Under the pieces are notes generated by a model, which did no database searches, was not told where the DNA came from, and worked only from the letters and a program-made list of their open reading frames with translations. Made by a program: the position numbers and the translations under genes. Of a DNA stretch of 64,000 nucleotides, positions 1 through 64,000 are shown one piece after another (position 1 is the first letter of the stretch; each line of letters begins with the position of its first letter). The stretch comes from Cetorhinus maximus (Eukaryota), in contig NC_135901.1 of the NCBI RefSeq assembly GCF_964194155.1, positions 20,274,001 through 20,338,000 of the forward strand. The letters are read 5' to 3'.

Positions 1-584
1 ATTAGGGCACAAGTAGAAGAAAGGCCGACTACCCGGTGTTTTATAACCAAGAAAACAAGCTTGGAATACAGAAGTTCAGCAAAATTGTCCCCCATCCCTA
101 AACACATACATACTGGTCTGAGAGAGAGAGAGAGAGGTCTTCAGGCCAAGGTGCACAACGCTCTGAAAGGGAGCTCTCCCCAGTCATTGCCTACAGGAGT
201 CTGGGGTTATTGGGAAGAGAGAGAAAAATAAAGTTTGTCCAGGACAGGCCTGAGCTGGAAGTTGACAGTAGATAATGGTCAAGGTTGCGAACTCTGCTCA
301 CTCGAACTTGGAGACGCTGAACCCCAGCTAACATCCTACAGTTGAGCTGAGTCCATAGGTTGAACCTGGGAGTCTTTTGATCTGCAGAATTTGCTCAGAG
401 AAATGCTGAGCCATTGAGGTTTTTATTGGAGCACTGCTTTAAGATTTTTGAATGAACTTGTTAATATGAACTGAAATGTTCGAGGTTTGGAAGAATCGTC
501 CAAATAAAATTTTATTGAAGGCAGTGAAAGAAGCAGAAAAAACAATTTTATCAATATGTTATGGTATGTTATTTTTAGAAATAT

Positions 585-1330
585 TATTATGATCCCCAGC
601 TTAGGTTACCCCTGGACAAGCCTGATCCCAGGCTGGAACCCAGCTTGATAGATCCGAACTTTTATTTGTTTGTTTAGATACGTGGAGAGTGGCTACTGAA
701 CAGAGTCACTGAAGTCAGCTAATGAACATGGAACAAAAGAATAAAACATTTATTTAACAAGAAAAGATGAACTATATTACAATACTCCTTCACCCACAAC
801 TATACATTTACAGATATAGCCAGATTTGTAACGATAACATAAGCTTCAAAAGCTATCTAATACTCTAATGTTCACAGTAAGTACAGTCCATGTAAACCAA
901 TTGGCAACCTCTGGTCAGACACACCACGCTCTGAAACCAAGTGACAGATGCCACCCCAGACAGATGCTATGGATTTCTCATCAACTCCCCCCAGACGCTT
1001 GTTACACGTGAGACAAACAGCCTTACTGAACTCCGTCTTTCACGTGAAGGTTTCCAATCTCACTTTCCAAGAACTCGCTTTGGAATCTTCTCCTAAACCA
1101 ACACTTTCTCTCAGACGCCTTCTGCTGGGGTCCACCTCCAAGGTTTTGAACTCTTCTTCCAATGATCCTCTCCCCTGGGTCACCACATGCATTCAAACTG
1201 TCTTCCATGCACTTTCTCTCATTGACTCAGCCATCAACCACTACTTCACAGGCCCATAGTAAAGAGTTACAGACCTTCAGCCGTTCTTTGGGCATTCTTG
1301 CCTCTTGCAAGCTGTTCTCTCAGCTTTTGT
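585..1330 (-). mobile_element. Possible LTR-like segment
   Basis: Non-coding, with minus-strand AATAAA motifs and LTR-like composition. Termini and TSD could not be confirmed. Confidence 0.25.
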
Positions 1331-1599
1331 CTCTTTAAATCTGAAGCTCGGAGCCTTCCTCTCTGCCCCTCCACCAACCCAACCCACTCCCCCCCCCCCC
1401 CCCCCCACCCCCCACCCTGTGCAATTTATTAACTGTGTGTCAGGTGTGGTGCTGGATCGCCAGCTGCCGGGTGAGGATGGAGGGATTGAATGTGGTGTGT
1501 GAAGGTCACAATGCACAGGGACAGTTCTGAGATCACATATGGCCGGGAACGCAAGGCAGCTGGGCGGGCGGGACCACCTCTGAGGAGGTAGAACTTGGA

Positions 1600-2629
1600 A
1601 AAAGAAATTAAAAGGGTGGAATTCCTTGATCCTACAATCGGAATTCATTTCTCACCCCTGCATTGCACTGACGCCTGCGTCCAGTATCTGGACCATCTCA
1701 AAAGGCGGCAATCATTAGGTCCTCTAATCGTTGCGACACTGCAGAATGTTCGATTTGTTCCATCGAGGCTTCCGGAAATGACTGCTTCCTGGGAATTTTT
1801 TGAAGGCAGCACACATCTCACATCTGATCCAACAGGGAGTCTCTCTCTGAGAACTAAAACTCAGTTAGAATCAAAAGCTCGTCCATATGTGACACCTCAG
1901 CACAATCCAGCAATTTAAATGCTAACATTGAACCGGGCATGTGTAAATTGAATTTCTTCAATCTTTTATACAATCTGTCCATGATCTGTTCCTCCATGGA
2001 ACCATCTGATTTCAAAATATATCAAAGTCTGACTATGCTTCATAGGAATCCACTAGATCATCTTTCTTGTAAATCTCATCAACGAACTCTAATAGAAGAT
2101 CCAAACCTTCCTCAGTATCCAACTGACAGGCATCCAGCTCACAAAATACTCTGCTTCTGATTTGACAAGTGACAATGCCAAGGCCATACCTTGTTTTCTC
2201 CTTGGTGGGGACGTAACCCATGTCCACATATCCACTTCATTCTTCCACTGGTCGTATGGTCCAGACTCTGAGAACATCAGCGGGTAATCAGATGCTGACA
2301 ATTCCCACTTGCTTTCAGCCATTTCTCACAAAAGCTACTCGGATTGTAACTTCTGTCTGAAATTTTATTTTCCTTAAATCTCCAACCTACATCATTAGAC
2401 AAGCATTCTCAGTTACCATGTTATAATCCTGACAGCCTCAAGGCGAAGGAAGAAACAGGTGCAAATCTTTACTTGTATATATTTGTTCACAGAGTGAAAC
2501 ATTACAGATATATACCTCCTGACTTCACTCCACTCTATGTCAGTAAGTTTCTCTTTCCAGACACTCATGCAACCATCTAATCAATGCCCTCCACGTGTAG
2601 ACACTTAAACTGAGTTGATACAACTAACA
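1600..2629 (-). mobile_element. Degenerate Copia-like LTR retrotransposon (5' LTR, PBS, gag remnant)
   Basis: LTR 2419-2629 has TGTTA...TAACA termini. It is followed on the minus strand by TGGTAACTGAGAATGCTT (2418-2401), resembling the initiator tRNA-Met PBS TGGTAGCAGAGGATGGTT. A frameshifted gag-like ORF follows (YDQWKNEVDMW...KQGMALALSL; 2322-2033). Confidence 0.7.
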
Positions 2630-2691
2630 CCCACAGTCAGAGCATCTAAAAGGTCACCAATTGGTGTGACAGCCATGGTGTCTCAGCAAGT

Positions 2692-3672
2692 TCAACAAAT
2701 CAGTGAATCCCTACCAACACTCAGAGTAGGTGAAGGGCATCTATCCTCGGTGTGAACTCGACGGTGTTTCTCCAGGCTGGGTGAATCAGTGAATCCCTTC
2801 CCACACGCAGTGCAGGTGAATGGTCTCTCTCCAGAGTGAACTCGTTGGTGTGTGCGCAGGCTGGACGACTCAGTGAAACCCTTTCCACACACAGAGCAGA
2901 TGAATGGCCTCTCTCCGGTGTGAACTCGCCGGTGCTTCCACAGGCTCGATGAATCAGTGAATCCCTTCCCACACTCACTGCAGGTGAACGGCCTCTCTCC
3001 AGTGTGAACTCGCTGGTGTGTCAGCGGACTGCTTGACTGAGTGAAACCCTTCCCACACTCGGAGTAGGTGAATGGCCTTTCCCCAGTGTAAGCTTGCTGG
3101 TGTCGCAACAGGCTCGATAACTGAGTGAATCCCTTTACACACACGGGGCAGATGAATTGCCTCTCTCCGATGTGAACTGCCCAGTGATTCTGCAGGGTGG
3201 ATGATTCATTGAATCCCTTCCCACATACAGAGCAGGTGAACGGCCTCTCCCCAGTGTGAACTCACTGGTGTTTCAGCAGGTGAGATGACCGAGTGAATCC
3301 CTTCCCACACTCAGAGCAGGTGAACGGTCTCTCCCCAGTGTGAACTTGCTGGTGCTTGCGCAGGGCAAATGAATTAATGAATCCCTTCCCACACTCAGAA
3401 CAGGTATATGGCCTCTCCCCAGTGTGAACTCGCTGGTGTCGCCGCAGGGCGGATGAATGAGTGAATCCCTTTCCACATTCAAAGCAGGTGAAAGGCCTCT
3501 CCCCGGTGTGAATCTGTTGGTGTTCCTGCAGCGTGGATAACTGAGTGAATCCCTTCCCACACTGAGAACAGGTGAACGGCCTTTCCCCAGTGTGAATGCG
3601 GCGATGTGTTTCCAGCTGGGATGGGAAACTGAACCCTTTCCCACAGTCCCCACATTTCCACGGTTTCTCCAT
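2692..3672 (-). pseudogene. C2H2 zinc-finger locus ZF-1, about 11 fingers, disrupted
   Basis: Starts MEKPWKC with TGERP linkers. One in-frame TGA at 3262-3264 (CGA>TGA), several damaged fingers, and a 3' end frameshifted near the LTR. Splice acceptor at 4028-4029, exon-1 donor at 5004. Could still encode a 136-aa truncated product. Confidence 0.8.
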
Positions 3673-4998
3673 GGTGCCGGTATCCTTGTGTCTCTTCCAG
3701 GCTTAACAATCAGTTAAAGTCTCTTCTACCACAGAACATACGTATGGTTTCTTCCCTCTGTGAATGGTGTGATTTTTTTGTCAGGCTGTGTAACTGGTTA
3801 AAGCTCTTTCCACAGTCAGTGCACTGGAACACTCTCACTTGGGTGTGTGTGCTCAGTGCTTTTCCAGTCACACTGATGTTTAAAATCTTTTGAAACAGAG
3901 AGCAGACAAACATTTCTGCATCTAGATTCAGAGGCTGATGATATTCAGGTCCCATCGAATCAAGTGTCCGTCAGATCTGGAAATGTTATTTGAGGTTTCT
4001 GTCTGCAAATCCTCCCCTTCTAATCAGCTGTCAAAAGAGTTTACAAAAGTCATCACTGTCAGTATAGGATAAAAATTCAGAACAGACAATTCTAGTTTCT
4101 ATGGAACATTCTTTCCTCTCTCATTGCTAAAAGCTGTAAATCTCTGTCCCACACACTCTCCCTCCGTTCTCACTCTGCTGTACCTAATAATCAGCCTCCC
4201 AATTTTCCTGAAGGTGATGATACATGCTGATCGAAAAATCCATGCTCACATGAAAATCTTCATGCAGGCTGCTAGCCTCTGTCCATATTACTGGACTAAA
4301 AATGTGTGTAATATAGAGGACTTCATTACTTGATTAGAGATAAAGAGAGAATGTGAGGAAGAACTTTATTTAGGCAGTCAGCTGTCGTGGCCTGGAACTC
4401 GCTGCCTACGAGGCTGGTGGAAGTAGGGACGATCAAATGATTCAAAATGAAATTGGATAAAGACTTGAAGGAAATAAACTTGCAGGGTTCTGGGGATATA
4501 GAGGGGAAAAGGAATGACTGGATTGCTCCACAGAGAGCCAGCATGGACTCGAGTTGCCTTTTGGATTCCTTTGATGTTGTGATGACTCAGCGGTTGGAAA
4601 TATATAACGTAGCTACAGTACTATATTAGAAAGCAATAAAATGTTGTAAATTTTCTTTATTACCATAAATAATATATCACCTAAGTAACATATAACAACA
4701 CTAGACATATTTTTGTCCTATATTAACTTACGTTCCCTTAAATGCCAGCTATCTCCTGGGGAAAACATCCCTTTAATTGTGAACATTAAGAAAGAGACCA
4801 TCCTTTTTGCCAGACAAATAAATGTGTCAAGCTGAGGGAGCAAAGGATGTCAATGTCGTTAAGAGAGAGACCTGGGCCAACCTTTCCAGAATCTGCACCC
4901 TCCCAGGATTCACTTCCCTTCCCTTCAGTTCCTGCAAGTCAACAATTTACCCCCAGAATTAGAAAAGAAATGGAAAGAGGAAGGAAAGAAAGTGTTTT

Positions 4999-5330
4999 AC
5001 TCACAGATGATGGACACAGGAGGAAGTTTCAGGTTGTGTGAAGCTCAATCTTCAGTGTCACAAAGTACGCGCTCTGATTGGCTGGAGGACCAGAGTTCTT
5101 CCGGACCGAACCGCAGCAAGAACGTGGGATGGGCTCTCCCTGGCACATGCGCATTTTCCCTCTCCGTTAGACATGCGCGGTCCCGGGTCGCCCGTCCGCT
5201 CGATGGATTAAGCTGTTTCCCCAGCGCGAGGACTTGTGGGGGCTGCAGCCGCCATTACTCATCCAGAGCTCAGCTTCCAAACTCCTGGGACTGGGATGAA
5301 AAATGGGAGTGGAGGGCGCAGTGACCTCAG
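4999..5330. promoter_or_regulatory. CpG-rich promoter and non-coding exon 1 of ZF-1, facing ZF-2 divergently
   Basis: CpG-rich; CTGATTGGCTG CCAAT box near 5075; CATGCGC motifs; minus-strand GTGAGT donor at 5004-4999. Confidence 0.6.
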
Positions 5331-5756
5331 TCTGTTCAAATAGTTTGTCAGCTTCAGGCGTAAAGATTTGACTAAAATAAAAATTGAAAATCTTGGAGAC
5401 AATCACAAGGCCTGGCCACATGTGTGGAGAGAGAAACAGAGTTAACATTTTGAGTCCAATATGGCTCTTCTTCAACGAAGATTTGAAACACCTGGGTGAC
5501 ATATTGTGAAAGACAATAAGTGAGTGTGAAACTGAACCTGAGAGTCAGCACCTTCTGGGGAGGAGAATTGGTAGAAAAGCAGGAGGAGGATAATTGGATG
5601 AATTAAGGTTACAATCAATAGGGAGAAGGGAGTGTGTGGGGGGACAGAGATTTGTCATTTGCGAGGGAGAAGGATGTTCCATGACAACTAAAATTGACAG
5701 TTCTGGATTTCTACTCCTCGCTCACAGTAATGTATTTTTGCAATCTCCTTTTACAG

Positions 5757-6500
5757 GCGATTAGTAGGGAGGATTTGCAGACAGCAACCACAAACCAAAC
5801 ATAACATGAAAATCTGATATAGTCACTCGATTCATCAGGTCCTGACGATCATCGGCCCTTGAATGTGGAAGGAGAAACGTTTGTCTATTCTGTCTGTGGG
5901 AAAGGTTTCAGATATCAGTGTGAGGCTTAAATTGATCATCCAAGCTGATGATGGCCAACTGTTACCAGACTGGTGATGAATTATATAATCATGACAGTAG
6001 ATGAGATTTTGTGAAAGCGTGCAGCCACAGTGGGTTGAGGCCATTCATATGCTCTGTCGGTGGGAAGTTCACTCACTGAACTTGATACCCACCAGTGTGC
6101 ACACACAGGGGTAGATCCATCTGCTTCATCTGTGGGAAGAGATTCATTGTGTCAGTCAACCTGCTGGCACACCAGTGAGTTCACTCCAGGGAGAGGCCCT
6201 TTAAAAGTTCCATGTATGGGAAGGAATCCAGCCAATCTTCCAGCCTGTTGGCACACCAATGATCTTACACCAGGCTATGGCTGTTTAAGAATTCCACTTG
6301 TGGGAAGGGATTCGCTCGCTCATCCCACCTTCTGACACACTAGTGACTTCATGTTTGACTGCAGGGGTTAGATTCTGCTGTTCTTGCTGCTGTTAATCAC
6401 ATCCAGGATTGAACCATATTCATTCTAACAGTTGGGGTCTGTTGCTGCTGTTATTAATCCCTATAACTGGGCTGGAGTTTAATATTCTGGTAATGTCAAA
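5757..6500 (+). pseudogene. Highly decayed zinc-finger remnant ZF-2
   Basis: Cassette acceptor TTTTACAG at 5756, broken fingers at 6040-6350, family 3' UTR (ggggttagattctgctg) at 6360. Confidence 0.7.
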
Positions 6501-6859
6501 TAAATCAGCTTTGTTTTGGACAAACAGTTTGTCAAGTCCTTGATGTCACTGAGAGATGAAAAGGTAGGTTTTAAGAAGAGTCTTAAAAGAGGAGGGAAAG
6601 TGAAGGGGTTAAGGGAGGGAACTGCAGAGCTTTGGAACCTGGCATCTGAAGACTGAAAGAGTGTCAGCCCAAGGTTTTGGGGGACTTGAGTCTGTGGAGT
6701 GGGGACTCAAACCCACGACGTTCAGACTCAGAGGCAAGAGTATGAGGCTGACTGAGGCATGGTGTTCGGGGAAGTGATGTGAAGTGTCAGTGGCCTCATC
6801 CTTTCCCTGTCATTTGCCCCATTCCAGGATCAGCAGATTGAGCTGAGAAAATAGGCAAC

Positions 6860-7760
6860 AATTAAAAGGGGCATAAAGAGTGTTAAGAAAATAAACTTCT
6901 GCACCCAGAGAGTGGTGAGAATGTGGGACTGGCTACCGCACAGAGTGATTGAGGTGAATATCATAGATGTGTGTAAGGGGAAGCTGCATAAACACTTGAG
7001 GAAGAAAGGTGGGATTTGCTGAAGTAAAGTGGGAGGAAGTTTGTGTCCAGTACAAATGACATAGACTGAATAGCCTGGTTCTGTGCTGTACATTCTGTGT
7101 GAAGAACTTGCCTCATACAACACAGGAACATAGGAACAATGGAACAGGAGAAGGCCATTAAGCCCGTCGAGCCTGCTCTGTCATTCAGTATGATCATGGT
7201 TTATCGAATGCTTTGATGCCTTTTACTTACACTGTCCCCATAACCCTTTACGTTATTGTTAATCAGAAATCTATCAATCTCTACCTTCAACATACTCAAT
7301 GACTGAGCTTCCATAGCCCTTCGGGGTCGAGAATTCCAAAGATTCCCCCTCTCTGAATAAAGAAATTTCTCCTCATCTTGGTCTTAAGTGGCTTCTCCTT
7401 ATTTTGAAATTGTGTCCCCTGGTTCTAGGCTCCCCGACCAGGGGAAACATCTTACCTGCATCGACCCTGTCTATTTCTTTCAGTATTTTGTAGGTTTCAA
7501 TGAGATCACCTCTCATTCTTCGAAACTCTAGAGAATTTTGGCCAAGGTTGCCTAGTCTCTCTTCATAAGACAATCCTGCCATCCCCAAAACAAGGCTGGA
7601 GAACCTTTGTTGCACTCCCCCGACAGCAATAATATCCTTTCTGAGGTAAGGGGACCAAAACTGCACTCAGTACTCCAGATGCGCTCTAACCAAGCTCCTA
7701 TACAATTGGAGCAAGACTTCACTACTCCTGCACTCAAATCCTCTTGCGATAAAGCCTAAC
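6860..7760. mobile_element. CR1 LINE 3' fragments (7125-7760 on the minus strand)
   Basis: ORF 7373-7666 reads QFWSPYLRKD...LSYEERL...RGDLIETYKIL, a typical CR1 ORF2 C-terminus. Confidence 0.85.
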
Positions 7761-8074
7761 ATCTCCCAACCTTCAGCCAATTAAATACTTATTTCTAAGA
7801 TTAGGCGTTTCAGCATTTGTAACTTAGGTTGAGATGAGGCATTTTTAACATGTAAGCCAATCCCAAGTTTCAGCTCGGGATCTTAATGTACAAACAGTGC
7901 ATATTTAGAAATATTGACATAGCTAGGGACCAGAGGATATTGGCTAAAGATCAGGAAATGGTCAAATAGAAACCTGCCCAGGATCCAGCAGGACGGGCTG
8001 AACAAGGGGATACTGAGCTAAAAGGGGCCAGGATACACAGGGTCTCTGTTCTAAAGGGGTTTGTGTACATACAC

Positions 8075-8900
8075 GGGTAGTCCATGTCCAAATGTAGCAA
8101 GGCCTGGACAATATCTAGGCTTGGGCTGACAAGTGACAAGTAACATTCGTGCCACAGAAATGTCAGGCAATGACCATCTCCAACAGGAGAGAATCCAACC
8201 ATCGCCCCTTGATGTTCAATGGCATTATCATCACTAAACCCCCCACTATCAACATTCTGGGGGTTACCATTGACCAGAAACTGAACTGGCCTAGCCATAT
8301 AAATACTATGGCTACAAGAGAAAGTCAGAGGCTAGAAATAGTGTGATGAGTAACCCACCACCTGACTCCCCAAAGCCTGTTCACCAATTACAAGGCACAA
8401 GTCAGGAGTGTGATGGAATACGTCCCACTTGCCTGGATGAGTGCCGCTCCCATAACACTCAAGAAGCTTGACACCATCCAGGACAAAAGTAGCCCGCTTG
8501 ATTGGCACCACATCCACAAACATTCACTCCCTCCACCACCAACGCGCAGTAGCAGCAGTGTGTACCATCTACAAGATGCACCACAGGAATTCACCAAGGC
8601 TCCTTCAACAGCACCTTCCAAACCCACGACCACTACCATCTAGAAGGACAAGGACAGCAAATAGATGGGAAAACCACCACCTGGAAGTTCCCCTCCAAGT
8701 CACTCACCATCCTGACTTGGAAATATATCGCCGTTCCTTCACTGTTGCTGGATCAAAATCCTTTAATTCCCTTCCTAACAGCACTGTGGGTGTACCTACA
8801 CCACATGAACTGCAGTGGTTCAAGAAGGCAGCTCACCACCACCTTCTCAAGGGCAACTAGGGATGGACAATAAATGCTGGCCCAGCCAGCGAAGCCCTCG
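8075..8900 (+). mobile_element. 5'-truncated CR1-group LINE, same family as 51525-54760
   Basis: RT C-terminus (AWADK...KCQAMTISN...ILGVTIDQKLNW) and the family tail caccaccttctcaagggcaa. Confidence 0.85.
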
Positions 8901-9544
8901 TTCCATTCTGTTTGCACAGACCCTGAGCAAAGAGGTTTGCATACACACAGAATTTGAGCTGAATGGGTTTTCATACACACCCTAAGCAATATAGTTCCAA
9001 GTCAGGATGGTGTGTCACTCACAGGAGAATTGCAAGTGCTGGTGTTCCCATGTGTCTGTTGCCCTTGTCATTCTAGGCTGTGGGATTGGAAGATGCTGTT
9101 GAAGCAAACTTGGAAAGTCGCTGTGGAGCATTTGTAGATGGTACACATTGCAGCCACTGTATGTTGGTGCTGGAGGGAGTAAATATTTAAGGTGGTGGAT
9201 GGGGTGACAATCCAATAGTCTGCTTTGTCCTGAATGAACTTTCCAATTTGAATAAGACTGGCTGAAAAGTAATAATTGGTTCAGGAAATAATTGGGACCC
9301 AGTAAATTTAAATAATTTCAGTCCATTTGCTAAAATTCTGATCTTCCAAGACATATTGCGACAAATCACACAAGATGATGGTAGCTGAATTGAATGCCTT
9401 GGCTCCTCACCTGGACATGTGACTGACAAGAGGCATTGATTGGACAATAGCTGGAAACAATGAGCTGAAATGGTCTTTTGTGAGTAAAACTATTTCTCTT
9501 TAACTCAGGATGGGCTATATCAGAGTTGAAGGCAATACCAGGCT

Positions 9545-10370
9545 AAATTACATTGAATATACAGCACAGAAACAGGCCATTCAACCCAACAGATCCATGC
9601 CAGTACTTATACTTCATTTGATCCTGCTCCCATCTAACTTGATCAGCGTATCCTTCTGTTCATTGCTCCACCGTGTGTTTATCCAGCTTCCCCTTAAATG
9701 TATCTATGTTATTCACCTCAACATCACCCTGTGCTGCTACCTTTAGGGATCTGTAGCCATACCCTTCAAGGTCCCTCTATACTTCTCAGTATCCTACCAT
9801 TTATTGTGTATTCCCTTGCCTTGTTAGCCTTCCCCAAATTCATTACCTCACATTTCCCCGGATTGAATTCCATTTGTCACTTTACTGTCCATCTGACCAG
9901 TCCATTCAGCCTAAAGCTTTCTTCCTCACTATCAAACCCACGGTCAATTTGTGCCTCATCTGCAAACTTCTGAATCATAACCCCTACGTTTAAGTCTAAA
10001 TCATTGATCTGTACCATGAACAGCAAAGGACCTGATACTGTTACCTGTGTAACACCACTGGAAACAGCCTTCCACTCACAAAAATATCTGCAGACCATTA
10101 TCCTTTGTTTCCTGTCACTGAGCCAATATTGGGTCGAACTTGCTACTTACCCTTGGATCCCATGAGTGTTTAATTCACTGACTAATCTTATATGTAGGAC
10201 CTTATCAAAAGCCTTTCTAAAATCCATAAAAGATTACTTCAAATGCACTAACCCCATCAACCTTCCTTGTCACATCCGCAAAAAATTCAGTCGATTTAGT
10301 CAGACATGACTTTCCCTGAACAAATCCATACTGGTGACAGTCCTTGGTTAATTCATGCCTTTTTAAATGA
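9545..10370 (-). mobile_element. Decayed CR1 LINE RT fragment
   Basis: QYGFVQGKSCLT, SGVTQ...GPLLF, KFAD motifs in ORFs 10217-10411 and 9877-10098. Confidence 0.8.
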
Positions 10371-10399
10371 GGATTTATATTGACAGTAACAAGGGTTGA

Positions 10400-10940
10400 G
10401 CGAGACCCCAATCAGTGTACAGAGAGAAACAAAAGGTGAGAGAAAAAGAGAGCAAGAGAGAGAGGAGACCGAGACGCCAATCAGTGCACAGAGAGGAACA
10501 TAGGGTGAGGGAGAGAGAGAGAGGAGATCGAGACTGAGACCCCAGCCTGTAACATAAAATAAGTAACGAAATTGAATCCAGATACAGATATGCATTAACT
10601 AACACCATTTTATGAACAGATTAACAGAGTAAACACTGTACTTGGATCAGATAAAGATAAAATACTGCAGATGCTGGAAATCTGAAACAAAAACAAAAAG
10701 TGCTGGAAAAACTCAGCAGGTCTGACAGCATCTGTGGAAAGAAAGACAGAGTTAACGTTTTGAGTCTGTATGACCCTTCTTCTGACTCTGAAGAAGAGTC
10801 ATATGGACTTGAAATGTTAACTCTGTCTTTCTCTCCACTGTACTTGGATAGTAACAAAAACAAGTAATGAAATTAAGACCAGACACAGACATGCATTAAC
10901 TAACACCATTTTATGAACAGATTAACAGAGTAAACACTGC
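10400..10940. repeat. Local tandem duplications (about 70-bp unit at 10400-10545; about 80-bp unit at 10561-10640 and 10862-10940)
   Basis: Directly repeated ccaatcagtg(t/c)acagagag and atgcattaactaacaccattttatgaacagattaacagagtaaacactg. Confidence 0.8.
10648..10835. mobile_element. Penelope-derived fold-back insert with a 14-bp TSD
   Basis: Inverted arms; CACTGTACTTGGAT at 10634-10647 and 10836-10849; CTGAAGA...GAAA motif at 10788-10814. Confidence 0.75.
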
Positions 10941-11911
10941 TTGAATCAATGTTATTAACTGATAGAGTTAATCTGACCATTAATTGATTCAATTCCATCA
11001 CAATAACCCAGCATCAGATAGGTCTGCTTTGTATACAACAGGGTTGTACCCAGTGTCCAATATTAGAGGTCACTGTGGCTGTTGAACGCCGAGTTTCACT
11101 GCCCCAGCTAACAAGCCCACAGCTTCGGAGAACTAGTCTACACAGGGTATGTTTCTAAAGCCTGATCACAACATCTTGCCTGGTTAACTGTTGTATGTGC
11201 CATCACGGTCAGGAAGCTTACACAAAGCTCAACCATAAACTATGGTTTTTCTTGCTCCTGATTCCAGGTCCAACAAGGGGTTGTGTCACCATCAACCCCG
11301 GTTTCACCCTCACATGCCCCAGTTGGTTGGAGGTTCATTCCCCAGTCAGTCCTCCAGCACCTCCCTGTCTCTCTATTAGTACGATGCCCACGGCTGTTTC
11401 CCAACAGGGCCCCAGGCCCCGTCATTCTCATTTACATTTTGACCTCAGCTCTGTCGCCTGGCTGTCATTGGCACGAGCAGTAGAGAGACAGAGAGGTGTC
11501 AGAGGCTCAAATGGGAAGTCGAAACCTACGGCTCCAAACCAACACTTCAACATTTAAGAACATAAGAAATAGGAGCAGGAGCAGGCCATTCAGCCCTTCA
11601 AGCCCATTCCACCATTCAATATATTCAATGGCTCATCTTCTACTTCAACACCATTTCCCTGCACTATCCTTGTGTCCCTTGATGTTTTTAAGATGTAGAA
11701 ATCTATCGATCTCAGTCATACTGAACAGCTGACCCCGCGCAGCCGTCTGGGGCAGAGAATTCCAAAAATTCACCACCCACTGAGAGAATACATTTGTTAG
11801 TAAAATACACGTTATTTATACTGGGATTCTTGTTGTTAGGTTTAGACACTGGAGGCAGAGTGTGGGGGCATTTAAAGAGTAACTTTCTCTTTCTAATTTG
11901 CGCTGTCTATA

Positions 11912-12245
11912 GTGTCAGCCGTGGTTCAGTGTGCAGGACTCTCACCTCTGAGTCGGAAGGTTGTGGGACCAAATCCAACCCCAGGGACCTGAGCACCAAA
12001 ATCAAAGCCCATGTTCCTAGTGCCAGCACTGAGGGAGTGTCGCACTGTGTTGGAGATGCCATCTATTGAACGAGATGTTAAACTGAGGGCGCTGTCTGCT
12101 CTCTCAGAGGTTTGAGGGATCTTGCTCTGCACAAATTGGCTGCTGCGTTTCCTACAACAAAGGCTTCAATTCAGAAAGCACTTCATTGGCTGTAAAGCAC
12201 TTTGGGGATCCTGTGGTGGTGAAAGGCCCTGCAGGAATGTAAGTC
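11912..12245 (+). mobile_element. tRNA-derived Deu-domain SINE (SacSINE1/AmnSINE1-like), internally deleted
   Basis: tRNA-like head, then gggatcttgct...caaattggctgc...cattggctgtaaagcactttggg. Confidence 0.7.
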
Positions 12246-12329
12246 ATTTTTTAATTGTCAGCAAACTTGGACACATTACACTCAGAGCTCTCATCTAAAT
12301 CATTAATGTAGATTAAAACCTAATTTTGT

Positions 12330-13900
12330 ATTATATCCTCTTCTGTAACACCTTTTCAAATCCTTTCTGAAAATCTAAACACAATACATCCAAAATTATT
12401 TTAAACACGCAGCGAGTTGTTGTGATTTGGAATTCACTGCTTGAAAACCTGCTGGAAGCAAATTCAACTGTATCCTTCAAAAGGGAATTGGACAGATTCT
12501 CGTAAGGAAAAGAAAATGTCAGGGCTACGGGATTATTTGGATAGCTCTTCCAAAAGGGCCAGCATGAGCATGATGGGCCGAACAGCCTCCTTCTGTGCCC
12601 TATTAACCTCGTGTGCATTTAAAAGGGAGGGGGGGGGTCATCTTCAATTGTGGGTGTTATATTAAAGAATGCAGTGCCTCCTCTTCTCTGTATGTTTAGT
12701 TTAACACTTAAATCTCCCTTGGTGGCAGATGGAATTTAATACAGGGAAGTGTGAGGTGATGTGATTTGGCAGAAGGATTAGGGAGAAGCAACATAGGCTT
12801 AACGGCACAGTTCTAAAGAGTGAGCAGGGACAGAGGGACCTGGGGGTTCATGTGCAGTGATCATTGAAGGTGGCAGGACAGAGTGAGAGAGGAATTAGCA
12901 AAGTAAATGGGATCTTGGGCTTCAGGAATTGAGGTATTGAGAACAAAAGCAGGGAAGTTATTCTGACCCTTTATAAAGTTCTGGTTAGGCCACAACTAGG
13001 GTATTGAGTCCAGATCTGGTCACCACACTTTAGGAAGGATGTGAGGGGCCTTGAGAGGGTGTGGAGGAGTTTTACCAGAATGGTTCCAGGGATGAGGGAT
13101 TTTATCGACAAGGTTAGGTTGGAGAAGCTGGGTTGTTCTCCTCGGAGCAAAGGAGATTGAGGGGAGATTTGATAGACGTGTTTATAAAGTTTATAATGGA
13201 TTTAGATAAGGTGGATGAAGAAAACCTGTTCCCATTAGCTGGTGGTGCAAAGATGACGGGACACAGGTTTAAGGTTTTGGGAAAGATATGCAGGGGGAAT
13301 GTGAGGAGGAATATTTTTACACAGTAAGTGGAACAATCTGGAACTCCAGTCTCTCCATTGAACTGAAGTCCCTCATCCTTGGTGCCGTTCTCGTAAATCT
13401 CCTCTGCACCCTCTCTCAGAACTTCACATCTTTCCTAAAGTGTGGGGCCTATATATAGGGTTCCTTTCCAGAGGGATAGAATTGAAAAGCAGGGAGGTTA
13501 TGTTTAACTTGTTTAGAACCATGGTTAGACTACACTGGGAGGACTGTCAACATTTGTGATCTCCATTTAGAAAAAGGAAATAAAGGCACTGGAGAAGAGG
13601 CAACAAAGATTCACAGGAATAATACCAGAACTGAGAACATTTAACCTTCAAGAAAGGCTGGGGCTGCTTTTCTCTTTACCCAGCGAGTGATGAGAATGTG
13701 GAACTCACTAACACAGTGAGTGGTTGAGGTGAATAGCATGAATATATTTAAGGGGAAGCTAGATACATACATGAGGGAGAAAGGGATAGAAGGATATGCT
13801 GATGGGGGAGATGAAGAGGAGCGGGTGGAGGCTCATGTGGAACATAAATAATGACATAGACCAATTGTGCCCACTGGCCTGGCCTGTGCTGTAGACTCAA
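12330..13900 (+). mobile_element. Nested CR1 LINE fragments
   Basis: RRLRGDLIDVF, WQMEFN and CR1 3'-UTR motifs. Segment 13350-13900 is shared with the 3' flanks of the other ZF genes. Confidence 0.8.
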
Positions 13901-14193
13901 TGGAACAGAGACAAATGTATATATTTTAGATCTACCTGTAGTGGTGGGCAGAAAACTATTTACTATCCAGGATAAAATAAATGTCCTTCATCTGCTTTTG
14001 CAGATCATTTCAGTGGAAATGTGTGCTCCCAGGCTCAAAGAGCTTCAGCCCACTGGGAGCAAAGTTGTGAGAACGGCCAGTCCAGCAGAAAGAGACCCTC
14101 CGACCCTCCCACTTCACCAACTGTCAGAGTGAACATTGTTCAGTTCAGGATGTGATTTACAGCAGCAATAACAGCAGAATCTAACCCCTGTAA

Positions 14194-14868
14194 CTACTTG
14201 TGAACTCGCTGGTGTCTCAGCAAGTTGGATACCTGAGTGAATCCCTTCCCACAGTCAGAGCAGATGAAGGGCCTCTCCCTGCTGTGAACTCGCCGGTGTG
14301 TCTGCAGGCTGGATGAATCACTGAATCCCTTCCCACACTCAGAGCAGGTGAAAGGCTTCTCTCCGGTGTGAACTCGCTGGTGTCTCAGCAGATTGGATAC
14401 CTGAGTGAATTCCTTCCCACAGTCAGAGCAGGTGAATGGCCTCTCCCCGGTGTGAACTCGCTGGTGTCTCAGCAGGTGAGATGACTGAGTGAATCCCATT
14501 CCACACATGGAGCAGGTGAACAACCTCTCCCCCGTGTGAACCTGCCGGTGTGTCACCAGATGTGATGACTGAATGAATCCTTTCCCACAATCAGAGCAGG
14601 TGAATGGTCTCTTCCCAGCGTGAACTCGCTGGTGCTTCCGCAAGGTGGATGAATCACTGAATTCTTTCCCACACTCAGGGCAGGTGAATGGCCTCTCCCC
14701 ACTGTGAACTCGCTGGTGTGTCAGCAAGTGGGATGACTGAGTGAATCCCTTCCCACACATTGGGCATGTGAATGGCTTCTCTCCAGTGTGAATGCGTTGA
14801 TGAGTTTCCAGCGCAGATGGGGAGGGGAATCCCTTCCCACAGTCCAGACATTTCCATGGTTTCTCCAG
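14194..14868 (-). CDS. C2H2 zinc-finger protein ZF-3 (8 fingers; canonical ATG replaced by CTG at 14868, next ATG at 14760)
   Basis: Open frame [10 protein letters not shown]...HQRVHK*, 224 codons. Acceptor at 15235-15236, exon-1 donor at 16272. Confidence 0.7.
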
Positions 14869-16266
14869 GATGTGGGTATTCTTGTGTCTCTCCAGGTTAG
14901 AAGATCAGTTGAAGCCTCATCCAGACACAGAACAGGTGTATGGTCTCTCCCGTCTGAATGGTGCGATGTTCTTTCAGGCTGTATAACTGGTTTAAGCTTC
15001 CACAGTCAGTGCACTAGAACACTCTCACTGAGGTGTGTGGATGTGTGTATCTTGGTGCTTTTCCAGTCACCCTGATGTTTAAAACGTTTTGAAGCAGACA
15101 AAGCAGACAAACATTTTTCCTTCTAGATTCAAACACTGATGAAATTCACGTCTGATGAATTTAGTGACTCTGTCAGATCTGGACATGATGTTTCATTGGA
15201 GATTTCTCTCTGCAAGTCATCCACTTCTAATATCCTGCAAAAGGAGTTTACAAAGTCATCACTGTCAGTACAGGTTAGAAATTCAGAACAGGCAATTCTA
15301 ATTTCTATGGAACATTCTTTCCCCTCTCATTACCCAAAGGCTGTAAATCTCCATCCCACACACTCTCCCTATACTCTCACTCTGCTGTACCTAATATACA
15401 CCCTCCCAATTCTCCTGAAATTCATGCTGATTTACAGATTCATGCTCATTGCATTCCTGTCCTGAACACAGAGACCTGAAAATCTTCATGCAGGCTGCTA
15501 GCCTCTATAGATGTCTATAATATGGACTAAAAATGTGAGTGATATAGAGGATTGTATCACTTGATTAGAGATACAGGGGGAATGTGAGGAAGAAGTTTCC
15601 TTTGGCAGCGAGTGGTCATGATCTGGAACTCGCTGCCTACGAGGATGGTGGAAGCAGAGATTATCAAGGATTTCACAATGAAATTGGATGGACGCTTGAA
15701 GGAAATAAACTTGTAGGAACAAGGGATATAGAGGGGTAATGGTCTGACTAGATTTCTCTCCAGAGAGTTAACATGGACTCAAGTTGTTGAATGGAATCCT
15801 TCTGTACTGTAATGTCTCTCTGACTGGAAATATATAACGTAGTTATAGTACTTTATTACAAAAATATAAATAATTATAAACATACTTTACTGCTGAAACA
15901 TAAATAATATATCTAATATGTACTATATAACAACACTGGACATATATCTGCTGTTATCATGTGAAGACCAATAAGGTTAATAAACAAATTCCCAGGCAAC
16001 CCCAATGGAATAAACTGAAGGACAAGGTTTCACTTTTTAAAATTTTTACTGTAGCAATCAAGCTAAAAGGAACATAAGTGAAGCCTGCATTAACAGGCAA
16101 ACAGGATTTGAATAGACAGGATAAATTTGACTTTAAACAGTTGATACAATAAAAAACAGGCTCCACAAAATCACCAGCATTTCCCCCTCTCAGCATATTT
16201 GGCATTAATTCCAGTTACAGCCCCACAACTCTCTGTATTTCCCAGGCAAAGGAAATAAAGTGTTTC

Positions 16267-16809
16267 ACTCACAGATGTTGAACAGAGGAGGAAGTTTTTG
16301 TGTGTGTGAAACTAAAAACAAACGCTGAGCTGATGAAATCAGACGACAGGACTTGGAAGAAATTAAAGCGAAGACATTTTGTCAAGTCTCCTCCCCTACC
16401 CCAGCTGGCAGCCTAGCGCGCAGGCGCAGAAACAGCTGCTGGCCCGAGCAGGCGCACTGCGGCTGCAGTCAGCGGTCGCTCTCGATCTCTTTTTGGCCCA
16501 GCCAGCCGCCGTAGAGAATGATTGGGGAGGCGGAGTTCGCCGAGCGGCTTCTCGCTCTGGCCGGAGCCGTCAGCCGGTTGCCTGGAAACCTCGGCTGGAG
16601 AAGGTGTCGGAGGAGGGGGAACAAAGGGTGGGGGCGGGGATCCCGTGTCCGCGCGCCTGGCCTGCAGACTGGAACCCGAGCACGTCACCGCGGAGCAGAC
16701 TGATTCCTATTGGCTGATTCAGGCAGGGTTCCATTGTGGACGTCACAACGCGGAAGTTGGACAATGAGCTTCAGACTGAAACTTCCTCCTCTGGGCAACA
16801 TCTGTGAGG
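16267..16809. promoter_or_regulatory. Bidirectional CpG-island promoter of ZF-3/ZF-4
   Basis: Outward-facing exon-1 donors (16272 minus, 16804 plus); X-box-like GTTGCCTGGAAAC at 16577; ACGTCA twice; ATTGG boxes; CGGAAGT. Confidence 0.7.
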
Positions 16810-17099
16810 AAATCAGTGTTTCCCTCTGACCATTTCTTTTCGAATTCTGGGGGTAAGTTGTTGACTTGCAGGAACTAAAAGGAAAGTAAGTGAATCCAGG
16901 GAGAGTGTAGACTCTGGAAAGGTTGGCCCAGGTCTCTCTCTTGAGACATTGACATGCTTTGCTCGCTCAGCTTGACACACTTATTTGCCTTGCGAAAAGG
17001 ACGGTCTCTTTTGTAATGTTCACAATTAAAGGGGTGGCTTCGCAGGAGATGAACAGCATTTAAGTGAAGAGTAAATTAAAATAAGACAGAGATCTGTCT

Positions 17100-18540
17100 A
17101 GTTTTTTTATTCATTCACAGGATGTGGGCTTCGCTGGCTGAGCCAGCATTTATTGCCCATCCCTAGTTGCCCTTGAGAAGGTGGTTGTGAGCTGCCTTCT
17201 TGAACTGCTGCAGCCCATGTGGTGCAGGTACACCCACAATGCTGTTAGGGAGGGAGTTCCAGGATTTTGACCCAACAACAGTGAAGGGACGGCAATATAT
17301 ATTTCCAAGTCAGGATGGTAAGTGATTTGGAGGGGGACTTCCATGTGGTGGTGTTCCCATCTATCTGCTGCCCTTGTCCTAGATGGTCCTGCCGAGGGTT
17401 TGGAAGGTGCTATCTAAGGACCCTTGGTGAATTCCTGCACTGCATCTTGTAGGTGGTACACACTGCTGCTACTGTTCATCAGTGGTGGAGAGAGTGAATA
17501 TTTGAGGATGTGGTGCCAATCAAGCGGGCTACTTTGTCTTGGATGGTGTCAAGCTTCTTGAGTGTTGTGGGAGCTGCACTCATCAAGGCAAGTGGGGAGT
17601 ATTCCATCACACCCTTGACTTGTGCCTTGTAGATGGTGAACAGGCTTTGTGGGGTCAGGAGGTGAGTTACTCGTCGCAGGATTCCTAGCCTCTGACCTGC
17701 TCTTGTTGCCATAGTATTTATATGGCTAGTCTTGCTCAGTTTCTGGTCAATGGCAACCCCAAGGATGTTGACAGTGAGGGTTTCAGTGATGGTAATGCCA
17801 TTGAACGTTATGGGGTGATGGTTAGATTCTCTCTTGTTGGAGATGGTCATTGTCTGACATTTGTGTGGCACGTATGTCACTTGCCACTTGTCAGCCCAAG
17901 CCTTGATATTGTCCAGGTCTTGCTGCATTTGGACATGGACTACTTCAGTATCTGAGGAGTCAAGATTGCTGCTGAATATTGTGCAATCATCAATGGTTCT
18001 GACCTTATGATGGAAGGAAGGTCACTGGTGAAGCTGGTGAAGCAGCTGAAGATGGTTGGGCAGAGGACACTACCCTGAGGAACTTCTGCAGCGATGTCCT
18101 GGAGCTGAGATGATTGACCTCCAACAACTACAAACATCTTCCTTTGTGCTAGGTATGACTCCAACCAATGGAGAGTTTCCCCCTGATTTCCATTGACTCC
18201 AGTTTTACCAGAGCTCCTTGACGCCACACTTGGTCAAATGCAGTCTTGATATCAAGGGCAGTCACTCTCACCTCGCCTCAGGAGTTCAGATCTATTGTCC
18301 ATGTTTGAACCAAGGCTGTATTGAGGTCAGGAGCTGAGTGGCCCTGGTGGAATCCAAACTGGGTCTCAATGAGCAAGTTATTTCTAAGCAAGTGCCATTT
18401 GATAGCCCCATTGATTACCCCTTCCATTACTTTACTGATGATTAAGAGTAGGCTGATGGGGCGGTGATTGGCCGCATTGTGTACAGGTCTTAACAGGGCA
18501 AATTTGACATAGCTGGGTAGCTGCAGTGCAACAGCTTGGC
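17100..18540 (-). mobile_element. 5'-truncated CR1-group LINE, same family as 51525-54760, in the ZF-4 intron
   Basis: ORFs 17479-17928 and 17940-18227 (VPQGSVL, QQDLDNIKAWADKWQV); family tail and A-rich end at about 17100. Confidence 0.88.
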
Positions 18541-19485
18541 TGGATCTGCATGCTATATGTATATGATAGGTATTGTTTATGGTTCTCTAATCAAGTACAT
18601 TAATTTTATTTCTAGTCTGGTAATGTTCTGCTGCATATATTTCCAATCATAGGATCATTAAGGCATAGAAGGAATCCATACAGCAACTCAATTCAATACC
18701 GACTCTCTGTCGAGCAACACACACAGTCCCATTTTCCTTCGATATCCCTGTAGCCCTGCAAATTTATTGCTTTTAAGTGCCCACCTAATTTCATTTTAAA
18801 ATCATTGATCATCTCTGCTTCCACCACCCTCATGGGCAGCAAGTTCCAGATCATGACCGTTCACTGCCTACATAAAAGTTCTTCTTCACATCCCCATGTT
18901 TCAAATAATACAGTACTATATATTACAAGAATTTTTAGTCCATATATATATATAGAATCAGTAAGTATGGATCTGTCAATCAGCACAAATCGACACCTTC
19001 AGAAACATTTGAAGGTTGTAAATTAGGTACAGCAGAGTGGGAATGGAAGTAGAGTGTGTGGGCATGGATATTTACAGGTTTTTGGGACCGAGGGAAAAGA
19101 ATGTTCCGTGGAAACTGGAATTGTTTTTCTGAATTTCTATCCTGTACTGACAGTGATGACTTTTGTAAACCTCTTTTACAGAATATCAGAAGGTGAGGAT
19201 TTTCAGAATAGAAATCTCAGCATGTCAAGATCTGACAGTGTCACTTGATTCATCAACCCCTGAATATGATCGGCCTTTTTAACATCAGTTTGACCAGAAA
19301 AGCACCAACACACACATGTGAGTGAGATTGTTCCAGTGCACTGACTGTGGAAAGAGCTTTACCCAGTTACACAGCCTGAAGAAACATCACATCATTCACA
19401 GCAGCGGAAAAACCGTAGATGTGTTCTGTGCGTGAACGAGGCTTCAACTGATTGTTGAACCTGCAGACACAAGGACACCCGCACA

Positions 19486-20328
19486 ATGGAGAAACCTTGG
19501 AAATGTGGGGACTGTGGGAAGGGACTCAGATTCCCATGTCAGCTGGAAAGTCATCGACGTATTCACACTGGGGAGAGGCCATTCACCTGCTCTGATTGTG
19601 GGAAGGGATTCACCCATTCATCCCATCTGCTGACACACCAGCGAGTTCACACCAGTGAGAGGCCGTTCATCTGCTCTGATTGTGGGAAGGGATTCACTCA
19701 GTCATGTAACTTGGTGAGACACCAGCGAGTTCACACTGGGGAGAGGCCATTCACCTGCTCTCAGTGTGGGAAGGGATTCAGTGACTTATCCACCCTACTA
19801 CACCACCAGCAAGTTCACACTGAGGAGAGGCCGTTCACCTGTTCTCAGTGTGGGAAGGGATTCAATCGGTCATCCAACCTGCTGAGACACCAGCGACTTC
19901 ACACTGGGGAGAGGATGTTCACCTGCACTGAATGTGGGATGGGATTCACTCAGTCATCCAGCCTGCTCTCACACCAGCGAGTTCACACTGGGGAGAGGCC
20001 GTTCATCTGCACTGAGTGTGGGATGGGATTTGCTCAGTCATCCAGCCTGCTGAAACACCAGCGAGTTCACACTGGGGAGAAGCCGTTCACCTGCTCTGAA
20101 TGTGGGAAGAGATTCAGTGATTCATCCAACCTCTTGAGACACCAGCGTGTTCACACTGGGGACAAGCCATTCACCTGCTCAAAGTGTGGGATGGAATTCA
20201 CTCAGACATCCAGTCTGCTGACACACCAGCGAGCTCACACTGGGGAGACACCATTCACCTGCTCTGAGTGTGGGAAGAGATTTAATCGGTTATACAATCT
20301 TCGGAAGCACCAGCAAGTTCACAAGTGA
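19486..20328 (+). CDS. C2H2 zinc-finger protein ZF-4 (10 fingers, 280 aa)
   Basis: Intact ORF of 10 x 28 aa; acceptor at 19181; family 3' UTR. Confidence 0.9.
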
Positions 20329-20689
20329 TTATTGAGGAGTTTGGATTCTACTGTTGTTGTTGCTGTTAATCACATCCTTGACTGAATTTTGCACATTCTG
20401 CCAGCTGGCAAACTGGGAAGATTGGAGCGTTTCTTTCTGCTGGACTGGCCAGTCTCCAGTGGAATGATGCTCTTTGTGCCTCGTTACGAACTTCAATTTC
20501 TTATTTCATAAGGATCACAGAATGAAAAGGTGTTTTGAAGGTAAATGATATTTAGTTTGCATTTCTGTTTGGAACATCCCAAAGCTTGCCACATTGCCTT
20601 GGAGATGGGCAATGGAGGTTCGAAGGATCTTTTGCTTCATTTATCTGGGTGTTCCTCACAGAATGCAATTGCAGATTTGTTCTTGTATC

Positions 20690-21390
20690 GTTTTCAGCCC
20701 CCTTGGCATTGGTGAGGGGAAAAGAAGCTGGACGATCGACCTAGCTTGAGCTGGAGGACGAAATCTACAGTGACCCTTTCAATGAAAGGCAGTTAGTCTT
20801 GTAGCAGAAAGAAGTCAGCTTCAATAATTAGCTTGGAAAGAGCTGTGAAGATGATGTGGGAGCAACCTGGGGGGAAAAAGTCTGTCTGGTCAAAGTCCAG
20901 GCAAGAAGGCAGTGAGGCTTATACTTGAGCTGAGAAATCAACAGTAGTGAGGTCTTCAAGCAGTTTTTAAGGGTCGATTAGCCAAAAGCTAATGGAAAGA
21001 TGCCCAGGAAGTCTTGTACCTCGGAACAGGAGCTGGAACACTGAGGAAAAATCAAAGTGAATTCCAGAGGGCTGTGGCACGTGGGTTAGTCCCAGGAAAA
21101 GTGAATGAACCTTCAAGATCTTGCACCGTATAAACTTTTGGGCCTCAATGAAAAGTAGAATGGGTTTTATAGTTTAAGTAATTTCAAAACATGGTGTTAA
21201 GTTGGCAGTGTTTGCTTTGTTTACTTTTTTACATACAATGAAGTTTGTTTTTGTTTAATAGTGTGAAATCTTGTGGCTTATCTCTTTCAGTTAATTACTG
21301 GGTTTTCAGATTTCTCTTCAAGCATTAATGGTCCCCACCAGCTTCTTAAGAAAGTTGGGAAATCTGGGATTTCGAATCCACAAACTGATA
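20690..21390 (+). mobile_element. Possible LTR with a degenerate tRNA-Pro-like PBS
   Basis: U5-like T-rich end followed by ttgggaaatctgggatttcgaa, loosely like TGGGGGCTCGTCCGGGATTTGAA. Confidence 0.3.
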
Positions 21391-22449
21391 CGTGTGTGCT
21401 GTGTTTTGCTAAGGTTTAGGCTAACAAGACTTTACTGTGAACTTTACTGTACTTAGTGAGAAGCAGAATTGCTTGTTAATTTTACTTGAGGGAGAAGATT
21501 TGTCCCTGAGAAATAATAAAAAAATGACATGCATCTAACTGACAAGCATTCAAATGCTAATTTAGACTTCCCATTTGACCTTCTGTTACATTTCTGTCTC
21601 TCTACTCCTGGTGTCAATGACAGCCAGGCGACAGAGCTGAGAACTGAATTTAGCTGAGAATAACAGGGTCTGCATCCCAGTTGGGAATCTGCCATGGGTG
21701 TCGCACTAATAGAGAGACAGGAAGGTGCTGGCCTCCAACTAATCAGGGCATGGGAGAGGGAAACCAGGGCTGATGGTGACATGACCCCCGGGGTTCAGTG
21801 CCCTTGTGTCCAAAACAGGGAGTCATGGGAACAGGGTATAGGGGAGCCAAAGAGAAACCATTTGGATCCAGAATGTTGTGCACATCCTTTTACTCTGGTT
21901 GTCTTTGATCCTCAAGTAATTTACTATTTTTTAACCATGTCTCTTGCATTAATAAACTTTTAACAATAAAAATATTTGATTTTGCTGGACTTTTCATGAT
22001 TACATTTATGCACTTTAGGGAAAGCGGGTGAGAGGGGTTATCATGCTCTTTGACAGAAAGTGAGTCCCTCTCAAGCAATTGGCAAAGGAACCACAGGGGG
22101 AGATGAGATTTTATTTTTGACACAGCGATGTTAGAAAATGGAGTTCAGGGAGTTAATTAACCCTTTCTCCCCCTTTCCCAAACTCTGAAATTATTCACAG
22201 TGATAACCCTTATTGGTGACAGTGGTTGGATTTTACCCAGTACAAATAAGACCTGACACATGCTCATGTCTGAGCAGTGGTGCAAAGTGCAGCAGCATTA
22301 CCATTACACTCTGGGGAGAAGCACCATCTCCATGTAAATGCTCCCTGGTCTGCCTCAGATGCCACGGCACCAGTCAATGCAAAATGTAAAACCTCTACAA
22401 ATCTCTGCGCTCGGGGGATCACTTATAATTTTCTTTTAACATCGTAAAA

Positions 22450-23900
22450 TCTATGGAAACTGATTTAACCCAACCATTGCCAACCTAATATTTGAATGGT
22501 CCGATTACAAAACCTGTCATTGAACCATTTGTACTCGTCCAAGCCACGTCAAAATCTCAAACAATTAATTTCCCCACACTCCGTCCCCGGTACAGGGAGT
22601 CAGCATTCCCAGGCCAAGCAGTTAAAAACATGGTGGCCTTTACACCCAGGTGTCATCTATAATTCAAGGCACTCTTGTTTTCTCTGTCCTCTGGGAGCTG
22701 TTTATCTCCCTGTTCCCACATAGCAAGTTGTCTGTTCTCAGCTCTGCTAGATTTCTGCTGAAGTTTGGTCCCTTTTACGACTTTCAGATCAATAAAACAT
22801 TTGGTCAATGAAGACCAAATCACAATTTCCCATCCTGTCACCTGTCAACCATCCTCACCCAGAGCGGAATCTCAACAGGAGAAGTGTAACAATCAAATTA
22901 AAAATAAATGCACAGCCAGTCATATAATTTAATTCAGTATTCACTGATGAGCAAGAAAAGCCGAAGTAGGGATCCCCCAGGATTCTTACAGTCCACACCT
23001 TGAGGGGGAGGAGTACTCTCTCCAACTTCTCACTCAATTTCACTCCATTATTTTCCAGTTCTGTTCTGGCCCTGCCTGGAGTAACATCTATCCAATCTTT
23101 TCTTCTCCTGAAGGAGCGTCATGAGTTCTAAGTTAAAGTACATAAGGACATATGCTTCAAGCAACAGATCAAGCATGGATGTACAAGATTCTCCAGCTCT
23201 CTCTTTATCTGTATCCAACTTGTAGCCAGTTCTCACTGAGTATTATTTCTCCCAAGCCCCTCATTGTCAAATTTTATCCCTTTTACTTTAATTTTACTCA
23301 CTTTTTGACCATGACCAGTGTACTTAATTCTATCCTGGTTGTTTTAGTCAGTTTCGCTATGGAGAATGTGTCAATTCCTTGATGATGTCAAAATGTTGTC
23401 TCATTCCTCTGGTCCCAGGAACCATTCATGTTATGCTGGGTGTCAAGGGGCTGCGTATGTTTGGGACCCATTCTTCAGTGCAGGTTCACCATGGATTTCC
23501 CTGTGTTAGTCATTTTACATGTAACAAATCACATATGCACACTCAAACCGGTATCCCAAAATCATGTCACACATTCTTCGCTTTCAGGTGATCTCATCAA
23601 AAGATCAAAGTGGGTGTCAGTCTCAAGATCTTCGTATGTTGCTGAGGTTTCAGGTAGTGGCCAGGCTTTCAAATGTACATCTTTATTTTAAAAAACGTTC
23701 ATAGGCAAAGGATAGAAATATTTCCAAGTGTAATCTGTCAACATATTCGTCTCTTCACTTTCCTGAATTCACCACAATGTATATGGATACCAGATTGATA
23801 TATTCCATTGAATGAGTTATTCCCTTGATGAGTTATTCCAATTCCTTTACTGTTCAGTACAATACTTTCCTAATATTTTTAAAACAGAAAATAAACATTT
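22450..23900 (-). mobile_element. Possible very decayed LTR-element gag remnant
   Basis: Weak gag-like peptides (LLLEAY, CKGHHVFNC) in broken frames. Confidence 0.2.
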
Positions 23901-23954
23901 CCATTTGGTTTCAGGTATCAACATATTTTGTTTGTTCTTTATTTTAGACATCAG

Positions 23955-25000
23955 GCTGAGTTGCTCTCCGAGGAGCAAAGGAGTTTGATGGGAGATTTGA
24001 TAGAGGTGTTGAAGATTATGACAGGTTTAGATAAGGTGGACATAGAAAAGCTGTTGCCATTAGTCGATGGTACAATGTTGAGGGAACATAGATTTAAGGT
24101 TTTGGGCAGGAGATGTAGGGGGATTTGAGGAAGGAACGTTTTTACACAGCGAGTGGTAATGATCTGCAGCTCAGTGCATACGTAGGTGGTGGAAACAGAG
24201 ACAATGAATGATTTCAAAAGGAAATTGGATGAACACCTGAGGGAAATAAACTTGCAGGGCTATGGAGATAGAACAGGGCAATGGGACAGACTGGTACGCT
24301 CTACAGAGAGCTGGCATGGAATGGATAGGCCGAATAGACTCCTTCTCTGCCCGAGTGACTCTATGATCTAAAGAGAACAATTTCAGCTGCTCCAGTCTCT
24401 CCAACGAACTGAAGTCCTCATCCCTGGTGCCGTTCTCGTAAATCTCCTCGGCACCCTCTCTGAGCACTTCACATCTTTCCTAAATCTGAGGCCCATATAT
24501 AGGCTTCCTTTCTAGAGGGATAGAATTGAAAAGCAGGGAGGTTATATTCAACTTGTTTAGAACCATGGTTAGACTACACTGGGAGGACTGTCAACATTTG
24601 TGATCTCCATTTAGAAAAAGGAAATAGAGGCACTGGAGAAGGAGCAACAAAGATTCACAAGAATAATCCCAGAACTGAGAACATTTAACCCTCAGGAAAG
24701 GAGGGGGTGTATTTCTCTAAAAAAGAGGAAGACTGAAGTGTGACCTGATGGAAGTCTTGATAATTATGAAGGGGTTCAATTATCCAATAGGGATTTCATG
24801 AGAAACCTCTTTACCCAGCGAGTGGTGAGAATGTGGAACTCACTACCACAGCGAGTGGTTGAGGTGAATAGCATGAATACATTTAAGGGGAAGCTAGATA
24901 CATACATGAGGAAGAAAGGAATAGAAGGATATGCTGATGGAGGGAAATGAAGAGGACTGTGTTGAGGCTTATGCGGAGCATAAATACTGACATAGACCAA
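23955..25000 (+). mobile_element. CR1 LINE fragments
   Basis: GDLIEVLKIMTGLDKVD and CR1 3' UTR; shared ZF 3'-flank block at 24370-25000. Confidence 0.8.
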
Positions 25001-25095
25001 TTTGCTGACCCTCCCACTTCAACTGTCAGAATGAACATGGCTTAGTTCTGGATGTGATTAACAGCAGCAATAACAGCAGAATCCAACCCCATTAA

Positions 25096-25518
25096 TCACT
25101 TGTGAACTCGCTGGTGTCTCAGCAGGGTGGATAAGTCACTGAAACTCTTGCCACACATGGAGCAGGTGAACGGCCTCTCCCCAGTGTGAACTTGCTGGTG
25201 TCTCATCACAGTAGTTGAATCACTGAATCCCTTTCCACACACGAAGCAGATAAATGACCTCTCCTCAGTGTGAACTCTTTGGTATCTCAGCAGGTTGGAT
25301 GAATCACAGAATCCCTTCCCACGTTCAGAGCAGGCAAAGGGCCTCTTGCCTGTGTGAACTCGCTGGTGTCTCTGCAGGGTGGATACATCACTGAATCCCT
25401 TCCTACACTCAGAGCAGATGAATGGCCTCTCCCCAGTGTGACTGCATTGATGAGTTTCCAGCTGGGATGGGTAACTGAATCCCTTCCCACAGTCCACACA
25501 TTTCCATGGTTTCTCCAA
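25096..25518 (-). pseudogene. C2H2 zinc-finger locus ZF-5 (5 fingers), probably decaying
   Basis: Start ATG changed to TTG; one finger has C>R and H>Y; a CR1 fragment (25745-26030) is inserted in the leader; acceptor at 26171-26172. Confidence 0.7.
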
Positions 25519-26574
25519 GGTGTGCGTGTCCTTGTGCCTCCCCAGATTTGACGATCAGTTGAAGACTCATCCACACACAGAACACGTGTACGGTTACTCC
25601 ACACTGTGAATGGTGTGATGTTCTTTCAGGATGTGTAACTGGTTAAAGCTCTTTCCACAGTCAGTGCACTGGAACACTCTCACTCGGGTGTGTGTGTCTC
25701 GGTGTTTTTCCTTAAACTAATGTTTAAAATCTTTTGAAGCAGACAGTGGAGACTAGAACCGGGGGCACAGTTTAAGAAAACGAGGTCTCCATTTTAAGAC
25801 TGAGATTAGGATTTTTTTCTCTCAGAGGGTCACCAGTGTGTGGAAATCTCTTCCCCAGAAAGCAGTGGAGGCTGGTTCATTCAAGGATGTTTTGGACAGA
25901 TTTTTGACAACCAAGGGAGCCAAGGGCTATGAGGGCAGATAGGAAAGTGAATTTGAGACCACAACCAGATCAGCCATGATTTCAGTGAATGGTGGAGCAG
26001 GCATGAGGGCCGAATGGCCTACTCCCATCTTCCTCAAACCGACAAACATTTCTCCTTCTTGAGTCAAAAGCCGATGATATTCAGGAATGGATGAATTGAG
26101 TGCCTCTGTCTGATCTTGACGTGATGTCTGTTTTGAGATTTCTGTCTGCAAATCCTCCCCTTGTAATATCCTGTAAAAGGAGTTTACAAAAGTCATCACT
26201 GTCAGTCCAGGATAGAAATTCAGAACAGACAATTCTAGTTGCTATGGAACATTTTTTCCTGTCTCATTTCCCCAAATGCTGTAAATCTCCAACCCACAGA
26301 CTGTCCCTCCATTCTCACTCTGCTGTAGCTAATATACATCCTCCCAATTCTCCTGAAGGTACCAATTCATGCTGACCAACAAATCCATGCTCATCATTTC
26401 CTGACCTGGACAGGGTTGGCATGGACCCGAGTTGCCAAAAGGACTACTTTGCTGTAATGACTGTATGACTGAAAGTATATAACATAGCTACAGTACTATA
26501 CTACAAGACTAGAAATAATGACAAATGCACTGCACTCCTCCAATTCTGGCAACTTGTGCATCTGTTATTTTATC

Positions 26575-27085
26575 CTGAGGGGTCTTGACAGGGTGGATGT
26601 GGAGAGGATGTTTCCTCTTGTGGGAGAATCTAGAATTAGGGGTCACTGTTTAAAAATAAGGGGTTGCCCATTTAAGACAGGGATGAGATGTTTTTTCTCT
26701 CAGAGCCATGAGTCTTTGGAACTGTCTTCCTCAAAAGATGGTGGAAGCAGAGTCACAGAATCAGAATCACAAAATCACACAGTGCAGAAGATGCCATTCG
26801 GCCCATCGATTCTGCACGGACATGTGAGAAACACCTGACCTATCTAACTAATCCCATTTACCAGCACTTGGCCCATAGCCTTGAATGTTATGATGTGCCA
26901 AGTGCTCATCCAGGTATTTTTTAAAGGAGTCTTTGAATATTTTTAAGGCAGAGCCAGATAGATTCTTGATAAGCAAAGGTGGTGAAAGGTTATCAGGGGT
27001 GGGCAGGAATGTGAAGTTGAGGCCACATTCAGATCAGCCATGATCTTACTGAATGGCGGAGAAGACTCGAGGGGCTGAGTGGCCT
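26575..27085 (+). mobile_element. CR1 3' end with a nested inverted CR1 tail (26750-26925)
   Basis: LRGLDRVDVERMFPLVGESRIRGH. Confidence 0.8.
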
Positions 27086-27091
27086 ATTTTC

Positions 27092-27503
27092 GGGGGAAGT
27101 GGTGGCGTAGTGGTATTGTCACCTGACTATTACACCAGATACCCAGGGTAATGCCCTGGGGACCTGGGTTCAAATCCCACCACGGCAGATGGTGAATTTG
27201 AATTAAATATTTTAAAAATCTGGAATTAAAAGCCTCATGATGACCATGAAACCACTGTCGATTCTTGTAAAAATCCATCTGGTTTACCAGTGTCCTTTAG
27301 GGAAGGAAATCTGCCCTCCTTACTTGGTGTGGCCTACAGGTGACTCCAGACCAACAGCAATGTGGCTGACTCTTAAAAATTACCTCCAAAATGGCCTAGC
27401 AAATCATTTCAAGCCAAGTCAGTTCTCAAGGGCAATTAGGGATGGGTAATAAATGTTGGCCCAGCCAGCAATGCCCACACCACATGAGCAAATATGAAAA
27501 AAA
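27092..27503 (+). mobile_element. tRNA-derived SINE sharing head and tail with the LINE at 51525-54760
   Basis: A-box TGGCGTAGTGG, B-box GGTTCAAATCC, body cccatctggtt...gggaaggaaatctg, tail caagggcaattagggatggg, A-rich end. Confidence 0.85.
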
Positions 27504-27860
27504 TACTCCTGCTCCTAATTCGAATGTTTGTATAAGCAAAGGATGAGTGTGTGAGTGCGAACAGCAGTAATAGAGAGTAAGGAAGGTGTTTTATTAATAA
27601 ACCCTGATGAAATAAGAAAAAGATGGAAGAAGCATATTGAAGATATGGAAAAAATGTCAAATGATTGAACTGGAAGACAGTAATGTTGACATCGATTTCA
27701 TTGAACTAGAAATACTAGAGACAGCGAGATAAGAACAACAATCAATGAGATAAAAACTGGAAAAGTGACTGGAATAGATGAAATATCTCGAGAGTTGATT
27801 AAAAACATGGGAAGAAATTTAACATCAATGTTTACTGAGCTGTGTAAAGATGTTTACTTA

Positions 27861-28925
27861 GAAGACAGAGGGTAGCAGTGGAAGGGTGATTTTTCTGAAT
27901 GGAGAGCTGTGACTAGTGCTGTTCCGCAGGGATCAGTGCTGGGACCTTTGCTGTTTGTAGTATACGTAAATGATTTGGAGGAAAATGTAACTAGGCTAAT
28001 TAGTAAGTTTGCAGACGACACTACGGTTAGAGGAGTTGCAGATAGTGAAGAGGATTGTCAAAGGATACAATGGGATATAGATCGGTTGAAGACTTGGGTG
28101 AAGAAATGGCAGATGGAGTTTAATCTGGACAAATGCGAGGTAATGCATTTTGGAAGGTCTAATACAGATAGGAATTATACAGTAAATGGCAGAACCCTTA
28201 AGTGTATCGACAGGCAGAGGGATCTGGGTGTACAGGTCCACAGGTCACTGAAAGTGGCAACGCAGGCGGATAAGGTAGTCAGGACGGCATATGGCATGCT
28301 TGCCTTCTTCGGCAGGGGTATTGAGTGTAAAAGCTGGGAAGACATGCTGCAGCTGTATAGAACCTTGGTTAGGCCACACTTGGAATATTGCGTGCAATTC
28401 TGGTCGCCACATTACCAGAAGGATATGGAGGCATTGGAGAGGGTGCATAGGAGGTTTACCAGGATGCTGCCTGGTCTGGAGGTTGTTAGCTATGAGGGGA
28501 GGTTGGAGAAACTCGGATTGTTCTCACTGGAGCGACGGAGATTGAGGGTCGACTTGATAGAAGTTTACAAAATTATGAGTGGCATGGACAGAGTAGATAG
28601 TCAGAAGCTTTTTCCCAGGGTAGAAGAGTCAATTACTAGGGGACATAGATTTAAGGTGAGAGGAGAAAACTTTAGAGGAGATGTGCGGGGCAAGTTTTTT
28701 ACGCAGAGGGTAGTGAGTGTGTGGAATTCGCTGCCAGAGGAGGTGGTGGAAGCAGGTACGATAGTGGTGTTTAAGAGGCAGCTTGACAAATACATGAATA
28801 GGATGGGAATAGAGGGATACAGACCCCGGAAGTGCAAAATGTTTTAGTTTGACAAGCAATATGATCGGCGCAGGCTTGGAGGGCCGAAGGGCCTGTTCCT
28901 GTGCTGTACTTTTCTTTGTTGTTTG
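27861..28925 (+). mobile_element. Young 5'-truncated CR1 LINE with an uninterrupted 312-aa RT C-terminal ORF (27909-28847)
   Basis: VPQGSVLGPLLF, FADD, RPHLEYCVQFWSP; no stops; TTA duplicated at the junctions. Confidence 0.93.
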
Positions 28926-29313
28926 TTATCCGGAGAACGGCCAGAGGACTTCATGCAGACAATAATGATCAGCCTGAGAAAGAAGCCAAAGGCATGCTGA
29001 TGTCCTGACTTTCAGATAATTAGTCTGCTGGTCCATGCATCGCAGGTTATATTGAGAGTTGTAGAAAGAGAATGGGTGGGAAGGTGCAGAACTACATGGG
29101 AAATGACCAGTTCAGATGCCAGGGAGGAAGAGGGACGAGATTTTATTTCATCGGCATTTTATGATTAATGAGCAGTTTAGAGTTTGGACAGGAATTATAT
29201 GTTTGCTTTGTAAATTTTGTAAGATGTTGCTGTAGACTGGAGAGATAGACAACAGCAACAGTGACAGTAGCCAACAAGGAGTCAGAGCCATGTGTAATTG
29301 GAAGAGGAGTTTG

Positions 29314-29690
29314 TTTTATCCTTTGATGGGATGTGGGCATCACTGGCAATTTTCAGCACCTATTGCCCATCCCTAATTGCCCTTGAACTGAGTGGCTGGC
29401 TGGACCAGTAAAGAATCAACCACATTGCTGTGGATCTGAGAGTCACATGTAGGCCAGACCAGTAAGGACAGCAGATTTCCTTCCATAATGAACATTAGTG
29501 AACCCAATGGGTTTGGGTTTTTACAACAATCAGTGATAGTTTCATGGTCACTATTACTGAAACTATCTTTTTTTAATTACAGATTTATTAATTGAATTTA
29601 AATTCCACAAGCTGCCGTGGTGGGATTTGAACCCTGGGCCTCTGGATTCCTAGTCCAGTTACATTACCACTATGCCACCATCTCCCCCAA
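29314..29690 (-). mobile_element. tRNA-derived SINE, same family as 27092
   Basis: Minus-strand TGGCATAGTGG A-box, GGTTCAAATCC B-box and the shared tail. Confidence 0.85.
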
Positions 29691-29775
29691 ATGAAACACT
29701 GAGCAGGTCAGATGCCTTTTGCCCACTTGAAGCAATTTCTTGAAGCACCCACAAGAAAAAAATCACCTGAAACCT

Positions 29776-29857
29776 TAGCAGCCATGGGGTTCGAACACAC
29801 GTCTCCTCAAAGACTGGAGCTTAAATCCAGCACCTTAAACCACTCAGCCACATGAGC
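29776..29857 (-). pseudogene. tRNA-Leu pseudogene (Leu-TAG-like body, anticodon now TAA)
   Basis: gtggctgagtggtttaaggtgctggatttaagctccagtc...gttcgaacccc matches vertebrate tRNA-Leu(TAG/AAG). Acceptor stem is broken and CpGs are decayed. Confidence 0.8.
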
Positions 29858-31049
29858 CTGAGTTTGACAAGAGTGCTATTTATCACCAGTCCTCTTCAAT
29901 ATCTGTGCAGAAGCAATGATCAAAGAAGCGTTTGAAGACACAGAAGCTGCTGTTAAGATTGGTGGTGAATGATAACGTCAGTTAGATTTGTAGATGACAA
30001 ATCACTTGTAGCAAGCACAGAAGGGAGATTAGCAGAACTGGTAGATAGACTAGTGACAGCAGGCAGGAACCATGGAATGAAGGTGAACATCGGCAAAACC
30101 AATGATACACATCTCAAAATCTCCATGAAATATTCATATATTCATAGAGGGCAGTCAACTAGAATGGGGACAAAGTATTTAGGGAGCATAATATCTGCAG
30201 ATAGATGTAGCAAAGAAATAAGGTGGAAGATAGCAATGGGAAAGGCTGTATTTGGTAAGAAGAGGTTGTTAACAGGAAAACTAAATAAAAAACTGAAGAA
30301 GTGACTTGTAAAGAGCTTGATCTGGAGCGTTGTTTTGTATGGACGTAAGACTTGGACCTTGTAGAAGGAGGAAACCAACTTGCTAAATAGCCTTGAAATG
30401 TGGGTTTGGAGGAGAAGGGTCAGCTGCACAGAAAAAGTAACAGATGATGAAGTGCTGAGGAGAATGAACAAACAAGAAAATTTACTGAATGTAACTAGAA
30501 AAAGGCAGAGACTGGGTGGGAGTATTTTAAGTGGTAAAGAGACATCATGGAGGGAAGATTTCAAGGCAAAAAAGAAAGAGGGAGGAAGAAAATATCCTGG
30601 GTTGCTTGAAAATTGAAGAAAGTTACTGGTAAATGAAAAGAAAGGCAGAGGATAGAGAGATATGGAAAGTCTACCATGAGGCAAGGGTCTGCCTTCAGTC
30701 AGAGCACATTTGCTGATGATGATGTCCTACATAAAAACTGTAGACCACCTGTGTCCTACATGACTATAGTGAACCCTTAAATGTCAGCAATCCCCTGGGA
30801 AAACCACCCCTTTAATTGTCAGCATTAGGAATGAGACCATCCTTTTAGCCAGACAAATAAATGTGTCAAGCCGAGGGGGCAAAGGGTGTCAATGTCTTTG
30901 AGGGAGAGAGAGAGAGAGAGAGATCTGGGCCAACCTTTCCAGAGTCTGCAGCCTCCCTGGATTCACTTCACTTCCCTTCAGTTCCTGCAAGTCAACAATT
31001 TAAACACAAAATTAGAAAAGAAATAGAAAGATGGAGAAAGTGAAGTGTT

Positions 31050-31400
31050 TTACTCATGGATGTGGGACAGAGGAGGAGGTTTAAGTGTGTGTGAAGCTAA
31101 ATCTTCATTCCGAGATAGAGGAACAGCAGCTTTGCTGGGCAGTAATCAGCAGGTTAACAAGCTCATTATCCAACCTCCATATTCAGACAATGGGGAGCTC
31201 TGAGTGGCTGGAGGACCAGAGTCCTTTGAGTCCTCCAGTCTTCCCATTGGTCAACCCTCTCCATGATGGCAATGAGGGAGCCGGACCCGGGCCCACCTGT
31301 GGATGGGAGAGACTTTGACCACCAGATGCTCTGAACTGTTGGTTAATGGGAAAAACTGGAGGCCCTCCGGCCAATCAGAGCTCGGGCTTTATGTCGGTCC
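31050..31400. promoter_or_regulatory. Partial, decayed copy of the ZF promoter and exon 1
   Basis: Homologous to 32040-32900; the exon-1 donor is mutated GT>AT at 31057. Confidence 0.55.
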
Positions 31401-31499
31401 CTGCCTCTCCCCGCACAAGCAAAGCTCCCCTCCTCCGTGCACATGCAAAATCTTAGGTCAGCACATCTGCTCTAGGCATATCTATTGTTTCTTTCCTTC

Positions 31500-31780
31500 T
31501 TCGCTTGCTCCATCTCAATTCCCTTTGGTCCTGAAAGAATAACTTATCTGTCATTCAATCTCTCCCTGACTTCCACCCTATCCTTTTGTCCTTGTTCAAC
31601 CCACCCCTTTGCTCAAAACCTCTGACATCTCTAACTTTTCCCATTTCTGAAGAAAGGTCACAGGCATTAACTCTGTTTCTCGCTCTCTACAAAATGCTGC
31701 CAGGCCTGCTGAGTTTTTAATTGCAGCATTTTCAGTATGTATTCCAGGTTTCCAGGATCTATAGTATTCTGCTTTTCGAT
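31500..31780 (+). mobile_element. Penelope-like 3' UTR/pLTR fragment
   Basis: ctgaagaaaggtca...ttaactctgtttct...cctgctgagttt, homologous to the other Penelope arms. Confidence 0.6.
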
Positions 31781-32040
31781 GAGCTGTCTTCTCACAGCCC
31801 ATTTCCACAGGCAGTCCCAAGGGTCTCATCCTCTGGATCTCTCATTGTTGGATTCCCCCAGTCTTTTTGCTCTTCTTTTCCCAGCTGCTTGGACTTCCTC
31901 CCTCTCCATCCCCCCAGTCAACTTCACTGTTCTGTTACTGACAGTCCTTTCGTCCTGAACACCCCAACCTCTCAAATCCTAAAAACAAAAAGCTAAAAGC
32001 TACTGCCTGTTTCTCATCTCTTTTCAACACAAACTGTTTT

Positions 32041-32971
32041 ACTCACAGATCTTGGACACAGGAGGAAGATTTATTCGGTGTGTGAAGCTCAATCTTCATT
32101 GACACAGGCCACGCTCTCTGATTGGCTGGAGGACCAAAGTCCTTCCGATCCTCCAGTGCTTCCCATTGGCCGGAGCTGTCAGTCGGTTGCCTGGAAACCT
32201 TAGCTCGAAGAGGTGTCGGGGGAGGGGCAACAATGTGTGGGGGCGGAGCTCCCGTGTCCACTTGGCCTGCAGACCGGAACCCGAGGACGTCACCGTGGAG
32301 TAGAGTGATTCCTATTGGCTGATTCAGGCAGAGTTCCTTTCTGGACGTCACAATGACTGAGAGGGGTGTTCCCAGCACTGTTAAAGAAGTACGAAGATAA
32401 AAGCAAAAAACTGCGGATGCTGGAAATCCAAAACAAAAACAAAAATACCTGGAAAAACTCAGCAGGTCTGGCAGCATCTGTGGAGAGGAACACAGTTAAC
32501 GTTTCGAGTCCGAATGACCCTTCAACAGAACTGATCTTCAACTGTTCTGTTGAAGGGTCATTCGGACTCGAAACGTTAACTGTGTTCCTCTCCAGAGATA
32601 CTGCCAAACTTGCTGAGTTTTTCCAGGTATTTTTGTTTTTGTGAAGAAGCACGAATACTGCGGATTGGACAAAACAGCTCAGCGCGTCTGGAGGTCAAAG
32701 TCTCTCTCAACCCCACGTGGGCTCGGGTTCTGTTTCCTCATTGTCTTCACGCAAGTTCTTGATTAATGGGAAGAACTGGAGGGCTGGGAAGATTCTGATC
32801 ATCCAGCCAATCAGAACGCGGGCTTTGTGTCAATGGCTGCACGGACCTTCCCCCATTGTCTGAATGCGGAAATTGCACAATGAGCTTGTGAATCTACTGT
32901 TCCTCTCTCTCTGATTGAAGATTGAGCTTCACACAGACTTAAACTTCCTCATGTGTCTCACACCTGTGAGT
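32041..32971. promoter_or_regulatory. Bidirectional promoter of ZF-5/ZF-6
   Basis: Donors GTGAGT at 32046 (minus) and 32966 (plus); mirrored CCAAT blocks at about 32118 and 32806; X-box-like site at 32186. Confidence 0.7.
32396..32643. mobile_element. Penelope-derived near-perfect fold-back element with a 12-bp TSD
   Basis: Arms at about 32434-32531 and 32544-32641; TSD AAGAAG(T/C)ACGAA at 32384-32395 and 32644-32655. Confidence 0.85.
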
Positions 32972-34354
32972 AAAATACTTTCTTTTCTCCCCCTTTCCAT
33001 TTATTTTCTGGGTTTAAATTGTTGACTTGCAAGAACTGAGGGAAAGTGAAGTGAATCCAGGGAGGGTGCAGACTCTAGAAGGGTTGGCCCAGGTCTCTCT
33101 CTCTTAAAGACATTGACATCCTTTGCTCCCTCAGATTGACACACTTATTTGTCTGGTTAAAAGGATGGTCTCTTTCCTAATTTACACAATTAAAGTGGTG
33201 GTTTCCCCAGGAGATGGCTGACATTTAAGGAGACAATAAATTCATATAGGACAGAGATATGTCTAGTGTTGTTATAAGGTACATATTAGAAATATTATCT
33301 ATGGTATTGTAATAATGTACATTTATTATTCTACTTTTTAAATATAGTACTGTATACATTTCCAGTCATAGTTATCACAAAACTGAAGGAGACCATCAGC
33401 AACTCCTCTGTCGAGCAATCCAGTCAGTCCCATTCTCCCTCTATACACCTGTTAGTTTATTTCCTTCAAGTGCCCATCCTGTGTCATTATCTGGCTAGTT
33501 GTAAACAGACTAACATCCCTCTGAAACCCCTCCATTTATCTAAAAAATGCAAATTCCCTTCACACTTTACACGCTAAGCCAGCATCCATGTGTACTCATT
33601 AGCATTTCAAACACATTTCTACACCTAGCTTCTTTTGATAATCCCAAGCTTGCAGTCTACCTGACTGCACATATAATTAAATCACACAGACAGACCCAAC
33701 ATACTCACACCCGTAAACGTACTTCACAATAAACCAGAAAAATATTATGAAAATGATTATACTTCCATTACATATATAATATATATACCAGCAGCCTGCA
33801 TAAAGATTTTCAGGTCTCGGTGTCTAAGACATGATTCTGTGTTCATAGATCTGTCGATCAGCATGAATTGCTCCTTCAGCAAATTGTTAGGGTGAATATT
33901 GGGTACAGCAAAGTGAGAATAGAGTGTGTGTATCTGGGATGAATCTTGGGGAGCAAGAGACTGATTACTTTTGTAAATTCCTTTTGCAGGATATTGGAAG
34001 GGGAGGTTTTGCAGCCAGAAATCCCGAACCAAATATCACGTTAAGATCTGACAGAGTTGCTTGTTTTATTGGGGCCTGAATATCATCGACCTTTCAATAT
34101 GGAAGGAGAAATGTTTGTCTGTTCTGTCTGTGGAAAAAGATTTCAAACATCAGTGTGACTGGAAAAACACCGAAGGACGAACACCCAAGTTAGAGTGTCC
34201 TAGTGCACTGACTGTGGAAAGAGCATTAATCAGTTACACAGTCTGAAAAAATATTGTATCATTCACAGTGAGGAGGAACCGTACACATTTTCTGCGTGTG
34301 GACAAGGCTTCAACTGATTGTCCAACCTGGAGAGACACCAAGGACACCGGCACC

Positions 34355-35270
34355 ATGTAGAAACCATGGAAATGTGCGGACTGTGGGAAGGGATTCAGAT
34401 CCCCATCTGGAGATTCATCGACGCAGTCACTCTGGGGAGAGGCCGTTCACCTGCTCTGAGTGTGGGAAGGGATTCAGTAATTCATCCAACTTATTGAAAC
34501 ATGAACAGGTTCACACTGGCAAAAGACCATTCTCCTGCTCTGAGTGTCAGAAAGGATTCATATCCTCATCAGAGCTGGAGATTCATCGACGCATTCACAC
34601 TGCGGAGAGACCGTTTGCCTGCTCTCAGTGTGGTGAGGGATTCAGTAATTCATTCAGCTTATTGAAACATGAACGAGTTCATGCCAGCGAGAGACCATTC
34701 ACTTGCTCTGACTGTGGGAAGGGATTCACTCAGTCATCCAACCTCCAAATACACAAGCAAATTTACACTGGGGAAAGGCCATTCTCCTGCTGTGTGTGTG
34801 GGAAGGGATTCAGTGATTCATCCAGTCTGCAGAAGCACCAGCGCGTTCACACTGGGGAGAGACCCTTCACCTGCTCTGTGTGTGGGAAGGGATTCAGTGA
34901 TTTATCAAGTCTGCAGAAGCACCAGCGCGTTCACACTGGGGAGAGGCCATTCACCTGCTCTGAGTGTGTTAAGGGATTCACTCGGTTGTCCAACCTGCTG
35001 ACACACCAGCGAGGTCACACTGAGGAGAGACCATTCACCTGCTCTGAGTGTGGGAAGGGATTCACTCGATCATTCCACCTGCTGAGACACCAGCGAGTTC
35101 ACATTGCAGAGAGGCTGTTGACCTGCTCTGACTGTGGAAAGCGATTCACTGATTCATTCAACTTGCGAACACACCAGCGAGTTCACACTGGGGAGAGACC
35201 AATCATCTCAGTGTGGGAAGGGATTCATTCAGTCATCTCACCTGCAGACACACCAGCAAGTTCACAAGTG
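34355..35270 (+). pseudogene. C2H2 zinc-finger locus ZF-6 (about 10 fingers), disrupted
   Basis: ATG is immediately followed by TAG (34355-34360); frameshifts in the first and last fingers; middle frame is open (ORF 34296-35309); acceptor at 33989. Confidence 0.75.
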
Positions 35271-38200
35271 ATTACAGGGGTTGGATTCTGCTGTTATTGC
35301 TGCTGTTAATCGCATCCAGGACGAAACCATGTTCATTCTGACAGTTGTGAAGTTGGAGGGTCAGAAGGTTTCATTCTGCTGGATTGGCCGGTTTCACGAC
35401 TTTGAGCCTGGGAGTTTACATTTCCACTGAAATGATCTGCAAAAGCTGTTGGACGACATTTATTTTGTCCTGGATAGTAAATAGTGTTTTTCCTACAGAT
35501 AGATCTCAAATAAATACTTTTGTCTGTGTTTCATTGAGTCTACAGCACAGTCGGCTCAATTGGTCTGTGTCAGTATTTATGGTCCACATGAGCCTCCACC
35601 CACCTCTCTTCATCTCCCCCCATCAGCAAATCCTTCTATTCCTTTATCCCTAACGTATGTGTCTAGCTTCCCCTTCAATGTATTCATGCTATTCACCTCA
35701 ACCACTCACTGTGGTAGTGAGTTCCACATTCTCAGGTTTCTCATGAAATTGTTCCCTAAAGGTTAAATGTTCAGTACTGGTATTGTTCTTATGAATCTTT
35801 GTTGCCCCTTCTCCAGTGCCTCGATTTCCTTTTTCTAAATGGAAATCACAAATGTTAACAGTACTCCCAGTGTAGTCTAACCATGGTTCTGAACAAGTTG
35901 AACATATTCTCCCTGCTTTTCAATTTTATCCTAGTAGAAATGACCCCAAATGGGCCCCAAACGAAAGGAAATGTGTCAAGTTCTTCGAAAGGCTGGAGAG
36001 AGGGTTTATGACAATGGCACCAGGGATGAGGGTCTTAGTTAGTTGGAGAGACTGGAGCAGCTGAAATTTCTGCCTTTAGATCAAAGAGTCATTAGGGCTG
36101 AAAAGGAGGACATTAAGCCCGTTTAGTTCATGCTATCTCTCTGTAGAGCATAGCAGTCAATCCCATTGCCCTGTTCCATCCCCATATCCCTGTAGGCTTA
36201 TTTCCCTCATTCCATCATTTCTGCTTCTACCACACAGGAAGTGGGTTTGAGGTCATTATCACTCGCTTTAAATGTATACGAGGTTCCTGGAGCACAGATG
36301 GAGGCCATTTGGCCCATCATGCTCATGCCAACTCTTTAAAAGACCCATCCAATTAATCCCTAAACCCAGCGGGCTTGGAGTTTCAGAGTATTCAAGATGG
36401 TGTCAAAGACATGGTCATTACACAACGTTAAAGCTCAATCTTTATCAATGATTTTGAAGAGGGGTGCCGAGTGTAATATATCCAAATCTGTGGACAATTA
36501 GAAAAAATGCATTTCCATAGCACCTCTCACGACCACAGGACCTCCTGAAGCAGTTTAAAGCCAATGAAATACCTTTAAAATGTAGTCACTGTCGTAATGT
36601 AGGAAACTATAGGTAGGCTTGGGTAATCAAAATCAGTTTTAAAATCAATTGTTTTCATACCATATTCAGTATTATAAGAAACAAGGTCAAGGAAGCCATC
36701 TTAACCTCTAACATGTGGCTTCTTGCAGCCTTTTCATATTCTGAACTTTTCTTTATTTACTATATATTGATTCCATGTTAAAAGCCAATCATGAAACAGA
36801 TGATTATTCAATAATGAACCTTGATTAAGTTATCATTAGTGAATTAGTGTAATAGACAATTATATTGTAAAGGCTGGATCTTTATTTTTTAAAATTAACA
36901 CTGTACGAACCAAAATGTTTATTCCAAAAAGGAAAAAAGCAGAGCTAGCAGAAATTCTTTTCTAATTTTGATAAATTATAAGACACCATATTCTGGCAAA
37001 GTCCAGCTCAAGAATATGGCTCATTGTTCAATCCAAACAAGATTAGTAAGAAGCAAAGCTATTGTCTTCCACAAATTGTGTTTTTGAACCAGTCTATCTT
37101 GTATTAACCAAATGTATTAACTAAAGTTTACTGTATTAATTAGCTAGCAGTCAGCAACAGATGATTGAATAACTAGTGAACCTTAATTAAGTTACAAATA
37201 ATGAATCAATAATGAATCAGTAGTTATAGTAAAAGACAGTTGATTTGCTGTAAAAATGTAAAACCTTAATTGCTGTGTATGTGAAGAATGTGCAATGAAG
37301 ATAAATGTAGTGGCAAGAGAGACCTTCAAGCTCTGATTAGCCTCAAAATCTAAAACTGTATGAATAAGGGATGGTATAGAATCAGATGAAGGGATAGCAT
37401 GAAATAGTTCTATTGTATTCCTGTCTGAGATGAGAGATGATGTAAGTAATTGGGGATCCAATTAAATTAATCGAGTAACTAAATTGACCAATTGTCAACG
37501 TACAACAAGGCCCACTCTGATGTGAGGTAATGGTCACTTTGGGGATAAAAGTAGAGGTTCCAAAGGTCTTCCTTGCTAGCCAAGTACGGAAGATTTCCGA
37601 GGCCAAGTTCCAAGGAAATTACTGTCAAAGAAGGAGCCAGATTCCCAAGGCCAAATTCCACAAGAATTATTGCCAAAGGAGCCAGAGAGGGTTACACTTC
37701 TACAGACTGATCACCCACATGACGTTGTAAAAGTCAATGTCTTAAAGTTGTTAAGTAAACCTTTATCTTTTAATAAACTTTAAATCTGCTATCCAGAGAA
37801 TTCTGCCTTTGCTTTAATTGGTTAAAATCTTGACCAAACTAAAGTTAATTTATTAAATGGCAAGTTGAGGGTAGATAAAATCAATTAAGTTACAGATATC
37901 AAGATCAGGTAACGTGAATTTAAAACCTTGCATTTCTATAGCGTTTTTCACGACCACAGGATATCCCAAAGTGCTTTACAGCCAATGAATTACTTTTGAA
38001 GTGCAGTCACTTTGTAAAGTAGGAAACACGGCAGCAAATTTACACACGGCAAGATCCCACAAATAGCTACGTGAGCAGATGATCTGTTTTTAGTGATGTT
38101 GATTGATAAATATTGGCCAGGACACCGAGGATAACTCCCCTGCTCTTCTTTGTAAGAGCGGCCATGTGAACTTCTAAATCCTCCTGAAGTAACAGACACG

Positions 38201-38800
38201 GCCCTCAGGTCAATGTCTCATCCAAAAGACAACAGCTCCAACAGTGCAGTTGGCATTTGGAATGTTGAATGTGATTTTTGTCCTCAGATCCCTGGACTGG
38301 GACTTGAATCAAGAACTTTCTGACTCAGATGGGAGATTATGATCCACTGAGCCCCGGCTGACACTATAAGGAATGCAAAGTTAGAAAGGGAATATTACCC
38401 TTTGCCTCTGGTGCCTAAATTGAAAAATAAAAACCTTGTATAAAATACAAGTATTTGAGGGACAAATGTTGAAGTGTTGCTTTAGAGCCACAGGTTTTGA
38501 GCACCTTTCTGTCTCCCTGTTGCTCCTGTCAATGACAGCAGGTGACGGAGCTGAGGGCTGAATTTAGCTGAGAATAATGGAGCCTGCGCCCAAGTTGGGA
38601 AACTGCCACGGGTGTTGCACCAGGAGAGAGACAGGAAAGTGCTGGAGGACTAACTGGGAAATGGGCCTCCGACCAATCAGGGAGGGCGGGGCGACTGGGA
38701 CTAATGGTGATGTGACCCCTGGGGTTCAGTGCCCCTGTGTCCAAAGCGGGGAGTCACGGAAACAGGTCGCAGAGGAGCTGGAGAGAAAGCATTTGGATCC
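35270..38800 (+). repeat. Left arm of an inverted segmental duplication (partner 41280-45165)
   Basis: Colinear reverse-complement homology, for example 37560-37900 against 42420-42780. Confidence 0.85.
37915..38365 (-). mobile_element. Deu-domain SINE
   Basis: Reverse complement of the 41715-42165 copy. Confidence 0.7.
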
Positions 38801-39049
38801 AAAACATTGTTCACATCCTTTTGCTCTGGTTGTCTTTGATCCTCAAATAATTTTCTGTTTTATTTTTAAACATGTTCTGTTCCATTAATAAACTTTTATT
38901 AGTAATAATATTTGATTTTGCTGGATTTTCGTGATTACATTTAAGCACTTTAGGGAGAGGGGTTGACAGGCTCTGTATTAGAAAGTGAGACCCTCTCAGG
39001 TAATTGGCAAAGGAGCCAGAGGGGGAGATGAGATTTTATGTTTCATACA

Positions 39050-40370
39050 GTGAGTTGTTCTGATCTGCCTGAAAGCAGAGTCAATAGTATCTTTCCAAAG
39101 GGTAAATACTTGGAAAGGAAGAATTTGCAGGGCTGTGGGGAAAGAGCAGAGCAGTTGAATGAATCAGGGAATCCTTTCAAAGAGATGGCAGGGGCACAAT
39201 GGGAATTCCAGGCATTATTGACATCACTGTACATACCACAGACACACATTTATTTATTTAGCTGTAACCACAGAATCCCACAGTACAAAAGTGGCCAAAC
39301 AGCCCATCATGCCTGTGCTGGCCCTTTGAAAGAGCTCATCAATTATTCCCACTATCCTGTCCTTTTTCCCCCATGAGCCCAGCAAACTAGTCCCCTTTTA
39401 GTATTTATTCAATTCCCTTTGTTGGATCTGCTTCCACCAACCTTTCAGGTGGTGCATTCAGGGTCACAACACCTCACTGTGTAAAGATTTATCTTCCTCA
39501 TTTCCCCTCTGGCTTTTATGTCAATCACCTTCAATCTGTGTCCTCTGGTTAGCAACTATTTTGTCTGTGGAAACAGTTTCTCTTTATTTACTCAATGTAA
39601 ACTGTTCATGATCTTGAACACCTCTATCACATCTCCTCTTAGCCTTCACTGCTCTAAGGAAAACAATCCCGGCCTCTCCAGTGTGCTCTCATAACTGAAG
39701 TTCCTCATTCCTGTCACCGTACTAAATCCCTGCACACTTTCCAAGGCCTTGACATCCTTCCCGAATTGTGGGGCCCATACCTGGGGTTCACTTAGAGAGA
39801 AATAGCATCGAAAAGCAGGGAAGTCATGTTAACCTTGTATTGAGCTTTGGTTAGACCACATTTAGAATACTGTGAACAGTTCTGTGTCTCTATAATTATA
39901 AAGATGATAGAAAGGAACTGGAGAAAGATTCAGAGGGCAGATACCAGAACTGAGAGTGTTTAAGTTGCACAATGGATTGAATAGGCTGGGGATTCTTTCT
40001 CTGGGAAAGAGTAGGCTGAGGTATAACCTGATAGATGACTTTAAGATTATGAAGGCATGTGAGAAGGTTGATGTAGAGATGTGTCCACATGTGGGAGAGA
40101 CCAGGAACTGGGACCATCAATATAACAACATAGTCACTAATAAATTCAATGGAGAATTCAGGAGGAGACGTTCTTTTCTCAGGGAGAGGTGTAAATGTGG
40201 AATTCGCTACCACAGGGCATGGTGGAGATAAGTAACATACATTTAAGAGGGAACTAGATGAACACATGAGGGAGAAAGGAAGAGAAGGTTCTGCTGATGG
40301 GAGGTGATGAAGTAGAATTGGAGGAAGCTCATATGGAGCATAAACACTGACATGGACCAACTGAGTTCCT
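39050..40370. mobile_element. CR1 LINE fragments on both strands
   Basis: RLRYNLIDDFKIMK and CR1 3'-UTR motifs. Confidence 0.7.
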
Positions 40371-40582
40371 GTCAGAACGAACATAGTTCAGTCCTGGCTG
40401 TAATCTGTGAGCGTACCTACACCACATGCTCTGCAGCAGTTCAAGAAGGCAGCTCACCACCACCTTCTCAAGGGTAATTAGGGATGGGCAATAAATGCTG
40501 GCCCAGCCAGCGACACCCACATCCCATAAATGAATTTTTTAAAAGTAGCAGCAGCAATAACAGCAGGATCCAATCTCTGCAG

Positions 40583-41030
40583 TCACATGTGAACTCGTTG
40601 GTTTGTCAGCAGATTGGATGACTGAGGGAATCCCTTCCCACACTCGGAGCTGGCAAACGGCCTCTCCCCAGTGTGAACTCGCTGGTGTAACAGCGGGTGA
40701 GCAGAAAGTGTGAATTTCTTTGCAAACTTGGAGCAGGTGAATGGCCTCTCTCCAGTGTGAATGCGTAACTGAGTTTCCAGCTCAGACAGGGATCTGAATC
40801 CATTCCCACAGTCCCAATATTTCCACGGTTTCTCCATGGTGTTGGTGTTTCCCCAGGTTGGATGATCAGTTAAAGCATCCCCACACACAGTATATGTGTA
40901 TAGTCTCTCCCCGCTGTAACTGTTGCTCAATCTCCTGCTGGCAATTGGGAGGTCTGTGAACTCGCTGGTGTGTCAGCAGGTGGGATGAATGGGTGAATCC
41001 CTTCCCACAATCAGCAGAACCTTCTATTCC
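40583..41030 (-). pseudogene. Short zinc-finger remnant ZF-7
   Basis: MEKPWKYWDC..., about 3 fingers lacking Cys/His ligands; family 3' UTR start at 40580; no promoter or acceptor seen. Confidence 0.8.
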
Positions 41031-41279
41031 TTTCTCCCTCATGTTTATTTAGTTCCCCGCTGTGAGACCCGCATGCTTACCAGGTTCTGGGCTCCGGTCT
41101 TTGAGAATCTGGTACTGCCTGTAGTCCCAGCTGTCCCACCTTCAGCTCATTAACACTCCACTGAGGGTTAAATAGCTTCGGGGCAGCTGACATCAGCAGG
41201 GATGTATTTCCCATTGAATTTTCTGATGGGGTGGCGTGGGCCATCTGAAAAATCCTGCCCTAGAAATTTTCTTTGGCTC

Positions 41280-44200
41280 CTCTTTACCCTGTTGCCTTGA
41301 CTCCCCCACTTTGGACATGGGGACATTGAACCTCAGGGGTTGTGTCAGCACTGGTCCCAGTTGCCCCCTCCCATACCCCAGTTGATTGGAGGTCCATTTC
41401 CCAATCAGTCCTCCAGCACCTTCCTGTCTCTCGATTAGCGCAATGCCCCTGGCAGTTTCCCAACTGGGCTGCAGGCCCCTTTATTTTCAGCCACATTCAG
41501 CCCTAAGCTCTGTCATCTGACTGTCATTGATATGAGCATTAGAGAGACAGAAATGTGGCAGAGTCTCAAATGCGAAGCCAAAATTTGTGGCGCTGAACCA
41601 ACACTTCAACATTTGTCCACCAAATACTTGCTGTTTATATGGGGTTTTTATTTTTAGATTTAGCCACAATAGGCAAAGGTCAACTTTCCCTTTCTAACGT
41701 TGTATGGATTATGGTGTCAGCTGTGACGAAATGGATCACAGTCCCAGCTCTGAGTCAGAAGGTTGTTCGTTCAAGTCCTAGTTCAGGGACCTGAGAACAA
41801 AAATCACACCTGCCATTCCAAGTGGCAGCACTGAGGGAGTGCTGCACTGTTGGAACCGCTGTCTCATGGATGAGATGTTGACCCAAGGTCCTCGTCTCCT
41901 GCCTTGAACAGACTTTGAAGTTTCCACGGCCACTATTTTGAAGAGCAGGGGGGGTTATCCCCAGTGTCCTGGCCAATATTTATCAATCAACATCACTAAA
42001 AACAGATCATCAGCTCGTTATCACATTGCTGTTTGTGGGATCTTGCTGTGTGTAAATTGACTGCCTTTCCTACATTACAACAGTGACTACATTTCAAAAG
42101 TACTTCATTGGCTGTAAAGCGCTTTGGGATGTGGTCATGAAAGACACTATATAAATATAAGTTTTTAAATTTAAGATTTATATTACCTGATCTTGATACC
42201 CTGTAACTTAAATGATTTCACCCACCTGCAACTTGCCCTTTAATGAATTCACTTTGGTTCAGATGAGACTTTAACCAATTAAGGCAAAGGCAGAATTCTA
42301 CACATTCTCAGACTACACTTCAGAAATATTTCATTGGCTCTAAAGCGCTTTGGGATATCCTGTGGTCGTGAAAGATGCTGTAGAAATGCAGGGTTTTAAA
42401 TTTATGTTACCTGATCTTGATACCCTGTAACTTAATTGATTTTATCCACCCCCAGCTTGCTCTTTAATGAATTCACTTTGGTTCAGACAAGACTTTAACC
42501 AATTGAGGCAAAGGCAGGATTCTCTGGATAGGAAATTTAAAATGAAGTTTATTAAAAGAAAAAGGTTTACTCAACAACTTTAAGATATTGACTTTTACAA
42601 CATCATGTGGGTGATCAGTCCGTAGAAGCGTAACCCTCTCTGGCTCCTTCTTTGACAGTAATTCTTGTGCAATTCAGCTTCTGGAGTCTGGCCCCTTGTT
42701 TGACAGTAATTTGCTCGGAACTTGGTCTCGGGAATCTTAAGTACTTGGCTAGCATGGAAGACCTTGGAACATTTACTTTTATTCTCTAGTCTTTTACTAT
42801 AACAATTGATTCATTATTGATTCATTAATTGTAACTCAATTAAGGCTCATGACTTATTTAATCACCTGTTGCTGACTGCTAGCTAATGAATACAGTAATA
42901 TTTCATTAATAGATATTGTGAATACAAGATAGAATAGCATTCTTATTTACTAATCATGACCGGATTGAACAATGAGCCTTATTCTTGAGATGGACTTTGG
43001 CAGAATATGATGTCCTGTCGCTTATCAAAATTGGAAAAGAATTTCTTTGTATAAAGAATTTCTATTGGGTCTGCAGCCTCAGGAAACATTTCGGTTTATA
43101 CAATGTTAATTTTGAAAACAAAGATCCAGCCTTTACAATGTTGTTATCTATTACATCAATTCATTAACGATAACTTCATCAAGGTTCATTACTGAAACCC
43201 ATTAAGTACAGATTGATTTTGTAATTAAGAAGTTACAGAATGTGAGAAGACTGCAAGAAACCCATGTTCCAGTTTAAAATGGCTTCCTTGGCCTTGTTAC
43301 TTATAACAGTGAATATATTATGAAAGTGATTAATTTTTGAAACAAAATTGGACGACCCCAGCCTACATATAGTTTCCTACATTACAACATCAACTACACT
43401 TAAAAAGTCCTTCATTGGCTGTAAAAGGCTTCAGGATGAAGGCAGAGCTAGATATATTCTTGATAAGCTAGGGGGTGAAAGGTTATCGGGGGTAGGCAGG
43501 AATGTGGAGTTGCGGTTACAATGAGATCAGCCATGATTTTATTGAATGGCAGAGCAGGCTCGAGGGGCTGAGTGGCCACAGCTGCTGCCAATTCATATGT
43601 TCATATGACTTTTTGTGGTCGTGAGAGGTGCTAAAGAAGTGCAATTTTTTTTCCTAATTCTCCACAAATTTGGATATATTACACTTGGTCCCCACGTCAA
43701 AGTATTTGATAAAGGTTAAGCCCTAATTTTGTGTAATAACCTGGTTTTTGACACCATCTCAAATGCTCTGTGAAAATTCAAACACACAGCATTGTGGTTA
43801 TTTGGTTTAATACACAGCGAATGATTGTGATTTGCAATACGATGCCTGCAAATTGTGCAGGAAGCAGATTCAACTCTTGTCTTTCAAAAGGGAACTGGAT
43901 AGAGTCTTGAAAGGAAAAGAAAATTACAGGATGATGGGATTAATAGGGTAGTTCTTTCAAAGGGCTGCATGGGCACGATGGGCTGAATGGCCTCCTTCTG
44001 TGAGCCTCATGTGCATTGAAAGCGAGTGATAATGATGTGGATCCCACGTTCGGTGAGGGTGGTAGAAGCAGGGATGATGCAATGATTTCAAAAGGAAATT
44101 TGGGGATAGAACAGGGCAATGGGGCTGACTGATTTGCTCTGAGAGCCAGAATGGACTCGATGGGCCTAATGGCCTCCTTTTCTCTGCCCTAATGACTCAT

Positions 44201-45165
44201 CTAAAGAGAGAAATTTCAGTTACTCCAGTCTCTCCAAGAAAGTGAACTCCCTCATCTCTGGTGCCATTCTTGTAAATCGCCGCTGCACCCTCTCTAAGAA
44301 CTACACATCTTTCCTTGCATTTTGAGCTCATATTTAGGGTTCTTTATCAGGGACAGAAATGAAGAGCAGGGAGGTAATGTTCAACTTGTTTTGAACCGTG
44401 GTTAGACTACACTGGGAGGACTGTCAACATTTGTGATCTCCATTTAGAAAAAGGAAATAGAGGCACTGGAGAAGGGGCACCGAAGATTCACAAGAATAAT
44501 CCCAGAACTGAGAGCATTTAACCCTCAGAAAAGGCTGCGGCTGCTTTTCTCTAGAAAAGAGAAGACTGGAGGAAGGGTGACCTGATGGAAGTCTTTAAGA
44601 TTATGAAGGGGTTCAATAATCCAATAGGGATTTCATGAGAAACATCTTTCCACAGTGAGTGGTGAGAATGTGCAACTCACTACCACAGTGAGTGGTTGAG
44701 GTGAACAGCATGAATACATTTCAGGGGAAGCTAGATACATACATGAGGGAGAAAGGAATAGAAGGAAATGCTGATGGGGGAGATGAAGAGAGTTGGTGGA
44801 TGCTCATGTGGAGCATAAATACTGACATAGGCTAATTGAGCCGACTGGCTTGGCCCCGTGCTGTAGACGCAATAGAACAAAAACAAATGTATTTATTTCA
44901 GATTGCCTGTAGTGGTAGGATAAACACAATTTACAACCCAGGATAAAATATGTGTCTTTCATCAGCTTTTGTGGGTCATTTCATTGGAAATGTGCCCTCC
45001 CAGGCTCAAAGAGCATCAGCCCACTGGAAGCAAAGTTGTGAGACTGGCCAGTCCAGCAGAAAGAAACCCTTCAACCGTCCCACTTCACCATCTGTTAGAA
45101 TGAACATGGTTCAGTCCTGGGTGTGAATAACAGCAGCAATAACAGCAGAATCCAACCCCTGTAAT
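41280..45165 (-). repeat. Right arm of the inverted segmental duplication; includes a tandem duplication of about 240 bp at 42070-42530
   Basis: Homologous to 35270-38800; repeated ttacctgatcttgataccctgtaactta...taatgaattcactttggttcaga. Confidence 0.85.
41715..42165 (+). mobile_element. Near-complete Deu-domain SINE
   Basis: tRNA-like head (gttcaagtcc) and cacattgctgtttgtgggatcttgctgtg...ttcattggctgtaaagcgctttggg. Confidence 0.75.
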
Positions 45166-46343
45166 CACTTGTGAACTCCATGGTGTCGCATCAGCTGTGA
45201 TGACCGAGTAAATGCCTTTCCACACTCCGAGCAGGTGAATGGCCTCTCCCCGGTGTGAACCCTCTGGTGTGTCCGCAGGTTGGATGAATGACTGAATCTC
45301 TTCCCACACTCATAGCAGCTGAACGGCCTCTCCCCGGTGTGAACACGCTGGTGTGTCAGCAGGTGGGATAACTGAGTGAATCCCTTCTCACACTCAGAGC
45401 AGGTGAACGGCCTCTCCCCAGTGTGAACTCGCTGGTGTTTCTGCAGATTGGATGAATCAGGGAATCTCTTCCCACACTCGGAGCAGGTGAATGGTCTCTC
45501 CCCAGTGTGAACTCGCTGGTGTGTGAGCAGATGGGATGAATCACTGAACCCCTTCCCACACTCGGAGCAGGTGAACGGCCTCTCCCCGGTGTGAATTCGC
45601 TGGTGCATCAGCAGGTGGGATGACCGACTAAATCCCTTCCCACATGTAGAGCAGGTGAATGGTCTCTCCCCAGTGTGAATTCGTTGGTGCATCAGCAGGT
45701 TGGATGAATCACTGAATCCCTTCCCACATGTAGAGCAGGTGAATGGTCTCTCCCTACTGTGAACTCGCTGGTGCATCAGAAGGTTAGATGAATCAGTGAA
45801 TCCCTTCCCACACTTGGAGCAGGTGAACGGTTTCTCCCCAGTGTGAACTCGCTGGTGCCTCAACAGGTTTGATGAATCACTGAATCCCTTCCCACACTCA
45901 GAGCAGGTAAATGGTCTCTCCCTGGTGTGAACTCGCTGATGTGACTGCAGATGGGATAACTGAGTGAAACTCTTCCCGCAGTCAGAGCAGGTGAATCGCC
46001 TCTCCCCACTGTGGACTCGCTGGTGCATTAGCAGGTTGGATGAATCACTGAATCCCTTTCCACACTCAGAGCAGGTAAATGGCCTCTCCCCAGTGTGAAC
46101 TCGCTTATGCGTCTGTAGGTGGGATGAACTAGTGAATCCCTTCCCACACACGGAGCAGGTGAATGGCCTCTCTCCGGTGTGAAGTCGCTGGTGTGTCTGA
46201 AGGGAGGATGAATGAGTGAATCCCTTCCCACATTCGGAGCAGGTGAATGGCCTCTCCCCAGTGTGACTGCGTCGATGAGTTTCCAGTTGATATGGGAAGT
46301 TGAATCCTTTTCCACAGTCCCCACAATTCCACGGTTTCTCCAT
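45165..46343 (-). CDS. C2H2 zinc-finger protein ZF-8 (14 fingers, 392 aa)
   Basis: Intact ORF of 14 x 28 aa; Kozak ACCATGG; acceptor at 46705-46706; exon-1 donor at 47347. Confidence 0.92.
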
Positions 46344-47341
46344 GGTGTTGGTGCCCTTGTGTCTCTCCCAGTTTGATGATCAGTTGAAGCCTCGTCCACT
46401 CACAAAACACCTGTATGGTCTCATCCCACTGTGACTGGTGGTGGTTTTTTCAGGCTGTGTAACTGGTTAAAATTCTTTCCACAGTTATACACTGGAACAC
46501 TCTAACTTGGGTGTGTGTGTCTCACTGCTTTGCCAGTCACACCGATGTTTAAATCTTTTAAAGCAGACAGAACAGACAAATATTTCTCCTCCTGGATTCA
46601 AAGACCGGTGGTGTTCAGGTCCTGATGAAACGAGTGACTCTGTCAGATCTTGAAGTGATGCTTGATTTGAGATTTCCCTCTGCAAATCCTCCCCTTCTAG
46701 TATCCTGTAAAGGGAGTATACAAAAGTCATCACTGTCAGTACAGAATAGACATTCTGAACAGACAATTCTAGCTCCTAAGGAAAATTCTATCCTCTGTCT
46801 ATTCCCAAAAGCTATCAATCTCCACCCTACACATTCTCCCTCCATTCTCATTCTGCAGTACCTATTACACACCCTCCCAATTCTGATGTAAAATGTGTAC
46901 ATATAGTTATTGTTGTATATTACATACATTTTAGTCCATTTTATATGACTAGAAACACATTACAAGAATAAAAATAATAATAAATGTACATTATTAGGGA
47001 ATCAGAATTAAAATGTCTAAAAGTCCCATATAACAACACTAGATATATCTTTGTCCGACGTTAATTTACTGTCCCCTTAAATGTCAGCCGTCCCATGGGG
47101 AAACCACCCCGTTAATTGTGAACATTAGGAAAGAGACCATCCTTTTAGCCAGACAAATAAATGTGTCAAGCTGAGGGAGGAAAGGATGTCAATGTCTTTA
47201 AGAGAGTGAGAGACCTGGACCAACCTTTCCAGAATCTGCACCCTCCCTGGATTCACTTCCTTTCTCCTCAGTTCCTACAACTCAACAATTTAAACCCAGA
47301 ATTAGAAAAGAAATGGAAAGGGGGAGAAAAGAAAGTGTTTT

Positions 47342-47904
47342 ACTCACGGATGTTGGACACAGGAGGAAGTTTAGTCCGTGTGAAGCTCAATCTTCATTTA
47401 CACAAAGCAGGCGCTCTGATTGGCTGGAGGACAACAGTCCCTCCGGTGCTTCCTGCCGTCAACCGGTTGCCTGGAAACCTCGGCTCGAGAAGGTGTAGGG
47501 GGAGGGGGAGGGGGACAATGGGCGGGGGCGGCGCTCCCGTGTCCGCGCGCCTGGCCGACTTGCTGGTTTCGGCAGTGTTGCGTTGTGGACGTCACAATGA
47601 CTCAGTGGTTCGTCCCCAGCACGCGGTGTCCCATTGGGAGCAATATGACTGGTTACAGAAGCAAATTACTGGGGATTGGACAACAGCTCAGCGCGTCTCG
47701 AGGTCAAAGTCTCTCCCGCTCCCACGTGGGCTCGGGTTCCGCTTCCATATTGTCTTCAGGCGGGGCGGAGGCGGTGTAATTCGCAGTGGTGAACCGGAAG
47801 GATTCCGATCATCCAACCAATCAGGGCGCGAGCTTTGTGCCAATGGCTCCACGGAGCTTCCTCTATTGTCTGAATGCTGAGGTTGGACAATGAGTTTGTA
47901 AACC
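47342..47904. promoter_or_regulatory. Bidirectional CpG-island promoter of ZF-8/ZF-9
   Basis: CCAAT blocks at both ends, X-box-like site at 47466, GGACGTCAC, GC boxes, CCGGAAG. Confidence 0.7.
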
Positions 47905-48038
47905 CAAGATAAAAGCAAAATACTGCGGATGCTGGAAATCTGAAACATCAGAAGAGTCATACGGACTCGAAACATTAACTGTTTTCCTCTCCGCAGATGC
48001 TGTCAGACCTGCTGAGTTTTTCCAGGTATTTTTGTTTT
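47905..48038. mobile_element. Penelope-derived inverted insert with a 14-bp TSD
   Basis: TGAGTTTG(T/G)AAACC at 47891-47904 and 48039-48052. Confidence 0.75.
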
Positions 48039-48199
48039 TGAGTTTGGAAACCTGTTCATTGCTGCCCAGCAAAGCTGCTGGTGCTCTGGTGCTGCTCCTC
48101 TCTCTCTGAATGCACCCAATTTAATTTTGAAATTATTTGTCTTTGCTTCCACCATTCTCATAGGCAGAGTCCCAGATTATGACTGCTTGCTCTCACAGT

Positions 48200-48635
48200 A
48201 TCATAGTATCTTTACAGTGCAGAAAGAGGCCATTCACCCCATCAAGTCGACACTGGCTCTCTGAAAGACCATTCCATGTAGCCCCATTCCCCTGCCTTAT
48301 CCCTGTAACCTCGCACATTCTCAGCCTTGAATATACTTAACAACCCAGCCTCTACAGCCCTCTGTGGTAAAGAATTCCACAGACTACCCTCTGAGAGAAG
48401 AAATTCCGCCTCATCTCTGTCCTAAATGGGCGACCCCTTATTTTGAGGTTATGCCCTCTGATCCTAGACTCTCCCACAAAGGGAAACAGCCTCTCAGCAT
48501 CTACCCTGTCAAGCCCCTTAAGAATCTTATATGCTTCAATAAGGTTGCCTCTCATTCCTCCAAACTGCAATAAGTACAGGCCCAACCTACTCAACGTCCC
48601 CTCATAAGAAAATCCGTCCATATCTGGGATTAACC
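48200..48635 (-). mobile_element. CR1 LINE 3' fragment
   Basis: ORF 48352-48621, RGNLIEAYKILKGLDRVD. Confidence 0.85.
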
Positions 48636-49176
48636 TGCTGCTGCTTCAGGAGAATTGGGAGAGTAAATATTCAGTACAGCAAAGTGAGAATGGAGAGTGT
48701 GTATCTGGGTCAACTTTTAGGGAATGAGAGAGGAAAGAATTTTTGTTAGAAACTAGAATTGTTTGTTCTGAATTTCTGTCTGGTACTGACAATGCTGACT
48801 TTTGTAAACTCCTTTTACAGGCTATTAGAAGGGGAGGATTTGCAGATAGAAATCTCAATCCAAATGTCATATGAAGATCTGACAGAGTCACTTAATTGAT
48901 TGGGACCTGAATATCATCGACGTTGAATCTAGAAGGAGAAATATTTGCCTGTTCTGTCTGCTTCAAAAGGTTTTAAATATTAGTGTGACTGGGAAAGCAC
49001 TGAGACACGCACACTGGCATGTTCCAGTGCACTGATTGTGGAAAGAACTTTGACGAGTTGTGCAGTTGAAAGAAAATCACAGATTTCACAGCATGGAGAG
49101 ACTGCACCCCTGTTCTGTGTGGGGGCAAGGCTTCAGCTGAGTGTGGAACCTGGAGAGACACAAGGACACCCGCACC

Positions 49177-49926
49177 ATGGAGAAACCGTGGAAATGTGGG
49201 AAGGGATTCAGATCCCCTTCAGAGTTGGAAGCTCATCGACGCAGTCACACTGGGGAGAGACCGTTCACCTGCTCTGATTGTGGCAGAGGATTCAGATCCT
49301 CATCTAAACTGGAGATTTATCTATGCAGTCACACTGGGGAGAGACTATTCACCTGCTCTGAGTGTGGGAGGGAATTTATTCATTCATCCCACTTACGGAC
49401 ACACCAGTGATTTCACACCAGGGAATGGCTATTCATATTCTCTGAGTGTGGGAAGGGGTTCAGTCATTCATCCGCCCTGCTTATGCACCAGCGAGTTCAC
49501 ACTGGGGAGTGACCGCTCACCTGCTCTGACTGTGGGAAGGGATTCAGTGATTCATTGAGCCTGTGACTGCACCAGTGAGTTCACACTGGGCAGAGGCCGT
49601 TTCAGCTGCTCTGACTGTGGGAAGGGATTCAGTGATTCATCTCACCTGCAAACACACCAGCGAGTTCACATTGGGGAGAGACCACTCACTTGCACCAAGT
49701 GGGGGAAACAATTCACTCAGACATCCAGCCTGCTGACACACCATGTCACTCACACCAGTGAGAGACCCTTAAATGTTTTGACTGTGGGAGTGAGTTCAAA
49801 AGTGCTGCAAGTCTGACGGTCCACCAACGCATTCACACTGGAGAGAGGCCATTCACCTGCTCTGTGTGCGGGAAGAGATTCACTCAGTCATTGCGCCTGC
49901 TGAGGCACCAGGGAATTTACAAGTGA
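49177..49926 (+). pseudogene. Zinc-finger pseudogene ZF-9
   Basis: [11 protein letters not shown] (deleted Cys pair), multiple TGA stops and frameshifts; acceptor at 48820; well-preserved family 3' UTR. Confidence 0.85.
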
Positions 49927-51276
49927 TTACAGGGGTTGGATTCTGCTGTTATTGCTGCTGTTAATCACATCCTGGACTGAACCATGTTCATTCTGACAGT
50001 TGGTGAAGTGGGAGGGTCGGAGGGGTTCTTTCTGCTGGACTGGCCAGTCTCACAACTTTGCTTCCAGTGGGCTGATGCTCTTTGAGCCTGGGAGTGCACA
50101 TTTCCACTGAAATGATCTACAAAAGCTGATGAAGTACATTTATTTTATCCTGGGTCGTAATTAGTGTTTTTCCTACCATTATAAGTAGATCTAAAATAAA
50201 TACATTTGTCTCTGTTCCATTGAGTCTACAGCACAGGGCCAGGCTGTCGGCTCAATTGGTCTGTGTCAGTATTTATGCCCCACATGAGCCTCCACCCGCT
50301 CCTCTTCATCTCCCCCATCAGCACACCCTTCGATTCCTTTCTCCCTCATATATGTATCTGGCTTCCCCTTAAATGTATTCATGCTGTTCACCTCAACCAC
50401 TTGCTGTGGTAATGATTTCCACATTCTCACCTCTCGCTCGGTAAAGAGGTTTCTCATGAAATCTTTATTGGATTTTTGAACCCCTTCATTATCTTAAAGA
50501 CTCATTGCCTGAGTTTGATTCCCTGTCAGGGAAACACTCTTTCTTGGCGCTGTGAAGACTGTCACCATTAACAGGAATTGCTTATGAAATGAAACCACTT
50601 CTGGCTGTCCCTGTGGGGTGAGAAACAGAGTGAGTCTTCCGCTGGGTGACTCTTCATCAGAGCTGGGAAAGTCAGAGATGCAGCAGGTGGAAAACAAGTG
50701 TGGAGGTGGAGGGAGGGAGTGAGAGGACAAAAGGGAAGGGCTGTGATAGGTTCCAAGACATGAGAAATAAACTGACTGAAGAGATGATGGCGCAGTCTAA
50801 CGGTGGGTGGAAATGGGGCAGATTTTAATTCGCTTAAACTGTTTAAACAGGCACAAATATCACTCCTGGTCAACCAATCACAGCTGCTCTTTCAAAGCAG
50901 CACGCTGGGCCGAATTGCCTCTTTCTGTGCTTTAACTATCTAGGCTATGGGCCAAGTGCTGGTAAGTGGGATTAGGTAGGTAGGTCCGGCGTTTATCACG
51001 TGTTGGTGCAGACTCGATGGGCCAAAGGGTCTCTTCTGAACTGAGAGATTCTGTGATTCTGTGAATTGTTTCATTTCCATCCCCACTTCTGCCACCTTCA
51101 CAGTCATTTGATCTTCTTACAGCCCACCACAGAAAGATATACGTTCTTCAGCTCATGTGACATCACCGCACTGAGCAAATTCTTGTCATTTCACATGAGA
51201 TTTGGAATCAGATCGGGAAGGTTCTTATTCCACTTACCAGATCAGTAATTCTACAGGTATTTGGAATAATAAGAAG

Positions 51277-51359
51277 CACAGTCAGTCGGATTGAAACCTG
51301 CCACGAGGTGACCCCAATGGATTTCAAAACCATCACCTTAACCACTCAGCCATGAGTAC
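51277..51359 (-). pseudogene. tRNA-Ser(TGA) pseudogene
   Basis: gtactcatggctgagtggttaaggtgatggttttgaaatccattggggtcacc...gcaggtttcaatcc matches vertebrate tRNA-Ser(TGA) with many substitutions. Confidence 0.8.
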
Positions 51360-51524
51360 AGCACATGCTTGGCCCCTCATGCTGTTCATATAAAATCATG
51401 GAATGATTGCAGAGAAACCGGGGAATTCAGCCCATCCCATTCCTGCCATTTCCATCATCTTTTCCCTGCCATCGGAAAATTTAAAAATAGAACAATCTAT
51501 CCATCTCCACTCTGAATACCGGAC

Positions 51525-54500
51525 AGGAGGAGTGGTGGCCTAGTGGCATTATCACTGGACTAGTAATCCAGAGACCCAGGGAAATGCCCAGGGACCATGG
51601 TTTAAATTTGAATTCAATAAATATCTGAATTAAAAGTCTAATGATGACCATGAAACTATTGTTGATTATTGTAAAAACCCATCTGGTTCTCTAAATGTCC
51701 GGAAGGAAATCTGCTGCCCTTACCGGGTCTGGTCTACATGTGACTCCAGAACCAATGTGGTTGACTGTTAAATGCCCTCAGAAATGGCCACTCAGTTGCA
51801 TCAAACCACTAAAAAGTCTAAAAGGAATGAAACCGGATGGACCACCCAGCATCAACCGAGGCACCGGAAATGACAATGGCAAACTCAGGCCTGTCGACCT
51901 CCTTATTAATAGATTGGAGCTAGTGCCAGAATTGGGAGAACTGACTCACAGGCTAACGCAGCAACAGCCTGACAGAGTCATACTCATGGAATCGTACCTT
52001 ACAGATAATGTCTCAGACACCACCGTCACCATCCCTGGATATGTCCTGTCCCACCGGCAGGAGAGACCCAGCAGAGGTGGCGGCACCATTGTATACAGTC
52101 GGGAGGAAGGAGCCCTGGGAGCCCAAAACCCATGGCATCAGGTCAAATATGGGCAAGGAAACCTCCTTCTGATTACCAGATACTGGCCCACCAACCCCAC
52201 CACCTCCCCGTCCGCCAGACCGCACCGACCCTCCCCCCCCCGGCCATCAGCTGTTGAATGAGTGCTCCTCCATGTTGAACACCACTTGGAGGAAGCACTG
52301 AGGGTGACAAGGGCGCAGAATGTACTCTGGGTGGGGGGACTTCAATGTCCATCACCAAGAGTGGCTTGGAAGTGCCACTACTGACCGAGCTGGACAAGTC
52401 CTCAAGGACATAGCTGCTCGACTGGGTCTGTTACAGGTGGTGAGGGAACCAACAAGAGAGATAAAATATACTTGACCTCATCCTCATCGATCTGCCTGTC
52501 GCAGATGCATCTGTCCATGACAGAATGGGTAGGAGTGATCACCGCACAGTCATTGTGGAGACGAAGTCCCACCTTCACATTGAGGATACCCTCCATTGTG
52601 GTGTATGGCACTATCACTGTGCTAAGTGGGATAGATTTTGAACAGATCTAGCAACTGAAGACTGGGCATCCATGAGGCACTGTGGGCCATCAGCAGCAGC
52701 AGAGTTGAACTCAACCACAATCTGTAACTTCATGGCCTGGCACATCCCCCACTCTACCATACCATCAAACCAAGGCATCAACCCTGGTTCAATGAAGAGT
52801 GCAGGAGCAGCACCAGCCATATCTAAAAATGAGGTGTCGACCTGGTGAAGCTATAATACAGGGCTACTTGCGTGCAAAACAGCATAAGCAGCAAGTGATT
52901 GACAGGGCTAAGTGACCCCACAACCAATGGATCAGATCTAAGCTCTGCAGTCCTGCCAAATCCAGTTGTGGATGGTGGTAGACAATTAAACAGCTCACTG
53001 GAAAAGGATCCACAAATTTCCCCACCCTAAATGATGAGGGAGCTCAGCACATCGGTGTAAAAGATAAGGCTGAAGCATTTGCAACAATCTTCAGCCAGAA
53101 GTGTTGAGTGGGTGATCTATCTCGGCCTCCTCTGGAGGTCCCCAGCATCACAAATGCTAGCCTTCAGCAAATTTGATTCACTCCACGTGATAGCAAGAAA
53201 TGGTTGAAGCCACTGGATACTGCAAAGGCTATGGGCCGTGACAATATTCTGGCAATAGTTCTGACGACTTGTGCCCCAGAACTTGCTGTGCCCCAAGACA
53301 AGCTGTTCCAGAACGGCTACAACACTGGCATCTACCCGGAAAAGTGGAAAATTGCTCGGGTATATCCTGTAGACAAAAAGCAAGCCAAATCCAACATGTC
53401 CCCATTAGTCTACGTTTGATCATTGGTAAAGTGATGGAAGGAGTCATCAAAAGAACTATCAAGTGGCACTTGCTTAGCAATAACCTGCTCACTGACGGTC
53501 AGGTTGTGTTCCACCAGGGTCACTGAGCTCCTGACCTCATTGTAGCCTTAGTCCAAACATGGACAAAAGAGCTGAACTCCAGAGGTGAGGTGAGAGTGAC
53601 TGCCCTTGACATCCACGCCACATTTGACAGAGCGTGGCATCAAGGAGCCCTAGCAAAACTGAAGTCAAAGGGAATCAGGGGGAAAACTCTCGGCTGGATG
53701 GGGTCAAACCTAGCACAAAGGAAGATATTTGTGATTGTTATAAGTCAGTCATCTCAGTTCTAGGACATCGCTGCAGGAGTTCCTCAGGGAAATGTCATCA
53801 GCCCAAACATCTTCAGCTGCTTCATCAATGACCTTCCTTCCATCATAAGGTGAGAAGTGGGGGTGTTCACTGATGATTGCACAATGTTCAGCACCATTCA
53901 TGACTCCTCAGATACTGAAGCAGTCCATGTCCAAATGCAGCATGACCTTGACAATATCTAGACTTGGGCTGATAAGTGGTAAGTAACATTTGCACCACAC
54001 AAGTGCCAAGTAATGACCATCTGCAACAAGAGAGAATCCAACCATCATCCCTTGACGTTCAGTGGAATTACCATCATTGAATCCCCCACTATCAATATCC
54101 TGGGGGTTACCATCGACCAGAAACTGAACTGGACTAGCCATATTAATCCTATGGCTATAAGAGGAGGTCAGAGGCTAGGAGCCCTTTGGCAGTAACTCAC
54201 GTCCTGACTCCCCAAAAGCTTCTCCACCATCTACAAGGCACAAGTCAGGAATGTGATGGAATACTCCCCACTTGCCTGGATGAGTGCTGCTCCCACAACA
54301 CTCAAGAAGCTTGACACCATCCAAGAGCAAGCAGCTGCTTGATTGAAGCCCCATCCATGAACATTCACTCCCTCCACTATCGAGGCACAATAGCAGCAGC
54401 GTGTGCCATCTGTAAGATGTACTGCAGGAACTCACCAAGCCTCCTTCGACAGCACCTCCAAAACCCACGACTGTGAGCATCTAGAAGGGCAAGGGCAGAA

Positions 54501-54760
54501 AAAAGATGGGAACACCACCACCTGGAATTTCCGCTCCAAGTCAGTCATCATCCTGACATGAAAATATATAACCGTTCCTTCCCTGTCGCTGGGTCAAAAT
54601 CCTGGAGCTCCCTTCCAAACAGCACTGTGGATGTACCTACACCCCAGGACTGCAATGGTTCAAGAAGGCAGCTCACCAGTACCTTCTCAAGATCAATTAG
54701 GGATGAGCAATAAAAGCTGGTCTATCCAGCGAAGTCCATATCCCATGAATGAATAATAAA
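51525..54760 (+). mobile_element. Apparently full-length (about 3.2 kb) decayed CR1-group LINE: tRNA-derived head plus a single APE-RT ORF
   Basis: A-box TGGCCTAGTGG near 51536; SINE-like body to about 51797; APE motifs (QQPDRVILMESYL, IPGY...RGGG, GDFNVHH); RT motifs (KAMGRDNI, GVPQG, FTDD); shared tail. Many stops and frameshifts. Confidence 0.88.
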
Positions 54761-55199
54761 GAAGCAACTAAGCATCCACGGGCATCTGTGACAGAGAATT
54801 CCAAAGATTCACAACACTTTCAGTGAAGAAATGTCTCCTCACCTCTCTCCTAAATGACTGACACATTATCTGGAGAATGTGAGCCCCGTTCTGGATGCTC
54901 CAACCAGGGAGAAAACAGCCTCTGAGCATGAACACTGTCAAACTGTGTCAGAATTTCAGTCTTTTCAATGATCTACCTCTCATTATTCTAAACTCCAGAG
55001 AAAACAGACTCATTTCGCTTAATCTCTCCCCCAATGACAACCGCCTCATCTCAGGAATCAGTCCAGTGAAACTTGGTTGTGCTCAGATAGCGAGTGAATA
55101 GAGGGAACAAAGAACAAAAGAGGGAAAAGAGAGACAGAGAGACTGTGGGTGTGAAAGAGACAGATGCAGAAATACAGAGACAAAGGGAGAAAGATTGTG

Positions 55200-55920
55200 A
55201 TAGAGAGTGGGGTAGACACTGAAAGTTACAGATACACTTCAACATTCCATCAGATTGTTAGATTGACAGACAGAAAGAAAGAAAAAACACACTTAGATTT
55301 ACACAGTAGAGAGTCAGGGAAAAGAGAGGAAAGAACGAATGGTTTTGCGATAGGATTGTTAAATGAAGCGATTAAGTGATAAAATGGATGATTCTGCAAG
55401 GAAAAATGGGTGATAATGAGACAAATAAATAAACTAATGGGACAAGAGAGGAACAAAATACAGGTCTAGGTATCAATTGTAACAGAAGAACCATTATCAA
55501 CACCTACTGTCTGAAAAATAGGAGTGGCGGTTCTGATCTGAAATTGTTGAAATGAGTGTTGAAGTTGTAAAGTGCCTGATCGACAGATGAGATTCTGTTC
55601 TCTGAGCTTCCAATGAGCTTCATTGGAATGGTGCAGGGGATCAAAGACAGAGAGGTCAGACCAGGAGCGGGACGGAGAATTAAAATGACAAATGACTGGA
55701 TGCTCAAAATCACGCTTGCAGACTGAATGGTGATGTTCCACAAAGCAGACAGCCAAACCTGGATTTAGTCCCCTCTATGTAGAGGTCACATCGTGAGCAG
55801 CAATTTCACAATACTAAATTGCAAGAAGTGTATCCCATGTCATCTGGAAAGTGCATTTGGGGCCCTGGAACTTGGGAAGGGAGGAGGGAGGAAGGGTGCT
55901 GCACCTACTGTGATTGTAGG
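55200..55920 (-). mobile_element. Penelope-like element 3' remnant (GIY-YIG endonuclease region)
   Basis: ORF 55466-55756, EH...SV...PV.CHFNSP...DLSV...KLREQNLI.R.GTLQ, typical of the PLE endonuclease C-terminus. Confidence 0.8.
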
Positions 55921-56164
55921 AAATTTACTGGAATGATGCCAGAACTGGCAGGTTATTCCTGCCAAGAAGGATTTAACGGGCTGAAAATGTTTTCCCTGGG
56001 AAAGAGAGTGAGGAATGACCTGATTGAGGCCTTTCAGATTACGAAAGGGTTTGACAGGCTAAACAAATGGAAGATGGTTCCATCTGTGGATAGACAAGAA
56101 TACATATAAGTTAGTCACCAATAAATCTAATGTGCAGTTTAGGAGCAATTCCTTTAACCAGGGA

Positions 56165-56400
56165 TAAAAACAGAAAATTCCAGAACCAAGTATTCATCAC
56201 ATCTGGCAGCATCTGTGGATTGTGAAATAGAGTTAATGTTTTGGGTCTGTATACTGATGCTCTGCAGTTCTGATGAAAGGTCATACACCTGAAATGTAAA
56301 CTGTGTTTCTCTCTCCACGGACACTATCAGATTTACTGACTACTTCCAGCGTTTTCTGTTTTTATTTCAGATGTGCAGCATCTGCTGTATTTTGCTTTAG
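56165..56400. mobile_element. Penelope-derived fold-back insert
   Basis: Inverted arms homologous to the 10648 and 32396 elements. Confidence 0.7.
56265..56303 (+). ncRNA. Minimal type I hammerhead ribozyme motif
   Basis: CAGTT-CTGATGA-A-AGGT(CATAC)ACCT-GAAA-T-GTA-AACTG: stem I CAGTT/AACTG, stem II AGGT/ACCT, both core boxes, GUA triplet. Confidence 0.6.
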
Positions 56401-56889
56401 GAGACTGCTGAGAATGTGGAATTCATCACCTGAAGAGTTTTAAAGCCCTGTCTGAGCTAGAAATTGATGGGTAAACCCCACTAGAAAAAGAATACTAACC
56501 AGCTGAAAGTGGAAATGGATTCACTCGGTCATCATATTACTGACACAACAGCACAGTCACACCAGAGAGAGATCATTCAGATACTTCACATGTGAGAAGG
56601 GATTTACTCCAATTCCCTATTTGTTAACATTCCAGCTTTAAAAGTTCAAAGGATTTCATCCACAATCGGTGCACTCTTACTGACAAGACAACGTTTAAAT
56701 ATTCTGTATATGAGGGTTTTAAAAAGATCACTTGTTCTTCCCACCTGCTAAGACTCCAATGAGTTCATGTCCAACTGTAGGGGTTTGTTCTGCTGTTAAT
56801 TTGCTTGACGTATCAATTGGTTTAATAATGTTATATCTTAACCCTATGGCTGCGATCGTCATCGGACCATAAAACACAATTTTCTAGTC

Positions 56890-56995
56890 AACAAAAACAG
56901 AAACAGAAATACCTGGAAAAACTCAGCAGGTCTGACAGCATCGGCGGAGAGGAGTACAGTTGACGTTTCGAGTCCTCATGACCCATCAACAGAAC
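56890..56995 (-). mobile_element. Penelope-derived arm with a variant hammerhead motif
   Basis: Minus strand GTT-CTGTTGA-TGGGTC(ATGAG)GACTC-GAAAC-GTC-AAC. Confidence 0.65.
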
Positions 56996-57009
56996 AGAAG
57001 TCAACAACA

Positions 57010-57340
57010 TCGCTTCTCAATGGCGGGTCTCTTACCCAGCATTCATGGCGGCAGAGAATATGCCCTATCCTCACAACAGGAGCAGTTTGCGCAAGCGCAA
57101 GTGGTTGGTTGTGAATGGAGTCTGCGCAGTGCATGTTCGGACGGGCTTATGCGCAGTGCGTGTTCGGACAGGCCCATGCGCAGTGTGGGTGCTGGAGCTG
57201 CAGGGAGGCGGAGATGTGGCCGAGTGTCGGTGGGTAATGGAGGCGGTGGAGAGGGTGGAGAGGCTTCAGAAACACCCGGCGGAGGAGACCTCAAACCCAG
57301 AATAAGAAACTATCGATCCCGCGGTTGCACCGACCTGGGT
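57010..57340 (+). promoter_or_regulatory. CpG-island promoter and exon 1 of ZF-10
   Basis: CpG-rich; TGCGCA repeated in a tandem unit of about 27 bp at 57120-57190; candidate donor GTGGGT near 57230. Confidence 0.55.
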
Positions 57341-57363
57341 GGTAATTGTAGCTTCTCTGTAAG

Positions 57364-57680
57364 TGGGAATGGTGGCTGGTGGTGATATCCGTGGATCAGT
57401 GACCCAGAGAAGCAGCCTAATGCTCGGGACAGGGGTTCAAATCCCACCGTGGCAGTTAGTGGAATTTTAAAATTAATTAATGAGATTTTTTCAATGATTA
57501 AAAGGGGGAAATCTGGAATGTAAGGTCAGTAATAGTGACCATGGCAGCGATTATCAATTGTTACAAAAACCGCAGTGGTTCTCTGACTGGAATTTGCCCT
57601 CCTTACCTGGTCTCCATGTGATTTCAGACCCACAGCAATGTGTTGCCCTCAGTTCAAGGGCAATTCGGGATAGGCAATCA
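57364..57680 (+). mobile_element. tRNA-derived SINE, same family as 27092, diverged
   Basis: GGTTCAAATCCCACC B-box and the cagttcaagggcaatt junction. Confidence 0.75.
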
Positions 57681-58027
57681 GTGACAATCACATTGGAGGG
57701 AAAAAATAAAGAAAAACACTTCAGACCGTGGAAAAAGGCAGCCATCTTTACAGGGGGAGTTGTGCAGCATCACTGTACCTGGCAACAGGAGAAGATGTGC
57801 ATTTCTATCCTGGACTGACAGTTATAGATATTGGAAACCTCTTTTAAAAGGGAAGGATTTACACACGGCGACCTGAAACCAAGAGAAATGTTTGTCTCTT
57901 TTGACTTTTTCTTTTACAGGATGTTAGAAGAGCAGGAGACGGAATTGGAGTGGAGACAGATAACTCAAACCAAGCATCATATCAGGATCTGACGCCAAAT
58001 TCACCGTAACCTGAATATCATTGGATT

Positions 58028-59239
58028 TTGAACATGGAATCAAAAAGCACCATTCACAGTGGACAGAAACCGTACATGTGTTCTGTGTGTGGACGAGGAT
58101 TCAGCCAATCATCTGGCCTGTTGAAACACAAATGTAGTCTCACTGGGGATAAACCGTGGAAATGTGGGGACTGTGGGAAGGGATTCAGATTCCGGTCTGA
58201 GCTGGAAACTCATCGGCGCAGTCACACTGGAGAGAGGCCTTTCATCTGCTCTGAGTGTGGGAAGGGATTCACTACTTCAGCCATCCTGCTGACACACCAG
58301 CGAGTTCACACTGGGGAGAGACCATTCACCTGCTCCAAGTGTGGGAAGGGATTCACTTGTTCATCCCACCTGCTGAAACACCAGTGGGTTCATACTGGGG
58401 AGAGGCCATTCACCTGCCATGTGTGTGGGAAGAGATTCACTACCTCATCCATCCTGCTGATACACCAGCGAGTTCACACTGGAGAGAGACCGTTCATCTG
58501 CTCCGAGTGTGGAAAGGGGTTCCCTACCTCATCCACCCTGCTGAAACACCAGCGAATTCACACTGGGGAGAGACCGTTCACCTGCACTGAGTGTGGAAAG
58601 GTATTCACTGATTCATCCGACTTGCTGAAACACCAGCGAATTCACAATGAGGAGAGGCCATTCACCTGCTCCGAGTGTGGGAAGGGATTCACTTGTTCAT
58701 CCCACCTGCTGAAACACCAGTGGGTTCATACTGGGGAGAGGCCATTCACCTGCCATGAGTGTGGGAAGGGATTCACTACCTCATCCATCCTGCTGATACA
58801 CCAGCGAGTTCACACTGGAGAGAGACCGTTCATCTGCTCCAAGTGTGGAAAGGGGTTCCCTACCTCATCCACCCTGCTGAAACACCAGCGAGGTCACACC
58901 GGGGAGAGGCCATTCACCTGCTCTGAGTGTGGGAAGGGATTCACTCAGTCATTCATTCTGCTAAAACACCAGCGAGTTCACACTGGGGAGAGGCCATTCA
59001 CCTGCTCCAGTTGTGGGAAGAGATTTACTGATTCATCGACCTTGCTGAGACACCAAAGAGTTCACACTGGAGAGAGGCCATTCACTTGCTCCATGTGTGG
59101 GAAGGAATTCACTCAGTCATCCAACCTGGTGAAACACCAGCGGGTTCACACTGGGGAGAGGCCGTTCATTTGCCCCAAGTGTGGGAAGGGATTTACTCAG
59201 TCATCTCACCTGCTGAAACACCAACAAGTTCACAAGTGA
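58028..59239 (+). CDS. C2H2 zinc-finger protein ZF-10 (13 intact fingers plus 1 degenerate; first ATG at 58034)
   Basis: Intact 403-codon frame; acceptor at 57919; different leader from the MEKPWK class. Confidence 0.92.
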
Positions 59240-59639
59240 CTGCAGTGATTGGATTTTGCAGTCAATCACGGCCAGGACTGAACTATATTCATTGGTGTCT
59301 GTTTCTACTGGTGTTAATAAACCCCAGCCCAGTTAAAGGTTAATCTTGTGGATAATAGTTAAATAAATTAGCTTTGTGTTAAACACGCAGTATATTGACT
59401 TTTTTTAATATCTCTAACAGAGGTTGGTTCCTTTTGAAGGGCTCTTCCTCTCCCCTGTCTCTTCCATTCTCGTCCCCAACAAGTGAGGAGCTCATGAAGC
59501 CTCTTTGTCACCAACATTAAGACAACCTGATGAGCTGCCTCTGCGACTTTCCTCTCTTCTACTGGCTCCCCGGGCCAAACTGTCTCTAAAGCTTCCCCTT
59601 GTCTGAGCCCTGAACTCACATCTTTCTCCATCCAGCCTT

Positions 59640-60400
59640 CACACACACCAGTGAGTTCATACTGGAGAGAGAGAGTTTAAATGTTTAGACTGTGATAAGG
59701 GATTTAAAAACCCACATTCACTGTTGCAGCACCAGTGCATTCACTCTGGTTCCACTCCATTCAACTGCTCTCAGTGTGGGAAGAGGTTGAGGTGATTGTC
59801 TATCCTGCAGTAACACCAGTGAGTTCACAGTGGGGAGAGGTCATTCACCTGTTCCATGTGTAGGAAGGGATTCACTAATTCATTCAACCTGTTGACACCA
59901 GTGAGTTCACAATGATGGAAGATTTTTAAAATCTCTTGATTGTAGGAAGTGTTTTAAAGGTTCTGTGGAGCTGACGTGCCATCAACACGTTCACACTGAT
60001 GAGACCATTCAAGAGCTCCCACTGTGGGACTAGGCTCAGGTGATCATGTGAGCTCAGTGTCCATCAGTACACTCTCACTGGGGAGAGACCATTTGCCTGT
60101 TCTGTGTGACGGAAGGGATTCACTCAGTCATCCCACCTCACTACACATCAATATGCCCACATAGAAAAACCCTTCCAATGTTTTAATGGGTCTGCTGATA
60201 CACAAACACATACATATTGGTGTGAGGATGGTCATCTGCTCCTCAAGTGTGAAGAGATTCACTAATTCTTCTCACCTACTGACACACCAGCGAGTTCACA
60301 AGTGTCTGCAGGTATTGGATTCTGCTGCTATTGCTGCTGTTAATCACATCCAGGACTGAATCATGTTCATTCTGATTTTGGGGGTTTGTTTCTGCTGATT
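59640..60400 (+). pseudogene. Decayed zinc-finger array ZF-11
   Basis: About 8 broken fingers with stops, ending cgagttcacaagtg plus the family 3' UTR. Confidence 0.8.
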
Positions 60401-61289
60401 TAAATAATCCCTGTAACTTTGTTTTCATTCTGAAATGGGATGTGGGCGTTGCTGGCTTGGCCAGCCTTTATTGCCCTTGAGAAGGTAGTGGTGAGCCACC
60501 ATCTTGAACCGCTGCAGTCCATGTGGTGTTGGTACATCCACAGTGCTGTTAGGAAGGGCTTGAGTTTAATATTTTTGATACATATAAAATAAACACATTG
60601 TTGTAGATTTACGCACTTCCGACCTGACTTTAACATCAGCTGGCTGCAGCTCAGAAAGGACAATCTGGGAGAGGACCAGGAGTAGGGGAGCAGGAACAGA
60701 ACTTCAGCCTGGACACTGTCCTTCAGGATCACACTGAGAGGGACAAATGGCACTTTGGTCTTTTTCATCTCTCTTCACTGACAGCAAAACTCCCCATGGT
60801 TCAGAGCTCCTAGACACGGAACAGAAGGCTCCTTTACAAATGCGTTTCGAGTCAGGAAGAACAACGGTGAATGCTGGAAATGTGTTGTCAAATCAGAGAT
60901 TACTGTAAAACTGTGATCTGTTCCTGACTGAAAGTGAAACGGCAGGTTTAAATTTGCAGTCTGAAAATGACTGTGGTAATTATTCTTTGAAGATTTAATG
61001 CATTTGTGTGACAGTCCTGAATCTACGAATTTAAGGCTGGTTAAATCTACGTTTAAAACTAACCTATTTAAAATAGATCTGCAAAAGTCTGCATCACAAG
61101 AGCAGATGGTGGAGTTCAGAGCAGGAGCCTGTTAATTGCTGGCACATTTGATCTCCAGATAAAGAAGGATCTGCAGTGTGTTTCCAGGAATTCCCTGTTT
61201 TATTGATGTGTGTATATTAGACACCAGGAGAACTATAAATACACAACCCAGAACATCCACGGGGTCCAATCCCCACAGCTCCTCCCGCT

Positions 61290-61640
61290 GTGGAACACCA
61301 CCTCCAGCCCCGCCCCTCATTCACTCTCATTGGCTGAAGGACCAGCCGCTCTAGTCCCGCTCCCTCCTCCTATTGGTCAGGAGCTGCTGTCAATCACCCA
61401 GCCCGGAGCTGGAGCATGCGCAGTTGGGTATGAAGCCGGACTCAGGCGGTCGGGCGGAAATTGGCAGCGGGACAGAAGCTGCCGGGTGAGCGGGAGGATG
61501 GAGCCGGCGTCGGGGGTGAGATAGGCGGGTTCATAAACACTCGGTGTGGGCCCCAAACCCGACCATGAAGAACCTGGTGCCGGATTTTAACAGCTGCGGG
61601 GCTTCTCCCTCCCGGGAACAGGCCCAGGTTAACGGCCGCC
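61290..61640 (+). promoter_or_regulatory. CpG-island promoter and exon 1 of ZF-12
   Basis: GC box, two ATTGG boxes, GCATGCGCA (NRF1-like), GGCGGAAA, donor GTGAGC near 61486. Confidence 0.6.
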
Positions 61641-62450
61641 ATCCTGGGTCAGCGAGTGGAGGATGGTTCACATCAGAGGATGGGGGAGGGGGGACAATAA
61701 ATAAGAGGTTACACTTTGGGCTCAAATCAATGAGGATCTGATCTGTGGGAAGGAAGGAAACCCTGGGAGGTGGGCGGGGAGGATTCAGAAACACCCGCTG
61801 GAGGCCCCAAACCCCCAGTAAGACTCATTGATTTTATTGTCAGTCTGCAGACAGGAGCTGGAGAACTGAACCCAGGCAGAGGAGAGGGAGGGAGAAAACT
61901 GGGAGTGGAGGAAAGAGATGGTGAGATGGGTTTGGATTTCAGCCCAGGGACGAGGGAGAGTGTGTGGGATGGGGATTTACAGGTCTGGGGGAACAAGAGA
62001 GGAAAAAATGTTCCATAGAAACTAGAATTGTCTGTTCTGAATTTCTATCCTGGACTGACAGTGATGACTTTTGTAACATTTACAGGATATTAGAGGAGGA
62101 GGATTTACAGACGTGAGACTCAAACAGACATCACATCAAGGTCTGATTGATTGAATTACTTAATACATCAGGACCTGAATATCATCGGCCTTTGAATACG
62201 GAAGGAGAAATGTTTTTCTGTTCTGTCTGTGGGAAAAGATTTCAAACATCAGTGTGACTGGAAAAGCACTGAGACACACACACCCGAGTGAGAGTGTTCC
62301 AGTGCACTGACTGTGGAAAGAGCTTTAACCACTTACACAGCCTATAAAAACTACACACCACTCACATTGGGGAGAAACGATACACGTGTTGTGTGTGGAC
62401 AAGGCTTCAACTGATTGTCCAATTTGGAGTGACACAAGGACACTGACACC

Positions 62451-63125
62451 ATGGAGAAACCGTGGAACTGTGAGGACTGTGGTAAAGGATTTAATTATCC
62501 ATCCTTGCTGAAAAACCATCAACGCGTTCACACTCGGGAAAAACCATTTAACTGCTCTGTGTGTGGGAAGGCATTTACTCAGTTATCCTGCCTCCAGTCA
62601 CACCAACAAACTCACACTGAGGAGAGGCCGTTCAGCTGCTCTTCCTGTGGAAAGAGGTTCAGGTCTTCATCCAACCTCATTGCACACCAGCGAGTTCACA
62701 CTGGGGAGAGGCCATTTACCTGCTCTGTGTGTGGGAAGGGATTCAGTCGGTCCTCCCGTCTGCTGGAGCACCAACAAACTCACACAGAGGAGAGGCCGTT
62801 CAGCTGCACCAATTGTGGAAAGAGGTTCAGGTCTTCACCCAATCTCATTGCGCACCAGCGGGTTCACTCTGGGGAGAAACCGTTCACTTGCTCCGTGTGT
62901 GGGAAGGAATACACTCACTCATCCAACCTGCTGATACACCAGCGAACTCACACGGGTGAGAGGCCATTCATCTGCTCTGTGTGTGGGAAGGGATTCACTA
63001 AATCCTTCAACCTGGTGATACACCAACGCACTCACACTGGAGAGAGGCCATTCACCTGCTGTGTGTGTGGGAAAGGATTCACTCAGCCATCTAACCTGCT
63101 GACACATCAGCGAATTCATAAGTGA
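62451..63125 (+). CDS. C2H2 zinc-finger protein ZF-12 (8 fingers, 224 aa)
   Basis: Intact ORF of 8 x 28 aa; ACCATGG; acceptor at 62085. Confidence 0.92.
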
Positions 63126-63589
63126 CTGCAGGAGTTGGATTCTGCTGTTATTGCCCTTGGATCATGTCCGGGACTGATATTCTGACAATATTATGTTTAT
63201 TGATGTTAACAACTCTCATAACTGGCTGGAGTTTAATATTCTGGAGATGTCACTGGTTTTCGGGACTGCAGTGTCCTTTTTTAAAAGCACCATCTGTGAT
63301 CGTTCCCCTTAATTCAAGAACTCTCACCAGGAACTAATTTGCAGTAAAATTATGAACTTTTATTTCAATCCTAAATTGATCTTTAATGCAAAATCTACAG
63401 TTCAGTGTCCGAAAGGCTCCACTGATTAACAGCTCCGATTAGAAAGTGCTGATGAACCCTTGCTGACAATTCTTACTGACTTACACATTCTTCACAGTGA
63501 AACCTCCATTTTGAAATTAAATTAACAAGAAACATGAAACAAAACAGTAAAATATTTTACAGGCACATCAATAAAAGCTTCATCAATCA

Positions 63590-64000
63590 ACATTGATACT
63601 GATGAAGTTTGGAAGTCACTGATTCAATCATTTCTGACACAGCAGCAGCAACATTTGGTAAAGGTGGAACCCACAACAAAGACTGGTTTGAGACCCACTC
63701 AGCAGAGGTGACATCTGTCATTGAAGCAAAAAGCAAAACCCACCTGATGCACAACATAAACCCGACAACTAGAGCACTGCATAACTTGAATGTAGCCAAG
63801 ACACTTGTGTAAAAGACCGGGAGAAACTGTATAAGTAAACACTGGATCAGTCTGCGTCCAGGAATCTAAACTGCCTGTGACAATGGAAATCTGCAACGTA
63901 TGGTGGGATCAAGAGGGCGCTTGGTCCGACCATCACCAAATTTGCCCTCCTGAAATCGGAATATGGTGAAGTATTCACCAACAGAAGTAAACAGATGTCC
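63590..64000 (+). mobile_element. RTE-clade LINE fragment running off the window
   Basis: KDWFETHS...GGIKRALGP...LKSEYGEVFTNRSKQM, resembling the RTE endonuclease-RT linker. Confidence 0.65.

Follow-up and report, generated by a model that had tools for sequence, protein, structure and literature searches.

Introduction

Bidirectional CpG-island promoters of vertebrates are TATA-less, carry CCAAT and GC boxes and have outward first exons less than 1 kb apart; to our knowledge, they are usually single-copy and join unrelated genes. In Bombyx mori, the chorion A/B and HcA/HcB genes are described as a tandem multigene locus in which strict head-to-head pairs share a promoter, with about 330 nt between the partners and more than 90% identity among the Hc pairs, and with a small exon 1, a large exon 2, inverted groups, pseudogenes and gene conversion; the same account gives 44 pairs in less than 1 Mb, whose partners are two distinct eggshell protein families (PMC4639761). 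Mammalian C2H2/KRAB-ZNF genes are reported to form tandem clusters subject to birth-and-death, with tandem and multigene block duplication, and a dog cluster repeats a -,+,+ triplet (PMC2443715). The cyprinid FiNZ-ZNF genes of zebrafish Chr 4q, hundreds of lineage-specific zinc-finger (ZF) genes in one chromosome region, are reported to have an N-terminal domain, to be under positive selection and to act in TE repression (PMC10547256), while KRAB gene families are reported absent in cartilaginous fishes (PMC8455134).

Results

Layout of the window

The window, that is, the whole 64,000-nucleotide stretch of DNA that was analysed, contains nine C2H2 arrays within 2692-49926 in the strand order - + - + - + - - +, and two further arrays (+ +) at 58075 and 62214, beyond that interval. 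The four head-to-head pairs around CpG promoters seen by the first-pass annotation (ZF-1/2, 3/4, 5/6 and 8/9) are real, with strands as it gave them; CpG-rich intervals lie at 5101-5400, 16201-16800, 32101-32400 and 47401-48000, and the CpG observed/expected ratio is 0.59-0.87. Its outward exon-1 copies, ending in ct before a GTGAG donor, are also present, with donors after 16273 (-), 16803 (+), 32047 (-) and 32965 (+), and further donors of this type lie at 5005 (-) and 47348 (-). A second exon-1 copy of ZF-5 at 31011-31110 has AT as its donor, and no exon-1 homologue was found for ZF-9. Each gene has a short exon 1, which is likely non-coding, one intron and a single 3' ZF exon with tandem C2H2 fingers and TGERP-type linkers, its reading frame running from a conserved MEKPWKC. 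The features are as follows.

2692-4210, minus: ZF-1 exon 2, preceded by the 3' end of the intron and including a 5' UTR of dead fingers and the ZF array, which stops prematurely past 4 fingers
4692-5056, minus: ZF-1 exon 1, A-type, with conserved intron-1 start; GT donor after 5005
5057-5620, no strand: type-2 CpG promoter of ZF-1/ZF-2, lacking the type-1 core; 24 homologous matches in the 27-30 Mb samples
5618-6436, plus: decayed ZF-2 remnant; start region missing
6261-61346, plus: segmental-duplication block; collinear copy at C24:22.065-22.124 Mb and two partial copies
14194-15417, minus: ZF-3 exon 2; 8 fingers, open frame; CTG at the family start, common to two block copies
16244-16316, minus: ZF-3 exon-1 homologue; donor after 16273
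16559-16752, plus: type-1 promoter core, short form
16756-17110, plus: ZF-4 exon 1, B-type, with start of intron 1; donor after 16803
19001-20455, plus: ZF-4 exon 2; intact, 10 fingers
25096-26355, minus: ZF-5 exon 2; frame open over 4 fingers, with TTG at the family start
30731-31110, minus: second, gene-proximal exon-1 copy of ZF-5 with intron start; AT donor
32026-32100, minus: ZF-5 exon-1 copy that lies nearer the promoter; donor after 32047
32168-32913, plus: type-1 promoter, long form; core and a right-hand extension that is the inverted homologue of the left side
~32395-32642: interspersed-repeat insertion inside the long-form promoter of 5/6
32914-33275, plus: ZF-6 exon 1, A-like, with start of intron 1; donor after 32965
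33881-35392, plus: ZF-6 exon 2; frameshift just past the start, intact in its block copy at 18.16 Mb
40583-41014, minus: remains of ZF-7; by comparison with the block copy at 22.09-22.10 Mb, its exon 1, promoter and partner are gone
45165-46884, minus: ZF-8 exon 2; intact, 14 fingers, ATG at 46343
47030-47398, minus: ZF-8 exon 1, A-type, with start of intron 1
47454-47905, plus: type-1 promoter, long form, with part of the core; the right exon 1 is missing where a repeat has inserted (~47910-48040)
48647-50050, plus: ZF-9 exon 2; broken, as is its block copy at 22.11 Mb

Only ZF-4 and ZF-8 are intact: ZF-1, ZF-2, ZF-6, ZF-7 and ZF-9 are broken, and ZF-3 (CTG) and ZF-5 (TTG) have open frames without ATG at the family start. 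The observation that every pair of the window has at least one damaged partner holds because of the broken or ATG-less status of ZF-1, 2, 3, 5, 6 and 9, ZF-3 being ambiguous (open frame, CTG for ATG). Although 30/32 sampled pairs also have at least one damaged partner, damage as a design feature was rejected, since a breakage of about 64% predicts 3.3 both-intact pairs and two were seen. Strand alternation is as first stated within the window but is not significant in the surrounding 264 kb (20/36 switches, p=0.35). Significant alternation was found in three 200-kb samples picked for dense core matches (27.0, 28.0 and 30.25 Mb; 73/91 switches, expected 47, p<=1e-5), and not in a small sample at 6, 50 and 60 Mb (12/22 switches, p=0.53). 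Chromosome-wide alternation was thus rejected, on the results at 20.2-20.4 Mb and at 6, 50 and 60 Mb. The window gave no Rfam matches, and a 239-aa ORF overlying the 8/9 promoter had no Pfam match.

The type-1 promoter and its transcription

Pairs 3/4, 5/6 and 8/9 have in common a promoter core of about 190 bp in a single orientation (85.9% identity over 191 bp between 3/4 and 5/6), in which the short form (16559-16752) contains what we take to be an RFX-like X box, a GC box, two CRE-like GACGTCA elements and a CCAAT box. These motifs are preserved in 29-33 of 35 sampled cores, only two of which have a TATA-like element. An exact 20-mer of the core matched 128 times genome-wide (reversed control, 0), about equally both ways (61 vs 67), and the first 100 matches listed were all on the chromosome-scale contig C24; as 24/35 sampled cores match the 20-mer exactly, there are therefore some 190 cores in the genome. 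The type-1 cassette is nevertheless a minority of all ZF arrays, whose total we roughly estimate at 2,000-3,000. Divergent arrays flank 32/35 sampled cores, and cores occupy 32/47 divergent gaps, 0/46 convergent, 0/19 '++' and 3/15 '--'. With facing exon 1s 350-870 bp apart in CpG-rich, divergent surroundings, this is the layout of a bidirectional promoter; the window pairs and the sampled cores thus bear out a conserved promoter that faces both ways, its exon 1s pointing outward, and the idea that pairs travel together is supported. The arms are homologous to each other in inverted orientation, at 75% over 623 bp in pair 5/6, and the inverted arms of the promoter module are about 93% alike over about 320 bp. 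In-place flipping of the core was rejected, no reciprocal left-right case being found among the compared cassettes. Pair 1/2, which lacks the type-1 core, is not the same kind of unit as had been assumed: its promoter type is different and its partner is dead or missing, as in 24/24 sampled type-2 matches (27-30 Mb samples). Type-2 promoters number about 120.

Both outward exon-1 types are spliced to ZF exons in RNA-type contigs of related organisms. When these unstranded contigs, from runs guessed to be RNA, were aligned to one typical cassette (L028), joints at the predicted donors were among those listed for both arms in run X6 and for the left arm in run X3; none was listed for the DNA-like run X12, and neither joint was among the listed rows of run X5. 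These joints would support transcription from both arms at the level of the family, not per locus or strand. On window pair 3/4 (14000-20500), no exon joint was found among the listed contigs, which were crowded with LINE and ZF ones; two contigs end at or just beyond the ZF-4 donor, a weak hint. We consider it likely that the type-1 promoter fires both ways.

Duplication blocks and partner kinship

The two-gene module had been proposed as the unit of expansion, made by inverted duplication. Copying has instead been mostly in multi-gene blocks that include unpaired genes, also in the window, whose block (6261-61346) is collinear with C24:22.065-22.124 Mb over 55 kb (43.6 kb aligned, 92%), the copy having about 9 kb more at the ZF-7 position (22.09-22.10 Mb). 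Two partial copies, one at 18.13-18.16 Mb and an inverted one at 25.78-25.80 Mb, reach the ends of the compared DNA. The 27-30 Mb region yielded 29 duplicated blocks, 4-41 kb in length (20 inverted, 9 direct), most of them spanning several cassettes and unpaired genes; there is also one tandem triplet of single-cassette units of about 12.7 kb (c26/27/28). Block ends, which are not mutually independent, fell in promoter modules in 13/56 cases (modules, 8% of the DNA) and in ZF arrays in 19/56 (arrays, 14%). The unit of expansion is therefore mostly larger than one pair.

Inverted duplication, for its part, explains only the ancestral cassette. Partners are no closer than non-partners (0.215 vs 0.203), on which ground an inverted duplication for each pair was rejected; because partners are not mutual closest relatives, one old inversion is indicated rather than one per pair. 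Upstream of the window arrays, partners are 70-79% alike and left arms among themselves 77-83%. The suggested phylogeny of left versus right partners gave a divided answer: exon 1 splits by side, with 17/19 right arms in one starred clade of the exon-1/intron-1 tree (the remaining two are long-form cassettes) and the nearest neighbour being the same arm in 41/41, but left and right ZF exons are intermixed, so that side-specificity lies only in exon 1, and left-right congruence is weak. Mantel correlations were r=0.40 (p=0.027, 15 cassettes) for 5' exon 2, r=-0.15 (p=0.79, 16 cassettes) for the 3' ends and r=0.12 (p=0.28, 15 cassettes) for exon 1/intron 1. Five pairs of cassettes (c12/34, c13/33, c14/15, c21/30 and c22/29) are close sisters in both of their arms. 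Arm swaps are seen in c8/c26, whose right arms are 0.04 apart and left arms 0.26, and in c25/c11, where a left ZF exon is 0.036 from a right one.

At 27-30 Mb, across 251 pairs, the first ~300 bp of intron 1 are 0.030-0.042 apart, and exon 2 0.05-0.26. Inside duplicated blocks the intron-1 start changes at about the intergenic rate (0.038 vs 0.049 intergenic; 0.053-0.071 vs 0.048-0.056 in a second block comparison). Its variants are star-like (99/137 alleles singletons, Tajima's D -2.39), and one past sweep therefore fits better than steady unbiased conversion. The homogenised intron-1 start and the reshuffled arms point to ectopic recombination, and pairs have probably exchanged partners through recombination close to the promoter.

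Proteins and selection

The comparison with tetrapod KRAB-ZNF clusters fails at the protein level: no KRAB was found among the best 25 Pfam families shown for four ZF ORFs, and the whole genome gave one KRAB match, on C34 (150 of 152 candidates scored). Birth-and-death turnover, on the other hand, is supported, with 34/94 arrays intact and different copies broken in the window and in its block copies. At unconstrained finger positions, pN/pS was 0.30 in four both-intact pairs and 0.60 in six both-broken pairs, a test that rests on few pairs. The DNA-contact positions -1, 3 and 6 are the most variable (2.7-3.2 bits), and positive selection at contact residues was not seen in 19 recent pairs (pN/pS 0.45). 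A protein search with ZF-8 gave vertebrate ZF proteins of a generic kind (40-61% identity), with no cartilaginous-fish names among the 120 listed (7,927 word-sharing candidates scored), which has no taxonomic bearing. By analogy, sequence-specific DNA binding is the likely job of these proteins, perhaps at repeats.

Discussion

In our judgement, the window probably belongs to a cluster of C2H2 genes without KRAB that extends over the chromosome, one subfamily of which stands head-to-head on a conserved, polarised promoter and probably arose through a single inverted duplication, followed mainly by block copying and, probably, by ectopic re-pairing. An inverted duplication of one gene and its proximal promoter would have produced the long cassette, as the arm-to-arm homology suggests; two deletions, judged from the sequence, may then have produced the short cassette that dominates at 26-31 Mb. 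Direct and inverted blocks of 4 to at least 55 kb multiplied the cassettes with unpaired genes, as the duplicated blocks show, and exchange less than about 300 bp away from exon 1 may have homogenised the promoter-proximal DNA and moved ZF exons between arms, a mechanism suggested by the observed pattern. Copies then died independently, as their breakage shows, some remaining under purifying selection. A more tentative extension is that the promoter acts as a recombination hub, in which exchange at the intron-1 start keeps some 300 promoters uniform and shuffles the facing ZF exons, yielding new co-expressed, effector-less pairs for a KRAB-independent genome defence.

That the two-gene module is itself what is copied and lost, with pairs arising by inverted duplication, agrees with the nearly constant divergent flanking of cores (32/35), the c26/27/28 triplet and the inverted homology of the arms in pair 5/6 (75% over 623 bp). 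We find it improbable, as most blocks, that of the window included, are multi-cassette with unpaired genes, partners are not closest relatives, arms are swapped and, in 24/24 cases, the type-2 unit that was copied has a partner that is dead or absent; as a general rule, it is already contradicted.

Purifying selection on regulatory DNA could also make promoter-proximal DNA alike, re-pairing being then something that block rearrangement brings about now and then, without a special exchange zone. The motifs kept in 29-33 of 35 cores are in its favour, as is an intron-1 start that changes slightly more slowly than intergenic DNA at non-CpG sites (0.034 +/- 0.005 vs 0.040, 27-30 Mb blocks), and selection could also yield the singleton excess. 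However, the rate of change would have to be four to five times lower, while recent duplicates differ as much at the intron start as in other places, 109/230 of its columns are variable and the core changes faster than its flanks, which makes this account decidedly improbable. The least credible is a mobile or invertible element (foldback/MITE-like), in which a promoter module of about 1 kb with inverted arms spread into older ZF genes: a young, star-like module, arms about 93% alike over about 320 bp and cores lying both ways (61 vs 67) would suit it, but homology persists through the whole intron and exon 2 and decays over 100-150 bp with no sharp edge, no reciprocal left-right flip occurs among the compared cassettes and all 100 listed cores are on C24. 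We therefore retain the reading of one inversion followed by block copying and re-pairing.

No description of this cassette was found in the literature searched, most subscription journals being outside its coverage. Cartilaginous fishes are reported KRAB-less (PMC8455134), yet this genome has, by rough estimate, thousands of ZF arrays. As in the mammalian KRAB-ZNF clusters, tandem C2H2 genes are clustered and turn over by block duplication; the differences are that KRAB is missing here and that the main text of PMC2443715 does not use 'head-to-head' or 'bidirectional' nor describe a two-faced promoter unit. The FiNZ-ZNF genes, as reported, are likewise ZF genes concentrated in one chromosome region of a non-tetrapod vertebrate (PMC10547256), but here the ORF begins at the first finger, which leaves no room for a FiNZ domain in exon 2, and recent pairs gave no sign of positive selection. 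Unlike the bidirectional promoters of vertebrates in general, the cores described here form a paralogous family of some 190 copies that join members of one gene family. These near-identical promoters with side-specific exon 1s offer a natural experiment in which each copy can be followed for divergent transcription, for conversion tracts and for the shuffling of partners.

As far as the chorion locus is described (PMC4639761), the likeness lies in many head-to-head pairs on a conserved common promoter. Here, however, both arms belong to one transcription-factor family, with about 190 cores over megabases; the promoters are TATA-less (2/35), two thirds of the genes are broken and ZF exons move between arms, so that left and right ones intermix, whereas the chorion families are fixed per side. 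The present locus is thus a vertebrate transcription-factor family expanding in a chorion-like paired layout, one that by analogy works alike, and its ZF pairs with a conserved promoter core can be regarded as a variation on known paired loci.

A divergent cassette on a polarized promoter core

Three of the head-to-head pairs of C2H2 zinc-finger (ZF) genes in the window, 3/4, 5/6 and 8/9, share one promoter core of ~190 bp (type 1) in the same orientation, and 32 of the 35 cores sampled lie between divergent arrays: by gap, the core occupies 32 of 47 divergent intervals, 0 of 46 convergent ones, 0 of 19 between two forward arrays and 3 of 15 between two reverse arrays. The core is polarized, one exon 1 lying ~160 bp off its left edge and the other adjoining its right edge, and carries RFX-like (30 of the 35 cores), GC-box (33), CRE-like (33) and CCAAT (29) motifs. 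An exact core 20-mer occurs 128 times genome-wide, 61 times forward and 67 times in reverse, versus 0 for the reversed control; the 100 matches listed first are all on C24, the contig of the window, most of them at 26-30 Mb. Since this 20-mer is exact in 24/35 sampled cores, ~190 cores are estimated. Pair 1/2 has a different promoter (type 2), whose exact 21-mer occurs 32 times, all on C24. Among its 24 matches in three dense samples of 200 kb (at 27.0, 28.0 and 30.25 Mb), a few of which are perhaps partial, 18 lack any partner array within 2.5 kb, six have a remnant of 2-3 fingers and none has an intact partner.

The window spans positions 20,274,001-20,338,000 of C24. The C24 sample comprised 1.4 Mb in 140 stretches of this 65.2-Mb contig (genome total 3.99 Gb), annotated with profiles built from the window. 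The family start motif has 535 exact matches and is exact in 28 of 156 sampled arrays, figures that would put the array total at roughly 2,000-3,000 or more; on this estimate, the paired cassette is a minority subfamily. Arrays of the same family were also seen in 9/17 untargeted 10-kb samples from 6 to 60 Mb (L041-L060), with start motifs present from 0.39 Mb onward, and much of the 65-Mb contig is therefore a zinc-finger cluster. The alternating orientation proposed by the first-pass annotation holds as an order in the window and in the dense samples, which were picked for dense core hits and in which 73 of 91 neighbors switch strand versus 47 expected (p<=1e-5), with a median gap of 3.6 kb for divergent versus 5.8 kb for convergent neighbors; in the 264 kb surrounding the window, alternation was not significant (20/36 switches, p=0.35). 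Nor was it significant at 6, 50 and 60 Mb (12/22 switches, p=0.53).

Splicing was assessed on unstranded contigs from runs tentatively taken to be RNA, representing paralogues in related organisms, aligned to one typical cassette, L028. In run X6, contigs connect the donor of the right exon 1 with exon 2 (2820 to 3802/3803 of L028, where the cut shows GT) and the donor of the left exon 1 with the left exon 2 (1352 to 2388); the intervening letters listed for X6 correspond to the beginning of a paralogous exon 2. The left joint also occurs in X3. Neither joint was among the rows listed for X5 or for the DNA-like run X12, with 93 further rows beyond the listing. As the contigs are unstranded and paralogous, use of both exon-1 types holds at the family level, and divergent firing of a single copy is only putative. 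An X6 contig joins the left donor to an intronic site (L028:1947-2389), which suggests an alternative exon.

Gene structure and condition

The nine arrays of the first-pass annotation were confirmed in the order given, as were the CpG-rich gaps and the exon-1 copies that point outward. Each gene consists of a short exon 1, a single intron and an exon 2 with about three degenerate fingers in its 5' part; in 65 of 94 genes, exact-pattern matching gave a common TGA at one of two fixed positions or at both (six genes lack the start region), and the reading frame starts at a conserved MEKPWKC, with fingers only thereafter. The features discussed individually are:

14194-14904, minus strand: ZF-3, with CTG at the family start, A at -3 and G at +4
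46380-46730, minus strand: roughly three dead fingers upstream of the coding start, carrying TGA stops common to the whole family, with equivalents in other genes
56936-60378, plus strand: ZF-10, unpaired, with its own CpG promoter bearing repeated GCGCA(T)GC motifs
61250-63252, plus strand: ZF-11, an intact 8-finger gene with another promoter type
8077-8897, 17103-18461, 27859-28927 and 53400-54760: fragments of LINE-type reverse transcriptase (the two frames tested match Pfam RVT_1)

Short upstream ATG frames accompany the dead-finger stretch, and the first of the family-wide stops is CGA in 2/94 genes. ZF-4, ZF-8 and ZF-11 are intact from the MEKPWKC start; ZF-1, ZF-2, ZF-6, ZF-7 and ZF-9 are broken; ZF-3 and ZF-5 have an open frame and no ATG at the family start. 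The CTG of ZF-3 recurs in both block copies retaining this gene, with the frame open in 2/3, and is possibly a non-AUG start rather than damage. The open frame of ZF-10 is 409 codons long, has an ATG upstream and takes in an upstream finger; a decayed second array follows. The ZF-11 promoter type has homologues at 20.20, 20.21 and 6.0 Mb.

Origin and copying of the cassette

Between the array and exon 1, both included, the two arms are homologous in inverted orientation, and in long-form cassettes this homology extends over the proximal promoter (window 30731-31340 versus 33275-32673, 75%); the short form would derive from the long one by loss of two stretches bounded by short repeats. The first-pass annotation had proposed inverted duplication and a phylogeny of left versus right partners, yet partners are not each other's closest relatives: exon 2 differs by 0.215 within cassettes and by 0.203 between them, exon 1 by 0.191 and 0.196, respectively, and left and right ZF exons intermix on trees (77 and 64 of 131 arrays with enough sequence). 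Exon 1 is side-specific, with a nearest neighbor from the same arm in 41/41 cases and 17/19 right arms in one starred clade. Side-specific first exons and partners that are not closest relatives fit a single old inversion followed by copying.

The two-gene module proposed as the unit of copying finds support in one tandem triplet of single-cassette units of ~12.7 kb, but the block that includes most of the window is larger, with three pairs, ZF-7 and ZF-10. Window positions 6261 to 61346 have a collinear counterpart at C24:22.065-22.124 Mb (92% over 43.6 kb of alignment), and partial matches at 18.13-18.16 Mb (92%) and, inverted, at 25.78-25.80 Mb (93.6%) reach the ends of the sampled DNA. The block copies at 18.15 and 22.08 Mb lack the LINE fragment of 27859-28927, which is 93-94% identical to copies elsewhere; both facts make its insertion after the block duplication likely. 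Different gene copies died in different blocks: ZF-4 is intact in the window and at 25.78 Mb and truncated at 18.14 and 22.07 Mb, ZF-6 is broken in the window and intact at 18.16 Mb, and ZF-8 is intact in the window and truncated at 22.11 Mb. The dense samples hold 29 duplicated chains (4-41 kb, 89-95% identity, 20 inverted) and 34 intact arrays out of 94; among 32 cassettes scored, both arms are intact in two, one in 17 and none in 13, near independence. Both arms are close sisters in five cassette pairs; in other cassettes the arms are swapped, and left and right trees agree only weakly overall.

Homogenization near exon 1

Over the initial ~250 bp of intron 1, left and solo arms are 0.03-0.06 apart, with distances above 0.2 beyond ~350 bp, and this intron start stays flat at 0.030-0.042 across exon-2 distances from 0.05 to 0.26 (251 pairs). 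Selection could keep such a stretch alike, but within co-duplicated blocks it changes at about the intergenic rate, which makes selection an unlikely cause. We infer non-allelic recombination near exon 1; block ends, which are not independent, fall in promoter modules in 13/56 cases versus 8% of the DNA and in ZF arrays in 19/56 versus 14%. The intron-start variants are star-like (D -2.39), compatible with one past sweep as well as with continuing biased conversion. Block duplicates at C24:27-30 Mb (L021-L040, L061-L100) are 0.079-0.094 apart in the promoter core and in the left-side promoter, versus 0.049 in intergenic DNA, a roughly twofold excess that persists outside CpG sites and appears in the window only at the 5/6 promoter; an elevated mutation rate around the start site, or conversion by other copies, could produce it.

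Function and comparison with known systems

Four pairs with both genes intact have a pN/pS of 0.30 at unconstrained positions, indicating purifying selection, the C, F and H columns being fixed by the finger pattern and hence uninformative. Contact residues are diverse, and no positive selection on them was detected among 19 recent pairs. The whole genome contains one KRAB-profile match among 150 of 152 candidates scored (G000:C34:9123034-9123144, minus strand, 35.3 bits), possibly PRDM9. The paired genes are not of the KRAB-ZNF family, to whose turnover the first-pass annotation had likened theirs. KRAB families are reported lost in cartilaginous fishes (PMC8455134); the lone KRAB match, together with the size of the genome and its vertebrate-type genes, points to such a fish. 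By analogy with PMC10547256, the paired genes may have a role at transposons; the main text of that paper mentions neither sharks, catsharks or other cartilaginous fishes nor a head-to-head layout, and no description of this paired ZF cassette was among the literature matches listed. In its working, the shark cassette resembles the silkmoth chorion pairs (PMC4639761), and its turnover is similar to that of mammalian ZNF clusters, for which block duplication is reported too (PMC2443715).
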